Below are positions 1-64,000 of a stretch of 64,000 bases of DNA, one piece after another. Within the stretch, counting starts at the first letter, position 1. Every line of letters begins with the position of its first letter. The stretch is taken from positions 15,499-79,498 of the forward strand of contig JANODE010000171.1 of the NCBI GenBank assembly GCA_031412525.1. The letters are read 5' to 3'. The notes beneath the pieces were generated by a model. That model searched no databases. It was given only the letters and a program-made list of their open reading frames with translations, and had not been told where the DNA came from. Source of the stretch: Akkermansiaceae bacterium. GTDB taxonomy: Bacteria > Verrucomicrobiota > Verrucomicrobiia > Verrucomicrobiales > Akkermansiaceae. A program made the translations under genes and the position numbers.

Positions 1-1
1 T

Positions 2-391
2 GATACCGGTGTCTGGTTCCGCCGTTACCATCGGCTTCCGCTGAGGCCATCCTTGGTCAAATTCCTCGAAACGGAAGTGACCGAGTTCCATTTGTGTCCC
101 TTGAGCGTGGCGGAGATCGCATTCAAGTGGCAACGCGGACGCTTGCCGGGAATTCCCGATCCTGCGGCGTGGATCGATCACTCGTTGGAGAATTTCATTG
201 TGGAACATCCATCGCCGACGGCTGCCCTACAGGCCGGGCTTTGGGACTGGAACCACGGTGATCTTGTGGATCGGCTGCTGGCTGCGGTTGCTGCGGAATC
301 AGGGTTGGTCCTCATCCACACCGACCGGGTTCTTAAGGGACTCGGGGATTTTCCCCAGCGCTATTTTCCTAATACAGCGGCGGAAGCATAG
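2..391 (+). CDS. vapC: PIN-domain (VapC-family) toxin, 5'-truncated by the window edge
   Basis: The frame is open from base 2 (DTGVWFRRY...). It has the PIN acidic motifs DT.., SVAEI and HGDLVDRLL, and resembles the PIN gene at 54902-55303. Confidence 0.8.
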   Translation, partial: DTGVWFRRYHRLPLRPSLVKFLETEVTEFHLCPLSVAEIAFKWQRGRLPGIPDPAAWIDHSLENFIVEHPSPTAALQAGLWDWNHGDLVDRLLAAVAAESGLVLIHTDRVLKGLGDFPQRYFPNTAAEA

Positions 392-426
392 CCGAAAAGA
401 ATTTTCATTGAACTGGATCAACAGTC

Positions 427-2271
427 TCACTTCGGAAACAGCTCGTGCTGAAGTCCGATCCGGTCCGCTGCGGCCGCGATCTGCTTGAGGCGGTATTGGA
501 AAACGGCATCTGTCGGTTTCGCACCTGCGGGTAAGGTCACTTTCAGCCAGCGTGGCACGGGTTTCTCGAGGGAATCATTGTCGGGCGGTGTGGCGAAGGC
601 TTTGAGCAGCGTGCGGAACGGGATCAGTTTTCCGTCGAGGTAAAACTGGCCTCGTTCGTTCGCTGTCAGGGCGGTGATGCTGTTCTCAAAGAGCCCGGCG
701 CGCACCAATTCGACGGCTGCATCGGTGTCCTTGGACTCTATCACCAACTTCTCCAGTTCTGCATTCGCCTGCCGCAGCCTCTCGATTTCCTCCGCATAGC
801 GTTCCTGATTCACCACCTCGTTCTTCACCTTGTCTAGCAGAGTTTGGTTTTCCTGACGGAGTGCTTCGAACTCAGTGGGAAGTCCCGCTTCGCTCGTGTT
901 CCTCTTGCTGATCTCGCCGAGCATTTTTTGGTTCGATTCAAGAAGTCCGGCGAGACGTTGTTTGGTATCGACGAGCTCCAGTTTCTGCTGATCCAACTCA
1001 GCGTTTTTATGCTCTAACTCCGCTTTGGCATCGAGCGCCCGCTTCATGCCGACTGAAGTTCCCGCCGCACCCAGGATCAGTATCAAGAGTAGCGCTGATC
1101 CTGCGAATACCGGACCACGATGGCGTCGCGTGAAGCGCAACATGACATAGGCCATGCTCGGTGAACGGGCTTCGACCGGCTTGTGCTGGAGAAAGCGTTG
1201 CAGATCTTCCGCCATCGCGCCTGCGGATTCGTAGCGACGGGCCGGATCTTTTTCGAGGGCCTTGAGCACGATCCAATCGAGATCACCGCGCAGGGATCGC
1301 GGCGAGACTGCGGACGCCTCCGCGAGCTTGGTGCTCGGCTTCGGCGGGATGACTTCGCGGATCAGGCGCTGCATCTCGGCATAAGTCGCATTGCGGAGTT
1401 GATGGCCGTCCACTGGGGTCGCGCCCGTGAGGAGTTCGAACAAGATCACGCCCAGCGAATAGATATCGCTGCGGGTATCCACCGCCAGCGGATGGAGCTC
1501 CGCCTGCTCCGGACTCATGTATTGCGGCGTGCCGAGCATGCGGTCGTGTTGGGTGAAGAACGTTTTCTCCGTCAGTTCCATCCCGATCGCCTTCGCGATG
1601 CCGAAGTCGATCACCTTGACCATCGGTTTGCCATCGTGCAAGGAGACAAGGATGTTAGACGGTTTCACGTCGCGGTGGATGATGCCTTTCTGATGGGCGT
1701 GCTGGATGGCTGCGCAAACATCGGTGAAAAGCTCCAGGCGCTCGCGGGTATCGAGATGATTTTCCAAACAGTAATTCGTGATCGGCATGCCCTTGACCAG
1801 TTCCATCACGAAGTAAGGTCGGCAGCCTTCCGTCGTACCCGCATCATGCACCTTCGCGATGTGCGGATGGTCCATCAGAGCGAGCGCCTGGCGCTCCGCC
1901 TCGAAGCGAGCGATCACTTCCTTCGAGTCCATGCCCGGCTTGATCACCTTGAGCGCGACCTGGCGTTTCACCGGTTGGCTTTGCTCCGCGAGAAACACAG
2001 TGCCGAATCCGCCCTCGCCGATTTGTTGGAGCAATTTGTAACGACCTATCATGTCACCTTCTCCTTCCCTGCGTGTTTCGCGCCAGAGCGGATCGGCGAA
2101 GGGTTCCAAGAAAGTCTCATCCGCGAAGTGAGCGGCGATCAGCGACTCGACCTCTTCGCGTAATGCCTGATCACCCGTGCATGACTCGTCGAGATAGGCG
2201 GCGCGTTCCCGCGGGCCTGGGATTTCCAAGGCCGCATGCAGGATGATTTCCGGAGTGGGTTGATTCTGCAC
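427..2271 (-). CDS. Membrane-anchored Hanks-type Ser/Thr protein kinase (ECF-associated type)
   Basis: Kinase motifs GEGGFGTV, VALKVIK, HRDVKPSN, DFG, GTPQYMSPE and DIYSLG. The N-terminal 'ERAAYLDESC.GD..LREEVESL' segment is typical of ECF-linked kinases. A TM segment, coiled coil and small C-terminal domain follow. Confidence 0.95.
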   Translation of the reverse strand: MQNQPTPEIILHAALEIPGPRERAAYLDESCTGDQALREEVESLIAAHFADETFLEPFADPLWRETRREGEGDMIGRYKLLQQIGEGGFGTVFLAEQSQPVKRQVALKVIKPGMDSKEVIARFEAERQALALMDHPHIAKVHDAGTTEGCRPYFVMELVKGMPITNYCLENHLDTRERLELFTDVCAAIQHAHQKGIIHRDVKPSNILVSLHDGKPMVKVIDFGIAKAIGMELTEKTFFTQHDRMLGTPQYMSPEQAELHPLAVDTRSDIYSLGVILFELLTGATPVDGHQLRNATYAEMQRLIREVIPPKPSTKLAEASAVSPRSLRGDLDWIVLKALEKDPARRYESAGAMAEDLQRFLQHKPVEARSPSMAYVMLRFTRRHRGPVFAGSALLLILILGAAGTSVGMKRALDAKAELEHKNAELDQQKLELVDTKQRLAGLLESNQKMLGEISKRNTSEAGLPTEFEALRQENQTLLDKVKNEVVNQERYAEEIERLRQANAELEKLVIESKDTDAAVELVRAGLFENSITALTANERGQFYLDGKLIPFRTLLKAFATPPDNDSLEKPVPRWLKVTLPAGAKPTDAVFQYRLKQIAAAADRIGLQHELFPK

Positions 2272-2382
2272 GGCGGGTGGTTTTTGGTAAGAGTTTGAGA
2301 CTACCTGACTATGCGAAAAACCCCCGGCGATGGGATCAAATTATTCAGGTCTCCCCGATGGATGCAAAAATGCCGGCTGCCC

Positions 2383-2952
2383 TCAAACGTCCCGTTTCAG
2401 TTCCCGGAACAACCAGGCTCGCGCATAAATCCAATCCCGCTTCGCCGTGGGCGTCGAGATGCCGAGGGCCTCGGCGGTTTCCTCGATCGTCATTCCTACG
2501 AAATAGCGCAACTTGACCACCTCGGCCTTGCGCGGCTCGATTTGGGCGAAGCGATCAAGGACATCGTTAATGGCGAGAATTTCGTCATCTTTTACGGAAG
2601 GAACGGCGATGATGTCTTCTACGAAAACGGTCCGCTGCATTGCGCCGCCGTGACGTACGGCTTTTCGATGCCGCGCGCGGTCGATCAGGATGCGGCGCAT
2701 GGCTTCGGCGGCCGCGCAGAAAAAGTGCTTCCGCCCTTCCCACTGTTGTTCTCCGGGCGAGAGCTTCAGATAGGTTTCGTGCACCAAGGCGGTCGCCTGC
2801 AGGGTATGTGCCTCTGCTTCCTGCCCCAAGCGCCAGGCCGCCAGCTTGCGCAACTCCCCATAGACGAGCGGAATCAGATCTTCCGCCGCTTGCCGGTCTC
2901 CCTCGCTTGCAGCGTTGAGGATGCAAGTCACGTTGTCGCTGCCGCGTTCCAT
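2383..2952 (-). CDS. ECF RNA polymerase sigma factor, TIGR02999 (planctomycete/verrucomicrobial) type
   Basis: Motifs LIPLVYGELRKLAA, HTLQATALVHETYLKL, RHFF.AAAEAMRRILIDRAR and VKLRYFVG.T.EE.A..LGIS..T..RDW..ARAWL. Start moved to the ATG at 2952; it lies directly upstream of the kinase. Confidence 0.93.
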   Translation of the reverse strand: MERGSDNVTCILNAASEGDRQAAEDLIPLVYGELRKLAAWRLGQEAEAHTLQATALVHETYLKLSPGEQQWEGRKHFFCAAAEAMRRILIDRARHRKAVRHGGAMQRTVFVEDIIAVPSVKDDEILAINDVLDRFAQIEPRKAEVVKLRYFVGMTIEETAEALGISTPTAKRDWIYARAWLFRELKRDV

Positions 2953-3133
2953 TCCACACGCTCCCGTTTTCAAATCCGAACTGCAAGTTCGGTCGCAATC
3001 GACTGATTGAAAACCGCCTTGCAGGCTGATTTCAGGGGCTTGGATCGTTAGTTTTTTGTGTTCACTTGGTAAAATCGCAGTATAAAGGCACCTCAACCCG
3101 CTTCCTCCAAAAGCGGATTTCCTCATCCCCTCC

Positions 3134-4813
3134 ATGAAGCCTCCATTCTACGTCATCGGTCACAAAAACCCTGATACCGACGCGATTTGCTCCGCCATTG
3201 GCTATGCCGCCCTGCTCCGTGCGGTGGGCGAGGAACCGAATGCGATCGCCGCGCGTTGTGGTGAAATTTCCCAACGCACGAAATGGGTGCTTGAGCGGGC
3301 TGGCTTGGAAGCCCCCTTGCTGATCACCGATGTCCGCACGAACGCGGCGATGATCTGCCATCGCAAGGTGATCAAGGTGGATTGGTCGGACACGTTCCTC
3401 ACCGCCTACCGCCGCATGCTCACGGCGCAGATCCGCTGCGTGCCGGTGGAGGACGAGGATGGAAACCTGCGCGGCATTCTGCGTTATTTCGATTTGCTCA
3501 AACTCCTGCTGCCCGCCGATACCGAAGGCCTCAGCGTGCGGACGATCCATGTCTCGCTGGCGAAACTGGCCGACACTCTGCAGGCACAGTCACTCGGTGC
3601 GATGTTGCCATCTCCGGAGTTCGAAGAGGATCTCATCTTGTTAGTAGGCGCGTCATCGCAGTCGACCGTGGACAAGCGTCTGCGGCAGGCGATCCAGGAT
3701 GGAAATGTCGGCCGGTTTCTCGTCATCTGTGGCGACCGTCCGATCGTGCAGCGCTACGCCATCGATCACGGTGCGCGTGCTCTGTTAGTCACAGGAGACA
3801 ATCCTATTTCCGGTGAAATCCTCGCCTACGCCGCACGCAGCGGAGTGGTGGTGCTGCGTTGCCATCAGGACACGGCCAGCGCTTCCACACTCATCCGCTG
3901 CTCGCGTACGGTGCGGCACGTGATGGAGGAAAATTTCCTAACGGTCACTGCCTCCGAGTCGGTCTCACGACTGCGGAAACGGCTCGGCACGATTGACCAG
4001 GATCTGTTTCCCGTCATCGAACACGCGGGGGGCAAAATGGTCGGCGTGATTGCAAAATCCGATCTCGTCGATCCGTCGCGCATCCGCCTCGCACTCGTCG
4101 ATCACAACGAATACGCACAGGCCGTCAATGGCGTCGAGGAAGCAGAGATTACGGAAGTCATCGATCACCACCGCCTCGCCGGCGACCTGGTTTCGCGTGA
4201 GCCGATCCGCTATCTGAACGAGCCCGTGGGGTCGACGTGCACGCTTGTCGGCCGGAAATTTTTCCACCGCGGCCTCATGCCGCAGCCGAGTGTGGCGATG
4301 TGTCTCTGCGCGGGAATCGTTTCCGATACGCTTTGCCTGACCTCACCGACGACGACATTGTTAGATCGCGAGATGCTCAATTGGCTCAGCGGCGTGGCCG
4401 GTGTGGATCCGAAAAAATTCACGGACGAGTTCTTCGCCGTGGGTTCGCTGATCGCTAACGGAACTCCGGAGGAGATCCTGAATGCGGACCGCAAGGAGTT
4501 CACCGAGCAGGGTTTGTCTGTCAGCATTTCACAAGTTGAGGAGCGCGACCTGCATGGTTTTGCCGCTCGGCGTGAGGAACTGGAAGCCGCCTTGAAGGAG
4601 CTCCACGTGGCGAGGAGTTATGATCTGGCGGTGCTCGCGGTGACGGATGTGGCGCTGCATCACAGCATGATCCTGGCGGTGGGCCAGGATGCCGCGCTGG
4701 CGAAGCTGCCCTTCGAGCGCATGGACGGAAGCCTCTTTCACGCCCCCGGCGTGGTCAGCCGCAAGCGCCAGATTTTCCCCGCTGTCTGTGAGGCGATCCA
4801 GCACTCGCGGTGA
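3134..4813 (+). CDS. ppaC: Mn-dependent inorganic pyrophosphatase with CBS-DRTGG-CBS insert (family II, DHH/DHHA2)
   Basis: GHKNPDTDAICSAI, LVDHN, IDHH, EPVGSTCT, SDTL and SRKRQ motifs, with a ~240-aa regulatory insert. Confidence 0.92.
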   Translation: MKPPFYVIGHKNPDTDAICSAIGYAALLRAVGEEPNAIAARCGEISQRTKWVLERAGLEAPLLITDVRTNAAMICHRKVIKVDWSDTFLTAYRRMLTAQIRCVPVEDEDGNLRGILRYFDLLKLLLPADTEGLSVRTIHVSLAKLADTLQAQSLGAMLPSPEFEEDLILLVGASSQSTVDKRLRQAIQDGNVGRFLVICGDRPIVQRYAIDHGARALLVTGDNPISGEILAYAARSGVVVLRCHQDTASASTLIRCSRTVRHVMEENFLTVTASESVSRLRKRLGTIDQDLFPVIEHAGGKMVGVIAKSDLVDPSRIRLALVDHNEYAQAVNGVEEAEITEVIDHHRLAGDLVSREPIRYLNEPVGSTCTLVGRKFFHRGLMPQPSVAMCLCAGIVSDTLCLTSPTTTLLDREMLNWLSGVAGVDPKKFTDEFFAVGSLIANGTPEEILNADRKEFTEQGLSVSISQVEERDLHGFAARREELEAALKELHVARSYDLAVLAVTDVALHHSMILAVGQDAALAKLPFERMDGSLFHAPGVVSRKRQIFPAVCEAIQHSR

Positions 4814-6172
4814 TCATTTACCGATACAAAAGCTGCTGAAAATCACTCCCAGCAGATCCTCGGTATCGACGCGTCCTGGAATTTCCCCCAATGCGTCGAG
4901 CGCCTCGCGAAGATCGATGGCGGCGAGTTCGGCATCGGAATTTTCATCATCCAACAGCTCCAGTGCCGCGAGCAAGCCGGTCCGCGCCTGGGCAAGGCTG
5001 GCCTGGTGGCGGGCGTTGATGGCCACCGCGTGCTCGCCCCAGTCCGCCTCGCTGAAATGAAGGGAATCCCGGATCGCGTCGGAAAGTGCTTCGAAGCCCT
5101 CGCCGTTGGTGCAGGATAGCCGGATCGCTTCCACGTCCGACCACGATGCGTGTTCGCCAAGGTCGGTCTTGTTCAGGACTAACAAATGTTTCGCCGCGGT
5201 CGCTGGAAGCACGCCATCCGTTGGACGGGGTAGGTTCGCATCGGCGATTTCCAACAGAAGATCCGCCGCTTCGATTTGTCGGACGGTGCGCTGGATGCCC
5301 TCCGCCTCGATGCGGTCAGATGCCTCGCGCACGCCTGCGGTGTCGACGAGACGCAGTGGAATGCCGTTCAAATTGATTGTTTCCTCGATCGTGTCGCGAG
5401 TGGTGCCGGCGATGTCGCTGACGATGGCGCGCTCGAATCCTAACAATCGGTTGAGCAGACTGGATTTCCCCACATTCGGCTCGCCGAAGATGACAGTCCT
5501 AACACCCTCGCGGAGGATGCGTCCCTGGTCGGCCGTGGCCAGCAGGGAGTCTACGACCGCGAGCACGGCGTGGATGCGTCCGCGCAGCAGCACGCCGGTT
5601 TGCGGATCGATGCCTTCTTCGGGAAAATCGATCCAGGCTTCGAGGTGCGCGAGTGTTTCGAGCAATTGATCGCGCGCTTCGGTCGTCCGGCGGCCGAGTG
5701 TTCCCTCGAGCTGGCTGCGCGCGGCACGAAGGGAAAGCCGGGTCTGCGCGGAGATCAGGTCCATCACGCCTTCGGCCTGTGTCAGGTCGAGCTTGCCATT
5801 GAGAAAGGCGCGCTGGGTAAATTCGCCCGGTCCGGCGGCGGCGGCCCCACAGGCGAGAAATCGTCCTAACACCTCGCGGGTGACCAGAATGCCGCCGTGA
5901 CCGGTGAATTCCACGCTGTCTTCGCCGGTGTAGCTGTTAGGAGAGCGGAAGACAGTCAGCAGGCCATCGTCGATCACTTCACCCCTGGCATCTATCAGCT
6001 CGCAATAGCGCGTGGTCCGCGGCATGACTGAGGATGCTTTCCCGGACGTCGCCCGGTCCGCGATGGCGATGGCATCAGGCCCGGAGATCCTCACCATCGA
6101 GATCGCGCCGACGCCGGGTGCCGTGGCGATTGCCGCAATCGTCGTGCGCTCGGGTGCGTGGATCGCTTCCAT
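4814..6172 (-). CDS. mnmE: tRNA modification GTPase MnmE/TrmE
   Basis: TIAAIATAPG, SYTGED, GEFTQRAFLNGKLDL, GEPNVGKSSL, GTTRD, DTAG and terminal FCIGK. Start trimmed to the ATG at 6172. Confidence 0.97.
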   Translation of the reverse strand: MEAIHAPERTTIAAIATAPGVGAISMVRISGPDAIAIADRATSGKASSVMPRTTRYCELIDARGEVIDDGLLTVFRSPNSYTGEDSVEFTGHGGILVTREVLGRFLACGAAAAGPGEFTQRAFLNGKLDLTQAEGVMDLISAQTRLSLRAARSQLEGTLGRRTTEARDQLLETLAHLEAWIDFPEEGIDPQTGVLLRGRIHAVLAVVDSLLATADQGRILREGVRTVIFGEPNVGKSSLLNRLLGFERAIVSDIAGTTRDTIEETINLNGIPLRLVDTAGVREASDRIEAEGIQRTVRQIEAADLLLEIADANLPRPTDGVLPATAAKHLLVLNKTDLGEHASWSDVEAIRLSCTNGEGFEALSDAIRDSLHFSEADWGEHAVAINARHQASLAQARTGLLAALELLDDENSDAELAAIDLREALDALGEIPGRVDTEDLLGVIFSSFCIGK

Positions 6173-6180
6173 GCGTTTGA

Positions 6181-7632
6181 TCACTTCGTCGATGCCGTTG
6201 CGGGCGTTTCCTGTCCGCCGAGGCCGAGGAATTCCCAACAGACGAAACGGGTGATTTCGAGTTCAGGTGCACTTGGCTCGCCGGTCCATTTCAGCTCGAC
6301 CGTGGCGGTGCGGGTAATCGGGTGGTTCTCTTTCGTGCCGCGCCAGTTGATGATGGAGAGCGCGCGGCCGGTTTCCGAATCGATCCTCACGTTCACCCGT
6401 GCGACGTCACCCGTGTTGGCCGGATCGGCGATCCGATAGGTGCGCGTGCCGGCGACGGAGCGACCTTTTTCGGGGACATCCTCGACGACAAACACGCGGA
6501 AAACACCGCTCTGACCGGCTTCGGGAAGTTCGACGAAATTCTGGAACGTCCGGTATTTTGTCTGAGCGAAGATTTCCCAATCCATTTTCAACCCATCTGG
6601 AGTGCGTTTGAAAAACGCATGCACCCGCAGCGGTTCCATCGCGAAATTTCCAACACGGGCCAGCGTGCTCAGCAACAAGTCCGCCTCTTCGACGCCGTAC
6701 TGGACTTCGAGACTTGCGAGCGGCCGGAAGAACTCCTTCATGTCAAACTGCGGAGGCTGGTCGTAAATCATCATGAAAAGGCCCCGCTTGCGGTCTTCTT
6801 CTGATAGTTCGTAGATCGAGAACGCGTCCGCCGGGGTGTCGGTGTCGATGATGACGCCGCCGCCGTAGAAGTCGTCGATTTTCTGTTTGAGGCCATCGGC
6901 ATTCAGGACGAAAGGCAGTTTTTCATCGCCGGATTTCGCCGCCATGTAGCCACGCAATGTCTGATAGGCTTCCTTCTGCCAGCCGATGCGGATGTAGTTC
7001 GCCTCGCTGATGGCAGGATCCACAGCGGTCTTGTTGACCACCGGCGCCTCGATGTTTCGGCCCATGTCTTTGGAAACAAAATAAACTCCAGCTCCGGCGC
7101 CGAGGAAGAGTAGGAACAGCACGACCATGACGGGGATCAACCCACTGCGCTGGGATTTGCCGGATTTTTGGGAGGATTTCTTTTTCGGCTGGTTGCCATG
7201 CGCCGAAGGATTTTTCGGAGGCAGCTCGACGGGATGTGGACGTTCGTCTTTGAGTTTTTCCGGCTCGGAGGTGATCGCTGCAGTCGGCTTTTCCGGCTCG
7301 GGCGGACTTACCACCACGGGTGCGATTGGCGGTGAGGGCGGCGGGGTGGCGACCGGCCGCGGCGGATCTGCAGGCGGTGGCGGCGCGACCGCTCGTGCTG
7401 GAACTGGCACCGGATCCTCACTTGGATTGACCGAATCGGGTGCGGCTGGAGTTTTTGGGATTTGAAACTCTGAAACCGGCGCGGAAATTTCAGGTGCCGG
7501 CGACGTGATCACGCCGCTGCAATGCGGGCATGGACCGGTGGTGGAGGGCAAATCCTTGGGGATGAGAATTTTCCCCGTGCAATGAACGCAGCGGAACTCC
7601 CTTTGGTGATCTGGAATCTCGGAATTTGCCAT
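6181..7632 (-). CDS. Hypothetical bitopic membrane protein: N-terminal Zn-ribbon, Pro-rich linker, TM, C-terminal domain
   Basis: CVHC...CPHC at the N-terminus, a long Pro-rich stretch and the hydrophobic helix LIPVMVVLFLLFLGAGAGVYFV. The 483-aa ORF is co-oriented with its neighbours. Confidence 0.85.
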   Translation of the reverse strand: MANSEIPDHQREFRCVHCTGKILIPKDLPSTTGPCPHCSGVITSPAPEISAPVSEFQIPKTPAAPDSVNPSEDPVPVPARAVAPPPPADPPRPVATPPPSPPIAPVVVSPPEPEKPTAAITSEPEKLKDERPHPVELPPKNPSAHGNQPKKKSSQKSGKSQRSGLIPVMVVLFLLFLGAGAGVYFVSKDMGRNIEAPVVNKTAVDPAISEANYIRIGWQKEAYQTLRGYMAAKSGDEKLPFVLNADGLKQKIDDFYGGGVIIDTDTPADAFSIYELSEEDRKRGLFMMIYDQPPQFDMKEFFRPLASLEVQYGVEEADLLLSTLARVGNFAMEPLRVHAFFKRTPDGLKMDWEIFAQTKYRTFQNFVELPEAGQSGVFRVFVVEDVPEKGRSVAGTRTYRIADPANTGDVARVNVRIDSETGRALSIINWRGTKENHPITRTATVELKWTGEPSAPELEITRFVCWEFLGLGGQETPATASTK

Positions 7633-7701
7633 GATGAAACTTTCCCCGGAGCAGAAGATTAGGAAATCGAAAGCGCCCTGTCAAATATCAGCCGGGAAAC
7701 T

Positions 7702-8808
7702 TCAAACCGCCGCCGTGGTCGCCAGGACAGAATCCAGCACCTCAATGCAGCGCTCGTTCTGTGTCTGGGTTCCGACTGAAATGCGCACCCAGTCCGGCAA
7801 TTGATAGCTGCTCATGGCTCGGATGATGACGCCCTGTTTCAGCATGTCCCGGAAGACCTGATCGCCGTCACCGACCTTAACGAGCAGGAAGTTCGCAAAG
7901 CTCGGAACGAACTCGAGGCCACGCTCCTTGAATGCCGCTTCATAGAACGCCATGCCGGCCGAGTTCACCTCGCGCGTCCTGGCGATGTGCACTTCGTCCT
8001 TCAGCGCGGCAAGTGCGCCGGCCTGGGCGATGGCGTTGACGTTGAACGGCTGGCGGGCCTTCTGCAGGAGAGTGGCAACATTTTTCGAGGCGAGCCCATA
8101 GCCGACACGCAAAGCAGCAAGTCCGTGGATTTTTGAAAACGTCCGCAGCACGCAGACGTTGCGGCCCTCACGGACATAGCGGAGTGCGTCCGGCGGAGAG
8201 TCGGGGAACTCGAAGTAGGCTTCATCGAACACGACGATGACATGCTCGGGCACGCGCGCCATGAAACGGTCGATCGCTGCCTGGCCGACCATGGTTCCTG
8301 TTGGATTGTTAGGATTGGCGATGAAGACGAGGCGGGTGTTGGAGTTGATCGCGTCCGCCATCGCGTCGAGGTCGTGGATGAATCCGGGATCCGGCACTTG
8401 CACGTATTTCGCGCCGAAGAGCGTGGCCATGAGCTTATAAACGACGAAGGCATGCTCGGCGGCGATGAGTTCCGCATCGCGGTTGAGGAAGGTGTGGCAA
8501 AGCAGCTCGATGATCTCGTTAGAACCGTTGCCGAGCACCACGTTGGAAATCTCCATTCCGAACGAATCCGCGATGGCGTTGCGAAGCCGGTAGCCGCCGC
8601 CGTCCGGATAGATGTGCGCTTCATCGAGTGCGTCGCGCATCGCCGCCTTGGCCAAAGGGGAAGGGCCTAACGGGTTTTCATTCGAAGCCACCTTGACGAT
8701 CCGTGAGGGATCAAGCCCGAGCTCGCGGGCCGTTTCATCAATGGGTTTTCCCGGCTCGTAGGCCACCAGGTCGCACACAAACCGGTTTGCATATTGGTCG
8801 ATCGTCAT
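7702..8808 (-). CDS. hisC: Histidinol-phosphate aminotransferase
   Basis: ASNENPLG, YPD, GNGSNE, NPNNPTG, DEAY, RTFSK.HGLAALRVGY. Confidence 0.95.
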   Translation of the reverse strand: MTIDQYANRFVCDLVAYEPGKPIDETARELGLDPSRIVKVASNENPLGPSPLAKAAMRDALDEAHIYPDGGGYRLRNAIADSFGMEISNVVLGNGSNEIIELLCHTFLNRDAELIAAEHAFVVYKLMATLFGAKYVQVPDPGFIHDLDAMADAINSNTRLVFIANPNNPTGTMVGQAAIDRFMARVPEHVIVVFDEAYFEFPDSPPDALRYVREGRNVCVLRTFSKIHGLAALRVGYGLASKNVATLLQKARQPFNVNAIAQAGALAALKDEVHIARTREVNSAGMAFYEAAFKERGLEFVPSFANFLLVKVGDGDQVFRDMLKQGVIIRAMSSYQLPDWVRISVGTQTQNERCIEVLDSVLATTAAV

Positions 8809-8856
8809 TTCGTGGGAAATCTAGGTTCGCGGCGGGTGCTGGTCAAAATTTTTGTC

Positions 8857-10410
8857 TCAGCGGCTGGCGTCGAGCAGCTCCTTGAAACGTCCGAGGGTCT
8901 CCTGATAGGTCGCTGCGAGGGCGGTGTTCGGCTGGATTGATGAACCTGCCGAAGCCTGGCAGAAGACCTCTTGGAGTGCAGGAAGATCGTGCCCATCCGC
9001 GGCGGCAGCGATAAGGGCGGCACCAAGTGCGGCGGAATTCAAAACATCCAGGCGCTCAACGGGTGACTGGAAGACATCCGCGACGAGTTGGGCGATGCCG
9101 TCGTTTTTCGACGCACCGCCGGTGAGCCGGATGCGCTCGGTTTTTACCTCCATCCATTCGGAGTGAAGACGCATGTTGAGGAACTGGCCTTCAAGCAGGG
9201 CGCGGACCTGAAGGGCGGGCTCAGCACCGGATTCAAATGCGGGTGAGCCTTTGAGGACCGGGCCGTTGAAGTCATGGCGGGGCGTGATTTCCGGCCCGAA
9301 AAACGGCAGCATCAGGTTTTTCCCTGCTGAATCGAGGGTGGAGGCGAGGGCATCACGATCGAAGGCGGACCAATCGAGTCCAAGCCGGTCGCGCAGTGCT
9401 TCGCGGGCCAGCGAGCCATTTCGGAAACAGATCAGCGACATGAAGCCTCCCGCCGGGTTGCCGAAGACATGGCCGAAGCCATTGGGATCTGTTTTCGGAC
9501 CCGGCATGGCGGCGAAAAACGTATCGCTGGTCCCAAGTGAAATCACCACGTTGCCGGGGGTGGTTGCTCCCATGCCAACGAGCGATGCGGGATTGTCACC
9601 GGTGAACAGTGCGGTCCGGCAGTCGGCTGATAGACCGAATTTTCCGACAAAATACGGGGAAACCGTTCCTTGCACGGTGGTTGCCAGGGCGGGAGGCAGG
9701 AGCCGCGTGGCAAGCTCCGGCGCAGTCGCAGCCAGCAGCTCGGTGTCCCAGTTCTGAGAGGCAAGATTGAGGAGATTCATCCCCGCGCCATCGCCGAAAT
9801 CGATGGGAACGGATTTCCCAGCGATCACCGAGGCGATAAACGAACTGACCAAATGAATGCGGGCGGTGCGATCGTAGGCGGCGGGATTCGTTTTGAAAAA
9901 CCGACGGATCTGCGGGCCGCTGAAGCGCTCGATGGCGTTGGAGCCGCTGATCCGGCAGACTTCTGCGGCACCGCCCAGCGCAGCGGTGATTTCCGCGCAC
10001 TCGGCACCGGTAGAGGTGTCCATCCAGATCGGTGCCGTGGCACGTGTGAGAGCGGGAGACAGTTGGGCGACAAGGGTGCTTGCGGGGTCAAGGTGGGCGA
10101 CGCGCTCGTCGAAAGTGGCATCGAGATACACGGAGCCGTGCTGCTGGCCGGAGCCGGCGATCATTTTCACTTTCGACAAGTCGCATTTTTCGGAAATCCG
10201 GGCGAAGAGGAGATCAAGCGCCTCCAGCCACATCCGGGGATCCGCGTGAACTTCGCCATCCTTGCCGCCCGGGATGAATCCGCTGGATGCTCCGTATTTC
10301 GGCAGATCAGCAGCGAAATTGACGGAGAGCTGGCAGGCAATCTCACCCGATACCGGATCGACGAGAACGGCGGTGAGGGATTGAGTGGACGAATCGAGAC
10401 CGAGGAACAT
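8857..10410 (-). CDS. xylB: Xylulokinase (FGGY carbohydrate kinase)
   Basis: MFLGLDSSTQS, GSGQQHGSV, PIWMD.ST, ERFSGPQI, ISLGTSDT and TGGAS.N. Start trimmed to the ATG at 10410. Confidence 0.9.
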   Translation of the reverse strand: MFLGLDSSTQSLTAVLVDPVSGEIACQLSVNFAADLPKYGASSGFIPGGKDGEVHADPRMWLEALDLLFARISEKCDLSKVKMIAGSGQQHGSVYLDATFDERVAHLDPASTLVAQLSPALTRATAPIWMDTSTGAECAEITAALGGAAEVCRISGSNAIERFSGPQIRRFFKTNPAAYDRTARIHLVSSFIASVIAGKSVPIDFGDGAGMNLLNLASQNWDTELLAATAPELATRLLPPALATTVQGTVSPYFVGKFGLSADCRTALFTGDNPASLVGMGATTPGNVVISLGTSDTFFAAMPGPKTDPNGFGHVFGNPAGGFMSLICFRNGSLAREALRDRLGLDWSAFDRDALASTLDSAGKNLMLPFFGPEITPRHDFNGPVLKGSPAFESGAEPALQVRALLEGQFLNMRLHSEWMEVKTERIRLTGGASKNDGIAQLVADVFQSPVERLDVLNSAALGAALIAAAADGHDLPALQEVFCQASAGSSIQPNTALAATYQETLGRFKELLDASR

Positions 10411-10473
10411 GGGCGGAGCTTTCGCAAGGATGGCGGGATTTCCAAGCGGGAAATGGCGGGGTGGTACCGGCGC

Positions 10474-10506
10474 AAAAAAAAGAGCGGCCACTTTCGTGAC
10501 CGCTCT
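10474..10506 (-). terminator. Intrinsic terminator downstream of the TorF-like porin gene
   Basis: Minus strand reads AGAGCGGTCAC-GAAA-GTGGCCGCTCT followed by a T run. Confidence 0.85.
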
Positions 10507-10545
10507 CTCATTGGGTAATCGGATCCAATGGACCCGATGGTTAGC

Positions 10546-11262
10546 TTAGAAGCTCACGCTCAGCATGCTGCCGGCGGTGAACTCGTTCTCCGAGCCATTG
10601 TAAGCGGTGTCATTGCTGTCGCTGAGGGCGATGGAAACCGCAACGAATGGGGACAGTTTCGCGTGTTCGGCGAAGCCCCAGTCGAGTGCGACCTTCGTCG
10701 TCCAAGCGGTGAAGTCACCGGCTTCGATGAGGTAGCCCACGTTGGTGGAAGCGTTGAGCGCAAGACAAGGGCTGAGCTCGAAGCTGCGGCTGAGCGCAAG
10801 TTCGGTGTAGCCATCGTTGTTGATGCCATCGACGCTCCAGAAGTAGGTCAACGAAGCAGTTGCGAAACCGAAGTCACGCGATGCGGTGAAGTAAACTTCC
10901 TGCGCATCTTCGCCGAGGTTGCCAAGGTTCCAGTAGTAGATGTAGCCAACGCCGCCGGTCATGAAACCGAAGTCATAATTGGCCTCCGCATACCAGTCGA
11001 TTTCGTTGTCGACTTGGTTTGTGGTGGCTGCTGACGCGTCGAAAGCTGCGGCCCAGACGCCGGCGCTGAGGCCGATGTTGTTCCACTTGCCGGCCACGTC
11101 CACACCCACTTCGACGAGGTCATCGCCAAGGTTGGTTCCGCGGAAGATATACTCGGTGGAATATCCGGTGTGGATTTCGTATTCGACTTCCGCCTGAGCG
11201 TTGCCGGCCACAAGGGCGGAGGCAGCGGCCAAGGCGCCAATTGTTTTGCAGTAGTTGTGCAT
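10546..11262 (-). CDS. Putative outer-membrane beta-barrel, TorF/Gcw_chp family
   Basis: Signal peptide ending ..AQA, then Y.T.YIFRG, 'EIDWY..Y', an alternating aromatic beta-strand pattern and a C-terminal Phe. Divergent from amtB, a common context for this family. Confidence 0.8.
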   Translation of the reverse strand: MHNYCKTIGALAAASALVAGNAQAEVEYEIHTGYSTEYIFRGTNLGDDLVEVGVDVAGKWNNIGLSAGVWAAAFDASAATTNQVDNEIDWYAEANYDFGFMTGGVGYIYYWNLGNLGEDAQEVYFTASRDFGFATASLTYFWSVDGINNDGYTELALSRSFELSPCLALNASTNVGYLIEAGDFTAWTTKVALDWGFAEHAKLSPFVAVSIALSDSNDTAYNGSENEFTAGSMLSVSF

Positions 11263-11558
11263 CTTTGTTTGTTGGTTTTCGGTTGCTGCTTGCGTCCTTG
11301 ACTGAGCCGTTTGGCGGATCAGAAAGGAGCGAGTCGGATCAGGCATCCCACAAGTTAGACAAGTGCTGAACCCCTTCCGGTAGGTGAATATTTCACATTT
11401 CCGAAGTAATTGTCCAGACCTTTTTTAGCTTGGGTTTGCTCTCCGCAGGACGCTGGGATAGGTGTGCGACTCATTGATGGCAAGCGAGAATCTAATATTT
11501 CAGGAATTACCGGCGGAAATTTTTCCCCACTGGGTATGAACGGGTTGGTGATGGATCT

Positions 11559-11574
11559 TGGCACGGCGTTTGCT
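11559..11574 (+). promoter_or_regulatory. Sigma-54 (-24/-12) promoter upstream of amtB
   Basis: TGGCAC-GGCGT-TTGCT matches TGGCAC-N5-TTGCW exactly and ends 75 nt before the amtB ATG. Confidence 0.85.
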
Positions 11575-11649
11575 TAAAGCGCATCGCTTTCTCGGAGATT
11601 TGGAATCGTCGGGACAAAGCGCTCAATCATCAGATCAACCCTGACCACC

Positions 11650-13185
11650 ATGACCAGCCGATATCTCACCAAAGTGCGAGCCCTCACAGCCGCTGCCGTC
11701 GCGTTCATCGCACTTCCCATGTCGATTATCCCTGCCTCAGCGCAGAATGCGGCGTCTCCACCTCCCACCGAGGCTCCGGCGGAACCCGCCGCCGCACCCG
11801 ATGCGACCACGGAGCAGCGGTTGGCGGATTTGGAAAGCTACTTCAACAATGTCGGGGTGGGCGGAACTGCGGATGCGCCCTGGACTTCCAAGGTGGCCTC
11901 ACTCCCTGGACCGGGTCACAACGCGTGGCTGATGACCTCTGCCGCGTTGGTTCTTTTTATGACTCTTCCCGGCCTTGCTCTTTTCTATGGTGGCCTCGTC
12001 CGTAAGAAAAACGTGCTCAGCGTCATGGCTCAGTGTCTCGGTTGTGCTGGTGTCGTTGCCATTCTGTGGTGGGCAGTGGGTTACAGCTTGGTTTTCGGCA
12101 AAAGCTTCGGTTCCCCCTACCTGGGCGGAACTGAGTTTTTCTTCCTCAAGGGTGTCACGGGAGCTCCGAACACTGACTACTGTTACTGGGTTTCCCAAAA
12201 CGTCTTCTGCATGTATCAGTTGATGTTCGCCATTATCACCCCGGCCTTGATCGTGGGTGCAATCGCCGAGCGGATGAAATTCAGCGCCATCATGGCATTC
12301 ATCGTCATCTGGATGTTTGTCATCTATTTCCCAATGGCCCACATGATCTGGGGCGTGACCGGTCTGATGAACGGTGTTTGGAACGGCGACGCGAAGATCG
12401 CGGCCATCGATTTCGCCGGTGGGACGGTGGTCCACATGACTTCCGGATGGAGTGCCCTCGTTCTCTGCATGATTCTTGGCAAGCGCCTCGGCTTCGGCAA
12501 AGACAAGATGTCCCCACACAGCATGGTGCTTTGTATGGTGGGCACCGGCATGCTCTGGGTCGGCTGGTATGGATTCAACGCCGGCTCCGCGCTCGCTGCT
12601 GACGGAATCGCCGGCAACGCATTCCTCACCACCACTCTCGCAGCAGCCACTGCGGCCACTGTCTGGGGATTCATGGAAAAGATCCTCAAAGGGCAACCAT
12701 CCATCCTTGGCATCTGCTCCGGTGTGGTCGCTGGTCTTGTGGTCATCACCCCTGCTGCCGGATTCGTGAACGCCACTGGAGCGATCATCATCGGCGTCCT
12801 AGCCGCGATCATCCCTTACATCTTCGTAATGTATATCAAGGGTGCTCTGGGTTATGACGATGCCCTCGACACCTTCGGCATTCATGCCGTCGGTGGAACT
12901 CTGGGTGCAATCCTCACCGGCGTCCTCGCCACCAGCGAAGTCAACGGCAACCTCACCGAAGTCAACACCTACGCAGCAACCAACGGCCTCGCAAAACTGG
13001 TCGCGAACGGCGGGTTGATTGGCCAGCAACTCATGGCGATCGGCGTCACTCTGGTCATCTCGATCGTGGGCACCTTGGTCATTGCCCTCCTGATCAAGGC
13101 CGTCCTCGGTCTCCGCCCAACTGCCGAAGTCGAAACCCTTGGACTCGACATCACCGAGCACGGAGAAGAAGGCTACGAACACTGA
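11650..13185 (+). CDS. amtB: Ammonium transporter AmtB with cleavable N-terminal extension
   Basis: AWLMTSAALVLFMTLPGLALFYGG, FAIITPAL, DFAGGTVVH, WVGWYGFNAGS, DDALDTFGIHAVGG and GLDITEHGEEGY. Confidence 0.97.
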   Translation: MTSRYLTKVRALTAAAVAFIALPMSIIPASAQNAASPPPTEAPAEPAAAPDATTEQRLADLESYFNNVGVGGTADAPWTSKVASLPGPGHNAWLMTSAALVLFMTLPGLALFYGGLVRKKNVLSVMAQCLGCAGVVAILWWAVGYSLVFGKSFGSPYLGGTEFFFLKGVTGAPNTDYCYWVSQNVFCMYQLMFAIITPALIVGAIAERMKFSAIMAFIVIWMFVIYFPMAHMIWGVTGLMNGVWNGDAKIAAIDFAGGTVVHMTSGWSALVLCMILGKRLGFGKDKMSPHSMVLCMVGTGMLWVGWYGFNAGSALAADGIAGNAFLTTTLAAATAATVWGFMEKILKGQPSILGICSGVVAGLVVITPAAGFVNATGAIIIGVLAAIIPYIFVMYIKGALGYDDALDTFGIHAVGGTLGAILTGVLATSEVNGNLTEVNTYAATNGLAKLVANGGLIGQQLMAIGVTLVISIVGTLVIALLIKAVLGLRPTAEVETLGLDITEHGEEGYEH

Positions 13186-13210
13186 TTTTAAAAATCATCC
13201 GATAGGACAG

Positions 13211-13240
13211 CGGGCGGACCGGAAACGGTCCGCCCGTTTT
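13211..13240 (+). terminator. Intrinsic terminator after amtB
   Basis: CGGGCGGACCG-GAAA-CGGTCCGCCCG-TTTT: an 11-bp perfect stem with a GAAA loop. Confidence 0.9.
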
Positions 13241-13272
13241 CGTTTGCAGCAATCGCCGAAGCAGGTTCCTCT

Positions 13273-13716
13273 GTGCGCGTGAAATTTCAGAAATTGAGGA
13301 TATTCCTCTGGTCTGCTCTGATCCTCTCGCTCGCCTTCGCCTCGTGGAGTTGGTTTCGGCCTTATGAATGGAGTCCCGACCCCGCGGCCCGCTGCAAGGT
13401 GGAAGGTGTCCAGCTCACTCAGGACCGCACCTACTTCTGGGTGGAAGTCCATTTGGTTGTGATGCCGGGCATGACCCATGATTTGCAGAAACCCGTGTTT
13501 CTCGAGGCCTCCACCGGAAAAAAACTCGACCCCGCCGAAACCACCTTCAGCGGCGCGGAGGGTGCCGGCACCACCGATGTCTGGTTCAAGTTCTGGATGG
13601 AAAACAAAGACCTCGCAGGCCCCCTCACGCTGCATCTGAATGAGGGGAAACTCAGCATCAAGGCGAATGACGGCATTCCATTAAAAACCCAATACCACGT
13701 CTCGAATCGCTGGTGA
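13273..13716 (+). CDS. Hypothetical exported/membrane-anchored protein
   Basis: 147-aa ORF with an N-terminal hydrophobic helix. It ends 3 nt before coaX, so it is probably in the same operon. Confidence 0.75.
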   Translation: MRVKFQKLRIFLWSALILSLAFASWSWFRPYEWSPDPAARCKVEGVQLTQDRTYFWVEVHLVVMPGMTHDLQKPVFLEASTGKKLDPAETTFSGAEGAGTTDVWFKFWMENKDLAGPLTLHLNEGKLSIKANDGIPLKTQYHVSNRW

Positions 13717-13719
13717 CTC

Positions 13720-14499
13720 ATGGCCTGGCTCCTCATCGACAATTCGAACACCCGCACGAAATTCGCTCTCGGTGACGCGACACTCCTGCACGACTGGCGG
13801 GGCATCATCCCTACCCACGATATATCGCCGGAGTCCCTCGACAACCTGTTGCGCGGCCTTGCATACGACGCCGTGATGATCTGCTCGGTCGTCCCGTCGA
13901 TGGCGGAAATTCTCGGCAACTGGTTCAGCGGCCGCTGTCCCATTCATTTCCTGAACCACGAAAGTCCGCTGGGCTTGGGCATTGACTACCCGAACCCCGC
14001 CCAAATTGGCGCAGATCGTCTTGCCAACGCGGCCGGGGTACTCACCCGCCACCGCGTGCCTGCCATCATCATTGATTTCGGCACGGCCGTCACTTTTGAT
14101 GTGATCTCCGCCCAGCCCGCCTACTGCGGCGGGGTCATCGCTCCGGGGCTCGGTGCGATGTCCGGATACCTCACTCGAAAAACGGCGCTGCTGCCAGAGA
14201 TCGAGCTGATCGAGCCACCTTCCGCCATCGGCAAATCCACCGTGCACGCCATGCAGGTGGGAGCCGTGATCGGATACCGCGGGCTGGTGAAGGAGATCCT
14301 CGCACGCATTTGTGACGAGCTTCCGGGAGAACCTGCCATCATCGCCACCGGGGGTGATGCCACACTCATTTCCCGTGGAGTTCCTGAAATCCAGGCCGTG
14401 GATGCAGACATCACCCTCGACGGACTCAGGCAGGTGGCCGCTCGGGTGTTTTTTGGAAGCCTTGAGGAAAAAACGTGCCATCCGGGACCGATCAAATAG
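13720..14499 (+). CDS. coaX: Type III pantothenate kinase
   Basis: LLIDNSNTRTK, IGADRLAN, IIIDFGTAVTFD, GGVIAPG, IATGGDA and TLDGL. Confidence 0.95.
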   Translation: MAWLLIDNSNTRTKFALGDATLLHDWRGIIPTHDISPESLDNLLRGLAYDAVMICSVVPSMAEILGNWFSGRCPIHFLNHESPLGLGIDYPNPAQIGADRLANAAGVLTRHRVPAIIIDFGTAVTFDVISAQPAYCGGVIAPGLGAMSGYLTRKTALLPEIELIEPPSAIGKSTVHAMQVGAVIGYRGLVKEILARICDELPGEPAIIATGGDATLISRGVPEIQAVDADITLDGLRQVAARVFFGSLEEKTCHPGPIK

Positions 14500-14510
14500 T
14501 TTTCGGACCA

Positions 14511-15455
14511 ATGAGCGACAGTCCCCTTGGCATAGGCATCGATTTTGGCGGAACAACCGTAAAAATCGCAGTCGTCTATCAAAGCCACATCATTGACCAG
14601 GCGCCACCCGTCACGACACAGGATTTTGACAGCCCGAACGATTTGATCGATGGCATGGTACGCACCGTCGAAGACCTGCGCGCGAGACATGGCGGCATCG
14701 CTTCGGTCGGCGTCGGGATGCCGGGTTTTGTGAATTTTGAAAAAGGCCTCGTTTACGGCCTCACCAATGTTCCCGGCTGGGAAGCCATTCCTCTCCGGAA
14801 GATTCTTGAAGCAAAAATCGACCTGCCCATTGCCATCGACAACGACGCAAACTGCATGGCCTTTGCCGAGTGGCGCTGCGGAGCCGGGCGTGGATTTCAA
14901 AACGTCGTCTTCATGTCGCTCGGCACCGGCGTCGGCGGAGCCATCATCGCCAACGGCCAGATGATCCGGGGCATGCGCCATGGTGCCGGCGAGATCGGCC
15001 AGACTTCCATCGATTACCAGGGCCGTGTCGGTCATTACGGAAACCGCGGTGCCCTTGAGGATTATGTCGGCAACAGCGAAATCACGGCCCGCGCCCGTGA
15101 GGCCTATACTGCGGCAGGCATTCAGAAGGCACTCGATGACTGCACTCCCGCTGCCCTTGCCGCAGCCGCACACCATGGCGATGTGATAGCATTCGAGCAG
15201 TGGAACCTGATCGGACAAATGCTTGCCACTGCTGCCATGAACTGCTGTTGGCTGCTCAACCCGGAAGCCATCGTTATTGGTGGCGGAGTTGCCCGCGCCG
15301 GCGAGTTGCTGTTCCATCCGTTCAAGGAACAATTGTTTTCGCAACTCTCCGGGCCATTCAAGGACGGCCTGATGATTCTCCCAGCTGCATTTGGTCACGA
15401 ATCCGGGATCATCGGCGCAGCGGCGTTGGCCCGCGAACATGCAGTGAAGGTTTGA
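14511..15455 (+). CDS. ROK-family sugar kinase (glucokinase-like)
   Basis: GIDFGGT, VGVGMPG, IDNDAN, SLGTGVGG, GAGEIG and VIGGGV. Start moved to the ATG at 14511. Confidence 0.92.
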   Translation: MSDSPLGIGIDFGGTTVKIAVVYQSHIIDQAPPVTTQDFDSPNDLIDGMVRTVEDLRARHGGIASVGVGMPGFVNFEKGLVYGLTNVPGWEAIPLRKILEAKIDLPIAIDNDANCMAFAEWRCGAGRGFQNVVFMSLGTGVGGAIIANGQMIRGMRHGAGEIGQTSIDYQGRVGHYGNRGALEDYVGNSEITARAREAYTAAGIQKALDDCTPAALAAAAHHGDVIAFEQWNLIGQMLATAAMNCCWLLNPEAIVIGGGVARAGELLFHPFKEQLFSQLSGPFKDGLMILPAAFGHESGIIGAAALAREHAVKV

Positions 15456-15488
15456 TTTTTCCTCCATCGCCGTTACCTCAACCGAATC

Positions 15489-16229
15489 ATGAAACCATTA
15501 TCCAATTTTGATCGTCGTCATTTTGTGAAAATCGGCACCCTCGCCGCCACTGCTGCCCTTCTACCCACCGCCGCCCGGGCTGCGGAAGGGGGTGCACTCA
15601 CTCTTCCGCCCCTGCCTTATGCGCCGGGCGCGCTTGAGCCCCACATCGATGCAAAGACGATGGAAATGCATCACGGAAAACATCACGCCGCTTACATCAA
15701 GAATTTCAACACCGCACTCGAGTCCAAGCCAGACCTCGCCAAGCAGCCACTCGACCGCCTCCTCGCGGATCTTCCCGCCATCCCCGACGAGGCCTTGCGC
15801 AACACCCTTCGGAACAATGGCGGCGGCCACTGGAACCACGATTTTTTCTGGAAAACCCTCAGCCCCGCTGACAAGTCCGGCAAGCCATCCGAAATGTTAG
15901 CCGCCGCCATCAAGTCCACCTTTACCTCCGAAGAGGCCTTTAAAAAAGCGTTCGGTGAAGCCGCCACCAAACGTTTTGGATCCGGCTGGGCCTGGCTCAT
16001 CGTCAAGGACGGCAAACTCAAGGTCACCAGCACGCCCAATCAGGACAATCCCGCCATGAAAGGCATCGTCCCCGACGCCGAACTCGGCACCCCCATCCTC
16101 GGCCTCGACGTCTGGGAGCACGCCTATTATCTCAACTATCAGAACCGCCGCCCAGACTACATCACCGCCTGGTGGAACGTTGTCAACTGGACTGAGGTTT
16201 CCGAACGCTTTGCCGTCGCGATGGTCTGA
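15489..16229 (+). CDS. sodA: Mn/Fe superoxide dismutase with twin-arginine signal peptide
   Basis: LPPLPY...LEPHID..TM..HH.KHH..Y, NNGGGHWNH, RFGSGWAWL, NQDNP and DVWEHAYY. The N-terminus reads DRRHFVK...AARA. Confidence 0.95.
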   Translation: MKPLSNFDRRHFVKIGTLAATAALLPTAARAAEGGALTLPPLPYAPGALEPHIDAKTMEMHHGKHHAAYIKNFNTALESKPDLAKQPLDRLLADLPAIPDEALRNTLRNNGGGHWNHDFFWKTLSPADKSGKPSEMLAAAIKSTFTSEEAFKKAFGEAATKRFGSGWAWLIVKDGKLKVTSTPNQDNPAMKGIVPDAELGTPILGLDVWEHAYYLNYQNRRPDYITAWWNVVNWTEVSERFAVAMV

Positions 16230-16253
16230 TACAGACATTCCTGTCTGTTCTTC
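16227..16253 (+). repeat. REP-like hairpin repeat (copy 1)
   Basis: TGATACAGACA-TTCC-TGTCTGTTCTTC; a near-identical inverted copy lies at 53637-53663. Confidence 0.75.
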
Positions 16254-16406
16254 CACGTCGCTGTGGCGTCTCGCCGCAGCGTCTTATCCGCATAAAACCC
16301 TGTCCAAGCGCGTCTCTTCCATCGACCGCAAGTGGTGGGGCGTGCTCGACAGCTCCGACAGGTTTGTCCACCGCCTCGACGAATATCGTGGCAAGTTGAT
16401 TGACCG

Positions 16407-16437
16407 TTGACGGCTCGTAATCCCATGGGTATATACC
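16407..16437 (+). promoter_or_regulatory. Probable vapBC promoter with overlapping palindromic operator
   Basis: TTGACG-17nt-TATATA overlaps the perfect palindrome GGTATATACC (16428-16437), just before the antitoxin ATG. Confidence 0.55.
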
Positions 16438-16441
16438 ATAT

Positions 16442-16675
16442 ATGACGACGACGCTTTTTAACAATGGTCGCTCCCAAGCCGTGAGAATCCCCAAAGAACT
16501 TAGATTCGATGGAAAGGAGGTTTCCATCCGTCGTCTGGGCGATGGCGTGTTGCTCATCCCGGTCAAGGCCTCTACCTGGCCCGAAGGGTTTTTCGACAGC
16601 ATCCGCGTTGATGACGGCAATTTCACCCGTCCCGACCAAGGCGAACTCCCACCCATCGTGAAATACGCTGAATGA
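16442..16675 (+). CDS. vapB: VapB antitoxin (AbrB/SpoVT-type, VagC-like)
   Basis: [20 protein letters not shown]; ATGA overlap with the downstream PIN gene. Confidence 0.92.
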
Positions 16676-17079
16676 CTTACCTCCTCGACACCAACGTCTG
16701 CATCGCCGCCATGCGCGGAAATGCCAAGGTGATTGGGAAGCTTACCGCCTGCGCTCCCGAGGACTGCGCCATTTCGATGGTGAGTGTCTTCGAGCTTTTT
16801 GCGGGTGTCCTCCGTTGTCGTGCTCCGGAAAGCGAGGGGCGGAAAGTCACCAACTTTCTAGAGCCGTTCCACCTGTTGCCCTTTGATTGGGATTCTGCCA
16901 TGAAAACTGCCGAAATCCGTTTTCAACTTGAGAAAACCGGCAATAAAATCGGCCCCTACGATCTGCAACTCAGCGGCCAGGCCCTCTCGCTCGATCTAAC
17001 TCTCGTCACCCACAACACCCGCGAATTCAAACGCGTGACCAGCTTGCGGATCGAAGACTGGGAAAGCGAAGGAGCGTGA
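16672..17079 (+). CDS. vapC: VapC PIN toxin
   Basis: [28 protein letters not shown] and [16 protein letters not shown]. Confidence 0.95.
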
Positions 17080-17434
17080 ATCATCGGACTGTCATTGACC
17101 TCTCCTTCATGAAAAAGAAACCACGGCTCAATTGCTTCTTCGGCATCACGCCGGGAGTGTGGATGAACCTGCACTTTGCCTTGATTACGAGTTCACACGT
17201 GCCGACCGGGAACAGGGCGAAGCCATCCGTAAGGAAGTGCAACCCTTCGCGGCGTTCGAAGGCGGGAAATGTTAAACTGCGAAACCTGACCCCATTCATG
17301 ATGCCCATATCCGAAATCTATTGCCGATTGTTTGTTGTTTGGTGCCAACCCTGCCGATATGGCCCTATCTACGTGATTGATACGCTCGCGAGATGGCAGG
17401 AAGACGCCGAAGTGATGTATACCAATTCAAGATC

Positions 17435-19210
17435 ATGATATCTCTAATGTTGTTGGCATTGGTCGGGTTGCAATGCCTGTCCATGCAAGCACTTGGCGGA
17501 AGGATTCCTCCCTTCGACTTCGATGCATGTGCCGGCAAATCAAAGATCGTCGTGCATGGTGAACTTCATCCAGATGGAACTTTGCGAGTGATTGAAGTCT
17601 TCAAAGGGAAGCCGGAAGGGACCGGGGATCTGTGGCTATCAATTGGTAAAATTGAATTTAAACATTTGTCGAAGGATATTGGAAATGAAGGCAACCCGCA
17701 GGTTGTTGTATTTCTTGGCGAGGGTGGGACTGATGGTGGCTATCGCCTCGCGCTGGACCCTCATGGTGGTGTCGTTGTCTTCGGCTCTCAAGATAAGGTT
17801 TTTGCCTGGCTGCCATCTGAGATGGACATGATGGGTGCTACTTTCCAGGCGCATCCATTGTGGACCAAGCAGACCTTCATGGAGGACTTGAAGCAGTCTT
17901 TGAAGTCGGATGCGGAACTGGATGTGGTGCTCGCCAAGTCTCGTGGTAGGGAGCGTCTGTTGAGTTGCTTCGACTTCCTTCGAGCGCACCAGCCTTGGGA
18001 AATATTTACAGATGCCCAGTCTTCACCATGGCCTTGGTATGGAAATGGTTATTTTTTTTCAAAAATAGTAGGAGCCACCCAAAAACCCTCTGCTGACGAG
18101 GAACTGGTTATGGTCGACCTTCTTCGCAATGCAAGGACTGACGGAGACCAGGCCCAAGTACTCGCGTTCATTGCCAGCATCCATTGTTCGCGGGCGCTTT
18201 ATCTGGAAGTGTTGCCTTGGGTTGATGCCAAGGTTCCAAAGATGCTTCGGCAGCAGGCATTCATGGCATTGGCGTCAATCGACTCATTTGCGGCTGCCGA
18301 GGTATTGATTCATTTCCTGAGTTTGAAGGACCCGCTAATTGATGATGTCCTTGCAACCCTCAATCACTGTGAGTCGGGCCGTAGGCCTTCCCTGCTGAAT
18401 TCGGCAGTGGTCGCACCGTTACTGGTTTTCGGGAAGGAGGTCTTGATCAAGTGCCACTCCAGAAAGAACCAGGACGGCAACCGCGGATACGCAATGCTCT
18501 CACTCCTTAACGGTTACTTTCACCCGGACTTTTTGCCTTTGATGTACGAGTGGGCCACCGACAAAGAAACGCCTACCAGAGCGCAGGCCATGGGAGACTT
18601 CCGCAACGTTCTCGGTATCAGCGATCAACCCGCTGATCCGGAGCGAATCGCCAAGTGGTGGGCTCAAAATCGCGATGTGGTCATGCATGAATACGATCTA
18701 TCAACATGGACCGGGGTTGATGTATGGCTTCAAGCATGGTGGCAAAGTGATGAAAAAATCACCAAACATGTGCTGCTCCGTCTTTGGGACTTCACGCCAA
18801 ACATCCCCGAAGAAGATCTTTTGGTTGCCTGCGAGGGCGAGTCGGGTGCTGCCGCCAAGGAGTTGCTCTCGGAATTGTGGCAGCGGAAGCGGCTAACAAG
18901 TGCCACCCGGAGCACGATTGTGGCCAAGTATATGAAGATGCGGATTGAGGATCAGCCGTGCGTGAATTCCGTTGATCCGAATGTCTGGCGAACGTGTTAT
19001 GTTGTGGGAGACCGTCTATTTCCATTCCCTCATGACGCTTGGATTAACTGGACTGGGGAAGTGACGACGGAACGGGAACCGAAGATAAGCGCGGATTCGT
19101 CCAACTCGCGTAGCCTTGAGGGTTCAGGCCCATTCAGATTCGCCGGCGGCACGGTTAAGCTTGGAGGGCCATTTAAAGCCATATTGGAAAACTGGGAGAA
19201 GGACTATTAA
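17435..19210 (+). CDS. Hypothetical exported protein, largely helical (HEAT-like middle); atypical composition
   Basis: Long ORF (~590 aa from the ATG at 17435) with a signal-peptide-like start. More A/T-ending codons than the flanking genes; no recognisable catalytic motif. Confidence 0.75.
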   Translation: MISLMLLALVGLQCLSMQALGGRIPPFDFDACAGKSKIVVHGELHPDGTLRVIEVFKGKPEGTGDLWLSIGKIEFKHLSKDIGNEGNPQVVVFLGEGGTDGGYRLALDPHGGVVVFGSQDKVFAWLPSEMDMMGATFQAHPLWTKQTFMEDLKQSLKSDAELDVVLAKSRGRERLLSCFDFLRAHQPWEIFTDAQSSPWPWYGNGYFFSKIVGATQKPSADEELVMVDLLRNARTDGDQAQVLAFIASIHCSRALYLEVLPWVDAKVPKMLRQQAFMALASIDSFAAAEVLIHFLSLKDPLIDDVLATLNHCESGRRPSLLNSAVVAPLLVFGKEVLIKCHSRKNQDGNRGYAMLSLLNGYFHPDFLPLMYEWATDKETPTRAQAMGDFRNVLGISDQPADPERIAKWWAQNRDVVMHEYDLSTWTGVDVWLQAWWQSDEKITKHVLLRLWDFTPNIPEEDLLVACEGESGAAAKELLSELWQRKRLTSATRSTIVAKYMKMRIEDQPCVNSVDPNVWRTCYVVGDRLFPFPHDAWINWTGEVTTEREPKISADSSNSRSLEGSGPFRFAGGTVKLGGPFKAILENWEKDY

Positions 19211-19430
19211 GCCACTCCGCCACAGGAACTTTGGCGCTTGCACTATGTGTTGGATCAAGACTCCAAAAATCCGGTCGGACCGATTCCAGCGGAAGGATCC
19301 ACCCGTGACGCTCGATAGTATCCAGCAAATTGAGCGCGAAGACACAAGACCTAGGATCGGTGGTATCGATTCGTAGTCCATGTCTTCAGGCGGGCTTGTG
19401 CGGGAACAGATGACCTCCTGAAGAAGGGAA

Positions 19431-22187
19431 TCACCCCGTCGTCCGCAGGCCGGAGGCGATGGCGTTGATGGAAAGCAGGAGTTTCGGGAGCAGGGCGTCG
19501 GCCTCGGTGGTGCGTTCTTCTGCAAGGTGGCCGCGCCATTCTCGAAGGAGGGCGATCTGTTGCTGATGGAGCACGTGCAGCGGGGCTTCACGGATGTGCA
19601 GGGTCTTCGCCATGCGCGGGCGGCGATCCTGCATTTCGCCCTCGAAGAGTTCTGCTAGGAGGGATTTCGTGAGGTCGAACTCCTCGACGATCCAACTGAG
19701 GAATTCCTCCCGCAGGATCGGATCCTCGACGAGGCCGGCGTAGTCGCTCATCAAATCGAGATTGGCGGATGCAAGGTTGGTCTCCACGTTTGTTAGGACA
19801 TAACTGAGGAAGGTGGACTTCGGCAGGTTCTTCTTCAGCTCGGCGAAACCGGCGGGATCGTCTTTTTTCAGGCTCTCCAATCCCGACCCCACGCCGAACC
19901 AGCCGGGCAGGTAGAAGCGCGCCTGGGTCCATGAGAAAACCCATGGGATCGCCCGCAAGTCGCCGATAGAGAATCCCTTTTTCCCGGTGCGCCGCGCTGG
20001 GCGGGAGCCGATGCGTGAGTTTTCCAATGCATCAATCGGTGTGGCCTGTCGGTAGAATTCGATGAAACCGTCCGCCTTGAGGAATTTCTGATAGGCCTGC
20101 TGGCTGCTCTCACCGAGTTTTGCCAGAAACGCCTCGCACGGATCCTCCACCGGCGGCGAGTGGCGGTGATGGGCGGTGGTGACGGCAGCACCTGCTAACA
20201 ATAGTTCGAGGTTGTAGGTGGCGTTCGCGAGGTTGGCGTATTTCTGGGCGATCGTCTCACCCTGCTCGGTCATACGGAAACCGCCGCTCATCGCGCCGTA
20301 AGGAAGGGCGGCCATGAACCAGTGAGTTGGACCCGCACCGCGCGAAATCGTGCCGCCGCGGCCGTGGAAAAAGCAGAGTTTCACCTGCTGCTCCTGGCCC
20401 ACCTGGGTCAGCGCCGTTTGCGCGCGCTGGAGGGCGAACTGGGCTGCTAGAATGCCGCAGTCCTTGTTGGAATCCGAGTAGCCTAACATCACCTGCTGAA
20501 TTGGGATCCCGCTACCGGTGCTTTGCGAACGTTTCGTTAGTGGATGGATGAGGAAACTTTTCAGAATCCCCGGCGAGCGGTCGAGGTCGTCCATTGTTTC
20601 AAACAGTGGAACCACCGGCAGCGGGCAAACAAGGCCGTCGTCCGATATTTCCATCAGCCCGGCCTCACGGGCGAGCAGGTAAACCCCTAACAAATCCGAA
20701 AGCTGTCGTGTCATCGAAACTATCAGTGCGCCCAGTCCGGCACTGCCCCATTCGCTGCGGTGGCGGACCAGCACTCGATAGCAGTTCAGCACCTCGTCCG
20801 CTTCGCCGCCGAGACGCACGTCGTCGTGGAGGAAGGGTCGCGACGAAAGGAGTTCCGCGTTGAGGAGCTCCAAGCGTTTTTCCTCTGGCCATGAACCATA
20901 GTTTTCTCCGTCCGTCACCCCGGCGGCGGTGAGGAGCTGACTGATCGCCTTGTCGTGAAATTCCGAGTTCTGGCGGACGTCGAGGGTGGCCAGATGGAAA
21001 CCGAAAATCTCCAGTTTGTGCCGCAGCGGACGGATCACATCCTCCTCTAACAGATGGCAGCCCGCTCCGGCGAGGGTGCGGGAAAGCAGATCCAGGTCGC
21101 TGACCAAACAGGCCGGATTTTTGTAACCGGGTTTGCCGCGGGTTTGTTCGCGCAGGCGGAGGGCCATTAGGTTGGCCATTTGCCGCCACGGTTCCTCTTC
21201 ATGGCGGTCCATGATTTCCGCGACCTTTTCATCGGCCTTCACGAGTTTGGCGAGTTCGTCGATGCGTGCCTGCAGCTCCGGCGGGACAGGTGTTAGGTAA
21301 CGGGAGAGCGTCAGCTGCGAGGCGAGGTGGCCGAGTTCGCGCTGGAGCAAATCGAAGGCGGAGTGACGCAGCGTTTCCAGTGCGATCTCAGTGACCTTCG
21401 GAGTGACTAAAGGATGCCCGTCGCGGTCACCGCCGATCCACGTGCCAAACTGCAGGCGGGGGATGTTTCCGGCAGAGCGCAGCAATTCCAACGGCAGGCC
21501 GGCATCGCGCCAGGCTTCGGTGAAATGGAGATCCAGCCGGTTGATCGCCGACGGGAAAAGATCGCGCAGATAGTGGGTGGCGTTGCGCAGCTCGCTGGTG
21601 ATGTCCGGCCGGACAAGGTGGATTTCCGCCGTGCGCCAGAGGATTTCAAGCGTTGTCACCACCCGTTCGCGGATGCGGCGGCGCTCGCGTTCGGTGTATT
21701 TGGGAAACTCGTTGCGGACCATCTCGTCATACAGCGCCCGGTGCCGCTCTCGGATGCTGGAGCGCTTCGCCTCGGTCGGGTGGGCAGTGAGGACCGGCTC
21801 CACCAACACATCCTTGAGTACAGCGAGAATCTCCTCCGGGGAAAGATCCATCGCCCGCAGATCGCGCAGCGCCTGTGGCCACAAACCGCGAATGGACTCC
21901 GCGCCGAGCGCCTTTTCCCGCTCGCGGCGGATTTCGGCAGCCACGCGCTCTTCCACCATGTTCAGCAGCTGGAATCCGATTGAGTAAAGCTGCGGCAGCC
22001 CTTCAGGTGCCGCACCCGCCTCCGGTTCACGGCCGGACCACGGCAGATAGGGCAGCAAATCCGTCTCGCCCGTGCTTTTCAACGCCTCTTCCAAACAACC
22101 CAGCAGGTATTGCAGGCGCTCGTCAATCAGGTCAAATCCTTCCAGCCGGAGCTGCTCACGAATCGGGTTGGCGGGGGTTTCGGTCAT
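19431..22187 (-). CDS. ppc: Phosphoenolpyruvate carboxylase
   Basis: VLTAHPTE, WIGGDRDG, VMLGYSDSNKD, FHGRGGTISRGAG, RMTEQGE, LRAIPWVFSWTQ and C-terminal SINAIASGLRTTG. Confidence 0.97.
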   Translation of the reverse strand: MTETPANPIREQLRLEGFDLIDERLQYLLGCLEEALKSTGETDLLPYLPWSGREPEAGAAPEGLPQLYSIGFQLLNMVEERVAAEIRREREKALGAESIRGLWPQALRDLRAMDLSPEEILAVLKDVLVEPVLTAHPTEAKRSSIRERHRALYDEMVRNEFPKYTERERRRIRERVVTTLEILWRTAEIHLVRPDITSELRNATHYLRDLFPSAINRLDLHFTEAWRDAGLPLELLRSAGNIPRLQFGTWIGGDRDGHPLVTPKVTEIALETLRHSAFDLLQRELGHLASQLTLSRYLTPVPPELQARIDELAKLVKADEKVAEIMDRHEEEPWRQMANLMALRLREQTRGKPGYKNPACLVSDLDLLSRTLAGAGCHLLEEDVIRPLRHKLEIFGFHLATLDVRQNSEFHDKAISQLLTAAGVTDGENYGSWPEEKRLELLNAELLSSRPFLHDDVRLGGEADEVLNCYRVLVRHRSEWGSAGLGALIVSMTRQLSDLLGVYLLAREAGLMEISDDGLVCPLPVVPLFETMDDLDRSPGILKSFLIHPLTKRSQSTGSGIPIQQVMLGYSDSNKDCGILAAQFALQRAQTALTQVGQEQQVKLCFFHGRGGTISRGAGPTHWFMAALPYGAMSGGFRMTEQGETIAQKYANLANATYNLELLLAGAAVTTAHHRHSPPVEDPCEAFLAKLGESSQQAYQKFLKADGFIEFYRQATPIDALENSRIGSRPARRTGKKGFSIGDLRAIPWVFSWTQARFYLPGWFGVGSGLESLKKDDPAGFAELKKNLPKSTFLSYVLTNVETNLASANLDLMSDYAGLVEDPILREEFLSWIVEEFDLTKSLLAELFEGEMQDRRPRMAKTLHIREAPLHVLHQQQIALLREWRGHLAEERTTEADALLPKLLLSINAIASGLRTTG

Positions 22188-22529
22188 GCGTGTGGCGTTT
22201 TAAGCACAATCCAAGCCGAAACGGGAAGGGGAACGCATTTCTTTTTTGGAAAAACCCATACTCGGACATGCACCGGGGCGCGCGAATTCTCAGCCTGACA
22301 TCAATCCTCCGCCCCTCTCGAAGCCTTGCTCTGGATCGCTTATCGCCGGAGTCGTCATTATATTAGAATTGGCGGCCCTTGTATTCCATCGCCAGCAAGC
22401 GATCCAAAGGTTTATCCAGCTGGCAAGATTTCGACGCCTCATGGATTAACCGTGCTGGACCCGCGTTCGCTCTTTATCTGCAAGCTACATGCAGCAAACA
22501 CCCGTCCCGAGGGGCAGGCGGGGAATGAT

Positions 22530-22742
22530 GTGAAGCACCTTGCCATCCTGGCGCGCGTGATACCGCGTTTCCTCGCGAAACTCCGCGCGGTGACAGTTCC
22601 CGACTATGATGGGAAAGAGGATGCGAGCCGTTTGCTGCTGAAAATCGAAGCCTGCGAGGCGGGTCGGGGTGTTTTCACCGTTCCATTGTCTGCGGAGGAA
22701 CTCCGATTGCTCGTTCAAGCATTGCACCAGCACTTGAAATAA
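22530..22742 (+). CDS. Possible small hypothetical protein
   Basis: 3' part of ORF 22326-22742, from the GTG at 22530. It fills the intergenic space upstream of menD; no recognisable family. Confidence 0.3.
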   Translation: MKHLAILARVIPRFLAKLRAVTVPDYDGKEDASRLLLKIEACEAGRGVFTVPLSAEELRLLVQALHQHLK

Positions 22743-22806
22743 AAGTGGTGATTTGAAGCGCAAACCCGCGCTTGGACATTCCGCAGTCGTGGGCTAGGAC
22801 AGCGAG

Positions 22807-24372
22807 GTGAACTCTTGGAACGTTGCCGTCGATGTGGTGAAAAATTGTGTCAAGGCGGGCGTGCGTGAGTTCGTCGTCTGCGCCGGGGCGAGGAATGCGG
22901 CGCTGCTGGAATCGCTCGCCCGCGCCGAGGCGGCCGGACTGGTGCGCGTTTGGCGGCATTTTGAGGAGCGCAGCGCCGGGTTTTTCGCGCTTGGGCGGAC
23001 GATGGAAACCGCTCAACCCTGCGCGGTGATCACCACCAGCGGCACGGCGGCGGCGGAGCTTTTGCCATCGGTCATCGAAGCGTTCTATCAGGCGCGGCCG
23101 CTGGTCGCGATCACGGCGGACCGGCCGGTGGAGTTCCGCGGCACGGGTGCGCCGCAGTCGATCGTTCAGCTTGGGATTTTCAGCAACCATGCGTGGCAGG
23201 GGACATTCGCCGATTGGGACGGCAAACAACCGCTGCACCTCAATGTGGAGTTCGAGGAAGCGTTCGAGGCGGGTGAGGAAAATTTTGCGGGAGAGACGGT
23301 GGGAGAGTTTTCTCCGGTGAAGGAAAAACTCAATGTCGCCGGGCTGGCGCGCTGGCTGCGTGAGGATGTCTATCAGGGGATCGTGGTGCTCGTCGGTGGC
23401 CTGGAGCCGGACGAACGCGAGGAGGTTTTCCATTTCTGTCAGGACCTCGGCGCGCCGGTGATCGCAGAGGCGACGAGCGGCCTGCGAGAGGCGCTGCAGT
23501 CGCTGGCCATCCACGATGGCGACCGTGTTTTGAAAGCAACGCCTCCGGGCAAGGTGCTGCGGTTAGGCGATGTGCCGAGCGGTCGTTTCTGGCGCGATCT
23601 GGAGACGATGCCGGTAATTTCCGTCTGGTCGGTGTGCCGCAACGGTTTGCCAGGGCTGGCCCGCGAAACGAATGTGCTGCAGGGTCCCTTGGAACGCGTG
23701 CTGCCGGCTCTCGGCGAAATCGAACTGGCGGACGATGCGATGGACTATCTGACGGGAGCCGGCAGCCGTGCGGTGAAGATCGACGAGCTGCTAGAATCAT
23801 ATCCTGATAGTGAGCCCGCGCTGCTCCGCACGCTTTCTCACTATGCCTCCATCGGCGGCGGGCTTTTCCTCGGCAACAGCATGCCGATTCGCGAGTGGAA
23901 TCTGTTCGCCCAGTGGAACCGGCCGCTGCAGTGCGTCCGCGCGAACCGCGGGGTGAACGGTATCGACGGTCAGGTGAGCACGTGGCTGGGCTGGTCGGCG
24001 GATGTGAGTGAAACCTGGGCCGTGGTGGGGGATCTAACCGCGCTGTACGATCTAGCGGGACCATTTGTGCTGGAGCAAATCAACACGGACGGCCGAGTGC
24101 TGGTCGTCATCAACAACGGCGGCGGGAAAATTTTCGAGCGCCTTCCCCGCTTGCAATCGATGAGCCCGCGCGCCGCCGAGTGGATGACCAACCCGCAGAC
24201 TGCCGATCTCTCTGGCCTCGCCACGTTGTGGGGCATGAATCATCTCCGCATTCGGAAGGTAGATGACTTCGACCAGTTTGCCTCTGGACCAAAAACCCTG
24301 CTGATGGAAATCATCCCCGACGCTGGTCAAACCGCCGCATTCTGGTCTGCTTGGGACCGGATGACGGTCTGA
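22807..24372 (+). CDS. menD: SEPHCHC synthase (menaquinone biosynthesis, ThDP-dependent)
   Basis: VVCAGARNAAL, EERSAGFFALG, TTSGTAAAE, TADRP, NSMPIR, ANRGVNGIDG, VVGDLTALYD and VINNGGGKIF. Confidence 0.93.
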   Translation: MNSWNVAVDVVKNCVKAGVREFVVCAGARNAALLESLARAEAAGLVRVWRHFEERSAGFFALGRTMETAQPCAVITTSGTAAAELLPSVIEAFYQARPLVAITADRPVEFRGTGAPQSIVQLGIFSNHAWQGTFADWDGKQPLHLNVEFEEAFEAGEENFAGETVGEFSPVKEKLNVAGLARWLREDVYQGIVVLVGGLEPDEREEVFHFCQDLGAPVIAEATSGLREALQSLAIHDGDRVLKATPPGKVLRLGDVPSGRFWRDLETMPVISVWSVCRNGLPGLARETNVLQGPLERVLPALGEIELADDAMDYLTGAGSRAVKIDELLESYPDSEPALLRTLSHYASIGGGLFLGNSMPIREWNLFAQWNRPLQCVRANRGVNGIDGQVSTWLGWSADVSETWAVVGDLTALYDLAGPFVLEQINTDGRVLVVINNGGGKIFERLPRLQSMSPRAAEWMTNPQTADLSGLATLWGMNHLRIRKVDDFDQFASGPKTLLMEIIPDAGQTAAFWSAWDRMTV

Positions 24373-24446
24373 CCGCGAATTTCATCCTTCTCCTTGCCAA
24401 GTCGAGCGGAGGCGGCTACCCATTCCGTCCGCCGCGCAAGGCGACT

Positions 24447-24521
24447 GGTCCCGTGGTCCAATGGATAGGACGATGGCCTCCGAAGCCGTAGGTAGTGGTT
24501 CGATTCCACTCGGGACCACCA
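24447..24521 (+). tRNA. tRNA-Arg (anticodon CCG)
   Basis: GGTCCCG acceptor pairs with CGGGACC; D-arm GGTCCAATGGATAGGAC; anticodon stem ATGGC/GCCGT with loop CTCCGAA; T-loop GGTTCGATTCC; encoded CCA end. Confidence 0.97.
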
Positions 24522-24532
24522 GTTTCAAAACA

Positions 24533-24561
24533 ACAAAGGAGAGCTCTTGGCTCTCCTTTGT
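24533..24561. terminator. Hairpin terminator between the tRNA and the convergent CDS
   Basis: ACAAAGGAGAGC-TCTTG-GCTCTCCTTTGT: a 12-bp perfect stem. Confidence 0.75.
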
Positions 24562-24584
24562 CGGTTATGGGTTTATTGGGTAGA

Positions 24585-25043
24585 TTATCGCTCGAATTCG
24601 TAATTCACCGTGTTGGTGATGGGAATGAAACCGGAAAAACGGAAACGGTAGAAAGTCAGGGTCGCTGCTATGGGTCGACCGAATGAATTTTTGGTGACAG
24701 TGGCGGCGTCACCGCGAGGCTTTCTGAAGGTCGGGTTATTCGAGTAGAAAACGATGTCGCCCTGCTCGCGGCGGAAGCTGATGTTGAATTCGCCACCGAC
24801 AAGATTGCCATCATCCCCAATTCTGAAACGCACCTTCTGCCCTTTGGAAAAATTCGGGATGCCGTCCGGGATTGATGCATCCCTCGTGACCTCGTCGCCT
24901 TTGGTGCGGGTCGAAGTGCGCTCGGTCACCGTGAGCGTGAATTTTTTCCCGGGCTCAAATCCGCCGTAGGTTTCCGCATTCAGTGTCGTGGCTGGAAGAA
25001 GTGTTCCAGCAGCCAGAATGACGGGTAGAATGAGTGTTTTCAT
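24585..25043 (-). CDS. Hypothetical secreted beta-rich protein
   Basis: Clear Sec signal (MKTLILPVILAAGTLLPATTLNA); 152 aa, ending in an aromatic-rich strand. Confidence 0.8.
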   Translation of the reverse strand: MKTLILPVILAAGTLLPATTLNAETYGGFEPGKKFTLTVTERTSTRTKGDEVTRDASIPDGIPNFSKGQKVRFRIGDDGNLVGGEFNISFRREQGDIVFYSNNPTFRKPRGDAATVTKNSFGRPIAATLTFYRFRFSGFIPITNTVNYEFER

Positions 25044-25308
25044 AAAAATACAGGTTGTTGAAAAATGACCCTTCGCGCCTCCCGAAGGATGGGTGCCGTC
25101 CCTTACAATAGCTCCGTCCCCCGGGCTGCGCGAAAAGTATGATCACCCTGTTGCAGGAGCCGTTCCAATCCACCGATGCCCCATAACTCACTGATCCACA
25201 AATCAATGTAAGATCTAGTTGAATTCGCATCACGGGCACACTGCATCGCCAGATGAGGTTGCGCAGGCAAAATGCACAAATGGATCCGTCGATTCGCCGG
25301 TGTGGCCG

Positions 25309-26130
25309 TTAGACGCCGGAAAACGCTACAAATCCGCCGTCCACGGGAAGCACCGTACCGGTCACGAACTGCGAAGCATCTGATAGAAGATAATGCAGCG
25401 CACCGAAGAGTTCATCCGCATTGCCGAAGCGGCCGAACGGGGTCTTCGTGATGATGGTGTTGCCGCGATCAGTGAGGCTGCCATCTTCGTTGGTGAGCAG
25501 GCGGCGGTTCTGTTCACCGAGAAAAAATCCCGGCATCACGGCGTTGACGCGCAATTTACCGTTTGTCCGTTTCGCCATGTCCACCGCCAGCCATCGGGTG
25601 AAATTGTCCACGCCCGCCTTGGCCGCGGAATAGCCGACCACTCGGGTGAGCACTTGTGGCGACGAGACTGAAGAGTAGTTCACGATCGAGCCCCGGCAGC
25701 CTTCGATCATGGCCGGCGTGAACACGAGCGATGGCAGGACCGTGCCGTGCAGGTTCAGATCCACGACCTGCTGGAACGACTCGAAATCAAGGTCGGAAAA
25801 ACTCTTGTCTGGAGTGATCGTCGCGCCGGGCATATTGCCGCCTGCGCCGTTGACCAGACCGTCGATGCGTCCCCATTTCGAGATCACGGCCTCGCGTGCC
25901 GATTCGAGAGCCGGGCAGTCGAGCACGTCGGCGACGAGTCCGATACACTGCGCGTCAGGCGTGGTGGAACGACAATGGGCGAGCGCAGCGTCGAGTTTTT
26001 CCTGGCTGCGGCCGATGTAGGCCACGCGGGCTCCCTGCGATGCGAGATAACCGGCGGCCGATCCTGCGAGGGCGCCGGTAGCTCCAGTGATGACAAATAC
26101 GCGGTCGGTAAGGTCGAAAAGTGGGTTCAT
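25309..26130 (-). CDS. SDR oxidoreductase, D-mannonate oxidoreductase (UxuB)-like
   Basis: ITGATGALAG, LVNGAGGN, NLHGT, YSAAK, VNAVMPGFF and QNRRLL..DGS.T.RG..II..TP.GRFG. Confidence 0.88.
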   Translation of the reverse strand: MNPLFDLTDRVFVITGATGALAGSAAGYLASQGARVAYIGRSQEKLDAALAHCRSTTPDAQCIGLVADVLDCPALESAREAVISKWGRIDGLVNGAGGNMPGATITPDKSFSDLDFESFQQVVDLNLHGTVLPSLVFTPAMIEGCRGSIVNYSSVSSPQVLTRVVGYSAAKAGVDNFTRWLAVDMAKRTNGKLRVNAVMPGFFLGEQNRRLLTNEDGSLTDRGNTIITKTPFGRFGNADELFGALHYLLSDASQFVTGTVLPVDGGFVAFSGV

Positions 26131-26289
26131 GAGGTTTTGTTTGGAATTCCTTCGGTGGGCCGACATGAGATGCCTTCCACCCGCGGAGATCAATCACCAG
26201 CTTGCCGAAAAATGGGACAGGCGCAAAATTCACCTTCGAGAGAGGAAATTTTTTGCATGAAACCCGAAAGCCAGCGGGTATTTAGCGCC

Positions 26290-27438
26290 ATGATGAAATT
26301 CCCGACCATTCTCGGGCTGCTGGTGGCCTGCGTGCTGCCGGTGATGGCCCAGCAAACTCCGAAAGTCCTGCCCATCGGCTCCGATCTCCCGGATTTTTCG
26401 CTCCCAGGCATCGATGGGAAGACCCACTCGGCCGCTGACTTCAAGGACGCAAAGCTGCTTTGCGTGATCTTCACCTGCAACCATTGTCCGGACTCCGTTG
26501 CCGCTGCAGCGCGGATGGAACAAATCCATAAAAGCTACAAAGAGAGGGGAGTGGCCATGGTGGCGGTGAATGGAAACAACGCGGAGAGCCTCACGCCGGA
26601 CGAACTGGGGTATTCGCCATTTGGTGATTCCTTGGAGGAAATGACACCTTTTGCGAAGGACTACGGTTGGACCTTTCCTTACCTCTACGATGGCGAAACC
26701 CAAATCTTCACCACCGCCTGTGGAGCGCAGTCGACGCCGCATGTTTTCCTCTTCGATGGCTCGCGGAAACTGCGCTATACCGGCCGCATTGATGATGCCG
26801 GGCGGAATCCTGCTGCCGAAGGAAAAAGCTACCTCCGTGAAGTGCTCGATGCGCTACTGGCCGGCACCGACGTGAAGGAACCAGTAACCCGCTCATTCGG
26901 CTGCTCCACGAAATGGCTCTGGAAAAAACCGAACGTCGCCAAAGATCAAGCAGCGTGGGAGAAGAAGCCGGTGACTCTAGCAGACCTCGATCTCGCGACC
27001 TCCCAAAAGCTCGCCGCAAACGACACGAAAAAACTCCGCCTGATCAATTTCTGGTCCACCACCTGCGGACCGTGCGTCAAAGAGTTTCCTGCGCTAGTCG
27101 ATACTTATCGCCGATTCCAAAACCGTTCGATGGAGTTTATTTCCATCAGCGTGGATGATGTGGCGCAGCGGCCGACGGTGCTGAAATTCCTCGAATCACG
27201 CCACGCCGCTCTATCCAATCAGACCGCTCCTTCACTGGCCGAAGAAGGCCGGACTTCCAACAACTACCTTTGGACCGGCGGAAATCCCGATGCCATGGCG
27301 AAGGCGATCGATCCCGAATGGACCGGCGCGCTGCCACACACCGTGCTCATTGCCCCAGGCGGGAAAATCATCTGGCGGCACACGGACGAAGTCGAAGTGG
27401 TCGAACTCCGCCGGCAGATTCTCAAAGGTCTTCAATAA
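26290..27438 (+). CDS. Exported protein with two thioredoxin-like (redoxin/TlpA) domains
   Basis: Signal peptide; LPDFSLPGIDGK..FTCNHCP; GAQSTPH; second domain INFWSTTCGPC..EFP; ALPHT. Start at the ATG at 26290. Confidence 0.88.
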   Translation: MMKFPTILGLLVACVLPVMAQQTPKVLPIGSDLPDFSLPGIDGKTHSAADFKDAKLLCVIFTCNHCPDSVAAAARMEQIHKSYKERGVAMVAVNGNNAESLTPDELGYSPFGDSLEEMTPFAKDYGWTFPYLYDGETQIFTTACGAQSTPHVFLFDGSRKLRYTGRIDDAGRNPAAEGKSYLREVLDALLAGTDVKEPVTRSFGCSTKWLWKKPNVAKDQAAWEKKPVTLADLDLATSQKLAANDTKKLRLINFWSTTCGPCVKEFPALVDTYRRFQNRSMEFISISVDDVAQRPTVLKFLESRHAALSNQTAPSLAEEGRTSNNYLWTGGNPDAMAKAIDPEWTGALPHTVLIAPGGKIIWRHTDEVEVVELRRQILKGLQ

Positions 27439-27550
27439 AGCCGCGGCAGAGTCCGATCCGCCGGAGCCCATGAGGAGCCTATGAATCGCGGCTAGCCTCA
27501 GAACATCGGCATCACATGGACTAAAGCGGATGCCATCCGCTTCTCCAAAT

Positions 27551-28805
27551 TCAGTGGCTGTAATTCTCAGTCACTTCGGGATCGTGCTTGTGTTTGAAAA
27601 GCACCGCGAAGGCGATCGCGATGACCAGCGCGTAACCCGCGAACGACAGCCAGATGCCCTGCCAGTCCTTCGCGCCGTTGTGGGTGAAAAAGCGGTCGAT
27701 GACATAACCGCTGGCGAGGCTGCCGAAGATGGCTCCGAATCCATTGGTCATCATCATGAACAAACCCTGCGCGCTTGAGCGGATCTTGGCATTGGTCGTC
27801 GTTTCTATGAAAAGCGAGCCCGAGATGTTGAAAAAATCAAACGCCATTCCGTAAACGATGCAGGAAAGAATGATCATCCAAAGGCCGCCGGCGGGATCTC
27901 CGTAGGCAAAGAAGGCGAATCGCAGCACCCAGGCGAACATGCTGATGAGCATCACCATCTTGATGCCGAAACGTTTCAGGAAATACGGAATGGCCAGAAT
28001 GAAGAGGGTCTCGGAAATCTGCGATATCGAGAGGATGATGGTCGAATATTTCACCACGAACGATTCGCTGTATTCCGGGATCTTCTCAAAGTCTGATAGA
28101 TAAACGTCGCCATACATGTTGGTGAGTTGCAGTGCGCCGCCGAGGAACATCGAGAAGATGAAGAACAGCGCGATCTTGTAGCTGCCAAAAAGCCGGAAGG
28201 CGCTCAGCCCCAGAGTTTCTATCAATGGTGCTCCTTTTTTGGTCGTTTTCAAAGGCGGGCATTCCGGCAGCGAAAACGAGTAGAGCCCTAGCAGCACTGC
28301 CACCGCTGCGGCGATGTAGAACTGGTTTGCGGAGGCCTTGTTGCCGGTGAGGTTCGTCACCCACATCGCGGCGATGAATCCGACCGTGCCCCACACGCGT
28401 ATGGGCGGGAACACCTTGATGACGTCGAATTGGTGGGTCTTGAGAATATTGTAGGCCACGGAATTCGAGAGAGAAATGGTCGGCATGTAGCAGAGCATCG
28501 CGGCAAAGATGACCCAGAAAAAGGTCCCCGGGTGATTGACCATCGGGATGCAGGCGAGTGCGATTCCACCGAGAATGTGAAGGATGCCATACAGCCGCTC
28601 CGCATTGACCAGGCGGTCCGCGATGATGCCTGTTAGTGGAGGCATGATCAGCGAGGCAAATCCCAGCGTTGAGAAAATCGCACCAAACTCAGCGCCACTC
28701 CAGCCTTTCGTGATGAACCAATAATTACTGACGGTGATCAACCAGGCTCCCCAGACGAAGAACTGCAGGAAACTCATGACGATCAGGCGGTTTTTGATTC
28801 CCATG
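27551..28805 (-). CDS. nupG: MFS nucleoside permease (NupG/XapB family)
   Basis: MGIKNRLIVMSFLQFFVWGAW, FPPIRVWGTVGF, SISQISE, YGMAFDFFNISG and RSSAQGLF..MTNG.G. Confidence 0.88.
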
Positions 28806-29018
28806 GAAATGTTAGGTGGTTGGAGGGTGGGTTTTTTCCGGTGGCAGGGCACCACACGGAGTCTGAAAAATGGGCGAAACACCTTGCCGCGACAAGTACT
28901 GAAGCTTGCCAAAGCACTGACCATACCAAGCCCGTTGATTCCTTGGGCTGCCGCAGGCCATGTCGATACTCCCGCTTGAAAAAACCAGTGGCGAACTCCC
29001 ACTGGTGGGCCGCGGGTT

Positions 29019-30260
29019 TCACCACACGCCTGTTTCGTGGAGGATCTTCGCGGTCTTTCGCCGTTCCGGGACTTTCATGTCCGGATAGGCATCCGTGACA
29101 GTCGTTGCTTCGAGCACTGCGCGCAATCCAGTGATCACCCGTGATTTCACCCGATCAGGAAGACTGCGGAATGCCTCGGAATAAATCATGTAGGAGCAGC
29201 GGTGTTTGAAGATTCGGCCGTTGAGCTGGAACTCCGCCAACGACGCGCCATCCCCGGCATGCGGGACGCTGGCTTCGAATTCCCGCTGAAATCCACCATC
29301 TCCCTCTACTCCGTCCGCGCCCTGCTCCGCCTCACCAGCGAAGAGAAACCACTGAACGATCTTGTCAGCCGCTTGGTCCGCAACCCGGCCGGCCGAGCCT
29401 TGATCGGGATCGCCTTGCGGATCGATTGCCTTGCCCAGGTAATACGCCCGGCGGTAATTCATCGTGGCGGCGGTGAGCAGGTTGTGAGCCTGACACTGAT
29501 GCTCAAGCACCATGAGCGCCACCACGTCGCTGGTGCTCCGGGGGTATTTCGAAACGTTGATTTTTGCAGTTAGATCCGGCCAGTCCGTGCGCTCGGGCTC
29601 GGCTTCACGGCCGTCGGTGTAAGTCCGGTTTCCCAAATGGGGCAGGGAGATCGATCCTGTAACGTAATACCCACCCCATCGTTCCTCGACCGGCGTCTGA
29701 TGGGTGATGAGACCGGAGCCCATCGAAAGCAGCGGCCGGCCATCCTCATTTGGATAGACCGAGCGCACCAACAGGCCGGGAGCGTTTTCCGTGCGCGCCG
29801 TGCCATGGCAGGAAAGGCAGTCATTGGTGTCTCGTTCCACCTTGGGAGGGGTGGTGGCGTTGCCCGGATCGATCACATAAAACACCGGTCCCAGCGCCGC
29901 GTCCTGAATGATGACCTCCATCATTCCTCCCGGCACGTAGCCGAAATAACAGTCGCTTGAAAAATACAGTGCGCGCGGATTGCTGGGGTTGATCAGGCCG
30001 TTCTGCTTGCTCGTTTTGGAAAACACCAGCACCTGCGACGACTCGGGGATTTCCAGCGCTGCCAGTATTTCCCGCACCCGCTCCAACGGTGTCGTGCCAC
30101 GCAAGGAGGAGGGGTCGTGCTGCCACTTTTCGGCCAGTGCTGCCATCCGGTCTCGGGCAGGCGTGTCCGAGTAACTCACGGGCGGGAGATCCCATGCGTC
30201 CACATCCGCATGCAGCGGCAGGGTGGAAACAAGCAGGACGATCCAGCGGAACAACATCAT
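29019..30260 (-). CDS. Conserved hypothetical exported protein with a single CxxCH motif
   Basis: Signal peptide; LVFSKTS.Q...I.P.NPRALYF; CLSCH; WGGYYVTG; SDVVALMVLEHQ; C-terminal CSYMIYS..F..LP. Confidence 0.8.
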   Translation of the reverse strand: MMLFRWIVLLVSTLPLHADVDAWDLPPVSYSDTPARDRMAALAEKWQHDPSSLRGTTPLERVREILAALEIPESSQVLVFSKTSKQNGLINPSNPRALYFSSDCYFGYVPGGMMEVIIQDAALGPVFYVIDPGNATTPPKVERDTNDCLSCHGTARTENAPGLLVRSVYPNEDGRPLLSMGSGLITHQTPVEERWGGYYVTGSISLPHLGNRTYTDGREAEPERTDWPDLTAKINVSKYPRSTSDVVALMVLEHQCQAHNLLTAATMNYRRAYYLGKAIDPQGDPDQGSAGRVADQAADKIVQWFLFAGEAEQGADGVEGDGGFQREFEASVPHAGDGASLAEFQLNGRIFKHRCSYMIYSEAFRSLPDRVKSRVITGLRAVLEATTVTDAYPDMKVPERRKTAKILHETGVW

Positions 30261-30327
30261 TGAATTTACCTGAGATCCGGCGGGAATCCATCAGCGGATG
30301 CGCGCATTTCCGTCGGAAACCCACGCG

Positions 30328-31209
30328 TCAGTACTCACGCTTGAGAAGATGGGTGGCGATTTCCCGCAAGCGGGCCGCCTTTTTTCCTAACGGATCAAGC
30401 GAATCCATGGCAGTCCTGGTCAGCTTCACCGCTTCCTTGCGGGAGGCGTCCAGCCCGAGCACCGCGGGATAAGTGGACTTTTCCACTGCAAGGTCCTTGC
30501 CCGCTGTCTTGCCTAACATCTCGGTGCTCTGCGTGACGTCGAGGATGTCGTCGATCACTTGGAACGCGAGACCGAGGGCATGGCCGAATTTTGTCAGCGC
30601 GTCCAATTTCGCCTCACCGGCGTTTGCGGTCATCGCACCCAGCCGCAGCGAGGTTGTCAGCAGCGCGGCGGTTTTTGCTTCGTGGATTCTAACGAGATCA
30701 CGCTTGCTCAGCTTTTTCCCTTCGCCCTCGAGGTCCATCACCTGCCCGCCGATGAGCTTGCGGCTGCCACCGGTTTCCGCGAGTTCGGCGATGTATTCCC
30801 GGGCTCCGTAGCGTTTGCTAGCGGGTGTTTTTGCAAGCACGATGAACGACTCCGTTAGAAGCGCGTCACCGCAGAGCACGGCCATGCCTTCACCATAAAC
30901 CTTGTGACAAGTCGGCCGGCCGCGGCGGAGATCGTCGTCGTCCATCGCCGGCAGATCGTCGTGAACGAGCGAATAGGTGTGCATCAGCTCCACCGCGCAC
31001 GCCGGAGCGAGTGCATGGGACATCTCCCCGCCACACGCTTCCGCTGCCGCCAGACAAAGCACCGGACGCAGGCGCTTGCCTCCGGCAAAAACGCTGTATC
31101 GCATCGCCGCATGGATCGTCGCCGGACGCTCCTTCGCTTTCGGCAAAAACGCATCCAGCGCCGCATCCACTTCAGCGGCGCGAGCGGTGAGGTAGGTTTT
31201 CAGGTCCAT
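30328..31209 (-). CDS. ispA: Polyprenyl (farnesyl/geranylgeranyl) diphosphate synthase
   Basis: [49 protein letters not shown] and GKTAGKD. Start at the ATG at 31209. Confidence 0.95.
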
Positions 31210-31219
31210 GATGGAAAGA

Positions 31220-31296
31220 AGTTGAGAGTCTGGAGTTGAATGTTGAGAGTTGGAAAAGATTTTCTTTCTCTCAACTCTCAACCATCAACTTTCAAC
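31220..31296. repeat. Intergenic inverted array of degenerate heptamers (GTTGAGA / TCTCAAC)
   Basis: Left arm AGTTGAGAGTCTGGAGTTGAATGTTGAGAGTTGG; right arm CTCTCAACTCTCAACCATCAACTTTCAAC. Confidence 0.75.
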
Positions 31297-31299
31297 CTC

Positions 31300-32298
31300 T
31301 TAAAGAATCTCCGCGATTTGCACGGCATTGAGTGCAGCACCTTTCCGGACTTGGTCGCCGACGACCCACAGATCGAGCGCATTGTCGAACACCAGGTTCT
31401 TGCGGATGCGGCCGACGAGGCAGTCGTCTTTTCCCGTTGTATCAAGCGGCACAGGGAACACCTTGTTCGCGATATCGTCCATCAACTGCACACCCGGCTT
31501 GCCCTGATAGGCCGCGCGTGCGGAAGCGACATCCACCGGACGCTCGAACTGCGCGGTGATGGAAACCGAGTGCGACCGATAGACCGGCACGCGCACGCAG
31601 GTGCACGAAACGCGGAGGTCCGGCAGATCCATGATTTTCCGGCCTTCATTGAGCATCTTGAGTTCCTCCTTGGTGTAGCCATTTTCCGTGAACGCATCCA
31701 CCTGCGGGATCACGTTGAACGCGATCTGCCGCGGATAGACTTTGAGCGTCACTGGCTCACCGGCATTGATCGCCTTCATCTGCTCTTCCAGCTCGACGAT
31801 GCCCTGCGCTCCCGATCCGGACACTGCCTGATAGGTCGAAGCAATGATCGAACGCAGCCCGAACGCCTCATGGAGCGGAGCAAGTGCCATCAACGAGATG
31901 ATGGTCGTGCAATTCGGGTTCGCGATGATGTTGCGCGGATGATTCTTCGCGGCTTGTGGGTTGATTTCCGGCACCACGAGCGGCACATCGGCGTCCATGC
32001 GGAAGGCAGACGAATTGTCGATGACGACTGCCCCGGCCTTCGCGGCAGACGGTCCGTATTCGAGAGAAATGCCGCCGCCCGCGCTGAACAAGGCGATGTC
32101 CACGTCCGAAAACGAATCATGAGTGAGCTCCTCGACCGTGATTTCCTCCCCACGAAAGGTCATTTTTTTCCCGGCGGAACGTGCCGAAGCGAGCAGCTTC
32201 AGCTTGCTGAGTGGGAAATTCCGCTGCTCGAGGCAGAGGAGCATTTCGACACCGACGGCACCCGTCGCACCAACGATCGCTACATGGGGATGATTCAT
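31300..32298 (-). CDS. asd: Aspartate-semialdehyde dehydrogenase
   Basis: VAIVGATGAVG, ASARSAG, VIDNSSAFRM, VPLVVPEIN, IANPNCTT, STYQAVSGSG, FNVIP, CVRVPV and VGDQVRKGAALNAVQIAE. Confidence 0.97.
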   Translation of the reverse strand: MNHPHVAIVGATGAVGVEMLLCLEQRNFPLSKLKLLASARSAGKKMTFRGEEITVEELTHDSFSDVDIALFSAGGGISLEYGPSAAKAGAVVIDNSSAFRMDADVPLVVPEINPQAAKNHPRNIIANPNCTTIISLMALAPLHEAFGLRSIIASTYQAVSGSGAQGIVELEEQMKAINAGEPVTLKVYPRQIAFNVIPQVDAFTENGYTKEELKMLNEGRKIMDLPDLRVSCTCVRVPVYRSHSVSITAQFERPVDVASARAAYQGKPGVQLMDDIANKVFPVPLDTTGKDDCLVGRIRKNLVFDNALDLWVVGDQVRKGAALNAVQIAEIL

Positions 32299-32581
32299 TT
32301 TGATAAAACCGGCACCTCCGCCGGGACGCGGAGCATACCGAGATCAGCACCGCTGGCAACCGCTTCGTTTTTCAGATGACGCGCACTTTCAACTTGCTCC
32401 TTTAAAGCCCTGCCCGCCCCAACCCCCCACTAGTTCGATGCCAAAGATTATAATGACGAACTAAGACAGAACATCTTGGATATTGGATATTTAACAGGGC
32501 ACAATAAACATGATTCTTTACTCTGCATTTCTAGCGGAATAGAACCCGATTAGATTTCCTGAAGTCCCCCGTCCCTACATC

Positions 32582-33367
32582 ATGACCCTTTTTGATCTTT
32601 TTGAGTTCGTCTTCCGTTTCTCCCTGGGAGCCTCCAGCGCTGCGACATGGATCTGGGTAGTCATCACGTTCATTGTCTTCATCTTCGTGATCGGCTCACT
32701 CTGGGGCAGGGCTTTCAACAAGGACTGGAGCCTCACCCGGCACGGCGGTTTTCTCGGGACTGTGCTCTTCTTCGCCATCCTTTCCGCTTTCGCGGTCTTC
32801 AACCTTCGGACCATCGCCGGGATGGAGGATTGGTTCAAACAGCAGCGTGCCACCCTTCCTCACGCTGTTGCCGACTCAGGCCGGCTCAAACGCTCGGTCA
32901 TCGTTGAAACGTGGAGCCGACTTGAACCCAAGCAAGGCCAGCAAAAGCTGTCTCCCCCTGATCAGTCTGGCGACCAAGTTCGCCTGAATACCCCAGAAGA
33001 CGCGATTGTATTAGCGAGTGTCGCCGCCGAAGAAGCCCGCACCTCACTTCGCGCCAAACCACCATTTGTCTTCGGTGCTCCACTCGACACCAAAAGCCCC
33101 GACGACATCGCATCGGACACCATTGACGCGCTGAAACTCGCCCCCTCTGCATTTCCCAAAACCGTCTCCAGCGAGAACGAGTGGACTGCTACTGCGGCAA
33201 CGCTTCAGGTCAATCACGCCCTCGACACGGCGCAGAACCTGCTGAAACCAAAGCTGGCCGACCTCAAGACTGCCTGCCTTTGGCTACTCGGACTCTCGAT
33301 TGTTATCTCCTTCGCTTTCGGAGCCATCCGTGCCGTCGAGGACATCAAAGTCAACCCCAAGCCCTAA
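32582..33367 (+). CDS. Hypothetical integral membrane protein (first gene of the tubulin/ZorAB-like operon)
   Basis: Two or three N-terminal hydrophobic helices, a ~150-aa soluble loop and one C-terminal helix; 16 nt from the next start. Confidence 0.85.
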   Translation: MTLFDLFEFVFRFSLGASSAATWIWVVITFIVFIFVIGSLWGRAFNKDWSLTRHGGFLGTVLFFAILSAFAVFNLRTIAGMEDWFKQQRATLPHAVADSGRLKRSVIVETWSRLEPKQGQQKLSPPDQSGDQVRLNTPEDAIVLASVAAEEARTSLRAKPPFVFGAPLDTKSPDDIASDTIDALKLAPSAFPKTVSSENEWTATAATLQVNHALDTAQNLLKPKLADLKTACLWLLGLSIVISFAFGAIRAVEDIKVNPKP

Positions 33368-33383
33368 GTCATCTCTCCTCAAC

Positions 33384-36380
33384 ATGAAAAACCATCTCTT
33401 CATCGGCCTCGGAGGACAGGGCGGCAAGACCGTTGCGGAACTCAAGAAAGTCTTTGCGAGCCGCAATCAAGATGCGAACCAGCTCCAAGAACTCGGGCTG
33501 GTCTGTGATTTTCTCTACATTGACTCTAGCCGCGATGTGACCGACGAGCGTCGCAACTGGTTTCACTACGGGAAAGACCTTTCTCTAAAGCCGGATTCCT
33601 TTCTCTACCTTAAAGAAGGAGGAGCATCCATCAATGTCGCGTCGATGGCGGAGAGACCGGACGTCGCTCCTTGGATTGGTGACCAAGACAAGCTTCAGCG
33701 TTTCATCGAAGGGGTTCAGGGAATTCAAGGAGCGAATCAGCGACGGAGACTTGGGCGGCTGCTCTTTGCCCGTAATGCCGAGCGAATCAGAAAGGCGGTC
33801 TGCGAGGAGAAAATCGGACCGATGCGCGCCAACTCAAATCAGTGTGCGGTACATGTATTCGCATCCCTCGCTGGTGGAACCGGAAGTGGATGCTTGGTGG
33901 ATCTTGTCACGCTGATCCGATCGGAGTTCCCAAATGCCGCCGCGACCGACGGATTTCCGATCTTTCTCTATCTTTATGTCACCAACGAGAAATTCCAAGC
34001 GGCACAAGTGGGGTTTTTCCACGAAAACCAAGCGGCAACTCTCCGGGACCTCAATGCGCTGGCATGCGGAAAGTACAAACCGACGCTTTTCGGTACGGCG
34101 CGCGGTGGCAGCGTGTTCAGCGGAGACGAACCCATCGCCCAGATCCTCCTTAGCACTCATCTGAGCAGCAAAAACCAGAAACTGAGCCTTGCCCAGCAAC
34201 ACCAGATCGTCGCGGAAGCGGCGTTCGAGCGGATTTTCAGTTATGCCTCTGGTAACCTAGACACCACATTCCAGAAATCGCTGACCGGGGAGGATTTGAT
34301 GGCCGCGTTCCCTGGAGAGCCGACGGGCAATTTACTGCGTTCGTTTCGGTTTGGAAGCGTGGGCATGCGTCGATGGGAAGTTCCCATCGACGAAATTCGT
34401 GAACTGCTGGCGAAAGACCTTTTTGCGTGTTGCTGCCGCAAGTTACTCTTCCAGAACTGGAGCAATAGCCGGGGGGCGGTAGGTGAAAAAAATCAGAGTA
34501 ACATCCCAGGATTCTCCGAAGCCCTAGGCCAAATCACCGCTCTTGTCGACAACGAGCTTCTTCTAAAGACCCAGACAGGCGAGATAATCAAAAGCTTGGA
34601 AGCGGATTTCAACCGCTTCCATTCAGGGAAGACTAAGGAAGGCTTCAAAGAAACAGATCTCGCCGGGTATGAAGCTGAACTCCAACAGCGCTACGATCAA
34701 GAACTCAATGGCAGAGGCATCGCTGTGATCTTCCGCGATGTGGAAGCGGGTAGATTGCAGAGGATCGAGCGGATCGAGGCTGGGCTTCAGAGTATCATCA
34801 AAACGTCTTGGCAAAACAATGGAGAGCGCCTCGGGCTTGCTTACATGAACGAACTCCTGCTGAAGGCGCAGGAGGAGATACGTAGGCGGACCACCGAGAA
34901 ACCGACCACCACGAATGGGCAGGACTCGGTGCGATTACGAATGGATAAGCGTAAGTTCGAGTGGTCGAAAATAACATTCTTGTCCCGTCCTCTCCGCCAG
35001 ACGAAGCTCGCATTGGCGCACCAGAGCGATCTCGCCAGCCTCTGCCGGGCAGACGTCCGCCGACGCGCCGAGGTTGAAGACCGAAAGCTGCAGGACATCG
35101 TCGGGCAGCGCCTCGGAATGATGGCATCGGAATTCCAACGGGTAGAGGGCAAGGTGACCGAGTGGGAGGAAGCAGCCCGAAAGCGGCGGGATGGCTTGCT
35201 CCAGGATCTCAGAGCACTGAAGGAGAGGAGACCGCGAGACGACCAAGGCGTTGTTGCCAACAAGCCCGAATTCTCGCTCGATGATCTTGAGGCCCATTTG
35301 AAGGATCAGAGCCTAGAGGCGACCCACATCGAGAACACCTGTGACGAGCTGATCCACCGGTCATTCTCGGAGGCTTTGGGAAACGCTCCGCTCACGGATC
35401 TCGGCAGGTTTTCCGAAGAACAGGAAACGCTGTTCATCGAGAGCTCTGACAGCATCGTCTTCAGAAAGGTCGAAGAGATTCATCATACCATCCGGGAGCG
35501 GACGCACCGCGACTCCGTCCTATCAGGAAATGTGTTGGACGTCCTTAAATTGCGCCACAAAGAAGATCCGGATCGTTTCATCAAGGAGCTTCGCCAATTC
35601 ATCGACAGCGCGACTTGCAACGTGGAGATGGCCAACGGAGAGCTCCAGCCACGCGATTTGAAGGGAGATCCCGGCATGCCATCCATGCCGAGGTCGGGGC
35701 TTCTTATCGGCGTGCCTAATGGCCATCCGTTTGGAACTGAACTCAAGGGCATGATCAAACCACTCCTCGCGGCAGGAAGTTCAGAGAGTCAAGGAATCTA
35801 TTTCCACGACGATCCAACTCAAATCCGCCTTCTGTTCGTTAATTATTGGATGGCGGCCCGCTTTGCAAAGGTTGTTCATCATCTGGAAAGGATGTACCGA
35901 GAGTCGCTGCAACATGACGATGCAGACGATTTCAAGTATTTCACCAACCTCGACCCCAGCGGTGAGAGAGGTGCCCGGCCCCCGTTGCTACGCCCATCGC
36001 CGGATGAATCCCTTAGTAGCATGAGAGCAGCACTTTGGTTGGGTAGCCGGATCTCGGGTCCCGGTGGAGCTGGCACTCTGATTCAAGATACGGAGAACGG
36101 AGCCATACTGATCGAGTGCCAGGAGGATGGTATCGTGCCACGACCGATAGGAGACAGCATTAAGGCGCTGAGTTCCGCCTCAGATGCCGTGACAACGGCC
36201 CGGGTCACCGACTCGGTTGCGAGTCAGATTTCGCTGCTCCTGGACTCGCAAATCGAAGTGCTCAGGTCCACGCTGAGAGAGGATGACAAAGAGAAGCTGA
36301 CGACACTAGGCCCGGGCAACAGTCAGTATGTCGCTTGGACCAAGGACAGGGAGCGAGTCCACGAACTTCTTAAACGATGA
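33384..36380 (+). CDS. Tubulin/FtsZ-like GTPase domain protein (Tubulin_2 family) with long helical C-terminal region
   Basis: NHLFIGLGGQGGK (T1-like loop), GANQRRRLGRLLF, and VHVFASLAGGTGSG (tubulin-signature-like, 33870-33890). 998 aa from the ATG at 33384. Confidence 0.88.
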   Translation: MKNHLFIGLGGQGGKTVAELKKVFASRNQDANQLQELGLVCDFLYIDSSRDVTDERRNWFHYGKDLSLKPDSFLYLKEGGASINVASMAERPDVAPWIGDQDKLQRFIEGVQGIQGANQRRRLGRLLFARNAERIRKAVCEEKIGPMRANSNQCAVHVFASLAGGTGSGCLVDLVTLIRSEFPNAAATDGFPIFLYLYVTNEKFQAAQVGFFHENQAATLRDLNALACGKYKPTLFGTARGGSVFSGDEPIAQILLSTHLSSKNQKLSLAQQHQIVAEAAFERIFSYASGNLDTTFQKSLTGEDLMAAFPGEPTGNLLRSFRFGSVGMRRWEVPIDEIRELLAKDLFACCCRKLLFQNWSNSRGAVGEKNQSNIPGFSEALGQITALVDNELLLKTQTGEIIKSLEADFNRFHSGKTKEGFKETDLAGYEAELQQRYDQELNGRGIAVIFRDVEAGRLQRIERIEAGLQSIIKTSWQNNGERLGLAYMNELLLKAQEEIRRRTTEKPTTTNGQDSVRLRMDKRKFEWSKITFLSRPLRQTKLALAHQSDLASLCRADVRRRAEVEDRKLQDIVGQRLGMMASEFQRVEGKVTEWEEAARKRRDGLLQDLRALKERRPRDDQGVVANKPEFSLDDLEAHLKDQSLEATHIENTCDELIHRSFSEALGNAPLTDLGRFSEEQETLFIESSDSIVFRKVEEIHHTIRERTHRDSVLSGNVLDVLKLRHKEDPDRFIKELRQFIDSATCNVEMANGELQPRDLKGDPGMPSMPRSGLLIGVPNGHPFGTELKGMIKPLLAAGSSESQGIYFHDDPTQIRLLFVNYWMAARFAKVVHHLERMYRESLQHDDADDFKYFTNLDPSGERGARPPLLRPSPDESLSSMRAALWLGSRISGPGGAGTLIQDTENGAILIECQEDGIVPRPIGDSIKALSSASDAVTTARVTDSVASQISLLLDSQIEVLRSTLREDDKEKLTTLGPGNSQYVAWTKDRERVHELLKR

Positions 36381-38371
36381 TCCCCAAGTTTTTCCGATGC
36401 GGTGACCCGAACGGCAAGTGCCCTTGCTTCGTCTCCAAGGATATTCTGCGTGAAGACCCCAGCTTTCAATGCCCGTGTGCCAATGAGACCTGCCAAGCAG
36501 ACCGGAAGGAAGTAGGTCTTCTCGATGGCTTAACCAACGGTCGCTCCAAACTCGTTTACGCCGGAGTTGCGGTGCTCGCGTTCGTGCTGTTCCTCGCCCT
36601 GATTCTTGGTGGTCGAGATCCAGTGGAAAAGGCGCTGGCAGAGCTCAGGACACGCCTTGCCCCATTGGAATCCGAACTCCAACAACTCGAATCCAAGAGC
36701 AAGGGAACCGGTTCGTCGGAGTCACTCGCGACTGATCCCAAACCTCTGCGAACCGCCGCTGCCGCGCTTGAGAAGCAGGCTAGTGACGCCATCGGATCGA
36801 AGGACCCGATGGAGGTGGCCGGCGTCCATAAGAGAATCACGACCCAGATGGCCACCGTAAGTAGCGTCCTTGAGTCGCTGGACCGCCCAAAGGGGGGCTC
36901 CGGGGTAATCGCGGCTGACGCGAAAAGCCTAGTGACGAAACTCGTTCAATTGGAGGATGACGCCGAGCTTCAGCTCGAACCGGTCACCACTAGCTCCCCC
37001 CAGTTGGCCGAAGTATGCGAAGATTTTCTCACCGAGGTGAGCGATTGTCAGGCACGTGCTCGCCGCCTCGCATCCCCCGCAGCACCGGTTGAACCAAGCC
37101 CTGAGAGCAAGGCGATCCGACAAAACCTCAGCCAGATTCTAACTTGGCTGGGAGCCACTCGCGAGAAACTCGACAAATTCGCACCCCCGCCACCCCTCCC
37201 TTTCCAGCCTGACGATGCTGATCTGGTGATCGCTGCATCCAGCAACCTTGCGGGTGATCTGGCAGCCCCGCTTGCTGCCGCCTGGTCGGCCAGCGAAGTC
37301 ATCCCCGCGGAGGACGGGAACTTCTACGTCACCAGCAACAAGGGCAAAAGAATCCTCGTGAAGCCAGTGACGGGGAGCACAGGATACAAGATGCTCGCTG
37401 AAGGCCAATGTTCGGTCTTCTTCGCCGACCGTTCCCCTTCAGCCACCGAACTCGCCAGCTTTAGCAGCGACTTCCGTGAAAGTCGCTCGGTCGCGGAGGT
37501 AGTGGCCTTGGATGCCCTGACGCTTTTAGTCCACCCAGACAACCCCGCCTCTACTGTCACAGTCGGTTCTGACATTCCTTTCCGTATCGCGGCGGGCCCC
37601 GAAAATTCGGCGATCCGGGAAAAGGCGATCCAGTTCGGCTTCCCCGTCACGGGTGCCGGCGAGGCTTCGGGTGAGGACGCAGCCCTCGCCGACCGCAATC
37701 TCCTGAGCCTCGGCCTCTACCACGAAGAGGGAGCTAACCTTCGTGCGAAACGTCTCGCCGTCCAGGCTACCGATGAAACCCTCGCACTCAAGCCAAGTCA
37801 CTTCACTATCGCAACCGAAGACTACCTTTATAGCTTCCGGATTGTCGCATGGACCGCCCCCAAGGCCGTCGACGAAGCTCTCCAGCTCGTGAAGTTCACG
37901 ACATCCACCGAAGGACAGGAGATAGTCGCCAAACAAGGCTTTGTCGATCTTCGACTGACCGGGAGCCAAGGGAATGTGCCTCCGGAAATTCTCGCCGCAT
38001 TGGGAGCCGCGATTGGCTCGGATACGATCAGCTCGGCCATCCGTTTCTCCACCAACTTCCGGTTCGAGGTCGGTAAGTCCCTCCTCGACCTGAAGGCGCA
38101 GGCAGACCTTGAGCGCTTGCCGCGGTTCGTCTTCGAGAAATACCCCACCCACAAGGTGGTGATTCTCGGCTTCACCGACAGCGATGGTGGGCCAGAAATC
38201 AATGTGCCGCTCTCCAAAGACCGGGCGGAGGCGGTCTCTACCGAACTCCGGCGCTCGAAGGTGGACGCACGCTCCGCAGGCCTCGGACCTATTTTCCCAG
38301 TCGACACCAACGCAACAGAAACGGGTAAGGCCAAAAACCGCCGGGCCGAAATATGGGCCGTCCGTCCATAA
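36377..38371 (+). CDS. Cys-rich N-terminus / TM / helical linker / PstS-like (PBP) domain / OmpA-like domain protein
   Basis: Six Cys in the first 39 aa; TM LVYAGVAVLAFVLFLALILGG; PBP-like VVALDALTLLVHPDNP and YLYSFRIVAW; OmpA-like FEVGKS..ILGFTDSDG....N..LS..RAEAV...NRRAEI. ATGA overlap with the tubulin gene. Confidence 0.85.
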   Translation: MIPKFFRCGDPNGKCPCFVSKDILREDPSFQCPCANETCQADRKEVGLLDGLTNGRSKLVYAGVAVLAFVLFLALILGGRDPVEKALAELRTRLAPLESELQQLESKSKGTGSSESLATDPKPLRTAAAALEKQASDAIGSKDPMEVAGVHKRITTQMATVSSVLESLDRPKGGSGVIAADAKSLVTKLVQLEDDAELQLEPVTTSSPQLAEVCEDFLTEVSDCQARARRLASPAAPVEPSPESKAIRQNLSQILTWLGATREKLDKFAPPPPLPFQPDDADLVIAASSNLAGDLAAPLAAAWSASEVIPAEDGNFYVTSNKGKRILVKPVTGSTGYKMLAEGQCSVFFADRSPSATELASFSSDFRESRSVAEVVALDALTLLVHPDNPASTVTVGSDIPFRIAAGPENSAIREKAIQFGFPVTGAGEASGEDAALADRNLLSLGLYHEEGANLRAKRLAVQATDETLALKPSHFTIATEDYLYSFRIVAWTAPKAVDEALQLVKFTTSTEGQEIVAKQGFVDLRLTGSQGNVPPEILAALGAAIGSDTISSAIRFSTNFRFEVGKSLLDLKAQADLERLPRFVFEKYPTHKVVILGFTDSDGGPEINVPLSKDRAEAVSTELRRSKVDARSAGLGPIFPVDTNATETGKAKNRRAEIWAVRP

Positions 38372-38386
38372 ATTTTCAGCTCTCTC

Positions 38387-40252
38387 ATGAACCCCATACT
38401 CGCCCAGATTGCAACGTCCGAATGGCCGGTTTTTTTTGCCGCATTCGCCGGCGCTGTTGGCTTATTAGGCTGCATTGCCGCTTTTGTCGCGCACGCTTCG
38501 ACATCCCGTGACCGCACCGCAATCAAGAAGGCGGAGACGATGCTGGCTTCCTCGGAGTCCTGGGAAGGGGCTCACACATACTCCGCACACGAGCTTTCGG
38601 AGTGGCTTAGAAAACGGACGATTGACCCAGAATCGGGTGTGGCAGATGTGATCCGTGTATGCTGGTCGGCTTGGTTAGGATCCCGTTCAACTTCACTTAC
38701 GGAGCTTCACGTGATTGTAGCTCGAAGGGAGCGTTCAAAGGCTCCCGCGCGGCTCAGTGCTGGTATCGCAGCTCTACTCTTAGTGATCGGGATTGTTGGG
38801 ACTCTTTTCTCCGTCAAACCCATCCTTAAAGACTTCCAGTTCCGAGCCAGTACTCCGCAAGGTGTAATGCCCGCCGCGGACGCCCCTTCATTGGTGAACG
38901 TTGAGGACAGCACTGCACTTGTGAACACGCTAATGCACAGTCTGGGCGACGCGTTCCTGCCAAGTCTCGTCGCCTTGGGTTTTACGATTCTTGTCGTTGC
39001 GCTTCGAGGAGTCTACTCTTTGGGTTTGCAGCGTTACACTCTCGAACTCGACCGCTTCGCCATGGGTACTGTAATGCCGCATTATCGGCCGCGCTCCATC
39101 TCTGATGAATACGAAGAGGTTCGCACCACCTTTGGATCTCTGGCGAAGACCATGGGAGATCGGGAGGATAAGTTCGATAAGGTCATCACTCAGCTCACCA
39201 AGTTCGTCGATAGCGTAGGACCCACTTTGGCAGGCTTGGACACCGGCATAGGCAAGATGACCACAGCTGCGGATGCGTTGGCGGCGAAATCCAACTCGAT
39301 TGCAGACACACTCTCCCGGACGCTCGGCAAAAAATCACCGCTCTACGCAGCGGTGAATGGTTTTGAAGGCATTTTCGCCACGACCAATGAACGGCTAGAT
39401 CAGCTCACTCAACACATAGGCGGGATCCGATCGGAGCAACAGGAGGACCGAAAGGCCATGCTTGAGACATTGGACGAGATCTCCGGTGTCATCAAACGGG
39501 TCTCGGGCGACCACCAACGTGATCGAGAAAATGTCTCAAAGAACATAGCCGACCTCAAAGCGGTTGTTGAGAAGGTCCCTGCCGACCTGATCGAATCCGC
39601 CCGGAAGACTTTCGACGACGGAATTGCCGCGATGCGAACGACGCTCAAAGAGTCCTTGGATAAGCAGACCAAGGAAGCCGAGTCAGTCCATCAGCATACC
39701 CGTTCAAAGACCCAAGAGACCTTGGACCTGATCTCGCAATCTCTCACCACGACTATCACCCTTATCAACGATTCGGTGAAGACGATTCCGGAGGCTGCTG
39801 ATCGGCTGCACGAATCGTTGAATCGCAAGTCTGAAACCGAAAAGGCCGCTGCTGACGCAATCGCTTCACTGGCACAAGAAGCCAAAGCTGGCATTCACGA
39901 TTCGATTAAAACGATTCCGGCGGCAGTTGATAGGTTGAACGAATCTCTGAATCGCAAGTCTGAGACCGAAAAAGCCGCTGCGGTAGCCATCGCTTCACTG
40001 GCCCAGGAAGCCAAAACCGGCATTCGCAGCTCTTATGAGGATGCAGACCGAAAGCAGACGGCACCATCAATTCCTGTTCCCACGATTATCCTTAACCGTA
40101 AGCCGGAACCACTCCATACAACCGTTGTCGATTCAATTCCAGATCGGGATGGAGAACCACCAAAGCCATCCACTCCACTGCCATCCGAACTGGACCACAA
40201 CGACCGAGGACGCGGATTCTTCGGCGGATTATTTGGAGGACGGAAATCCTGA
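38387..40252 (+). CDS. MotA/TolQ/ExbB-like (ZorA-like) membrane protein with long cytoplasmic helical tail
   Basis: Three TM helices; TM2 LLVIGIVGTLFSV and TM3 LGDAFLPSLVALGF match the MotA-family GxxGT and AFxxS patterns. A ~400-aa amphipathic helical tail follows. Confidence 0.8.
   Translation: MNPILAQIATSEWPVFFAAFAGAVGLLGCIAAFVAHASTSRDRTAIKKAETMLASSESWEGAHTYSAHELSEWLRKRTIDPESGVADVIRVCWSAWLGSRSTSLTELHVIVARRERSKAPARLSAGIAALLLVIGIVGTLFSVKPILKDFQFRASTPQGVMPAADAPSLVNVEDSTALVNTLMHSLGDAFLPSLVALGFTILVVALRGVYSLGLQRYTLELDRFAMGTVMPHYRPRSISDEYEEVRTTFGSLAKTMGDREDKFDKVITQLTKFVDSVGPTLAGLDTGIGKMTTAADALAAKSNSIADTLSRTLGKKSPLYAAVNGFEGIFATTNERLDQLTQHIGGIRSEQQEDRKAMLETLDEISGVIKRVSGDHQRDRENVSKNIADLKAVVEKVPADLIESARKTFDDGIAAMRTTLKESLDKQTKEAESVHQHTRSKTQETLDLISQSLTTTITLINDSVKTIPEAADRLHESLNRKSETEKAAADAIASLAQEAKAGIHDSIKTIPAAVDRLNESLNRKSETEKAAAVAIASLAQEAKTGIRSSYEDADRKQTAPSIPVPTIILNRKPEPLHTTVVDSIPDRDGEPPKPSTPLPSELDHNDRGRGFFGGLFGGRKS
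39771..40028 (+). repeat. Tandem 129-bp (43-aa) duplication inside the ZorA-like tail
   Basis: SVKTIPEAADRLHESLNRKSETEKAAADAIASLAQEAKAGIHD followed by SIKTIPAAVDRLNESLNRKSETEKAAAVAIASLAQEAKTGIRS; copies start at 39771 and 39900. Confidence 0.95.
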
Positions 40253-40258
40253 CGGGCT

Positions 40259-41326
40259 ATGTCTGATTCTGACGACGAAATCCCAACCCAGGGCTATTGG
40301 CCGAGCGTCACTGACCTCTTCCTCACTCTATTCATCATTGCAATCGCGATCGTCGCGGTGGTGTTCTGCGCCCTTCTCCCGACAAACAATGTAGGAAAAG
40401 ATCGTGCCTTGATCCACGCGGTGGGCAATGACCTCCGCCACGTCCGAGAACCGATGAACCGGCTCCGTGAGACTTTGGGGCTCACGCAAGTCGACGCGGC
40501 AGTCCAACCATCCGAGGTGATTACCGCGTTATCAGAGACGTGCGACACGGCTGTGAAGCAGATCGACGATCTACGCTCCCAGATCAAGGAACTTCAGAAT
40601 CGGCTGTCCCGACTAATGGGTTCCAAGGACATGCAGGCGGAAATGGAGCGCTTACTAAAAGAGAACGAGGAACTCAAGCGCCAGCTACAGGAACTCCAAC
40701 AGCAACTAACTAAATTGGTTACAACCTTGGGAGCCGATCCTGAGGCGATTAAGAAAATCATGCGCGAAAATGAGGATCTTCGCCGGCAGTTACACGACAA
40801 GCCTCCAAACATTCAAATCGTCGATAAGGAAGGGTATCGCTTCGAATCTGGCAGCAGCGCAATGGGTTCAGACTTCATTTCGGCCCTGCGGAGGAATGAG
40901 TTCCCCCTCCTCGCCAGCGAGATCGTCGACCGAGAAGCGGAAGGCAGGGTAAAAGTGGATACCCTAGAAATAATTGGCCATACCGATGGCGCACCGCTCT
41001 CTAGCGTCGGCAATCTCGACAAGAGATTACCGGATGTTCTCGCCGGCAGATCCAAGATTTCGACCCTGACCCCAGGTTCAAACAATGACCTTGGCCTCCT
41101 CCGGGCACTGGCCGTTCGCGAGCAATGGGAGGGCTTCATCACTGACCACGAGCAACGCGACATCCTCCGCAAGATTCACCTCCGTTGCTACTCTGCAGGA
41201 CAGACGATCCTACCCTTCACGAAGGACGATGCGGTAGCAGATGACTTCCGACAGCCCGACCCTCGCGCACGGCGGATCGAGATGCGACTCACCCGCCTTG
41301 TCACACTCACAAACGAAGACGAGTAA
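40259..41326 (+). CDS. MotB/ZorB-like protein: TM with conserved Asp, coiled-coil stalk, OmpA-like domain
   Basis: YWPSVTD19LFLTLFII (MotB/ZorB W..S..D pattern); heptad stalk; EIIGHTDG...LGLLRALAVR...YSAG...ARRIEMRL. Starts 6 nt after the ZorA-like stop. Confidence 0.82.
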   Translation: MSDSDDEIPTQGYWPSVTDLFLTLFIIAIAIVAVVFCALLPTNNVGKDRALIHAVGNDLRHVREPMNRLRETLGLTQVDAAVQPSEVITALSETCDTAVKQIDDLRSQIKELQNRLSRLMGSKDMQAEMERLLKENEELKRQLQELQQQLTKLVTTLGADPEAIKKIMRENEDLRRQLHDKPPNIQIVDKEGYRFESGSSAMGSDFISALRRNEFPLLASEIVDREAEGRVKVDTLEIIGHTDGAPLSSVGNLDKRLPDVLAGRSKISTLTPGSNNDLGLLRALAVREQWEGFITDHEQRDILRKIHLRCYSAGQTILPFTKDDAVADDFRQPDPRARRIEMRLTRLVTLTNEDE

Positions 41327-41359
41327 GTAATCAATGTGGAGACGGGTAACGAGCTCAAC

Positions 41360-42019
41360 TCAAGGAATCCGGTAAAACGGATTTGGCAGTTTGAAGGTGC
41401 GATCGGCGTATCCGCCGTCGAGGTCCGACTGCTGATCGCCGATGTTGGCGATGATGGTGTAGCCCTGATCGGTGATTTTTTTGCGCTCGGCGATCTTGAA
41501 CGGCCCGACGGGCATCTTTGAATCGTCCGAGCGAACCAGCAGCGCTTCGAAATCGCCCATGCCCTGGGTCCGCAGATTGCGCGCGGTGGCTTCCTTTTCG
41601 CTTTGGCGGCGGCCGGTGATGAAAAACACGGTCACGTTGTTGGCGCGTGCGGTTTGATAGACTTCTCGCAACGGTAAAATGGCGGGGGCCTTGCTGGTCT
41701 TCACCCACTTGCTCCATTCTTCCGGCTGGTAGCCCCAATCGAACTGCTGCATGTGCTCGAGATTCGACAGCGTGGTTTCATCGATGTCGAAAACGATGGC
41801 GGGTTTGGCGAGCCCGCTGCGAGCGCGGGTGGCGACCCATGCGTTGGCGGAAGTAGCGACTGCTGCAAGGTCCTCGTCGTATCGTTTGGTGGTGACGTAG
41901 TCCTTCACCTCGGACTTCACCGTCGAGAGGTTTTGCGGCTCGCGCGACACTGGAGAGGCACAACTTCCAAGCACTATTGCTAGAACGATGGGGAGCGGAA
42001 GGTAGGTGAAAAATTTCAT
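41360..42019 (-). CDS. HAD-superfamily IIIB acid phosphatase, lipoprotein
   Basis: Lipobox VLGSC; IVFDIDET.LSN; FFITGR; IANIGDQQSDL; FKLPNPFY. Confidence 0.92.
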   Translation of the reverse strand: MKFFTYLPLPIVLAIVLGSCASPVSREPQNLSTVKSEVKDYVTTKRYDEDLAAVATSANAWVATRARSGLAKPAIVFDIDETTLSNLEHMQQFDWGYQPEEWSKWVKTSKAPAILPLREVYQTARANNVTVFFITGRRQSEKEATARNLRTQGMGDFEALLVRSDDSKMPVGPFKIAERKKITDQGYTIIANIGDQQSDLDGGYADRTFKLPNPFYRIP

Positions 42020-42075
42020 GAACCGAGATGAGCAGATGTCAGGCCGTGAGGAGGGGTTTCGGAAAATCAGAAGGA

Positions 42076-43083
42076 TCAGCGTTTGATGATTACCACTTCG
42101 GCGTCGGCTTCCTTGCGAAGCGATGCCTGCAATCCGGCGACGGCATCGCGGCGTTTGGTGGCGGAGAGGGCGGCGACGATTTCGGGTTTCGCCTGTTCGA
42201 AGGTGGCCGGAGTGGCGGCCTTGCGGGCGGTCACCTCCGCGAGGTGCCAGCCGAGGCGGCTGCGGATGAGGGTGGGTTTGTTAGGTTCGAGCGAAAAAAG
42301 AGGCGCGGCGAAATCGACCGGCAGGCGATCGTAACTCATCCAGCCAAGCTCACCGCCGCGTTCCTTGGTGGCGGGATCCTCACTGAGTTCTCGGGCGAGG
42401 GTGGGGAAATCCTTTTTCTTGTCGGTTAGTTCGGCGAGTGCTTCATCGAGCTTCTGCTTCGCCTCTTCCGGCGGATGATCGAGAGTGGGGATGAAAATAT
42501 GGCGAGCTTCGACGCGGAGGGGATTGGCGAGGTCCTTGCTGTTTTTTTCAAACCAGTCGCGGGCTTCATCGTCGGTCACAGCGATCTGCGATGCGATGCG
42601 GGACTCGATGAATTTTTCCTGTTGGATGCGGGCTGACATCCGGTTTTTCAATTCCTTTTCATCTCGGATCCCTTGCGATTTCATGGCGTTCTCCAAGGCT
42701 CCTTTTGTCTCGAACCTTCCTAACAGTCTGCGCAGGCGTTCGTTGATTTCCTCATTGCTAACAGACGGTGGCGTTTCCTCCGCCTTGATCTTCGCACGGA
42801 GAACTTCGTGGAGGATGAGTTCGTCGAGAGCCGCTTTTTCGTGGGCGGGGGTGAGGTCTTCGAGGGTTTTCCCTTCGAGCCACAGCGTTTCCCTAACAGA
42901 CCGATCGAGCTGACTGCGGGTGATCGGTTTCTCGAACACCCTGGCGACGAGGTCTGGCGGTGGCGGAGTGAGGCGTGAGATGAGCCGCCGGGAGAGCGGA
43001 AAATCGGAAGTGGCCTCGGAGAGGGCGAGGAGCGCGAAGGCTGCTAGAGCAATCAGGCCGAGGGCTTTTGCGGGCTTGCTCAT
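42076..43083 (-). CDS. Parvulin/PpiC-type peptidyl-prolyl isomerase (SurA/PrsA-like)
   Basis: VEARHIFI, FPTLARELSEDP.TKERGGELGW, F.LEP....LIRSRLGWHL; SurA-like N-terminal domain. Confidence 0.9.
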   Translation of the reverse strand: MSKPAKALGLIALAAFALLALSEATSDFPLSRRLISRLTPPPPDLVARVFEKPITRSQLDRSVRETLWLEGKTLEDLTPAHEKAALDELILHEVLRAKIKAEETPPSVSNEEINERLRRLLGRFETKGALENAMKSQGIRDEKELKNRMSARIQQEKFIESRIASQIAVTDDEARDWFEKNSKDLANPLRVEARHIFIPTLDHPPEEAKQKLDEALAELTDKKKDFPTLARELSEDPATKERGGELGWMSYDRLPVDFAAPLFSLEPNKPTLIRSRLGWHLAEVTARKAATPATFEQAKPEIVAALSATKRRDAVAGLQASLRKEADAEVVIIKR

Positions 43084-43116
43084 CGGAGGAAAAGCGGCGA
43101 CCGGTGATCGCTGCGA

Positions 43117-44328
43117 CTAGCGGATTTCCACGGTGGTGCCGGGGCGGATGAGGGTGGGCAGGCGGACGGCATCCCAGTTTGCGAGGCGGATGCAGCCTGC
43201 GCTACGGGCGCGGCCGATGGTTTCAGGATCGGAAGTGCCGTGAAGGCCGATGCCGGGCTTGCTGAGGCCACACCAGAAGACGCCGACGGGGCTGTTAGGT
43301 CCGGGTGGAATGTTCAGCGCTTGGGAGTCGCTGCTGCGTTTTCCGCTTTCGAGGAGTTGCTGGTCGTAGCGCCAGTGGGGGAGTTCGACGGAGTTTCTCA
43401 CTTCCCACGTGCCGAACTTGATGAACTTCGGCTTTCCAGGAGTGATCGGAAACGATGCGATTAGACCGCGGTTGGCGCGGGTGGTGGTGGCGACAGTGGT
43501 GCTGCCGGGCTCGACAACAACCAGGGCGGCCGGGGCGGCTTCGAAGATGCGGACCTGATTGATTTTCGTGTCCACCACAGCGTGGCGCTGGCTCAAGGCT
43601 TCGTCAGCCTTGTAGGCGGCGCCGGTGAGTCGCTCGATGGTGAAGGGCTGGACGTTTGGCACGATGAGTGAATCGTGCGGCTTGAGGTTGTAGATTTTCG
43701 AGCTGCCGTTCAGGACTGTTAGATATTCAAGATCGCAATGATATCGCTCGGACATGAACTCGGCATAACTGCGATAGGTCATGCGCTTGCGTTTCGCCTG
43801 CAGCGATTTTTTCGTCGGCAGGGTGCCGTCCACCCACGCCTTTGCGATGTCTGGCACGATGGCCATGGCTAACGGATTTTTCACCGCCTGGCGTGCGGCG
43901 GTGTTGACGGCGATCCAGTCGGCAGACGGGTGGCCGTTGACTTCATTCCACGATTGCACGGCGAGTTCGGTGAATTGGCCGGGTTTTCCATCAATAACAC
44001 CGGGTCCGAATTTCGCCTCATCGAGGAAAACCTGTAGACGCACGGCATCGTCACCGATGGGTTTCACGTCGAGCGGTGATGGCGTGGAAACGGTTTCGAT
44101 CGGAGTGGCCTGAATGATGGGGGGCGGGGCTGGAGCGGCCGGAGCCACCGGTTTTTCCGGAACAACGGCTTCCCCGCCTTCCAGCGGTTTCGAATTCAAG
44201 TCGTCATCGCCGCCGAGTGGCAGGGCGCGGAGGACCGGGCGGGTGGGCGGCGCAAGCGGCGTCGCTTCCTGTTGCGCAGTGGCAAAAGCAGTTAGAGCGA
44301 GGGCGAACAATGAAACGTGGCGGAACAT
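43117..44328 (-). CDS. L,D-transpeptidase (YkuD) with peptidoglycan-binding region
   Basis: Signal peptide; LQVFLD..KFGPGVIDG; ASFPITPG; PPGPNSPVG; IGLHGT; SAGCIRLANWD. Start at the ATG at 44328. Confidence 0.9.
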   Translation of the reverse strand: MFRHVSLFALALTAFATAQQEATPLAPPTRPVLRALPLGGDDDLNSKPLEGGEAVVPEKPVAPAAPAPPPIIQATPIETVSTPSPLDVKPIGDDAVRLQVFLDEAKFGPGVIDGKPGQFTELAVQSWNEVNGHPSADWIAVNTAARQAVKNPLAMAIVPDIAKAWVDGTLPTKKSLQAKRKRMTYRSYAEFMSERYHCDLEYLTVLNGSSKIYNLKPHDSLIVPNVQPFTIERLTGAAYKADEALSQRHAVVDTKINQVRIFEAAPAALVVVEPGSTTVATTTRANRGLIASFPITPGKPKFIKFGTWEVRNSVELPHWRYDQQLLESGKRSSDSQALNIPPGPNSPVGVFWCGLSKPGIGLHGTSDPETIGRARSAGCIRLANWDAVRLPTLIRPGTTVEIR

Positions 44329-44347
44329 GGGATGGGATCGGGTGAAT

Positions 44348-45649
44348 TTAAGCGGGGACGGCGGCAAAGGATTCGAGTTTCCCGGCAATGGCTGCGGGAA
44401 CAACGGCGCTGACGAGGATATCATCGCCGTCGTAGTCCGTCGAGAGGACCTTCGCCTCGCGGTGAAGCAAACTGACGAGATCGGCACGGTTTTGCGGAAT
44501 GCGGTAGTCCTGACGGCGCACCCGGTCGGCAAGGACCTGGCTGCAAAGTCGAAGCAATTCTTCCAGGCCGAGTCCGGTGAAAGCGGAAACGTGCAGAGCG
44601 TCCGGGAATTTCCGGTCGAGCGCGGCGAGCTCTTCAGGATCGGTGACGCGGTCGATCTTGTTGAGGACGGTGATGGTCGGTTTGTCCGCGGCGCCGAGTT
44701 CTGCCAGAACTTCGAGAGTCGTGTCATGCAGGCGTCCGACTTCGGGCGAAGTGGCGTCCACGACATGAACGAGGAAATCCGCTAGAGTGGCTTCTTCGAG
44801 AGTGGCCTTGAACGCCTCCACCAGACGGTGCGGCAGATTTCTAACGAATCCAACGGTGTCCGTGATGAGCAGAGGCTGGCCATCGGGAAGTTCGATGCGG
44901 CGGGTGGTTGTGTCGAGCGTGGCGAAGAGCATGTCCTTTGCCATCACGTCCGCACCGCTGAGTTTGTTGAGCAGGGTGGATTTTCCGGCGTTCGTGTAGC
45001 CGACGATTGCTGCGTGCGGTGTTTCGAATTTCTCGCGCTCCTTGCGCTGGGTCTTGCGCTGCTTGCGGACGACTTCAATCTCGCGCTTGGCGCGGTCGAT
45101 GATCTGATAGGCAAGACGGCGGTCCACCTCGATTTGTTTTTCACCCATGCCGCGGGATGCGCCGCCACCGGCACCGCCGCCGGAGCCGGCGGATTCGCGG
45201 TCAAGGTGTCCCCACATGCGGGCGAGGCGGGGCAGGGCGTATTGCATCCGCGCGAGTTCCACTTGGAGGCGGGCTTCGCGGGTCTGGGCGCGCTTGGCGA
45301 AAATATCGAGAATGACTTCCTCACGGTCGATCACGCAGAGGTCGGCGAGGCGTTCCCACTCGCGCTGTTGGGAAGGAGCGAGACCGTTGTCGATCACGAT
45401 GACGTCGCACTCATGGGCACGGGCGAGTTCGACCATTTCCGCGGCTTTTCCGGTGCCGCAGAGGAATTTTTTGTGCATCTCGCGGCTGCGGCAGAGCACT
45501 GACTCGATGACCTCAACGCCGAGCGTTTTCACGAGTTCACCGAGCTCTTCTAACAAAGACTCCGATTCTTCGGCCTCGCGTGCATCAAAGTAAAAACGCA
45601 CCAGCAAGGCGCGCTCGACCATATCGGGCTTTTGTCTGACTTCGAACAT
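44348..45649 (-). CDS. hflX: Ribosome-splitting GTPase HflX
   Basis: GTGKAAE, VIDREEVILDIFAKRAQTREARLQVELA, GEKQIEVDRR, VGYTNAGKST, LFATLD, DTVGF and NKID. Confidence 0.96.
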   Translation of the reverse strand: MFEVRQKPDMVERALLVRFYFDAREAEESESLLEELGELVKTLGVEVIESVLCRSREMHKKFLCGTGKAAEMVELARAHECDVIVIDNGLAPSQQREWERLADLCVIDREEVILDIFAKRAQTREARLQVELARMQYALPRLARMWGHLDRESAGSGGGAGGGASRGMGEKQIEVDRRLAYQIIDRAKREIEVVRKQRKTQRKEREKFETPHAAIVGYTNAGKSTLLNKLSGADVMAKDMLFATLDTTTRRIELPDGQPLLITDTVGFVRNLPHRLVEAFKATLEEATLADFLVHVVDATSPEVGRLHDTTLEVLAELGAADKPTITVLNKIDRVTDPEELAALDRKFPDALHVSAFTGLGLEELLRLCSQVLADRVRRQDYRIPQNRADLVSLLHREAKVLSTDYDGDDILVSAVVPAAIAGKLESFAAVPA

Positions 45650-45712
45650 CCGCGCGGGATGTAACATCGATGCCGAGCTCCGGCCATGCGAATTTTCCCG
45701 AAGCGCTCGGCT

Positions 45713-46054
45713 TCAGCGTGATTCTTCGTTCAACCAGCGCTCGTGGCCCCACAGCCCCCAGACAATTCCAGCGAGTCCCATCGTGAGCAGCAATGGTGGC
45801 AGCGCGATGGTCAGGCTGATGCCGACCGGTCCGATCATGTGCAGGACGCTGTCATCGATGAAATGCGGGGAAACCAGCAGATAGAAACGCGCAAGCAGCA
45901 GGGAAATCGCGCCGATCGCCATCATCGTGCCGCCCCAGGATTGATCGCGGCGGGCGAGCTTGATGGCGGCGAGCCCGATGAGGCCGAGGCCGATCACACC
46001 AGCGGCGTCCAGCAGGAGGCCGTTTTGCAAAATGATTTCAAGCAGCAGATTCAT
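45713..46054 (-). CDS. Small hypothetical membrane protein (3 TM)
   Basis: Three hydrophobic helices; start overlaps the stop of the upstream membrane ORF. Confidence 0.75.
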   Translation of the reverse strand: MNLLLEIILQNGLLLDAAGVIGLGLIGLAAIKLARRDQSWGGTMMAIGAISLLLARFYLLVSPHFIDDSVLHMIGPVGISLTIALPPLLLTMGLAGIVWGLWGHERWLNEESR

Positions 46055-46448
46055 TGGAAATCAGGGTGGGGGCAGTGATTGCGCGGCGGGGAGCAGGGAA
46101 ACTGAGCAGTTTCGCGTGGATTGCGACGCCTAGCCCAAAGATCAGCCAGCCGCAGTTCATGGCCACGAGCTTCACCGCATGCCAGGCAAGTGCGGTCGCT
46201 GCTGTGCCGTGGTAATGCATCCGTTGCGGTGCGTATCGTTCGATGACCCCAGCTTCGTAGAGTGGCAGGATGACCGCGTAACCGAACCCGAGGAGCAACG
46301 AACCCGCCACGATCAATCGCGATGCCCAACCGGTGGAAACCTTCGAGAGCCTCCACGCGATCACCATCAGGAAAATTCCCATAATGATCATGAAAACCGG
46401 GCGCACAGCCTCGATCGATGCGAGTGGCGACAGGGGGATAGGCATCAT
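46038..46448 (-). CDS. Small hypothetical membrane protein (3 TM)
   Basis: Three hydrophobic helices; translationally coupled to 45713-46054. Confidence 0.75.
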   Translation of the reverse strand: MMPIPLSPLASIEAVRPVFMIIMGIFLMVIAWRLSKVSTGWASRLIVAGSLLLGFGYAVILPLYEAGVIERYAPQRMHYHGTAATALAWHAVKLVAMNCGWLIFGLGVAIHAKLLSFPAPRRAITAPTLISNESAA

Positions 46449-46787
46449 CTGTTGATACTTACGTCATCTCATAAGTCGTTGAGCAATAATAATCAACGTA
46501 AGATGTGCTGGATGTGAACCCTTCCGGAAATCCCGGATATTTTGATAAACCGGGAGAGGTTGAAACTTTGGCCATCCGAAGATCATGCCGCTGTTTCCCC
46601 GCCGTTGTAGGTTTCTGTGTAGCCTGTTTTGCTCGAAATCGACATGGTGCCTCCGAGTTAGGAAGCTGCTTCCGGAGGAAATCCTTCAACGCCGCAGACT
46701 GAAAAATTTGCAGGAAATCAGAATTATCGCGCCGCTTTCGTTTCAACTCTTGCGAGTCCCGCCGCCGCCGCCTAAGCCCCTCCCGAC

Positions 46788-48266
46788 ATGAGTGACGCCG
46801 CCACATCGCCGCAACCGCAATCCACCGAAGCCGAACTGATCGCCGTCCGCCGGGAGAAACTGGCGAAATTGCGGGAACTCGGGATCGATCCGTTCGGCGC
46901 GCGCTTCGCGGTTTCGTCCACCCCAGCCGAGCTGTTCGCAAATTTCGAAGAAGGCAAACAAGTGAAGGTCGCCGGCCGCATCACCGCCCTGCGCGATATG
47001 GGAAAATCCTGTTTTTTCAGCCTGAGCGACGTTCACGGCGCGATCCAGGGCTACGTCTCGATCAAGAATTTGCCGGAAACCGAAGCCGCCGCCTGGAAGT
47101 GCCTCGACCGCGGTGACTGGATCGGCATCGAGGGGGAGACCTTCCTCACCCGCACCGGCGAGCCGACCGTGAAGCTGGAAACATTCACCGTGCTCTCCAA
47201 GTCGCTGCGCCCGATGCCCGACAAGTGGCATGGCGTGGCCGACCGCGAGATCAAATACCGCAAGCGCCACCTCGACCTGATGGGCAACCCCGACAGTGCG
47301 GCGATCTTCGTCAAGCGCGCGCTCATGATCGCCGAGATCCGCCGTTTCCTCCAGGACCGCGGATTTCTCGAAGTGGAAACCCCCATGCTCCACGACATCG
47401 CGGGTGGAGCGGCGGCGCGCCCGTTCGAGACCTATCACAACGCGCTCGGCATGCCGCTCACGCTGCGCATCGCGCCGGAGCTTTTCCTCAAGCGCCTGTT
47501 AGTCGGCGGCTTCACGAAGATTTTCGAACTCAACCGCAGCTTCCGCAACGAAGGCATCTCGCGCCGCCACAATCCGGAATTTACGATGTTAGAAGCGTAT
47601 TGGGCGTTTTCCGACTTCGAGGAAATGGCCGATCTGGTGGAAGAACTCACCTGCCATCTCGCAGAGAAATTCTGCGGTGGCCTGAAGATCGAGCACAAGG
47701 ACGAGGAGGGCAGTGTCACCCGCACCATCGACCTCGCGCGGCCGTGGAAGCGCGAGAGCTATCAGACGCTCATCGCCGCCGCCGCGGGTGATGATTTTTT
47801 CGAAATCGACGCTGCCGGCCGCCGCGCCCGCTGTGAAAAACTCGGCGTGCAGATTTCCGAAGGCATGGAGGACCACGAGGTCATCCAACAGGTTTTCGAA
47901 AAGCTGGTTGAAGAAAAGACCTTCGACCCTTGCTTCGTCACCCGTGTCTCCAGCGAACTCGTGCCACTCGCAAAAATCTCCCCCGGTGGCAAAACCGTCG
48001 AGGTTTACGAGCTCATCATCAACGGCCAGGAAATTTCTCCCGGTTACTCGGAGCTCAACGACCCGGATGTCCAGCGCCAACGGTTAGAAGATCAGTCCGG
48101 CGAGGAAACCCAGAAGGTTGACTACGATTTCATCGAAACCCTCGAACATGGCATGCCTCCCGCCGGTGGCATCGGCATCGGCCTGGACCGGCTTTGCATG
48201 ATGCTGACAGGCGCGCCAACCATCCGCGACGTGGTGCTTTTTCCGCTGCTGAAGCGGAAGGATTGA
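46788..48266 (+). CDS. lysS: Lysine--tRNA ligase (class II)
   Basis: AGRI...R.MGK..F, DRGDWIG.EG, LSKSLRPMPDKWHG, EVETPM, GGAAARPF.T, LRIAPELFLKRL.VGG, FRNEG...RHNPEFTMLE and GIGLDRL.M. Confidence 0.98.
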   Translation: MSDAATSPQPQSTEAELIAVRREKLAKLRELGIDPFGARFAVSSTPAELFANFEEGKQVKVAGRITALRDMGKSCFFSLSDVHGAIQGYVSIKNLPETEAAAWKCLDRGDWIGIEGETFLTRTGEPTVKLETFTVLSKSLRPMPDKWHGVADREIKYRKRHLDLMGNPDSAAIFVKRALMIAEIRRFLQDRGFLEVETPMLHDIAGGAAARPFETYHNALGMPLTLRIAPELFLKRLLVGGFTKIFELNRSFRNEGISRRHNPEFTMLEAYWAFSDFEEMADLVEELTCHLAEKFCGGLKIEHKDEEGSVTRTIDLARPWKRESYQTLIAAAAGDDFFEIDAAGRRARCEKLGVQISEGMEDHEVIQQVFEKLVEEKTFDPCFVTRVSSELVPLAKISPGGKTVEVYELIINGQEISPGYSELNDPDVQRQRLEDQSGEETQKVDYDFIETLEHGMPPAGGIGIGLDRLCMMLTGAPTIRDVVLFPLLKRKD

Positions 48267-48282
48267 TCGATGGCCGGGTGAT

Positions 48283-49215
48283 TCAATCCCGCCGCGTGAG
48301 TTCGACGAAGACATCTTCTAACGTCGCAACGTGGCGGAAGAGCGAGCGAAGCGGCCAGCCATTCTGCGCGGCGAGTTGGGCGATGCGTTCGCGGGAGTCG
48401 GTGCCGGAATCGACCCAAACGGTGTAGCGCGTCCAAGTTTCATCGAGTTTTTCCGGCGTGACTTTTTTCACCTGCGGGAGGCGGTTGAGTGCGGCGGCGG
48501 CGACTTCGGGGTCGGCGTTGATTTCCACCTGGATGCGACCCGCGGCGCGCATTTGGCCGACGAGATTGGCCGGGGTGTCGGCAGCCTTGATCTGGCCGCC
48601 GTCGATGATGATCACCCGGTTGCAGGTCATTTCCACTTCCGGGAGGATGTGGGTGGAAATGAGGACGGTGTGGGATTGTCCGAGCTGCCGGATAAGCTCG
48701 CGGATTTGGCGGATTTGGTTGGGATCGAGGCCGTTGGTGGGCTCGTCGAGGATGAGCAGCTCGGGATCGTGGACGAGGGCATCGGCAAGGCCGACGCGCT
48801 GGCGGTAGCCTTTGGAAAGCGTGCGGATCATTTTCCGGCGGACATTTCCAAGGCCGCAGGTGTCGATGACCTCGCCGACGCGGCGGCGGGTGTCGGTGCC
48901 GCTGAGGCCTTTGAGCTGAGCGCGGAACTTCAAGTATTCACGGACGCGCATGTCGTCATAAAGCGGGACGTTTTCCGGCATGTAGCCGATTTTGCGACGG
49001 GCTTCGATCGACTGCCGGAAGATATCGAACCCGGCGATGCTGGCGCTCCCGGCGGTGGGCGGAAGGTAGCCGGTGAGCATGCGCAGGGTGGTGGTTTTAC
49101 CAGCGCCGTTGGGCCCGAGAAATCCGACGATCTCGCCCCGCGCCACAGAGAATGAAATGCCACGGACAGCTTCGTGGCGGGCGTAGCGCTTGGTGAGTTG
49201 ATTGACTTCGATCAT
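48283..49215 (-). CDS. ABC transporter ATP-binding protein (GldA/ABC-2 type)
   Basis: GPNGAGKTT, LSKGYRQRVGLA, LILDEPTNGLDP and ISTH. Start at the ATG at 49215. Confidence 0.93.
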   Translation of the reverse strand: MIEVNQLTKRYARHEAVRGISFSVARGEIVGFLGPNGAGKTTTLRMLTGYLPPTAGSASIAGFDIFRQSIEARRKIGYMPENVPLYDDMRVREYLKFRAQLKGLSGTDTRRRVGEVIDTCGLGNVRRKMIRTLSKGYRQRVGLADALVHDPELLILDEPTNGLDPNQIRQIRELIRQLGQSHTVLISTHILPEVEMTCNRVIIIDGGQIKAADTPANLVGQMRAAGRIQVEINADPEVAAAALNRLPQVKKVTPEKLDETWTRYTVWVDSGTDSRERIAQLAAQNGWPLRSLFRHVATLEDVFVELTRRD

Positions 49216-49354
49216 GATTCTCCAGCCTCGCGGCGATGAATGAAATTCCCGCTTGTGCGGTTGACGCGGCGGGGTGCGCCCTTTAATGAATCGCCGTGCG
49301 TGGCGGGCCAAGCGGGAAATTCGCGGGCTCGCTTCATAATTTCACCCATTTCAC

Positions 49355-52129
49355 ATGAACTCCTCGGTTTCGGTGCGACAGAACGCAGATTTGCTGGAAG
49401 CTAAATACACGCAATGGTGCGAAAACCCGGAGTCCGTGGAACCGACATGGGCGGCATTTTTCGAAGGCTTTGAACTGGGATCAGCCCAGCTGAAACGCAA
49501 GGAGGAAGCGGCAGCAACGGCACCTGTTTCCACCGGCGGCTCTGCGGACAGCGACACGGCATTCTACGGCAGGGTGACCAGCCTGATTTACAACTACCGC
49601 ACGTTGGGCCACACGCAGGCTCACATCAACCCGCTGGAGCCGAATCCGGAGCGCAACCCGCGGCTCAAGATCGAGCAATTCGGCCTCAAACAATCGGACC
49701 TGGATCGCGACGTTTACAATTCGTTTTTCCGCCACGGCGACAAGATGAAGCTGCGCGACATGGTGGCCGGACTGGAAGCGACCTACTCGGGGAAAATCGG
49801 TTTCGAGTTCATGCACATCAACAACACGACCGTCCGCCACTGGGTGCGCGAGCGGATCGAAATGCATGCGCTGCGCATGGAGGAAACTCCGGCGAAGAAG
49901 CTGAACTCGCTCTGCTGGGTGCTGGAGGCGGAGGCGTTTGAAAACTTCCTCGGCAAGCGCTTCCTCGGTGAAAAACGTTTCTCTAACGAAGGCGGCGAGG
50001 GCGCGATGATCATCCTCAACGCGATCCTCGAAGCCTGCCCGTCGCACGGCGTGAAGGAGATCGAAATGGGCATGTCCCACCGCGGGCGTTTGAACATCCT
50101 CGCGAACTTTGTTAGGAAATCGCTCACCACGCTGCTCTATGAATTCACGCCGAACTACGAGCCGGACCTCGTCGCCGGTGATGGCGATGTGAAATATCAC
50201 CTCGGCTACGAAAGCATCCGTGAGCTAACGGATGGAAAAGTCCGTGTCAGCCTTGCCGCGAATCCGAGCCATTTGGAAGCCGTCAATTCCATCGTCGAAG
50301 GCAAGGCCCGCGCCCGCCAGCGCGTGCTCAACGAAGCCACCGGCGGGGAAATCGACCGCGGTCTCGTGCTGCCGATTTTGCTTCATGGAGACGCCGCGTT
50401 CGCCGGTCAGGGCTCGGTTGCCGAAGTGCTCAATCTCTCCCAGCTCAAAGGCTACCGCACCGGCGGCACGATCCATCTCATCATTAATAACCAGATCGGT
50501 TTCACCACTTCACCCGCCGATGCGCGCTCGTCCGACTACGCGACCGACGTGGCGAAAATGGTCGAAGCGCCGATCCTTCACGTGAATGGTGAAGAGCCGA
50601 TGGAACTCTATTGGGCGTCCATTTTCGCCCTCGAATTCCGTCAGCGGTTCGGCCGGGACATCGTGCTCGACATGTATTGTTATCGCCGCCAAGGCCACAA
50701 CGAGGCGGATCAGGCGGCTTTCACCCAGCCGATTATTGCTAGAAAAATCGCCGAGCGCGAGACCTTCGGGAAAACCTACAAACGCCAGCTCATCGTTGAC
50801 GGCATCATTTCCCAAGCCGATGCCGATGCGCTCGACCAGGCGATCTGGGACAAGCTCGAGCAGGGCTATCAGAAAATGCTCCAGCTTCAGGAAGCCGGCG
50901 ACCGCACTGCTTTCAGCGGGTCAACCGGTGTCGTCCAGCCGCCGTATTCCCACGCACCGGTTCCGACAGGGATCAGTACCGCCACGCTTCAGAAAATCGG
51001 CGCTGTCCTAACGACCGTGCCCGAAGGTTTCCATCTCAATCCGACGCTGGAGAAACGCTTCGTCCCGCGCCGGGTGGAAGCGCTTGCGAACGGTGGCCCG
51101 ATCGATTGGGCGTTCGCCGAGTCGCTTGCGTTCGGATCGCTTCTGTTGGAAGGCACACCCGTTCGTCTATCAGGCCAGGACTGCCGCCGCGGCACCTTCT
51201 CGCAGCGCCATGCTGTTTTCTACGACTTCGAAAACCGCGAGCGTTACATCCCGCTGGAGCACCTCGATCCGAATCAGGCGAAGTTCTGCGTGCACAACTC
51301 GTTCCTCTCGGAGTTCGCGGTGTTAGGGTTCGACTACGGTTACTCGCTATCCTATCGGAGCATGCTCACGCTGTGGGAAGCGCAGTTCGGCGATTTCTCT
51401 AACGGCGCTCAGGTCATTATCGACCAGTTCATCTCCTCCGCGGAATCCAAGTGGCAGACGCCGAGCGATCTCGTCATGCTGCTGCCGCACGGCTACGAAG
51501 GCATGGGCCCCGAGCACTCCAGCGCCCGCCTCGAGCGTTTCCTCCAGCTCTGCGCGGAAAAGAACATGATCGTCGGAAATTTCTCCACGCCGGCGCAGTA
51601 TTTCCACGCGTTGCGCCGCCAGAAGCATCGTGATTTCAGCAAGCCGCTCATCATCATGACGCCCAAGAGCCTGCTCGGCCGTCCGGAAGCTGTCTCGAAT
51701 GACTACGATTTCCTCGAAGGCACCTGCTTTCAGGAAATCCTGCCGGACACCAAGATTTTCAACAACCCCGCCGACGTTGAGCGCATCATCTTCTGCAGCG
51801 GCAAGGTTTACTACGACCTCATGGCGCACCGTCAGGAAAAAGGGATCGAAAACGCCGCCATCATCCGCATCGAGCAGCTCTATCCGTTTCACCGCGAGAT
51901 GGTCGGTGCCATCATCAGCCAGTATCACAACGCCTCTCACTTCGTCTGGTGTCAGGAGGAGCCGCTCAACATGGGGGCCTGGTCCTACATCTTCCCACGC
52001 CTCGAGCGCGCTGTCGGATCGAAAATCCGCTACGCCGGCCGCGGCACTGCTTCCAGCCCTGCTGCCGGATCGAAGGCGATGCACTACCGCGAACAGAAGG
52101 CCCTCCTCACGCAGGCTTTTGAAATCTGA
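49355..52129 (+). CDS. sucA: 2-oxoglutarate dehydrogenase E1
   Basis: KRFSNEGGE, GMSHRGRLN, GDVKYHLG, NPSHLE, HGDAAFAGQG, RLSGQD..RGTFSQRH, WEAQFGDF and LPHGYEG.GPEHSSARLERFLQL. Confidence 0.98.
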   Translation: MNSSVSVRQNADLLEAKYTQWCENPESVEPTWAAFFEGFELGSAQLKRKEEAAATAPVSTGGSADSDTAFYGRVTSLIYNYRTLGHTQAHINPLEPNPERNPRLKIEQFGLKQSDLDRDVYNSFFRHGDKMKLRDMVAGLEATYSGKIGFEFMHINNTTVRHWVRERIEMHALRMEETPAKKLNSLCWVLEAEAFENFLGKRFLGEKRFSNEGGEGAMIILNAILEACPSHGVKEIEMGMSHRGRLNILANFVRKSLTTLLYEFTPNYEPDLVAGDGDVKYHLGYESIRELTDGKVRVSLAANPSHLEAVNSIVEGKARARQRVLNEATGGEIDRGLVLPILLHGDAAFAGQGSVAEVLNLSQLKGYRTGGTIHLIINNQIGFTTSPADARSSDYATDVAKMVEAPILHVNGEEPMELYWASIFALEFRQRFGRDIVLDMYCYRRQGHNEADQAAFTQPIIARKIAERETFGKTYKRQLIVDGIISQADADALDQAIWDKLEQGYQKMLQLQEAGDRTAFSGSTGVVQPPYSHAPVPTGISTATLQKIGAVLTTVPEGFHLNPTLEKRFVPRRVEALANGGPIDWAFAESLAFGSLLLEGTPVRLSGQDCRRGTFSQRHAVFYDFENRERYIPLEHLDPNQAKFCVHNSFLSEFAVLGFDYGYSLSYRSMLTLWEAQFGDFSNGAQVIIDQFISSAESKWQTPSDLVMLLPHGYEGMGPEHSSARLERFLQLCAEKNMIVGNFSTPAQYFHALRRQKHRDFSKPLIIMTPKSLLGRPEAVSNDYDFLEGTCFQEILPDTKIFNNPADVERIIFCSGKVYYDLMAHRQEKGIENAAIIRIEQLYPFHREMVGAIISQYHNASHFVWCQEEPLNMGAWSYIFPRLERAVGSKIRYAGRGTASSPAAGSKAMHYREQKALLTQAFEI

Positions 52130-52165
52130 TTTATTCTAACATTTTCTACCAACTCTCCATCCTCC

Positions 52166-53587
52166 ATGTCACTCGACGTCAAAGTTCCCGCCTCCGGTGA
52201 ATCCATCACCTCCGCCAATGTCGCCCGCTGGCACAAAAAAAGCGGTGATTCCGTCGCAAAGGGCGAAATCCTCGTGACCCTCGAAACCGACAAGGTTTCC
52301 AATGAACTTGAGGCTGCGACTGATGGCATCCTGGAAATCATCATCGGTGAGGGCGAGGAGGTCGCCATTGGCACCGTCATCGCCCGCATCACCGGTGAGA
52401 TCGCCGCTGCGGCCGCCGCCTCTCCGGTGGTCCAGACTCCTGTGGCCACTCCGACACCAGTTGCTGGCGGATTGGTTGAGCTCAAGGTTCCCGCTTCCGG
52501 CGAATCCATCACTTCCGCCAACGTCGCGAAGTGGCGCAAGAACACGGGTGAAATGGTCGTGCAGGGTGAGGTCCTGGTGACTCTTGAGACTGACAAGGTT
52601 TCCAACGAACTGGAGGCGCCCGCTTCTGGACGCCTGAAAGTCATCACTCCAGAAGGCGATGAGGTCGCCATCGGTGCGATCATCGCCACCATCGATTCCA
52701 GCGCCACCGCTGGCGCCGCTGCGCCGGCACCTGCCGCACCGGAACCCGGTCCGTTTACCACCACGGCTCCCGTCGCCACGCCTGCACCTGTCGCTCAGCC
52801 GGCACCCACGCCTGCAGCGCCTGCGAAACCGGATTTTTCCGCTCCCACCGCGCCGGTCGAGCGGGTTTCCACGGAAGTTGTTAGCGACGGCCGCACCACG
52901 CGGAAAAAGATGAGCATGCTGCGTCGCAAGATCGCGACGCACCTCGTCAACGCCCAGCAGACCGCCGCCATCCTAACGACCTTCAACGAGGTGGACATGT
53001 CCGCCGTCATGGATCTCCGCAAGGCTGTCCAGGATGAGTTCATGAAAAAGCACGGCGTGAAACTCGGCTTCATGTCGTTTTTCATCAAGGCCGTCACCCA
53101 GGCCCTCAAGGATGTGCCTTCCATCAACGGCCGCATTGATGGCACGGACGTCATTGAAAACCACTTCTACGACATCGGCGTCGCCATCGGCAGCGAAAAG
53201 GGCCTCGTCGTTCCGGTCCTGCGCGATCCCGATCAGAAATCCTTCGCGCAGATCGAAAAAGACATCCTCGACTACGCGAAAAAAGCCAACGCTGGCAAAA
53301 TCACCATCGAGGATCTAACTGGAGGTGTCTTCACGATCTCTAACGGTGGCACCTATGGCTCGCTGCTCAGCACGCCGATCCTCAATCCGCCCCAAAGCGG
53401 TATCCTTGGCATGCACACCATCCAGCAGCGCCCGGTCGCCCTGAACGGCCAGGTCGTCATCCGCCCGATGATGTATCTCGCCCTCAGCTACGACCACCGC
53501 CTCGTCGATGGCAAGGAAGCCGTCACTTTCCTCATCCGCATCAAGGACTGCCTTGAATCCCCGGCGCGCCTTCTGTTGGAAATGTGA
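52166..53587 (+). CDS. sucB: Dihydrolipoamide succinyltransferase E2 with two lipoyl domains
   Basis: Two copies of [14 protein letters not shown]...LETDKVSNE; [31 protein letters not shown] and [11 protein letters not shown]. Confidence 0.97.
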
Positions 53588-53591
53588 TAGG

Positions 53592-53663
53592 TGACATAGA
53601 CAATTGCTGTCTGTTCTTTCACAAGCCACAGGATCTGAAGAACAGGCAGGAATGCCTGTATCA
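53592..53663. repeat. Inverted REP-like doublet between the convergent sucB and doxX-like genes
   Basis: Degenerate copy 53592-53618 (TGACATAGACAATTGCTGTCTGTTCTT) plus inverted copy 53637-53663, the reverse complement of TGATACAGGCATTCCTGCCTGTTCTTC. Confidence 0.7.
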
Positions 53664-54035
53664 TGCCTTCCTCTTCACACAGCTCACATAAACCCAGGCG
53701 ATCAGCACCGCCTGCAGGGGCAATCTAACCCACAGGATCCACTCCGGGATGTTCTTCCCGTTGAGCGGCACCGCATTTGTCAGCATGTGCACGTTTGCCG
53801 GGAAAATCGCAACTAACAGCGCGATCAGTCCCCATCCTGCCAGCCGCCGCCAGTTAGGGAAACAGATGCCGATGCCTCCCGCCATTTCCGCCACGCCGCT
53901 GGCGTAAACGAGCGCCAGGTGCCACGGCAGATAGTCCGGCATCATCGGCAGATAGGTTGCGGGAGAAATGAAATGATTCGCCCCCGCCACCGTGAAGAAG
54001 ACTGCTAGAATGCCGATGGAGATTTTTTGAAACAT
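53661..54035 (-). CDS. DoxX-like membrane protein
   Basis: AGANHF..P..Y..M.P..LP....LVYASGVAE..GG; LLVAIFPANVHM; RLPLQ. Confidence 0.88.
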   Translation of the reverse strand: MFQKISIGILAVFFTVAGANHFISPATYLPMMPDYLPWHLALVYASGVAEMAGGIGICFPNWRRLAGWGLIALLVAIFPANVHMLTNAVPLNGKNIPEWILWVRLPLQAVLIAWVYVSCVKRKA

Positions 54036-54127
54036 GCAGGTTCATTCTCACCCGGATTCCGAAAATCGCAAAACGGGGTTCATTGGCGTGAGGTCGAAGT
54101 CCCGTGAGCGCTCTAACTTCGGCACCT

Positions 54128-54517
54128 TTATGATTGCTGGATTGTTGATTGTCTTGGGAAATAGCGAACACCCGGAAGGCCTTTGAAATGTTCGTCCTGC
54201 GTCCAGAGCGTCGCTTCGTGACGCATCGCTGTCGCGTAAATGATGCTGTCTGCCAGCGGCAGCGGATGACGCGCGGCCTCCAACGCCAGCGCGCAGTCCA
54301 AGTCGATGAGTTGGCCGCTCTGCATCGTGCTGGTGGCTTGGAGCGCGTCATCCTCGCCGCGCTCTCGAAGGACCTTCTTGAAGACCTCGTAAATGGAAAT
54401 GACCGGCACGAAAAGGTTCTCCGCATCCTCTATGGCGGATGCGAACAATGGAGCGCGGTCGCTGTCCGTGAAATATTCCAGCCAGCCTGACGAATCGACG
54501 ACGTTGGCGGCGCTCAC
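54128..54517 (-). CDS. vapC: VapC PIN toxin
   Basis: NVVDSSGWLEYF, ISIYEVFK, LPLADSIIYATA and LWTQDEHF. Confidence 0.92.
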   Translation of the reverse strand: MSAANVVDSSGWLEYFTDSDRAPLFASAIEDAENLFVPVISIYEVFKKVLRERGEDDALQATSTMQSGQLIDLDCALALEAARHPLPLADSIIYATAMRHEATLWTQDEHFKGLPGVRYFPRQSTIQQS

Positions 54518-54720
54518 AGACGGTCATCCTCCCGTTCGATGGTTGTGTCCATGCCGCGGAGGAAGCCACGCATCTGCTGAATCGGCCGGATGGGAATGAA
54601 CTCTACTCTGCCGGCGTAGCGCAAAACCCGGAGCTTCTCGCCTGCCGTGAGATGCAGAGCGTCGCGAATGGCCTGAGGAATGACGACCTGAAATTTAGGT
54701 GAAAGTGTGACGGTGTCCAT
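54514..54720 (-). CDS. AbrB/MazE/SpoVT-family antitoxin
   Basis: MDTVTLSPKFQVVIPQAIRDALHL.AGE; 4-nt overlap with the PIN gene. Start at the ATG at 54720. Confidence 0.9.
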   Translation of the reverse strand: MDTVTLSPKFQVVIPQAIRDALHLTAGEKLRVLRYAGRVEFIPIRPIQQMRGFLRGMDTTIEREDDRL

Positions 54721-54732
54721 ATCGATAAAGGT

Positions 54733-54761
54733 ATCGTAATACACTTGTCGTATCGATGCAA
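54733..54761 (-). promoter_or_regulatory. Sigma-70-type promoter of the abrB-vapC pair
   Basis: Minus strand reads TTGCAT-17nt-TACGAT, ending 12 nt before the ATG. Confidence 0.6.
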
Positions 54762-54901
54762 GTGGGCAAAGCGGCCTGTCGATCCCAGTCCCAGCGACTG
54801 CGGAGGTCCGTGTCGCCTGGAGCAGCTTGCCGTATTCTCAATGGAAATCATGCGACGCCACCGCGTGATCGCCGGATGCGGCAAGTCAACGCATGCTCCA
54901 T

Positions 54902-55303
54902 TCACCAGATTGCCTTCACCGGTGAGTCGGCATCGTGGAAGCGCCGGTCTTTGGTTAGAACCGGCACTCCGTGATTCAGGCCGGTGGCCGCGATGATGCG
55001 GTCTGCTGGATCGCGGTGTTGCCAGTTCAGTCCGGCGGCCTCCAGCCAGATGTCGGGTGTGGTATCAAGCAGCCGCATCCACGGAATCTGGGCGATCTCG
55101 GGCAGCCAGCTCCGCACGGGGACCTGCAATGCCAGTTTTCCACGCAATCTCTTGTCCTCCAGTTCCCACAAACTGACGCCGCAGACCAATGCCTCACCCG
55201 TGCCGCTTTCCCAATCCTCGAAGCATCGGACGATCCTGGACGATAGAGAAGCGGGTGAGTTCAACCACCAGACGAGCACATGGGTATCGATGACAGCGAT
55301 CAC
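54902..55303 (-). CDS. vapC: VapC PIN toxin
   Basis: VIDTHVLVWW, SLWEL and HRDPADRIIAAT....LTKDRRF. Confidence 0.92.
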   Translation of the reverse strand: MIAVIDTHVLVWWLNSPASLSSRIVRCFEDWESGTGEALVCGVSLWELEDKRLRGKLALQVPVRSWLPEIAQIPWMRLLDTTPDIWLEAAGLNWQHRDPADRIIAATGLNHGVPVLTKDRRFHDADSPVKAIW

Positions 55304-55569
55304 TTCCCATCCTCCAGCCAGATTTCCTCTTGGTCCGTGCTCCAGTCCTCGATCGGAGCCATGAGCTCCTGTTCATCTGGCAACACGGACAATCGGGCCT
55401 TTTCCCGGAGGCGTGAAATCACTTCGCGAACATCGGTCTTTGGTTTCAATGCTTTGATTTCCAATACTTCTCGGCCGCGATCCGTGACGATCAACGTTTC
55501 TCCCGTTTCTTCCACTTTACGGAAATACTCGAGCATCTGGCCCTTCAATTTTCCCTTGGAAACGATCAT
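55300..55569 (-). CDS. Phd/YefM-family antitoxin
   Basis: MIVSKGKLKGQMLEYFRKVEETGETLIVTDRGREV; overlaps the PIN start. Confidence 0.88.
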   Translation of the reverse strand: MIVSKGKLKGQMLEYFRKVEETGETLIVTDRGREVLEIKALKPKTDVREVISRLREKARLSVLPDEQELMAPIEDWSTDQEEIWLEDGK

Positions 55570-55583
55570 TGGTTGATTCAATA

Positions 55584-55605
55584 ACTATGGTCACGACTGT
55601 GGTCA
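55584..55605 (-). promoter_or_regulatory. Direct-repeat operator/promoter of the phd-vapC pair
   Basis: Minus strand reads TGACCACAGT-CG-TGACCATAGT. The first repeat contains the dnaE2 stop codon and lies within a TTGACC -35-like hexamer. Confidence 0.55.
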
Positions 55606-58600
55606 ATGGAAATCATGGGAAGCCACGGCGTGCTGCGCTTCGGCTCCGCCCAGCGGCGAGATGGTGGTGACAAAAACCGTCGGCTTGTCGCCCTGTGAGC
55701 GCTGCAGGCGTCCGCTGGCTAACAGGAATGCCTCGGTCACGATCACCTGCCGGAAGTGGTGGAACGTCTTTTCCGGAATGAACAGGTTCGCGATGCCCGT
55801 TTCGTCTTCGAGTGAGATGAAACAATGCCCGTTCGCGGTGCCGGGGCGCTGACGGCAGATCGCCATGCCGCCGACCGTTACTGGAATGCCACCTGGCAGA
55901 TTCTCCAGATCCACCGCACGCTGGATTTTTCTGTTAGTCGCGGCCATCCGCCAGAGCTTCATCGGGTGTGGGCCGGAGCTGGCGTCCTGCACGGCAAAAT
56001 CCGACGACAAGCGCTCGGCCAGGGTCATCGGCGGCAATAGATCGGGACTAACCGCTTTCTCCATCGGAAACAGATCGTCATACAGCGGCAGCTCCGCCTG
56101 CCACATCGCCTGGCGGCGGTGAACGACTTGCGGCAATTCATTGAGCGCCCCGCTGCGGGCAAGGCTGCGGCGTTCCTTTTCACTGGGTTTCACACGACGC
56201 AGGAAATCATCAAGCGACTCAAAATCCTTCCGCCCGCGTTCGCTGACGATGCGGCGGATCGTTTCCTTCCCGAGATTTTTCAAACGGCCCATGCCTAACC
56301 GGATCGTCCGTTCATCGGTCACTTCGGTTAGCGCACCGCTCCTGAGGCAGCAGACCGGCAGGATTTTCATGCCGTGATGTTTCGCATCCTGGATCAGCGT
56401 GTTCACCGAGTAGAATCCCATCGGCTGGTTGTTGATGAGGCCAGTGTAGAACGCCGCAGGGTGGTGCGCCTTCAGCCAGCACGATGCGTAGGCGATCAGC
56501 GCGAAGGAAATCGCATGGCTCTCGGGAAATCCATACAGCGCGAAGGTCCCGGTGGCGTGGAGGATTTTTTCCTGCACTTCTTTTGTCAGTCCCTTCGCCG
56601 TCATGCGCGCGAGAAGTTTCGCGGTGACGCGTTTCATCTTCTCGTCGGAGCGCTTGAAGGAAATCGCCCGTCGCAGGTCGTCGGTCTCGCCGCCGGTGAA
56701 GTCCGCCATTTTCATCGCCATGGCCAGCATCTGCTCCTGAAACAAGGGCACGCCCAGAGTGCGTTCCAGGATTTCCTCACAATCCTTGTGGATGTAGTCG
56801 ATGCTTTCTTTTCCCCTGCGCCGGTTCAGATAGGGATGCAACAGATCGCCGACGATGGGCCCCGGGCGGATGATGGCGACCTCGATGACGATATCGTAAA
56901 ATTTCTGCGGCCGGAGGATGGGCAGCGTCGCCATTTGCGCGCGCGACTCGACCTGGAACGTACCAATGGTGTCGGCGCGGCAAAGCATATCGTAAACGGC
57001 GGGATCATCTTTCGGAATCTTCGCGAGATCGACCTCGATGCCGCGGCTCCGGCAGATCTCGATGGAGTCCTGCATGGCGGCGAGGATGCCGAGACCTAGC
57101 AGATCGATCTTGACGATGCCGAGATCCTCGCAGTCGTCCTTGTTCCATTGGAGGATGGTTCGGTTAGGCATCGTCGCGGGCTGGATCGGCACGACGGCGT
57201 CCAGCCGGTTGTCACAAATGACGATGCCGCCCGAGTGCTGGCCCAGATGGCGCGGCATGCCGAGGATTGACTGATAGAGCTTCGCCAGCGCCGGCAGTCT
57301 CGGATGCGAAGGCGGCAACAGGGTGGCCATGCGGTCCTCGAAATCCGTTTCCCGCGCCACCTGTTTTTCCTCGTCTGAGCCGAAGAACCGGAATCCCGAA
57401 CTCTCTTTGGAAAACCGGTCCGCGAGCGAGAGCGGGAAACCGAGCACCTTCGAGACCTCGCGAAACGCCGAGCGCGGCCGATAGGTGATCACGTTCGCCG
57501 TCATCGCCGCACCCCGTGTGCCGTACTTCTGGAACACATACTGGATGACTTTTTCGCGCAGCTCGCCGGAGGGGAAGTCCACGTCGATGTCCGGCCATGA
57601 CGCGCATTTTTCATTGAGGAACCGCTCGAAAAGCAGGCCGCTGCCGATCGGATCGACCTTGGTGATGCCGAGCACATAACAGACCACGGAGTTCGCCGCC
57701 GAGCCGCGGCCCTGGCAGAGCATTCCTTCCCGCTTCGCGAAATCGACGAGATCCTGGACGATGAGGAAATAGCCGGGAAACCCGAAATGCTCGATCAGGG
57801 AGAGTTCCTTGTCGAGCTGCCTGCGGATTTTTTCATCGACCCTGCCATACATCCTAACAGCTCCCTGATAGGAATTCCGCCGCAGCAGTTCCGCCTGTTC
57901 CGGCAGGGAAAGCGGCTGGCCGCGCTCGTCGGGAAAATCCGGGAAACGATAGCCGAGGTTCTCCAGCGTGAAATCGATGCGATCGGACAAGCGGTGCGTG
58001 TTTTCGACCGCCTGCGGCAGATCGGAGAACATTTCCAACAGCTTCGTGGGGGACCGCAGATGGCGTTCGCTGTTTTTCTCCAACAGATTCCCGGCCTCGT
58101 CGAGTGTCACGTGATGCCGCAGGCACGTGAAGGCGTCGGCTAACAGACGACCGGGGCGCGTGGCATACAGCGGCGCGTTGCTGGCGAGCAGGGGCAGCCG
58201 CAGATGGGTGGCCAGATCGATGAGATAGCGGTTGAGCTTCCCGTCATCGCGCAGGCGGTGGCGGTTGAGCTCCACATAGACGTTGTTCCGGCCGAAGGTG
58301 GCGATCAGGCCTTCCGCGGCGGCGAGGGCGCCGGTCCTGTCGTTGCGGAGCAGATGGCGGACGAGCGGCCCGTCGCGGTCGCCGGTTAGAGCGATGAGGC
58401 CGGAGTTCGTCAGTTCGCGGGCTTTTCCCGCGCCGTCCAGATGCAGGTCCGTCAGGTGGCGGCTGAGTGTCTGATAGGAAGCCTGGGTTGTGCAGAGCAC
58501 TGGCAGGTGCGAGCCGTTAGGCAGATCCAGGGTCGCGCCAACGAGGGCGCGGATGCCGCAATTCCTGGCTGCTTCGTGCGCGCGGGCGGAGCCGTAGAAT

Positions 58601-58725
58601 CCGCCGTGATCGGTGATGGCGATGGCGCTGTAACCCAGCGCTGCGGCGCGGTGGACAAGCTCCTCCGGCTGGCTCGATCCACGGAGGAACGAGAAGGCGG
58701 AGCGGGCATGGAATTCGGAAAACAT
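55603..58725 (-). CDS. dnaE2: Error-prone DNA polymerase III alpha homologue DnaE2 (ImuC)
   Basis: PHP start HARSAFSFLRGSS, AITDH..FYG.AR, QGRGSAANS.VCY.LGIT, PDIDVDF, PRHLGQHSGG, KIDLLGLG, FQVESRAQM, YGFPESHA and QRPGTA...FISLEDETG. Confidence 0.97.
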   Translation of the reverse strand: MFSEFHARSAFSFLRGSSQPEELVHRAAALGYSAIAITDHGGFYGSARAHEAARNCGIRALVGATLDLPNGSHLPVLCTTQASYQTLSRHLTDLHLDGAGKARELTNSGLIALTGDRDGPLVRHLLRNDRTGALAAAEGLIATFGRNNVYVELNRHRLRDDGKLNRYLIDLATHLRLPLLASNAPLYATRPGRLLADAFTCLRHHVTLDEAGNLLEKNSERHLRSPTKLLEMFSDLPQAVENTHRLSDRIDFTLENLGYRFPDFPDERGQPLSLPEQAELLRRNSYQGAVRMYGRVDEKIRRQLDKELSLIEHFGFPGYFLIVQDLVDFAKREGMLCQGRGSAANSVVCYVLGITKVDPIGSGLLFERFLNEKCASWPDIDVDFPSGELREKVIQYVFQKYGTRGAAMTANVITYRPRSAFREVSKVLGFPLSLADRFSKESSGFRFFGSDEEKQVARETDFEDRMATLLPPSHPRLPALAKLYQSILGMPRHLGQHSGGIVICDNRLDAVVPIQPATMPNRTILQWNKDDCEDLGIVKIDLLGLGILAAMQDSIEICRSRGIEVDLAKIPKDDPAVYDMLCRADTIGTFQVESRAQMATLPILRPQKFYDIVIEVAIIRPGPIVGDLLHPYLNRRRGKESIDYIHKDCEEILERTLGVPLFQEQMLAMAMKMADFTGGETDDLRRAISFKRSDEKMKRVTAKLLARMTAKGLTKEVQEKILHATGTFALYGFPESHAISFALIAYASCWLKAHHPAAFYTGLINNQPMGFYSVNTLIQDAKHHGMKILPVCCLRSGALTEVTDERTIRLGMGRLKNLGKETIRRIVSERGRKDFESLDDFLRRVKPSEKERRSLARSGALNELPQVVHRRQAMWQAELPLYDDLFPMEKAVSPDLLPPMTLAERLSSDFAVQDASSGPHPMKLWRMAATNRKIQRAVDLENLPGGIPVTVGGMAICRQRPGTANGHCFISLEDETGIANLFIPEKTFHHFRQVIVTEAFLLASGRLQRSQGDKPTVFVTTISPLGGAEAQHAVASHDFH

Positions 58726-58739
58726 GATGATCGACGATT

Positions 58740-60949
58740 CTAACTATCCCGGTGTGGACTCCGGGTTCTTACTTCCTCAATCACATCTTGCAACGAGCGA
58801 GGGAAGCGGTTCGTGCCGACGTATGAATGATCCTCAGGGTCGCAGGATTTGAAAACGGCCTTTAGAATGAGATCCTTCTTGTTGAGTTCACGATTTAGGG
58901 GAAAGTGAATTTTCTCATAGCTGGTTGTGCTGCCCTTGACCATCAGGGCGACGGCATCGATCACCGGAGGGTCGAGGGAATCAAGATATTCGGCAACCAG
59001 GGAGGCTTCCTCACTTTCGGAGATGTAACCTCCATGATAGGCGGTGATCGCAAGGACGTTGATCTCGTTCTCCTTGCTGGGCCTGAACGGCTTCTCGGGA
59101 TTGTTGGCGAACAGATATGCCTTTTTGGAAAAGGGTTCGCTTCCCTTGGTTCCGCGCCGGTTCTTCACCTCCAGATTGATCCTCACCTGGCCTCCGAGGA
59201 TGGTGAAACTCCAGTCCACGGACGGCGCTTGTTGCCGCTTGCTTGAGCGGGTTTCTTCCAAGATGACCTTTTCGTGTTCCACCGTTCCATCGTCGATTCC
59301 CTGCCAGCGTGAAAGCCACCAGACCTCGTTCAGGGTGTCGAGGTGTTGGGAGCCGAGTTTCAGATGGCTGCACAGTTCCGCTTCCACCGGCCAGAGCGAG
59401 GGGATGATCCTGTGTCCCGTCTCGGATACTTTGCTGAGATAAAGCAGGCTCTCCCGATCCAATCCGGTCCCATCCATCATGCTGACTTCATTTTTGGCAA
59501 CGAAAGGGTCATCCGCGTTGTCGATATCGTGGCCGGATTGATCGAACGCATATTCGACGAGAGCGAAGTTGATTTCACTCTCGGGTGGTAGGAGCCATCT
59601 GGGAGGAAGAAGCCGGAACCCGGCGGGCGCCATTACCTTCAAGTCCTGTGCCAGCAGCGAGGCCCTTTGCATGAGTTCCTTTTCACCGAGCACGCCCTCC
59701 CGAACCAGCCCCCCGGCTTCGATCCGGAGCAGGGAGAACAGTTCGGATTGGGTTGGCAGCCTGCCTTTCCCCACGGGCATGTCGCTTGCCGGCCTCCCGG
59801 TGAATTGTGATAGATAGGTTTGAAGATTCACCGAGGATCGATCACCCGCAACCACGGAGGAATCGTCGGGGATGCGGCTGATGACCACCTGCTTGCACGC
59901 TCCCACCAGCTTTGCGATTTTGGACAGTTTCGAAAACGTCTGGATCGATGGGTTTGCGGAGAGCTTGATCTCGATGACCTCGCGGCCCTGATCGGTTTCG
60001 AGCAGCAGGTCACACTCAAGGCCGTCGCTTGTCCGGAAATAGTAGGCGGCGAATGACTCGCCGGTCGCCTTGCGGGTTGTGATGATCTGATCGATGACCC
60101 AGCCTTCCCAGCTTTCTCCCACCCACGGTTGGTCGATCAGGCCGGATGTAGAGGTCAACCCGAGAAGCGAGTGAAGAAGGCCGCTGTCCCTCCAATAGAT
60201 TTTCGGGGTCTTGATCAGACGTTTGGGAAAGTTTCCGGCAAAAAAAGGTGGGAGGCGGCGGATCAGAAACGCGCCTTCCAAAAAATCAAGATACGAACCA
60301 ACCGTATGATAAGTGATGCCGAGACCTTGACCGAGTTGCGAGGCATTGAGCTGTGACCCGTGGATGGCGGCGACCATGCGCATGAGCCGGTCCGTTTGTT
60401 GGGGTTTCGATGGCAGGCCCCATGCGGGCAGATCCTGATGGGACATCTGCCTGAGGTAGGATTCCTGCCACACGGGGAATGCCGCGGCTTCAGGGTGCAG
60501 GCAGCCGCCGTCCGGGAAGCCGCCATTTCTCCACAGTGAATCCGCATACTCCGGCGGCAGTTCCATCGCTGAGAGGGGTGGTAGATCCACCAGTGCCATC
60601 CGGCCGGCGAGGGATTCGCTGACCTGTTTCATCAGGGAGGGAGAGACGGAACCCAGAAGAAGAAAGCGGCCGTTTGATTTCCTCCGCGCATCAATGGCTC
60701 CTCGCAAACGGGGGAAAATCTCAGGCCAGCTTTGGGCTTCGTCGAGAATTGCCAACTGGTCTCCCGCGATGAGCTCGTTCCAGAGGAGATCAAGTTTCAC
60801 TCGATCCGCTTCTTGCTCGAGATCGAAATAGGCAGAGGAAAATGTCTTTGCCAAGGTGGTCTTTCCTGCCTGACGAGGACCGACGATGCAAACTGCGGGA
60901 AACTGCTCGAGGCGTTTCCTGACAAGGGCTTCTTGAATGCGTTGGATCA
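58740..60949 (-). CDS. AAA_14 ATPase-DUF4143 protein fused to an additional C-terminal PD-(D/E)xK-like domain
   Basis: GPRQAGKTT, ILDEAQ, FLLLGS, ESLAGR, GGFP, KTPKIYWRDSGL, WEGWV and ECDLL..VIEIK. Then ~350 extra aa with TLNE...SVDW...LEVKNR. Confidence 0.85.
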
Positions 60950-60967
60950 TTTCTTGTAAAATAGAAA

Positions 60968-61100
60968 TCAATTTCTAATTTGCAATAGAATTGATTTGGG
61001 TTGATCGCGATGCCGCTCAATACGTGCGACGATTTGCTTGGGTAGGCTCGATTCCGCGGAGGAACGAGAAGGCGGAGCGGGCATGGAATTCACAGAACAT
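60968..61100 (-). pseudogene. Frameshifted duplicate of the dnaE2 5' end
   Basis: 61045-61100 is nearly identical to 58671-58725 and encodes MFCEFHARSAFSFLRG. After a 1-nt insertion the shifted frame continues SSLPKQIVAR, versus SSQPEELVHR in dnaE2. Confidence 0.85.
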
Positions 61101-61121
61101 GTTGAAAAGTTAGAAATCATG

Positions 61122-61265
61122 AACCGCAGATGAACGCGGATGGACGGTAAGAAGAAAATCCAATGAAAAGAGGGCTTCATCCGATCTTTTCAACCCTCTG
61201 TATTCATCTGCGTTCATCTGCGTTCATCTGCGTTCATCTGCGTTCATCTGCGTTCATCTGCGGTT
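61122..61265. repeat. Inverted-repeat element with six tandem TTCATCTGCG decamers
   Basis: AACCGCAGATGAACG (61122-61136) is the exact reverse complement of CGTTCATCTGCGGTT (61251-61265); (TTCATCTGCG)x6 spans 61203-61262. Confidence 0.92.
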
Positions 61266-61284
61266 GGAAATTTCTTGGTGTTTG

Positions 61285-62754
61285 TTAGAGATAAATGCCG
61301 TCGAGCCGCCATTGGTCGTGGGGCTTTTCGAAAACGAGGCGCAGCAGTGGTGCGTGACCGACGCGTACGTCCCACTCCAGCCGCTGCCAGGCGCTGCCCG
61401 GTTCCCAGCCATCGCCGGACATCAGGAAGGGCCCGCGGTGCTCCAGCACCTCGCCGGGATGCGGGCCGGTGAGGAGTGCGAGCGGTCGGGGATGATCGTT
61501 GGAAGGGGATTCGAACGCGACGGCGATTTTCACCGGCGGCCGGAACCGGCGCAGCGGGATCGAACAATCCGGCAGATCCGTGGCAGGAGAAACCCCACCC
61601 GCGGCCTGCATTTCAAACGCGTCCGGCCGATGGCTGGGCAACGGCGCGGGAACACCGACACGGCCGCTGCCTAACAGCGCCTCCAGCCGCGCCAGCGTGT
61701 CCGCCCAGCGCTCCGGTCGCGGCAGCCGGCGGCCGGTCCAGTCGCGCTGGCAGGAGAGGGGAAATGCCGCGGTTGCATCCAACCCGATGCCAATGACCGG
61801 CGAAGGCAAAACCAGCGATTCCGCCAGCGTTTGGATCGGCTTGAGGAGTGCCGTCGGATCGGATAACGGCTCGGACAAACGGATTTCCCGCCGCAGGCCG
61901 CCCTGTTCGAGCCGCAGGTGGATTTCCAGAACGGAGGCTGCCAGATGGCGGGCTGCCAGACGTCCCGCGAGCACGTGCAGGAGGCGGTTGAAAACAAAAA
62001 CCAGCGCCTCGCTCGAATCGATCGCATCATCGAAATCGATCGTCTGCGCGAGCGATTCCGGCGGACGGTGCAGTTTCAGCAAACGGCAGGTTTTTCCCGA
62101 AACCACATCGTGCCAGTGCCCCGCGCGCGGCCCGAAGCGTCCCACCAGATCCTGCCGCGGCAGGCGGCGGAAATCGCCGAGCGTGCGGATCCCTAACAAA
62201 TCCAGCAGCGGCAGAAAGCGGTCGCCACCATCCAGATTGGCTAACAGCGACAGCGGCAGCAGGCCGATCTCCTCCACGGAAATCCAGCGTGCCCGCGTCC
62301 GCGCTTCCAGTACGGCGAAGTGGGCGAGGTCCGGCGTGGCTGCCAGTGAATGGCAGACTTCCTCGCCGGATTCCGGCAGCGATTCCAGGGCCTCCAGCCG
62401 AACCGTCTTTTTTCTGCCTGATAGATCGAGCAGCACGATGTCCGGCGCGGTGATTTCCACATCGGGCGTCAGGCTGTCCGCCAGGGAGACGAGTTCAGCG
62501 AGCAAAGCGGCTTCGTTTTCCGGGTGGCGTGAAATCAGCTTCAAATCCGGACACCGCACCAGCGCCCGCCCTAACGGCCAGCCCGCGGTAATTCCCGTCT
62601 GCCGCGCGGCGGGATTGATCGCCATCAGCGGGATTTTCCCATCATCGCGATGGGTCGATTCCCGCAGGATGGCACAGGGCCGCCCGCGCCATTCCGGCTG
62701 GGCGCGAAGCGCGGCGGTGACCGGGAGATCCGGCAGATGGAAGGCGGCGAACAT
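61285..62754 (-). CDS. imuB: ImuB, Y-family polymerase-like mutasome protein
   Basis: GITAGWPLGRALVRCPDL, LTPDVE...D..LLDLSG, LPL..L, LGIRTLGDF..LPR..L..RFG. Located between imuA and dnaE2; start at the ATG at 62754. Confidence 0.9.
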   Translation of the reverse strand: MFAAFHLPDLPVTAALRAQPEWRGRPCAILRESTHRDDGKIPLMAINPAARQTGITAGWPLGRALVRCPDLKLISRHPENEAALLAELVSLADSLTPDVEITAPDIVLLDLSGRKKTVRLEALESLPESGEEVCHSLAATPDLAHFAVLEARTRARWISVEEIGLLPLSLLANLDGGDRFLPLLDLLGIRTLGDFRRLPRQDLVGRFGPRAGHWHDVVSGKTCRLLKLHRPPESLAQTIDFDDAIDSSEALVFVFNRLLHVLAGRLAARHLAASVLEIHLRLEQGGLRREIRLSEPLSDPTALLKPIQTLAESLVLPSPVIGIGLDATAAFPLSCQRDWTGRRLPRPERWADTLARLEALLGSGRVGVPAPLPSHRPDAFEMQAAGGVSPATDLPDCSIPLRRFRPPVKIAVAFESPSNDHPRPLALLTGPHPGEVLEHRGPFLMSGDGWEPGSAWQRLEWDVRVGHAPLLRLVFEKPHDQWRLDGIYL

Positions 62755-62759
62755 GGCGA

Positions 62760-63407
62760 TCAGGTGGCGCGGCGGAGTTGGTTGGGGCGGGCGGTCATCC
62801 GCTGCAGGATCTCGTTTCTCGGCAGATCGAAATCCGTTAGCTCGAGCCGTGCGGAGAGTTCGAGCCGCAGGCTGGCGCAGGGGACGAGCGGGGCGGGGGC
62901 CAGCACGATCAGGCGGCAGGCGCCGGTTTCGCAAAGCTGTTTGAGCCGCCACCATGCCGAGGCGGGAATGGAGCGCAGCGAGGCGGGCGGCAGGCCGCAG
63001 AGATCGAGCATGACGAAGGGGACGTTGGCATCGCGCACCAGCAGGTCGGCGGCCTTGAGCGCTTCCTGGATTTTCGCGCAGCGCACCCACAGCAGTTGTG
63101 AGCAGGCGGCGGCCGTGTGGGAAACCGGATCGAACCCATCGCCACCGTCCACCAGCACGAATTTCGGAAACTCCGCGGCTTCCTCCGGCTCCGCCAGCAG
63201 CCCGGCGATCCACAGGGAAAGCCCGCCGCCCTCCGCTGCGGGAATGATCTCGGAAATGGCACCCGCCGGGAAAGTCGCCGTTTCGAAAAGCGACTTCGGT
63301 GCCTCGGCCGGGGCTTCGGAAACCGGCGTGGCTCCATGCGCCGCGGGGAATTTTTCCCGGAGCTGCCGTCGAAGGTCATGGAGCGTGGTCGCCGTCACGG
63401 GCGGCAT
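62760..63407 (-). CDS. imuA: ImuA / RecA-like inactive ATPase
   Basis: FPAGAISEI, VLVDG.DGFDP, LLWVRC...EALKAADLLVRD....VMLDL; first gene of the cassette, with a LexA box upstream. Confidence 0.85.
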   Translation of the reverse strand: MPPVTATTLHDLRRQLREKFPAAHGATPVSEAPAEAPKSLFETATFPAGAISEIIPAAEGGGLSLWIAGLLAEPEEAAEFPKFVLVDGGDGFDPVSHTAAACSQLLWVRCAKIQEALKAADLLVRDANVPFVMLDLCGLPPASLRSIPASAWWRLKQLCETGACRLIVLAPAPLVPCASLRLELSARLELTDFDLPRNEILQRMTARPNQLRRAT

Positions 63408-63426
63408 TTTACCGCTTCGCGGAGAC

Positions 63427-63440
63427 TGTTCAAGAGAACA
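63427..63440. promoter_or_regulatory. LexA (SOS) box, Verrucomicrobia-type
   Basis: TGTTC-AAGA-GAACA, a perfect TGTTC-N4-GAACA palindrome 19 nt upstream of the imuA ATG. Confidence 0.92.
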
Positions 63441-63441
63441 A

Positions 63442-63999
63442 TTATTCCGGCTTCAGAAGCTCTGTTCGGAATAAGACCGCCAGTCGTTGGCAGAGAATGT
63501 CATGCACTTCCTGCGCGGGCCTTGTTCCCACACGAGCGAGGCGGGGGAGGGGGCTGGCGAAGATGCGGTCGGAGAACGAAAGGTGGCGGGTGCCGGAGAG
63601 GATCAGGCGGTCGCGGTAAGGTTGCTTCAGCGCGTCCTGGATGCGGGCTTCGGCCTCGCGGGTGAGGATCTGGCCGGCGTTTTCATCGGGCTTGCGCGCG
63701 GATTCGAGCCAGGCCGGGGTTTCCTGGTCGAAGAAGAGGAACGGCCCGCGCGGGAAATCGTTTTCCAGAAACAGCCCGTCCTCGTTCGCTCCGGCCACGA
63801 ACGCGGGGTTTTTCGCGCAGAGCTGGATCGCTGTGGAGCCGCCGAACGAAAAGCCGAACACACCCGCGCGGTCGAGCCGGAGTCTGCCTGATAGAATCCC
63901 CGCGGCCTCCCCTGCCAATGCCAGCCGGACGCGCTCGACCTGCTCCAGCCGTTCGGCGAAGCAGTGTCTGGCGTTCGCCACGAAATCGGCAGTGCTTTT
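63442..63999 (-). CDS. Alpha/beta hydrolase (PAF-acetylhydrolase-like), 5'-truncated by the window edge
   Basis: GVFGFSFGGSTA nucleophile elbow, NEDG and GTRHLSFSD; the frame is open to the window end. Confidence 0.8.
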   Translation of the reverse strand, partial: KSTADFVANARHCFAERLEQVERVRLALAGEAAGILSGRLRLDRAGVFGFSFGGSTAIQLCAKNPAFVAGANEDGLFLENDFPRGPFLFFDQETPAWLESARKPDENAGQILTREAEARIQDALKQPYRDRLILSGTRHLSFSDRIFASPLPRLARVGTRPAQEVHDILCQRLAVLFRTELLKPE

Positions 64000-64000
64000 G

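Follow-up and report, generated by a model that had tools for sequence, protein, structure and literature searches.

A short, non-palindromic DNA word, CTAAC, best written in its wider form YCTAACR, is strongly over-represented in the native genes of the 64,000-nt stretch of Akkermansiaceae DNA analyzed here (the window), and very probably represents a product-directed word that is maintained at the DNA level and read by a putative sequence-specific factor. The window contains 92 sites (1..64000, both strands), namely 49 CTAAC and 43 GTTAG, in line with an earlier note that had estimated about 85–90 sites split about equally between the strands. Dinucleotide shuffles of the window gave 32.0 ± 5.7 sites (maximum 46), and a maximal-order Markov model predicted 46.8, with CTAAC ranking top among 5-mers (z 6.6). 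In coding sequence, as delimited by our own simple gene caller, on which all coding counts rest, 84 sites were found, compared with 29.4 ± 4.5 after synonymous-codon shuffling within genes (maximum 41 in 300 shuffles) and 29.3 ± 5.5 after permutation of whole codons. Because these codon-shuffled controls fall short of the count, the over-representation through rare codons that the earlier note described is upheld; the excess is in fact larger than stated there, and it extends beyond this window and assembly, with independent assemblies of relatives also carrying CTAAC. The sibling words CTAAG/CTTAG, CTAAT/ATTAG, and CTAAA/TTTAG occur 10, 15, and 14 times, respectively, in the whole window, and 3, 9, and 8 times outside the 32.4–41.3 kb islet, where 88 CTAAC sites lie; the rough figure of fewer than about 10 each was accurate. 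CTAAC fills about 8% of the synonymous opportunities overall and about 16% of those compatible with the heptamer. It occurs about once per kb in native genes, against the host's own codon preferences. Four rare-codon examples were reproduced: GTT-AGG in sucA (50111), TTG-TTA-GGA in mnmE (5440), CTA-ACG in sucB (52973), and TTG-TTA-GTA in a DHH/CBS/DHHA2 (ppaC-like) gene (3640..3644, minus strand), the last without the Y flank.

The over-represented unit extends beyond the pentamer. Among 6-mers of the window, CTAACA ranks first (41 observed, 5.8 expected), and YCTAACR occurs 44 times (26 on the plus and 18 on the minus strand), compared with 9.1 ± 3.0 expected, 41 of these copies being coding where 7.1 are expected. 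Around the core, a pyrimidine is preferred at position −1, A over G at +1, and G or A at +2, and CTAAC lacking the YCTAACR flanks is still in 2-fold excess. Thus, the pentamer proposed earlier is confirmed as an over-represented core, but not as the whole unit, since the Y at −1 and the A at +1 matter. The flanks also form lineage "dialects," with the window favoring C/T…A and the relative L088 favoring T…G/A.

YCTAACR is a word of duplex DNA, independent of DNA strand and transcription direction. No strand skew was seen in the window for either CTAAC (49:43) or YCTAACR (26:18). In the window, 33 of 61 TTA codons lie within G-TTA-G, and 23 of 91 CTA codons directly precede AC. Enrichment was found in all four stop-free frames in L088/L082, and once the flanks fit, the frames xCT-AAC and GTT-AGN of the window are filled in 11 of 30 cases (vs 11.5%) and 6 of 10 cases (vs 17%), respectively. 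The otherwise forbidden frame is used at stop codons: three of five TAA stops in L088 take the form C-TAA-C, and the imuB stop codon in the window is the TAA of a TCTAACA (61283..61289, minus strand). Spacers carry 1.5 CTAAC sites per kb, compared with 0.65 per kb in outgroups and in lineages where the word is weak (P 0.005); seven sites in the window are strictly intergenic, including a TCTAACA between sucA and sucB (52135..52141, plus strand).

Sites are distributed unevenly. The richest long gene is dnaE2 (55603..58725, minus strand), which fills 10 of its 49 synonymous opportunities, an excess at P 0.005. At the other extreme, a native block of 6.6 kb (8857..15455) encoding an FGGY kinase, a hypothetical protein, Amt, another hypothetical protein, CoaX, and a ROK protein fills none of its 116 opportunities (P 2e-5); in L172, where the block is syntenic, only three sites are found, in two of the six genes. 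A native stretch of 11 kb is devoid of any YCTAACR heptamer. The islet (32582..41326, plus strand) consists of five same-strand genes—encoding a hypothetical protein, a Tubulin_2-domain protein, an OmpA/MotB-like protein, a ZorA-like coiled-coil protein, and a further coiled-coil protein—and is a defence-like mobile insert. It contains four CTAAC and no YCTAACR, yet 19 of the 39 sibling words counted in the window, and the region 31300–41326 fills only 4 of 173 CTAAC opportunities. An AAA_14/DUF4143 ATPase gene (PADLOC PDC-S01; 58740..60971, minus strand), a mobile insert between dnaE2 and imuB, has a single CTAAC, which overlaps its stop codon. The scarcity previously noted for the islet and the ATPase gene, and the CTAAC gap from 11354 to 15896, are therefore correct. 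Recently arrived DNA has not acquired YCTAACR, and the word behaves like a mark of resident DNA.

Orthologous codons in relatives indicate how sites are gained and kept. In mnmE, CCTAACA is retained in L172 at TTG-TTA-GGA (5439..5445, plus strand), GTG-TTA-GGA (5865..5871, plus), and CCT-AAC-A (5935..5941, minus), while at GTT-AGG (5498..5504, plus) the core is kept as TCTAACG, with a different −1 flank; both CCT-AAC-A (8307..8313, minus) and TCT-AAC-G (8517..8523, minus) in an aminotransferase gene are likewise kept there. In sucA, three sites are common to L169, L081, L082, and L088: TCTAACG as TCT-AAC-G (49982..49988, plus), where word-less relatives have TCC-AAC-G; CCTAACA as GTT-AGG (50110..50116, minus), where others have GTC-AGG; and CCTAACA as GTG-TTA-GGG (51321..51327, minus), where others have TTG or CTG. 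Two further sucA sites are common to L082/L088, namely CCTAACG as CTA-ACG (51007..51013, plus), which is CTC-ACG in L169/L081, and TCTAACG as TCT-AAC-G (51398..51404, plus). In sucB, CCTAACG as CTA-ACG (52972..52978, plus) is common to L169, L081, L170, L082, and L088, and TCTAACG as TCT-AAC-G (53339..53345, plus) to L082, L088, and L086. The orthologous states are CCAAC, CTGAC, and CTCAC; in addition, CTG>TTA changes in two steps and some changes of amino acid were seen. Sites thus arise in a product-directed manner, via whichever base change is needed. They are also lost several-fold more slowly than comparable words: 13 of 20 CTAAC sites (65%), and 87% of heptamers, are kept in L172/L088, compared with 29% of composition-matched words, 9% of sibling NTAAN words, and 9% of other TTA/CTA codons (P 1e-3 and 2e-6). 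Of the 93 heptamer opportunities common to both, 13 are filled on each side, all of them by YCTAACR, where 3.1 are expected (P 1e-9). The word is thus kept in place by a selection-like force, although such conservation and occupancy do not separate selection from conversion-type drive.

Across the window and two genomic neighborhoods in relatives, the trait is specific to one Luteolibacter subclade, where it is present in independent assemblies. In coding sequence, YCTAACR exceeds expectation by a factor of 5.8 in the window, 6.3 in L082/L088, 5.6 in L081, and 3.7 in L086, and no coding copy was found in the neighborhoods of L. yonseiensis, Roseibacillus, and two other Verrucomicrobiota. In the outgroups, CTAAC is avoided (baseline 0.25x), while other NTAAN words are unchanged. 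The trait is on in some lineages and off in others whose SucA is about 90% identical; how L085, L170, and L088 branch relative to each other is uncertain. Of the earlier description, a DNA-level, lineage-wide word that behaves like a mark of resident ("self") DNA, its construction through rare codons, and its scarcity in imported DNA are supported; "genome-wide" extrapolates from the window and these two neighborhoods.

Since the word is conserved far above similar words, some putative protein probably reads YCTAACR as a sign that DNA is the cell's own. Neither the window nor the loci of relatives analyzed here contained a recBCD/addAB gene or any other candidate reader, and the identity of the reader is therefore a guess; nuclease control by a Chi-like word is ranked first here, a methyltransferase-linked (HIP-type) process second, and an uptake signal third. 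Tentatively, the reader may be a RecBCD/AddAB-type helicase-nuclease that would have entered the ancestor of the subclade with a pre-set specificity for YCTAACR. After a break, such an enzyme would degrade DNA until it met YCTAACR, before changing over to recombinational repair; every additional copy would confer a small advantage, and DNA without the word, such as phages and new islands, would be destroyed. This reading would account for a selected word foreign to codon usage, with fuzzy flanks and modest fold-enrichment, and for the decay of sites in those sister lineages where the reader was lost or replaced. Against it, CTAAC is AT-rich within a 58% GC genome, while the known Chi words are rich in G and compatible with common codons. 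Within a family, Chi specificity usually remains stable, and on/off patchiness among close relatives is more characteristic of mobile genes for methyltransferases or defence. The absence of strand bias, which the earlier note held against both Chi- and KOPS-like functions, does argue against polar motifs of the KOPS type, but does not safely exclude a Chi-like role, since Chi skew is reported to lack significance in B. subtilis, S. aureus, H. influenzae, and Pseudomonas (PMC5959072); for the Chi-like reading it is neutral at best.

An asymmetric or solitary DNA methyltransferase acting on (Y)CTAAC(R) is a somewhat less likely reader. Its marks might be useful, for strand discrimination or self-marking in defence, and be selected to about 1 per kb, or methylated new sites on nascent strands might misdirect mismatch repair and so become fixed (Elhai's ratchet). 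The word is 5–7 bp long and asymmetric with R/Y flanks, ends in AAC as many Type III/IIL m6A targets do, is gained by any substitution type, and has the patchy distribution typical of mobile methyltransferase genes. Furthermore, alternate HIP words, each co-occurring with a cognate methyltransferase, provide a precedent, and a repair-ratchet model exists (PMC4390886). However, no methyltransferase is encoded among the genes of the 64 kb window; restriction-modification sites are normally avoided (PMC4687349), whereas CTAAC is enriched; the graded flanks and the excess without them suggest fuzzy recognition more than the crisp specificity of a methyltransferase; and a general repair ratchet does not predict a word conserved far above neighboring synonymous sites, an argument also used for HIP1 (PMC5861425). 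It is improbable that YCTAACR is an uptake signal, preferred by a competence machinery and driven into the genome by uptake bias and recombination as for USS/DUS. A density of about 1–2.7 per kb in either orientation at silent positions inside genes, scarcity in imported islands, flank "dialects," and selection-like retention would all fit. Known uptake signals, however, have 9–12 bp cores over-represented by orders of magnitude, whereas for CTAAC only 5–7 positions are informative and the excess is 3- to 6-fold; AT-rich DNA carries the 5-mer about once per kb by chance, leaving little discrimination; no recombination tracts were found around the sites shared with L088 and no paired sites in spacers; and competence is not known in this group. 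Equally improbable is a binding word for another abundant DNA-binding protein, selected at the chromosome level for nucleoid organization, segregation, or exemption from silencing, as proposed for HIP1: site conservation, orientation independence, and fuzzy flanks agree with it, but the sites are clustered by gene rather than even (gap CV 1.4, variance/mean 1.7), the 11 kb heptamer-free stretch is native, and the trait is dispensable in sister lineages.

Explanations without a reader fare worse. Neutral mutation, in which a hypermutable precursor (e.g., through cytosine methylation/deamination in C-Y-R-A-C) funnels CCGAC, CCAAC, and CTGAC into a functionless CTAAC, would fit the many gains in which CCAAC or CTGAC underwent a C:G>T:A transition and the lower GC of the motif-richest relatives, but is very unlikely: the precursors are not depleted (CCAAC 0.97, CTGAC 0.91, CCGAC 0.93), gains also come from CTC by transversion and through two-step and amino-acid changes, the product is conserved 2–7 times better than control words, and L086, L087, and L171, with the GC of L082/L088, have 3–7 times fewer sites. 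A codon-pair preference acting in translation and favoring the rare Leu codons TTA and CTA is hardly credible, being disfavored by the frame and strand symmetry of CTAAC. Most of the window's excess does lie in G-TTA-G and CTA-ACN, but these contexts are exact reverse complements; the non-Leu frames, stop codons, and spacers are enriched as well; and sense CTAAC and GTTAG number 40 and 44 in coding sequence, unlike a true codon-pair effect in the window, C-TAT-CAG, which is strongly sense-biased (21:3). An assembly or base-calling artefact, such as systematic errors at a modified motif, can practically be dismissed: beyond the metagenome-assembly source of the window nothing specific speaks for it, and an independent assembly of the public run reproduced the window's sequence with 0 differences over kilobases, the same orthologous sites recurring in NCBI, ENA, and JGI assemblies. 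The MEGAHIT/SPAdes-type contig names suggest short reads.

Among known systems, Chi resembles CTAAC in being a short asymmetric word, few-fold enriched throughout native genes and slightly more frequent on core than on accessory DNA. CTAAC differs from the G-rich, common-codon Chi in being AT-rich, using rare codons, and being present or absent among very close relatives, as well as in density (0.7–1.4/kb vs 0.2–0.3/kb for the 8-mer Chi); any nuclease that reads CTAAC is putative. Chi words are 5–8 nt long, asymmetric, and 2.3- to 8-fold over-represented, with a role in self/non-self discrimination as a self mark against exonuclease, a specificity that varies between bacterial groups, and no skew in several species (PMC3784561, PMC5959072). 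HIP1 (GCGATCGC) and the alternate HIP words of cyanobacteria are, like CTAAC, hyper-abundant at silent coding positions, lineage-specific, and lost or replaced in some lineages, and their function is likewise not established. The earlier analogy with HIP1 holds in that both words are conserved between genomes beyond control words, as a repeat of the Xu, Lawrence and Durand test showed for CTAAC. HIP words, however, are GC-rich palindromes of 6–8 bp that occur in 15- to 300-fold excess and are associated with known orphan methyltransferases, whereas CTAAC is non-palindromic, 5–7 bp long, 3- to 6-fold enriched, from a different phylum, and linked to no known methyltransferase. The Dcm/Vsr bias of E. 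coli (CCWGG up, CTAG down) is also not created by coding needs, but is the product of sequence-specific repair that turns T:G into C:G, so that its product gains C; CTAAC is gained through C>T, G>A, and C>A changes at inner positions, with the product conserved, and this direction, opposite to T>C, contradicts a repair-driven signature, suggested earlier, in its Vsr/Dcm form. Finally, the DUS of Neisseriaceae and USS of Pasteurellaceae share with CTAAC a density of about 1 copy per kb in both orientations, location in genes, rarity in islands, and lineage "dialects," and can spread by drive rather than benefit; they differ from CTAAC in their 9–12 bp cores, far higher enrichment, and known competence machinery, and, for DUS, in often forming inverted pairs at terminators.

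Ninety-two CTAAC/GTTAG sites occur in the window (49 CTAAC and 43 GTTAG), in agreement with the hand count of ~85–90, evenly split between strands, in the earlier note; 32.0 ± 5.7 are expected from dinucleotide shuffles and 46.8 from a maximal-order Markov model, with CTAAC being the top 5-mer. Outside an islet of five same-strand genes at 32.4–41.3 kb, the sibling words CTAA[AGT] and their reverse complements, previously put at fewer than ~10 each, number 3, 9, and 8 versus 88 for CTAAC, and the other NTAAN words occur 10–41 times each in the window. The four rare-codon examples cited earlier are also correct, as is the scarcity reported for the islet, for the AAA_14/DUF4143 ATPase gene, and for 11.4–15.8 kb. 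Synonymous codon shuffles within genes gave 29.4 ± 4.5 sites (maximum 41 in 300 shuffles), and codon permutation gave 29.3 ± 5.5, as against 84 coding sites observed. Because the word opposes codon usage, coding needs cannot explain it.

Comparison of the flanks of real sites with those of CTAAC in codon-shuffled genes showed preferences for C/T at −1 (P 7e-5), A at +1 (41/83, P 5e-10), G/A at +2 (P 2e-7), and, weakly, A at +3—that is, a 5 bp core with ~7–8 informative positions, significant information being confined to the −1 to +3 flanks. The heptamer YCTAACR was found 44 times in the window (9.1 ± 3.0 expected) and 41 times in coding sequence (7.1 expected, z 13), so that the fold excess over codon shuffles is 5.8 for the 7-mer and 2.9 for the 5-mer; CTAACA is the most deviant 6-mer of the window (41 vs. 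5.8 expected). Recognition appears to be graded, since CTAAC lacking the preferred flanks is still ~2-fold enriched (43 vs. 21.7). An apparent depletion of AT-rich one-off neighbors under codon shuffles was set aside as partly an artefact, the codon pool being inflated by the motif itself.

Gene models were produced with a home-made, simple ORF/codon-model caller, according to which the window (GC 58.4%) contains ~50 genes at 90% coding density. Those named by Pfam encode a Ser/Thr kinase, ECF sigma factor, DHH/CBS/DHHA2 pyrophosphatase-like protein, MnmE, aminotransferase, FGGY kinase, Amt, CoaX, ROK, SOD, PEP carboxylase, nucleoside symporter, polyprenyl synthase, Asd, PPIase, YkuD transpeptidase, HflX, class II aaRS, ABC ATPase, SucA, SucB, DnaE2, ImuB, and several PIN/MazE pairs. 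One tRNA-Arg(CCG) is also present.

The word is a DNA-level signal. Relative to transcription, 40 sites are sense CTAAC and 44 are sense GTTAG, distributed over the frames CTA-ACN (23), xCT-AAC (17), G-TTA-G (33), and GTT-AGN (10), with the two frames that create in-frame stops being empty save for one actual stop codon. Of 61 TTA codons, 33 lie within G-TTA-G (12% of G-Leu-G contexts vs. 1.5% elsewhere), and 23 of 91 CTA codons precede AC (22% vs. 3.4%), these two contexts being reverse complements of one another. The xCT-AAC and GTT-AGN frames are flat in the window until flanks are taken into account, whereupon Y-CT-AAC-R is found in 11/30 cases versus a background of 11.5% (P 3e-4), and GTT-AGN with matching flanks in 6/10 versus 17% (P 3e-3). 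In L082 and L088, two loci fetched from relatives, all four frames are enriched (50–57% vs. 17%, 14–15% vs. 4–5%, 32–33% vs. 5–6%, and 47–50% vs. 19–20%), and C-TAA-C makes up three of the five TAA stops of L088. Spacers carry 13 sites in 8.6 kb in motif-rich lineages versus 16 in 24.5 kb in weak and outgroup lineages (P 0.005). A codon-pair effect as the source of CTAAC is barely credible, a real codon pair in the same window, C-TAT-CAG, being sense-biased 21:3. The latter underlies CTATCAG, which occurs 24 times in coding sequence versus 5.5 expected (e.g., at 6961, 8902, 20088, 23085, 31504, and 50866), mostly as C-TAT-CAG (Tyr-Gln) and CTA-TCA-G; it is a codon-pair effect outside the CTAAC word, its excess possibly being linked to CCAG(G) avoidance, and it was excluded on this ground from a wider candidate family CTA-D-CAG. 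CTAGCAG was observed nine times in the window, on both strands, versus 2.2 expected.

The word is lineage-specific. Besides the window, 13 loci (4.6–23 kb) of close relatives were examined, gathered by protein search and exact-protein look-ups and covering two genomic neighborhoods, with few sites in each comparison. The nearest named relatives of the window SucA belong to Luteolibacter sp. MAGs (95% and 90%) and L. yonseiensis (85%). Compared with 41 coding heptamers in the window, 3 were found in L169 (SucA 96%; 0.1 expected), 5 in L081 (95%; 0.9), 25 and 27 in L082 and L088 (91–92%; 4.0 and 4.3), 11 in L086 (90%; 3.0), 4 each in L171 and L087 (1.4), and 2 each in L170 and L085 (about 1.1), while L. 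yonseiensis, Roseibacillus, and two other Verrucomicrobiota have 0–1 versus 1–2.4 expected. L172, a further relative, has 14 CTAAC in 16 kb, 8 of them YCTAACR. L172 is part of assembly GCA_038237425.1, L081 of GCA_039915545.1, L085 of GCA_039925065.1, and L087 of GCA_041753275.1; L082 and L088 come from ENA bins, and L. yonseiensis is GCA_016595465.1. GC content provides no explanation, since L086, L087, and L171 match L082/L088 in GC yet have 3–7 times fewer sites. In the pooled outgroups (L083, L001, L003, and L009), CTAAC/GTTAG is avoided, at 0.25 times codon shuffles (9 vs. 37), and shares with TTAAG the lowest ratio of the 16 NTAAN words, the other 15 having similar ratios in outgroups, window, and L088; measured against this baseline, the excess is ~12-fold. 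Contig scans with SucA as the query, the matches listed being mostly distant (67% identity or less), served as negative controls, and nothing comparable at similar GC was seen in 80 SucA loci from other phyla among those matches.

The chance of an assembly or base-calling artefact, or of an excess peculiar to this window, as the earlier note had cautioned, is virtually nil for the former and contradicted for the latter: the excess also occurs in relatives, an independent assembly of the source run shows zero differences to the window over kilobases, and the same orthologous sites recur across NCBI, ENA, and JGI assemblies. One freshwater-sediment metagenome run contains 97% of sampled window words. 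Across window positions 42001–62000, run X1 revealed a second closely related strain in the source metagenome at similar depth (~50×), with scattered substitutions and small indels (e.g., in the sucA–sucB spacer, 52132–52162). Four metagenome runs compared with a 20 kb stretch bore out the sequence and contained many relatives mixed together.

Sites were found to be retained well beyond control words. About 42–44% of third codon positions differ between the window and L088 or L172, and 13 of 20 window sites (65%) are nevertheless intact in a relative across 13 aligned genes, versus 29% for composition-matched 5-mers with an A/T third position (P 1e-3), 5/56 (9%) for sibling NTAAN/NTTAN words (P 2e-6), and 1/11 for other TTA/CTA codons. 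When the test was restricted to positions at which both proteins allow the word silently, 13 shared 5-mer sites were counted versus 2.0 expected (224 opportunities), and 13 shared heptamers versus 3.1 (93 opportunities, P 1e-9); each site in common is a YCTAACR, so that 13 of 15 window heptamers are retained. The same conservation test was earlier applied to HIP1 (PMC5861425). Such conservation would also be simulated if the word had been gained in parallel, and strongly, at one small set of positions, a directional force being implied either way. Very roughly, the several-fold lower loss, together with an occupancy of ~16% versus a baseline well below 1%, fits a scaled advantage or conversion bias of ~3–4.

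L081 and L169 are the window's two nearest relatives here (L081 sucA shares ~90% nucleotide identity), and L081 keeps 4/11 window sites in three genes; its own five sites are all common to L088, with none private. L085 keeps 0/11 window sites and 0/17 L088 sites, in keeping with the 9% at which unprotected sibling words are retained. These patterns suggest site loss in the sister lineages L081 and L085, although it is uncertain in what order L085, L170, and L088 branch with respect to the window. Sliding-window identity revealed no recombination tracts that explain the window/L088 sites missing in L081/L169. Between L082 and L088 (99.3% identical, 113 mismatches), no sites were gained or lost.

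Orthologous positions in word-free relatives read TCC-AAC, CCC-AAC, or ACC-AAC (C>T), and otherwise G-TTG-G or G-CTG-G, CTG-AC or CTC-AC, and GTC-AG. Some gains took two steps (CTG>TTA), and some changed the amino acid (AGC>AAC in sucB of L082/L088 and several in dnaE2). Private window sites, such as CTG>CTA in sucA and GTC>GTT and CTC>CTA in sucB, imply that gain is continuing in the window lineage. Because the substitutions are varied and the candidate precursor words are undepleted (CCAAC 0.97, CTGAC 0.91, CCGAC 0.93), it is the product, and no hypermutable substrate, that defines the gain process; the same lack of depletion rules out a degenerate C-Y-R-A-C cytosine-methylation/deamination sink, and a neutral mutation bias as the source of the word is very improbable. 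Vsr/VSP repair converts T to C at T:G mismatches within a recognized context. The repair-driven signature proposed earlier thus fails for the Vsr type, the CCAAC, CTGAC, and CTCAC alternatives implying C>T, G>A, and C>A gains in the opposite direction.

In the window as a whole, the word occupies 84 of 1050 silent opportunities (8%), and sites are clustered rather than evenly spaced (gap CV 1.4). The block at 8857–15455 has 0/116 opportunities filled (P 2e-5) and the region 31300–41326 has 4/173 (P 3e-4), as against 10/49 in dnaE2 (P 0.005 for excess); heptamers are absent from 8673–19790 and 30860–42278. The islet has the look of mobile or defense DNA, as does the ATPase gene. The motif-free block is native to the clade: it is syntenic in L172, and its Amt relatives are Luteolibacter-like, with no sign of a foreign origin in an Amt protein search. 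In L172, too, it is nearly site-free. In the adjacent mnmE and aminotransferase genes, 6/8 sites are common to L172. On the simplest reading, most sites would be old, and the 8.9–15.5 kb block would have lacked the motif since before the lineages of the window and L172 split.

The islet (32582–41326) encodes a 261 aa hypothetical protein, a 1026 aa protein with N-terminal Tubulin_2 (PF13809), a 664 aa OmpA/MotB-like protein, a 621 aa protein with weak ZorA-like matches, and a 355 aa coiled-coil protein; it may be a Zorya-like or other membrane-anchored defense island. Its GC3 is lower, and it contains half of all sibling words in the window (19/39 CTAA[AGT]). The motif-richest long stretch is an imuA-imuB-dnaE2-like mutagenesis cassette (55603–63999), comprising dnaE2 (55603–58725), imuB (61285–63213), and a putative imuA, so assigned by position only (63442–63999), and split by the ATPase gene (58740–60971), which matches PDC-S01, a candidate defense family of PADLOC (E 1e-78); no gene interrupts the three of the cassette in L081 and L170. 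DNA identity across dnaE2 and imuB (window 55603–63213 vs. L081 15497–20091) is 76–77%, below the 90% of sucA, so that the cassette has either a much higher rate of evolution or a history of its own. Four genes for toxins with PIN domains (VapC-like) lie at 2–391, 16442–17079, 54128–54744, and 54902–55581, three preceded by a small antitoxin-like gene, of MazE/AbrB type in two, and beside sucB the relatives have different PIN pairs at the same place.

Several other words deviate from codon shuffles in the window: GTAC (24 vs. 96), GGCGCC (12 vs. 40), and CCAGG/CCTGG (118 vs. 211) are strongly depleted, and CTCGAG, CAGCTG, AGATCT, and CGATCG are also low, as is usual where restriction systems act or have acted in the past; GGAAA/TTTCC is 1.9-fold over-represented. 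In L086 (4671–5538), what appear to be remnants of a gene for a Type I restriction subunit lie upstream of sucA, in the form of two short ORFs, with domains EcoEI_R_C and ResIII/SWI2_SNF2.

Few words are iterated throughout genomes (Chi, HIP1, and uptake sequences), and selection on the word versus codon usage is disputed for most of them. We tentatively propose, with somewhat less than even confidence, that a hitherto undescribed "self word" exists in this verrucomicrobial lineage, a non-palindromic heptamer built up against codon bias and maintained under a constraint roughly comparable in magnitude to that acting where a change alters the amino acid, the reader of which—the putative host factor recognizing it—would be a horizontally acquired genome-maintenance or defense machine (Chi-like, methyl-directed, or uptake-type). 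If true, nature would here offer, owing to the disfavored codons, an unusually clear example of a DNA word being itself the object of selection, with decay visible in sister lineages that lost the reader. In the full-text literature, coverage of which is incomplete and leaves novelty unproven, no prior description of the word was found, and nothing relevant on CTAAC/GTTAG, Luteolibacter methylomes, or Verrucomicrobia uptake sequences. Because the word toggles on and off among close relatives in public metagenomes, motif-rich, decaying, and motif-free sisters offer a natural comparative design that could identify the reader via gene presence/absence and gauge how strongly selection acts on a DNA word. 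In practical terms, the word distinguishes resident DNA from recent imports in these genomes, and it could be relevant to genetic tools in Verrucomicrobiota, e.g., to DNA survival or uptake after transformation.

As to what reads the word, searches of the window with PADLOC, NCBIfam, and Pfam turned up no gene for a methyltransferase, a nuclease, or competence, and no RecBCD/AddAB-type gene lies within the window or fetched loci, nothing there pointing to a reader. A restriction target was ruled out, the word being enriched and not avoided. A methyltransferase-linked word, which suits the patchy distribution and for which cyanobacterial HIP words offer the sole precedent (PMC4390886), is rather unlikely: targets of restriction–modification are normally avoided (PMC4687349), graded flanks and word-specific conservation suit it less well, and the window encodes no such enzyme. 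The analogy with HIP1 drawn earlier holds for the conservation of sites between genomes beyond control words, but not for form or abundance, HIP1 being a GC-rich palindrome of 6–8 bp that is 15- to 300-fold over-represented, and YCTAACR (reverse complement YGTTAGR) being non-palindromic and 3- to 6-fold enriched. There is a slim chance that the word is an uptake signal, as its density (1.44/kb), both orientations, and the site-poor islet and ATPase gene would allow; known USS/DUS, however, are much longer, with cores of 9 bp or more, and far more enriched, unlike a word with informative flanks from −1 to +3 only. That it serves some other DNA-binding protein is similarly improbable.

KOPS/SRS polar motifs show strong strand skew that flips at origin and terminus. 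The argument of the earlier note from absent strand bias is sound against this class, which was ruled out: the split is 49:43 for the 5-mer and 26:18 for the heptamer, on a contig without assigned replication direction, with no skew in any window quarter and no flip along the window. It does not carry over to Chi, the co-orientation of which with replication, ~75% in E. coli, is not universal. Indeed, no significant Chi skew is reported for B. subtilis, S. aureus, H. influenzae, or Pseudomonas (PMC5959072), so that absent skew is at best neutral toward Chi. A Chi-like control word for a RecBCD/AddAB-type helicase-nuclease is the leading reading, albeit a doubtful one, by analogy of size, asymmetry, fold-enrichment, and self/non-self logic; Chi words are enriched 2.3- to 8-fold with such a logic (PMC3784561). 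Overall, Chi is short (5–8 nt), non-palindromic, and in few-fold excess on native or core DNA with less on foreign DNA, and the window word is likewise asymmetric with a 5 bp core, in 2.9- to 5.8-fold excess, and nearly missing from blocks such as those with 0/116 and 4/173 opportunities filled.

Follow-up and report, generated by a model that had tools for sequence, protein, structure and literature searches.

What is a protein of the tubulin/FtsZ superfamily doing as the soluble member of an operon that otherwise encodes membrane proteins? The question is raised by g2, the second of five consecutive genes (g1-g5) in the window, by which we mean the whole 64,000-nucleotide stretch of an Akkermansiaceae contig that was analysed. 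A preliminary description, made from the sequence, had regarded g2 as a giant GTPase associated with an adjacent membrane motor. The five genes form a cassette with the order 3-TM protein (g1), FtsZl1 protein (g2), PBP-like/OmpA protein (g3), ExbB/ZorA-fold protein (g4) and MotB/ZorB-like protein (g5). Their coordinates and those of the features discussed below are collected in Table 1.

Table 1. Genes of the cassette and features within them, numbered from the first nucleotide of the window.
Feature	Position	Strand	Evidence
g1, membrane protein, 261 aa	32582..33367	+	hydropathy; synteny; conservation
g2, FtsZl1/Tubulin_2-family predicted GTPase, soluble, 998 aa	33384..36380	+	Pfam, AF2, Foldseek
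g2, tubulin/FtsZ-fold core, aa 1-370	33384..34493	+	Pfam, AF2, Foldseek, orthologue conservation
g2, T1 loop, IGLGGQGG, aa 7-14	33402-33425	+	
g2, T3 equivalent, GANQRRRLGRL, aa 116-126	33729-33761	+	
g2, T4 signature, AGGTGSG, aa 163-169	33870-33890	+	
g2, all-helical region, aa 371-765	34494..35678	+	AF2 secondary structure, conservation
g2, alpha/beta domain (about aa 770-925) and terminal helices, aa 766-998	35679..36380	+	AF2, conservation
g3, bitopic membrane protein, 664 aa	36377..38371	+	Pfam OmpA, hydropathy, conservation
g4, ExbB/TolQ/ZorA-fold motor A subunit, 621 aa	38387..40252	+	AF2, Foldseek, conservation
g4, tandem duplication in the tail, 129 nt (43 aa), 2.0 copies	39768..40025	+	TRF
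g5, MotB/ZorB-like B subunit, 355 aa	40259..41326	+	orthologue alignment, Pfam OmpA

Family and fold of g2

The g2 reading frame begins with ATG at 33384 and ends with TGA at 36378-36380, giving a protein of 998 residues. A longer frame, with a TTG start at 33300, overlaps the upstream gene and is not supported, because MKNHLFIGLGG forms the N-terminus in 113 of the 115 orthologues. Pfam Tubulin_2 (PF13809) matched aa 5-348 with an E value of 1.7e-32 and 113.5 bits (cut-off 27), covering profile positions 1-352 of 356. A homologue search found 199 proteins, and homologues carry the same family in precomputed form. In a profile search, 1249 clusters at 50% identity matched g2 at E ≤ 1e-3; the best 150 of these are mostly ~1000 aa long, with the profile aligned from end to end. 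The AlphaFold2 model of g2 (pLDDT 90.1, pTM 0.81) gave 306 Foldseek matches in the PDB at E ≤ 1e-3, the top 50 of which are all tubulins or CetZ. The highest-ranking ones (beta- and gamma-tubulin, CetZ1/2) have probability 1.0, E values of about 1e-5 and ~350-370 aligned columns, with 11-14% identity to tubulins, and in a viral structure library the top matches were phage FtsZ, tubulin and PhuZ. In its predicted structure g2 has the tubulin/FtsZ core fold, and g2 is a real, intact member of an already known branch of this family. The preliminary description had assigned it to the superfamily, with Tubulin_2 type, and had proposed a Foldseek comparison of the N-terminal domain; the Pfam and structural matches, the latter over about 360 columns, bear out both the assignment and the fold.

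Among the 115 orthologues, loops T1-T4 (GLGGQGG, IDSS, GANQRRRxGR and AGGTGSG) show little or no variation, and the three motifs listed earlier (IGLGGQGG, GANQRRRLGRL and AGGTGSG) were found where they had been placed. Nucleotide binding in the superfamily is recognised by loops T1-T4, among them the one with the GGGTG(S/T)G signature, and g2 has them all. Judged from its sequence, g2 is an FtsZl1 (Pfam Tubulin_2) tubulin-fold predicted GTPase with intact GTP-binding loops T1-T4. The canonical catalytic NxD of T7 (NxDxxD/E) is not conserved across the same 115 orthologues: the window protein has N291-L-D293, and residue 293 is Asp in 35, Asn in 26 and Ser in 25. Polymerisation-coupled GTP hydrolysis by g2 therefore cannot be assumed, and tubulin-style cytomotive behaviour is uncertain. 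Just past the H7 equivalent lie the invariant acidic residues E303/D304 and E312, of which D304 and E312 could substitute for the T7 residues.

The FtsZl1 family was defined in 2010 by Makarova and Koonin (PMC2875224), who reported that ~1000 aa with a helical C-terminal part is usual for it. The length of g2 had been noted as far too great for FtsZ, but within FtsZl1 it is not an oddity. g2 is not a canonical FtsZ, as PF00091 reached 21.1 bits, short of its cut-off (33), and the protein has neither FtsZ_C nor a dcw context. An assignment to BtubA/B was rejected on the same sub-threshold PF00091 score, the lack of Tubulin_C, the occurrence of g2 as a single gene in an unlike operon and the low identity to tubulins. 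The suggested relevance of Prosthecobacter BtubAB does not hold, given this score (21 vs 33 bits) and the presence of the same cassette in gammaproteobacterial Chromatiaceae.

Downstream of the core, the helices of the model span aa 377-765 and include one of 80 residues (aa 535-614); the region has a short conserved motif in which R523, W527 and K529 are invariant. The C-terminal alpha/beta domain carries the conserved residues H808, D810, R815, Y852 and N855. The earlier characterisation of the last ~700 aa as mostly helical is broadly correct, but it overlooked the alpha/beta domain at ~770-925. Its statement that this part holds no nuclease motif agrees with our searches of Pfam, NCBIfam and PADLOC, in which the C-terminal part matched no nuclease or other family; the alpha/beta domain likewise had no credible match in the viral structure library or the sequence libraries.

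The membrane partners and their motor

Hydropathy predicts 3, 0, 1, 3 and 1 TM segments for g1-g5, in keeping with the claim that g2 is the only soluble component of the operon. In g1, the three segments (about aa 20-38, 57-75 and 231-249) enclose a soluble loop of ~150 aa, and no known family was matched in Pfam, NCBIfam or PADLOC. The start of g3 overlaps the stop of g2 (ATGA). Its product has a cytoplasmic N-terminus with Cys, one TM segment (aa 59-77) and a helical periplasmic stretch, followed by a PstS/PBP-like domain (about aa 317-530), which is probably a sensor, and, at the C-terminus, an OmpA domain that binds peptidoglycan (aa 555-660). Pfam OmpA matched g3 at E 1.1e-9, whereas the NCBIfam OmpA-type and PstS matches stayed under their cut-offs.

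The g4 protein has three TM segments (aa 15-33, 125-143 and 188-206), with G135, T139, P192, S193 and T200 of TM2/TM3 invariant. Past TM3, a helical cytoplasmic tail of ~400 aa leads to a Pro-rich linker and a conserved G-F-F-x-x-x-F peptide at its end. The tail varies in length among the orthologues (517-707 aa for the whole protein), and the 43-aa repeat is present as a single copy in some of them, e.g. in L039 (578 aa). With the AlphaFold2 model of aa 1-260 (pLDDT 80), most of the top 50 Foldseek matches in the PDB, and all with probability ≥ 0.9, were ExbB, ZorA and TolQ chains, whereas MotA/PomA chains ranked lower with low probability. The longest alignments were with ZorA (278 columns, TM 0.54). 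At the family level, g4 was not recovered as ZorA: NCBIfam antiphage_ZorA_1 scored 25.7 bits against 190 and ZorA_3 scored 20 against 250, in the tail only, and the PADLOC ZorA/ZorB models matched g4/g3 weakly (E 1e-5 or weaker) in coiled-coil and OmpA regions.

The single TM segment of g5 contains the motif W14-P-S-x-x-D19-L-F, in which none of W14, P15, S16, D19, L20 and F21 varies across 19 orthologues. It is followed by a periplasmic coiled coil, which varies in length, and by an OmpA-like peptidoglycan-binding domain of divergent sequence (GHTDG ... NNDLGLLRA ... ARRIEMR), matched by Pfam OmpA in 5 of the 19 orthologues (best E 2e-4). The C-terminal profile had its best PDB sequence match in ZorB of Shewanella (8vvn_B), but with E 0.11 this match is not significant. 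The MotB/ZorB-like partner in the motor is g5 and not the large OmpA protein g3, whose TM helix lacks acidic residues. Together g4 and g5 are the predicted A and B subunits of an ion-driven motor, with an inferred 5:2 stoichiometry.

At least 20 loci, in Verrucomicrobiota and Chromatiaceae, share the order g1-g5, and wherever a contig spans the cassette the genes keep this order with short gaps or overlap; g1 is directly upstream of g2 in every locus where the contig extends far enough. The proposed tie between g2 and the adjoining membrane motor is thus strengthened by the single gene order of all complete loci and by the ExbB/ZorA/TolQ fold of g4.

Distribution and possible function of the cassette

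The cassette occurs in Verrucomicrobiales, Chthoniobacterales and Chromatiaceae (Thiocapsa and Thiodictyon, at 33-36% identity), and a variant from Akkermansia (L019, 26% identical) retains g1-like, g4-like and two OmpA-type genes. Its distribution is patchy, and it has clearly been transferred between phyla. In the window it is flanked by asd and a polyprenyl synthase gene upstream, and by acid phosphatase, PPIase, L,D-transpeptidase and HflX genes downstream, so that g2 lies outside a dcw cluster, as had been stated. From one locus to another the flanks are never in synteny, and those of the window matched the flanks of none of 39 loci, including the relatives L003 (88% identical) and L004 (75%). 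All ten annotated neighbourhoods contain at least one gene of toxin-antitoxin, restriction, helicase/nuclease or mobility type, although the island-like character of the context is judged only qualitatively, from these ten loci. The neighbours include AbiE, HipA, Zeta toxin, DUF433/DUF5615 and an HNH-ScoMcrA protein with a WYL regulator; a DUF4011 helicase, a STAND-like giant ATPase and UvrD-PDDEXK with a methyltransferase and TnsA; and an integrase or relaxase/MobC/ArdC/ParA. About half of the loci have an SNase-type nuclease next to the cassette; it is absent at the window locus. Where it has a signal peptide and HHH DNA-binding repeats, it is adjacent in L002, L003, L006/L008, L036 and L038 and downstream in L018. 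The window cassette holds no nuclease or other recognisable toxic effector, and its immediate flanks are housekeeping genes.

We tentatively favour the view that the cassette, a self-contained unit of five genes, is a mobile Zorya-like envelope-surveillance or defence module in which the GTPase is the cytoplasmic partner. An envelope disturbance, such as the entry of phage or foreign DNA, would engage the motor, whose A subunit (g4) would reach into the cytoplasm with its tail and whose B subunit (g5) would contribute the proton-carrying TM Asp and a peptidoglycan anchor; g3 would be a second peptidoglycan-anchored protein, and g1 a small membrane subunit. The g4 tail, or its conserved tip peptide, together with the cytoplasmic N-terminus of g3 would relay the signal to the GTPase, which would bind GTP and assemble or change conformation at the membrane. 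There g2 may serve as a scaffold or effector, possibly forming filaments or remodelling the membrane, as the preliminary description had also supposed. In many genomes the adjoining secreted SNase-HHH nuclease might provide a DNA-degrading arm. This mechanism is modelled on Zorya, and we infer in it the defence function, the trigger, polymerisation and any contact of g2 with the g4 tail or g3. It is possible, if somewhat doubtful, that the cassette represents a new Zorya-like surveillance class, in which a proton-driven 5:2 rotary motor is coupled to a tubulin-superfamily GTPase and not to a nuclease.

The main rival, which we consider rather unlikely, is a machine that remodels the membrane or maintains the envelope and would operate as if Tol-Pal were coupled to FtsZ. 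Its PMF-driven motor (g4/g5) and the peptidoglycan anchors (g3, g5) would pull on the envelope, and the cytoplasmic tubulin-like protein would assemble at the membrane and shape it, for example to form vesicles, to constrict it locally or in stress repair. The g4 fold matches ExbB/TolQ at least as well as ZorA, and since Foldseek does not separate ZorA from ExbB/TolQ, the motor fold is just as compatible with an envelope function of Tol-Pal type. The two OmpA-type peptidoglycan anchors, the periplasmic PBP-like domain, the tubulin fold of g2 with its intact GTP-binding loops and the envelope genes in the window flanks (L,D-transpeptidase, PPIase and polyprenyl synthase) are also consistent with such a machine, and the 2010 analysis came to the same reading, proposing membrane remodelling for FtsZl1 on the basis of neighbouring vWA, GTPase and OmpA genes (PMC2875224). 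However, an envelope machine does not readily explain the patchy distribution with its clear inter-phylum transfer, the flanks that differ even among close relatives, or the recurrent toxin-antitoxin, restriction and mobile-element neighbours with nucleases nearby. Moreover, g5 is MotB/ZorB-like (OmpA-type) and not TolR/ExbD-like, and a long, length-variable tail of the A subunit is a hallmark of Zorya, not of Tol/Exb. It is very unlikely that the cassette is instead a DNA-handling apparatus of mobile elements, serving TubZ-like partition or cross-envelope DNA uptake and processing, with the GTPase moving DNA while the motor and the SNase-HHH (ComEA-like) nuclease act on periplasmic DNA. DNA segregation by tubulin-like proteins has precedents in TubZ and PhuZ, some cassettes are carried by a conjugative or integrative element or adjoin one (L037 has relaxase/MobC/ParA/ArdC, L042 an integrase, and L043 SSB and phage-like genes), and several loci have the adjacent signal-peptide SNase-HHH. 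Against this stand the many chromosomal copies amid housekeeping genes (the window; L039, beside a ribosomal operon) and the curated collections, where a homologue was on only one plasmid and on no phage. Neither a TubR-like DNA-binding adaptor nor centromere-like repeats were seen, and the nuclease is missing from about half of the loci, including the window.

How g2 itself acts is a separate matter, and here we find it unlikely that its tubulin-like domain is a GTP-regulated switch that forms no filaments, with the C-terminal alpha/beta domain carrying an enzymatic or membrane-active function; such a switch would be compatible with defence, envelope or DNA-handling roles. The variable T7 residue 293 agrees with it, as do the invariant polar C-terminal residues and the pTM of the model, which indicates a compact multidomain protein with no extended stalk. 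In addition, Makarova and Koonin did not find the T6-H7 elements of FtsZl1 and raised the possibility that the family forms no filaments (PMC2875224). On the other hand, the ~360 columns aligned with tubulin/CetZ exceed the GTPase domain alone, the invariant E303/D304 and E312 could stand in for the T7 residues, and the C-terminal part matches no known enzyme family.

If the cassette does represent a new Zorya-like class with a 5:2 rotary motor, FtsZl1 would gain its first function, sixteen years after the family was described, and a tubulin-like protein would be linked to a rotary ion motor for what is, as far as is known, the first time. Our literature search found no paper with an experiment on any FtsZl1 protein and none tying the family to defence. 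The constant pairing of g2 with four membrane genes, including a Zorya-like motor, yields a testable idea of the role of FtsZl1. We must also note that, according to the 2010 supplement (file 5), a Deinococcus FtsZl1 gene adjoins genes of the MotA/TolQ/ExbB and OmpA (COG1360) types (PMC2875224). This linkage in an independent lineage speaks for the motor, and the cassette is therefore not wholly new in kind. In the 2010 paper itself the OmpA partners were taken for transport proteins of beta-barrel type, and no motor was discussed (PMC2875224).

Comparison with known systems

With FtsZ, CetZ, TubZ/PhuZ and BtubA/B, g2 shares the overall fold and the T1-T4 loops, but it is highly divergent, has ~630 extra C-terminal residues and an unconserved T7 NxD, and differs in context, being neither in dcw, nor beside TubR/tubC, nor paired. 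The TolQR-Pal and ExbBD-TonB systems resemble the cassette in the A-subunit fold (the top Foldseek matches), the likely use of PMF and the OmpA-type peptidoglycan-associated partners. In contrast to them, the cassette has a MotB-like B subunit and no recognised TolA/TonB homologue, while its long cytoplasmic tail and tubulin-like partner have no counterpart there; its genes, spread by horizontal transfer, belong to the accessory and not the core set.

As described by Hu et al. 2024 (PMC11946911) and Mariano et al. 2025 (PMC11890865), Zorya ZorA5B2 also combines a 3-TM ExbB/ZorA-fold A subunit bearing a long, helical cytoplasmic tail of variable length with a B subunit that has a TM Asp and binds peptidoglycan through an OmpA-like domain; further common traits are a soluble protein in the operon and a patchy, island-like occurrence. 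The cassette differs in lacking ZorC/ZorD, ZorE and ZorF/ZorG, with no PADLOC match for g1 or g2, and in ZorA/ZorB HMM scores far under the thresholds. In place of a nuclease or helicase, its soluble partner is a predicted GTPase with the tubulin fold, and is encoded upstream of the motor, alongside two extra membrane proteins (g1, g3).

The FtsZl1 proteins of Makarova and Koonin (PMC2875224) agree with g2 in their ~1000 aa, helical middle and C-terminal domain, the lack of FtsZ_C or Tubulin_C, and an operon shared with membrane proteins of the OmpA family (here g3 and g5) and of other kinds (g1 and g4). The subfamily found in the cassette differs in having no vWA, P-loop GTPase or protein-kinase partners. 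Instead, the cassette adds a PBP-like/OmpA protein and a 3-TM protein, and its A subunit (g4), missed by Pfam MotA_ExbB, bears the ~400-aa tail.

Fold and family of the FtsZl1 protein

The second gene of the five-gene cassette (g1-g5), g2, encodes a protein of 998 aa that belongs to the FtsZl1 family. The ORF assigned to it in the preliminary description was exact and runs from ATG to TGA. The mechanical ORF list also contained a longer, TTG-started ORF from 33300 that overlaps the upstream gene; because the orthologues begin with MKNHLFIGLGG, we regard the ATG as the real start. The three motifs claimed earlier were all present, IGLGGQGG at aa 7-14, GANQRRRLGRL at aa 116-126 and AGGTGSG at aa 163-169, and each is invariant or nearly so in the alignment of 115 orthologues. 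Pfam Tubulin_2 (PF13809) matched aa 5-348 with E 1.7e-32. PF00091, the classical model for Tubulin/FtsZ, scored below its cut-off, and the PADLOC and NCBIfam searches returned nothing for g2.

FtsZl1 was defined in 2010 by Makarova and Koonin; its members are spread over many phyla of bacteria and are also present in some archaea (PMC2875224). Relative to the FtsZ/tubulin family, Santana-Molina et al. (2023) treated the Tubulin_2 proteins as a divergent outgroup (PMC9871819). Among the branches of the tubulin/FtsZ superfamily, FtsZl1 is one of the most divergent, and it is widespread. The profile of the g2 subfamily retrieved 1249 clusters at 50% identity, 385 of these with E <= 1e-30. Most of the best 150 of the 1249 clusters were ~1000 aa long and matched the profile end to end, so the "giant" size remarked upon earlier, although true as a length, is the norm of FtsZl1 and not an oddity. 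The literature searched contained no experimental paper on any FtsZl1 member; g2 adds a new protein to a family that is known but uncharacterised. Its readings as an FtsZ paralogue for division and as a BtubA/B relative were both rejected.

The AlphaFold2 model of g2, built from the 115-sequence alignment, was confident (pLDDT 90.1, pTM 0.81). Residues 1 to ~370 form an alternating β/α core, followed by helices at aa 377-765, one of them 80 residues long, an α/β domain at aa ~770-925 and terminal helices. The tubulin fold proposed for the N-terminal part was borne out by Foldseek, which aligned it with β- and γ-tubulin and archaeal CetZ1/2 over 350-370 columns with probability 1.0; against the PDB, the model gave 306 matches at E <= 1e-3. 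In the viral structure library, the credible matches were phage FtsZ, tubulin and PhuZ only. Sequence search of the PDB gave no solved structure of a close relative, and the g2 profile matched only the GGTGSG signature loop of β-tubulin and TubZ, weakly (E 0.016-0.05). The last 630 residues matched no family and no solved structure in the sequence libraries and the viral structure library, the PDB match list of the full-length model being filled by tubulins. The α/β domain nevertheless carries the invariant polar residues H808, D810, R815, Y852 and N855. In the T7 region, g2 has N291-L-D293, of which D293 is not conserved among the 115 orthologues; the nearby D304 and E312 are invariant in them. 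Judged from these residues, a canonical T7 catalytic motif in g2 is doubtful.

Cassette layout and the membrane motor

The genes g1-g5 lie head to tail, separated by gaps of 6-16 nt and with one ATGA overlap. Only g2 lacks a TM segment, in agreement with its earlier description as the sole soluble component of the operon. A promoter/terminator scan gave counts not above those in shuffled sequence. A search of sequencing runs returned DNA metagenomes only, and the sequence of the window itself was present in a freshwater-sediment run. The 379-aa ORF that shadows asd (aspartate-semialdehyde dehydrogenase) is antisense to it, matched no family and probably does not represent a real gene.

Coordinates of the cassette, of its parts and of related features (window positions, or positions in relatives' loci where a handle such as L002 precedes)
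Feature	Position	Strand	Description
379-aa ORF	31240-32379	+	Shadow of asd
asd	31300-32298	-	
g1	32582-33367	+	3-TM protein, no known family
g2	33384-36380	+	FtsZl1/Tubulin_2 protein
g3	36377-38371	+	Bitopic; PstS/PBP-like domain, clear OmpA domain
g3 PstS/PBP-like domain	37325-37966		aa ~317-530
g4	38387-40252	+	Three TM helices, then ~400-aa helical tail
g4 tandem duplication	39768-40025		129 nt (43 aa), 83% identical
g4 tail end	40050-40249		aa ~555-621
g5	40259-41326	+	Single TM helix, coiled coil, divergent OmpA-like domain
SNase-HHH gene	L002:8352-9179		
SNase-HHH gene	L003:6260-7084		
SNase-HHH gene	L006:5510-6337		
SNase-HHH gene	L036:7689-8573		
SNase-HHH gene	L038:7769-8680		
SNase-HHH gene	L018:18580-19050		
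Distant Akkermansia variant	L019:9063-19611		

The g3 protein begins with a short cytoplasmic N-terminus that contains Cys. Its one TM helix lacks acidic residues, and a periplasmic helical stretch then leads to the PstS/PBP-like domain and on to the OmpA domain. The PstS/PBP-like domain resembles PstS/PBP_like_2 with scores under the family thresholds, has strongly conserved motifs and may serve as the system's sensor.

A membrane motor had been proposed to lie next to g2; the motor is present, and we assigned it to the pair g4 and g5 on the basis of the g4 fold together with the TM Asp motif and OmpA-like domain of g5. Sequence models recognised g4 weakly, and since Pfam MotA_ExbB matched only 3 of 16 orthologues (best E 0.057), the motor identity of g4 rests on the fold search. 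With the AlphaFold model of aa 1-260 (pLDDT 80), most of the top 50 Foldseek matches in the PDB were ExbB, ZorA or TolQ chains, as were all matches with probability >= 0.9, and the longest alignments were with ZorA; MotA and PomA chains stood lower in the list, with low probability. The match of the g4 profile to ZorA 8vvn_C (E 5e-7) was not accepted as homology, as it covered the coiled-coil tail only and stood among apolipoproteins and chemoreceptors. Homologues of g4 were sought with the full-length query; aa 1-250 alone gave two short fragments only. The g5 protein carries an invariant W-P-S-x-x-D19-L-F motif at the cytoplasmic end of its TM helix, where D19 stands at the same place as the Asp that carries protons in MotB and ZorB. 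Searched against PDB sequences, g5 profiles matched MotB, PomB and ZorB, all non-significantly.

The helical tail of g4 contains a tandem duplication. The g4 orthologues have one or two repeat copies and tails of very different length (whole proteins of 517-707 aa); tail length therefore evolves as repeats are gained and lost. At the end of the tail, a Pro-rich linker of low conservation is followed by a short conserved peptide, RGFFGGLFGGR in the window (G-F-F-x-x-x-F, with the consensus also given as G-x-F-x-R-x-F), which is a plausible docking site.

Distribution, transfer and neighbouring genes

Loci were surveyed by scanning one genome per species and by metagenome look-ups. The same g1-g5 order was found in more than 20 loci. 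These come from Verrucomicrobiales and Akkermansiaceae, including the isolates Rubritalea profundi and Sulfuriroseicoccus oceanibius, and from Chthoniobacterales. Among them, the full cassette was also present in the purple sulfur bacteria Thiocapsa and Thiodictyon (gammaproteobacteria; loci L014, L015, L017, L018, L020 and L037), with 33-36% identity to the Verrucomicrobial proteins. At L037 it adjoins relaxase, MobC, ArdC and ParA genes, and this setting, together with the Chromatiaceae copies, points to inter-phylum transfer on a conjugative element. One megaplasmid in the plasmid collection matched, unannotated; the phage collection contained no g2 homologue.

The distant Akkermansia variant at L019 encodes a g2 of 1051 aa (26% identity) in the order g1-like, g2, 802-aa OmpA-type, g4-like, 506-aa OmpA-type and second g1-like. 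It keeps the same plan, which is older than the g2 subfamily. The ~1000-aa Tubulin_2 proteins of Bacteroidales/Prevotella (L023-L033), Sandarakinorhabdus (L034) and Luteolibacter (L022) have the N-terminal ~380 aa alone in common with g2 by tblastn. Membrane proteins with three and one TM segments, of comparable topology, adjoin the Bacteroidales genes; they showed no similarity to g4/g5 in hhalign (probability below 1%) and gave nothing in Pfam. We did not extend the motor link to these three groups, whose likeness is N-terminal only.

The window's own flanks hold housekeeping genes. They did not match the flanks of any of the 39 loci compared, not even those of L003 and L004, relatives with 88% and 75% identity; tblastx gave three weak pieces (28-58 bits) at one locus only (L017). 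In the ten neighbourhoods with Pfam annotation, we observed AbiEi/AbiEii, HipA, Zeta toxin, DUF433/DUF5615 and UPF0175/DUF3368 pairs, an HNH-ScoMcrA protein, a WYL regulator, a DUF4011 helicase, a very large AAA_16 ATPase, UvrD-PDDEXK with a methyltransferase and a TnsA-like gene, a phage-type integrase, and the relaxase/MobC/ArdC/ParA set. Moreover, in seven locus entries the gene immediately adjoining the cassette encodes a secreted protein of 275-300 aa that combines a signal peptide with an SNase-like domain (PF00565) and, at the C-terminus, ComEA-like HHH DNA-binding repeats. Of these entries, L002 and L011 represent one and the same Rubritalea profundi locus, and L006 is nearly a duplicate of L008. 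Three further loci have other SNase genes close by; the window has none. The protein may be a periplasmic nuclease that forms an optional sixth component of the cassette. In some loci, its gene is accompanied by one for a small DUF6804 membrane protein.

Proposed function and comparison with known systems

The cassette is accessory, is transferred between phyla and often adjoins defence and mobile-element genes. Given this setting and the ZorAB-like motor, a Zorya-like surveillance system is the most economical reading. The peptidoglycan-anchored motor would use its tail to relay disturbances of the envelope to g2, the cytoplasmic GTPase, with the tail-end peptide of g4 as a putative docking site. 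A further such site may be the N-terminus of g3, as suggested by the translational coupling between g2 and g3. The main rival is membrane remodelling, the role originally proposed for FtsZl1 by Makarova and Koonin (PMC2875224), which is as consistent as surveillance with the ExbB/TolQ fold and with the presence of two peptidoglycan anchors, but accounts less well for the mobility and the neighbouring genes. A third and weaker candidate is DNA handling on behalf of mobile elements. Apart from these system-level readings, g2 might act as a GTP switch with the activity in its C-terminal domain, as the weak T7 motif would allow. Thiocapsa and Thiodictyon are non-motile genera, and a motility stator was rejected on this ground.

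The 2010 supplement already tabulated FtsZl1 with MotA/TolQ/ExbB and OmpA (COG1360) genes in Deinococcus; the paper did not discuss the motor-gene link and called the OmpA partners β-barrel transport proteins (PMC2875224). The five-gene Verrucomicrobial/Chromatiaceae cassette, the ZorA-like tail and ZorB-like Asp beside FtsZl1, and the island-like context all appear to be new, as the literature searched gave no description of them. Partners of FtsZl1 can now be named, namely a ZorAB-like motor, two peptidoglycan anchors and a periplasmic PBP-like domain, and their presence in a compact five-gene unit makes FtsZl1 function directly testable. If the defence reading is true, Zorya-type motors gain a new output class and a tubulin-fold protein joins the bacterial immune components; if remodelling is true, the cassette is a machine of the Tol-Pal kind that brings along a cytoskeletal element of its own. 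Identity with the known Zorya types I-III was rejected. With three TM helices and a long tail in g4 and a peptidoglycan-binding g5, the pair is ZorAB-like, and its architecture is unlike those of ExbBD, TolQR and MotAB (PMC11946911).
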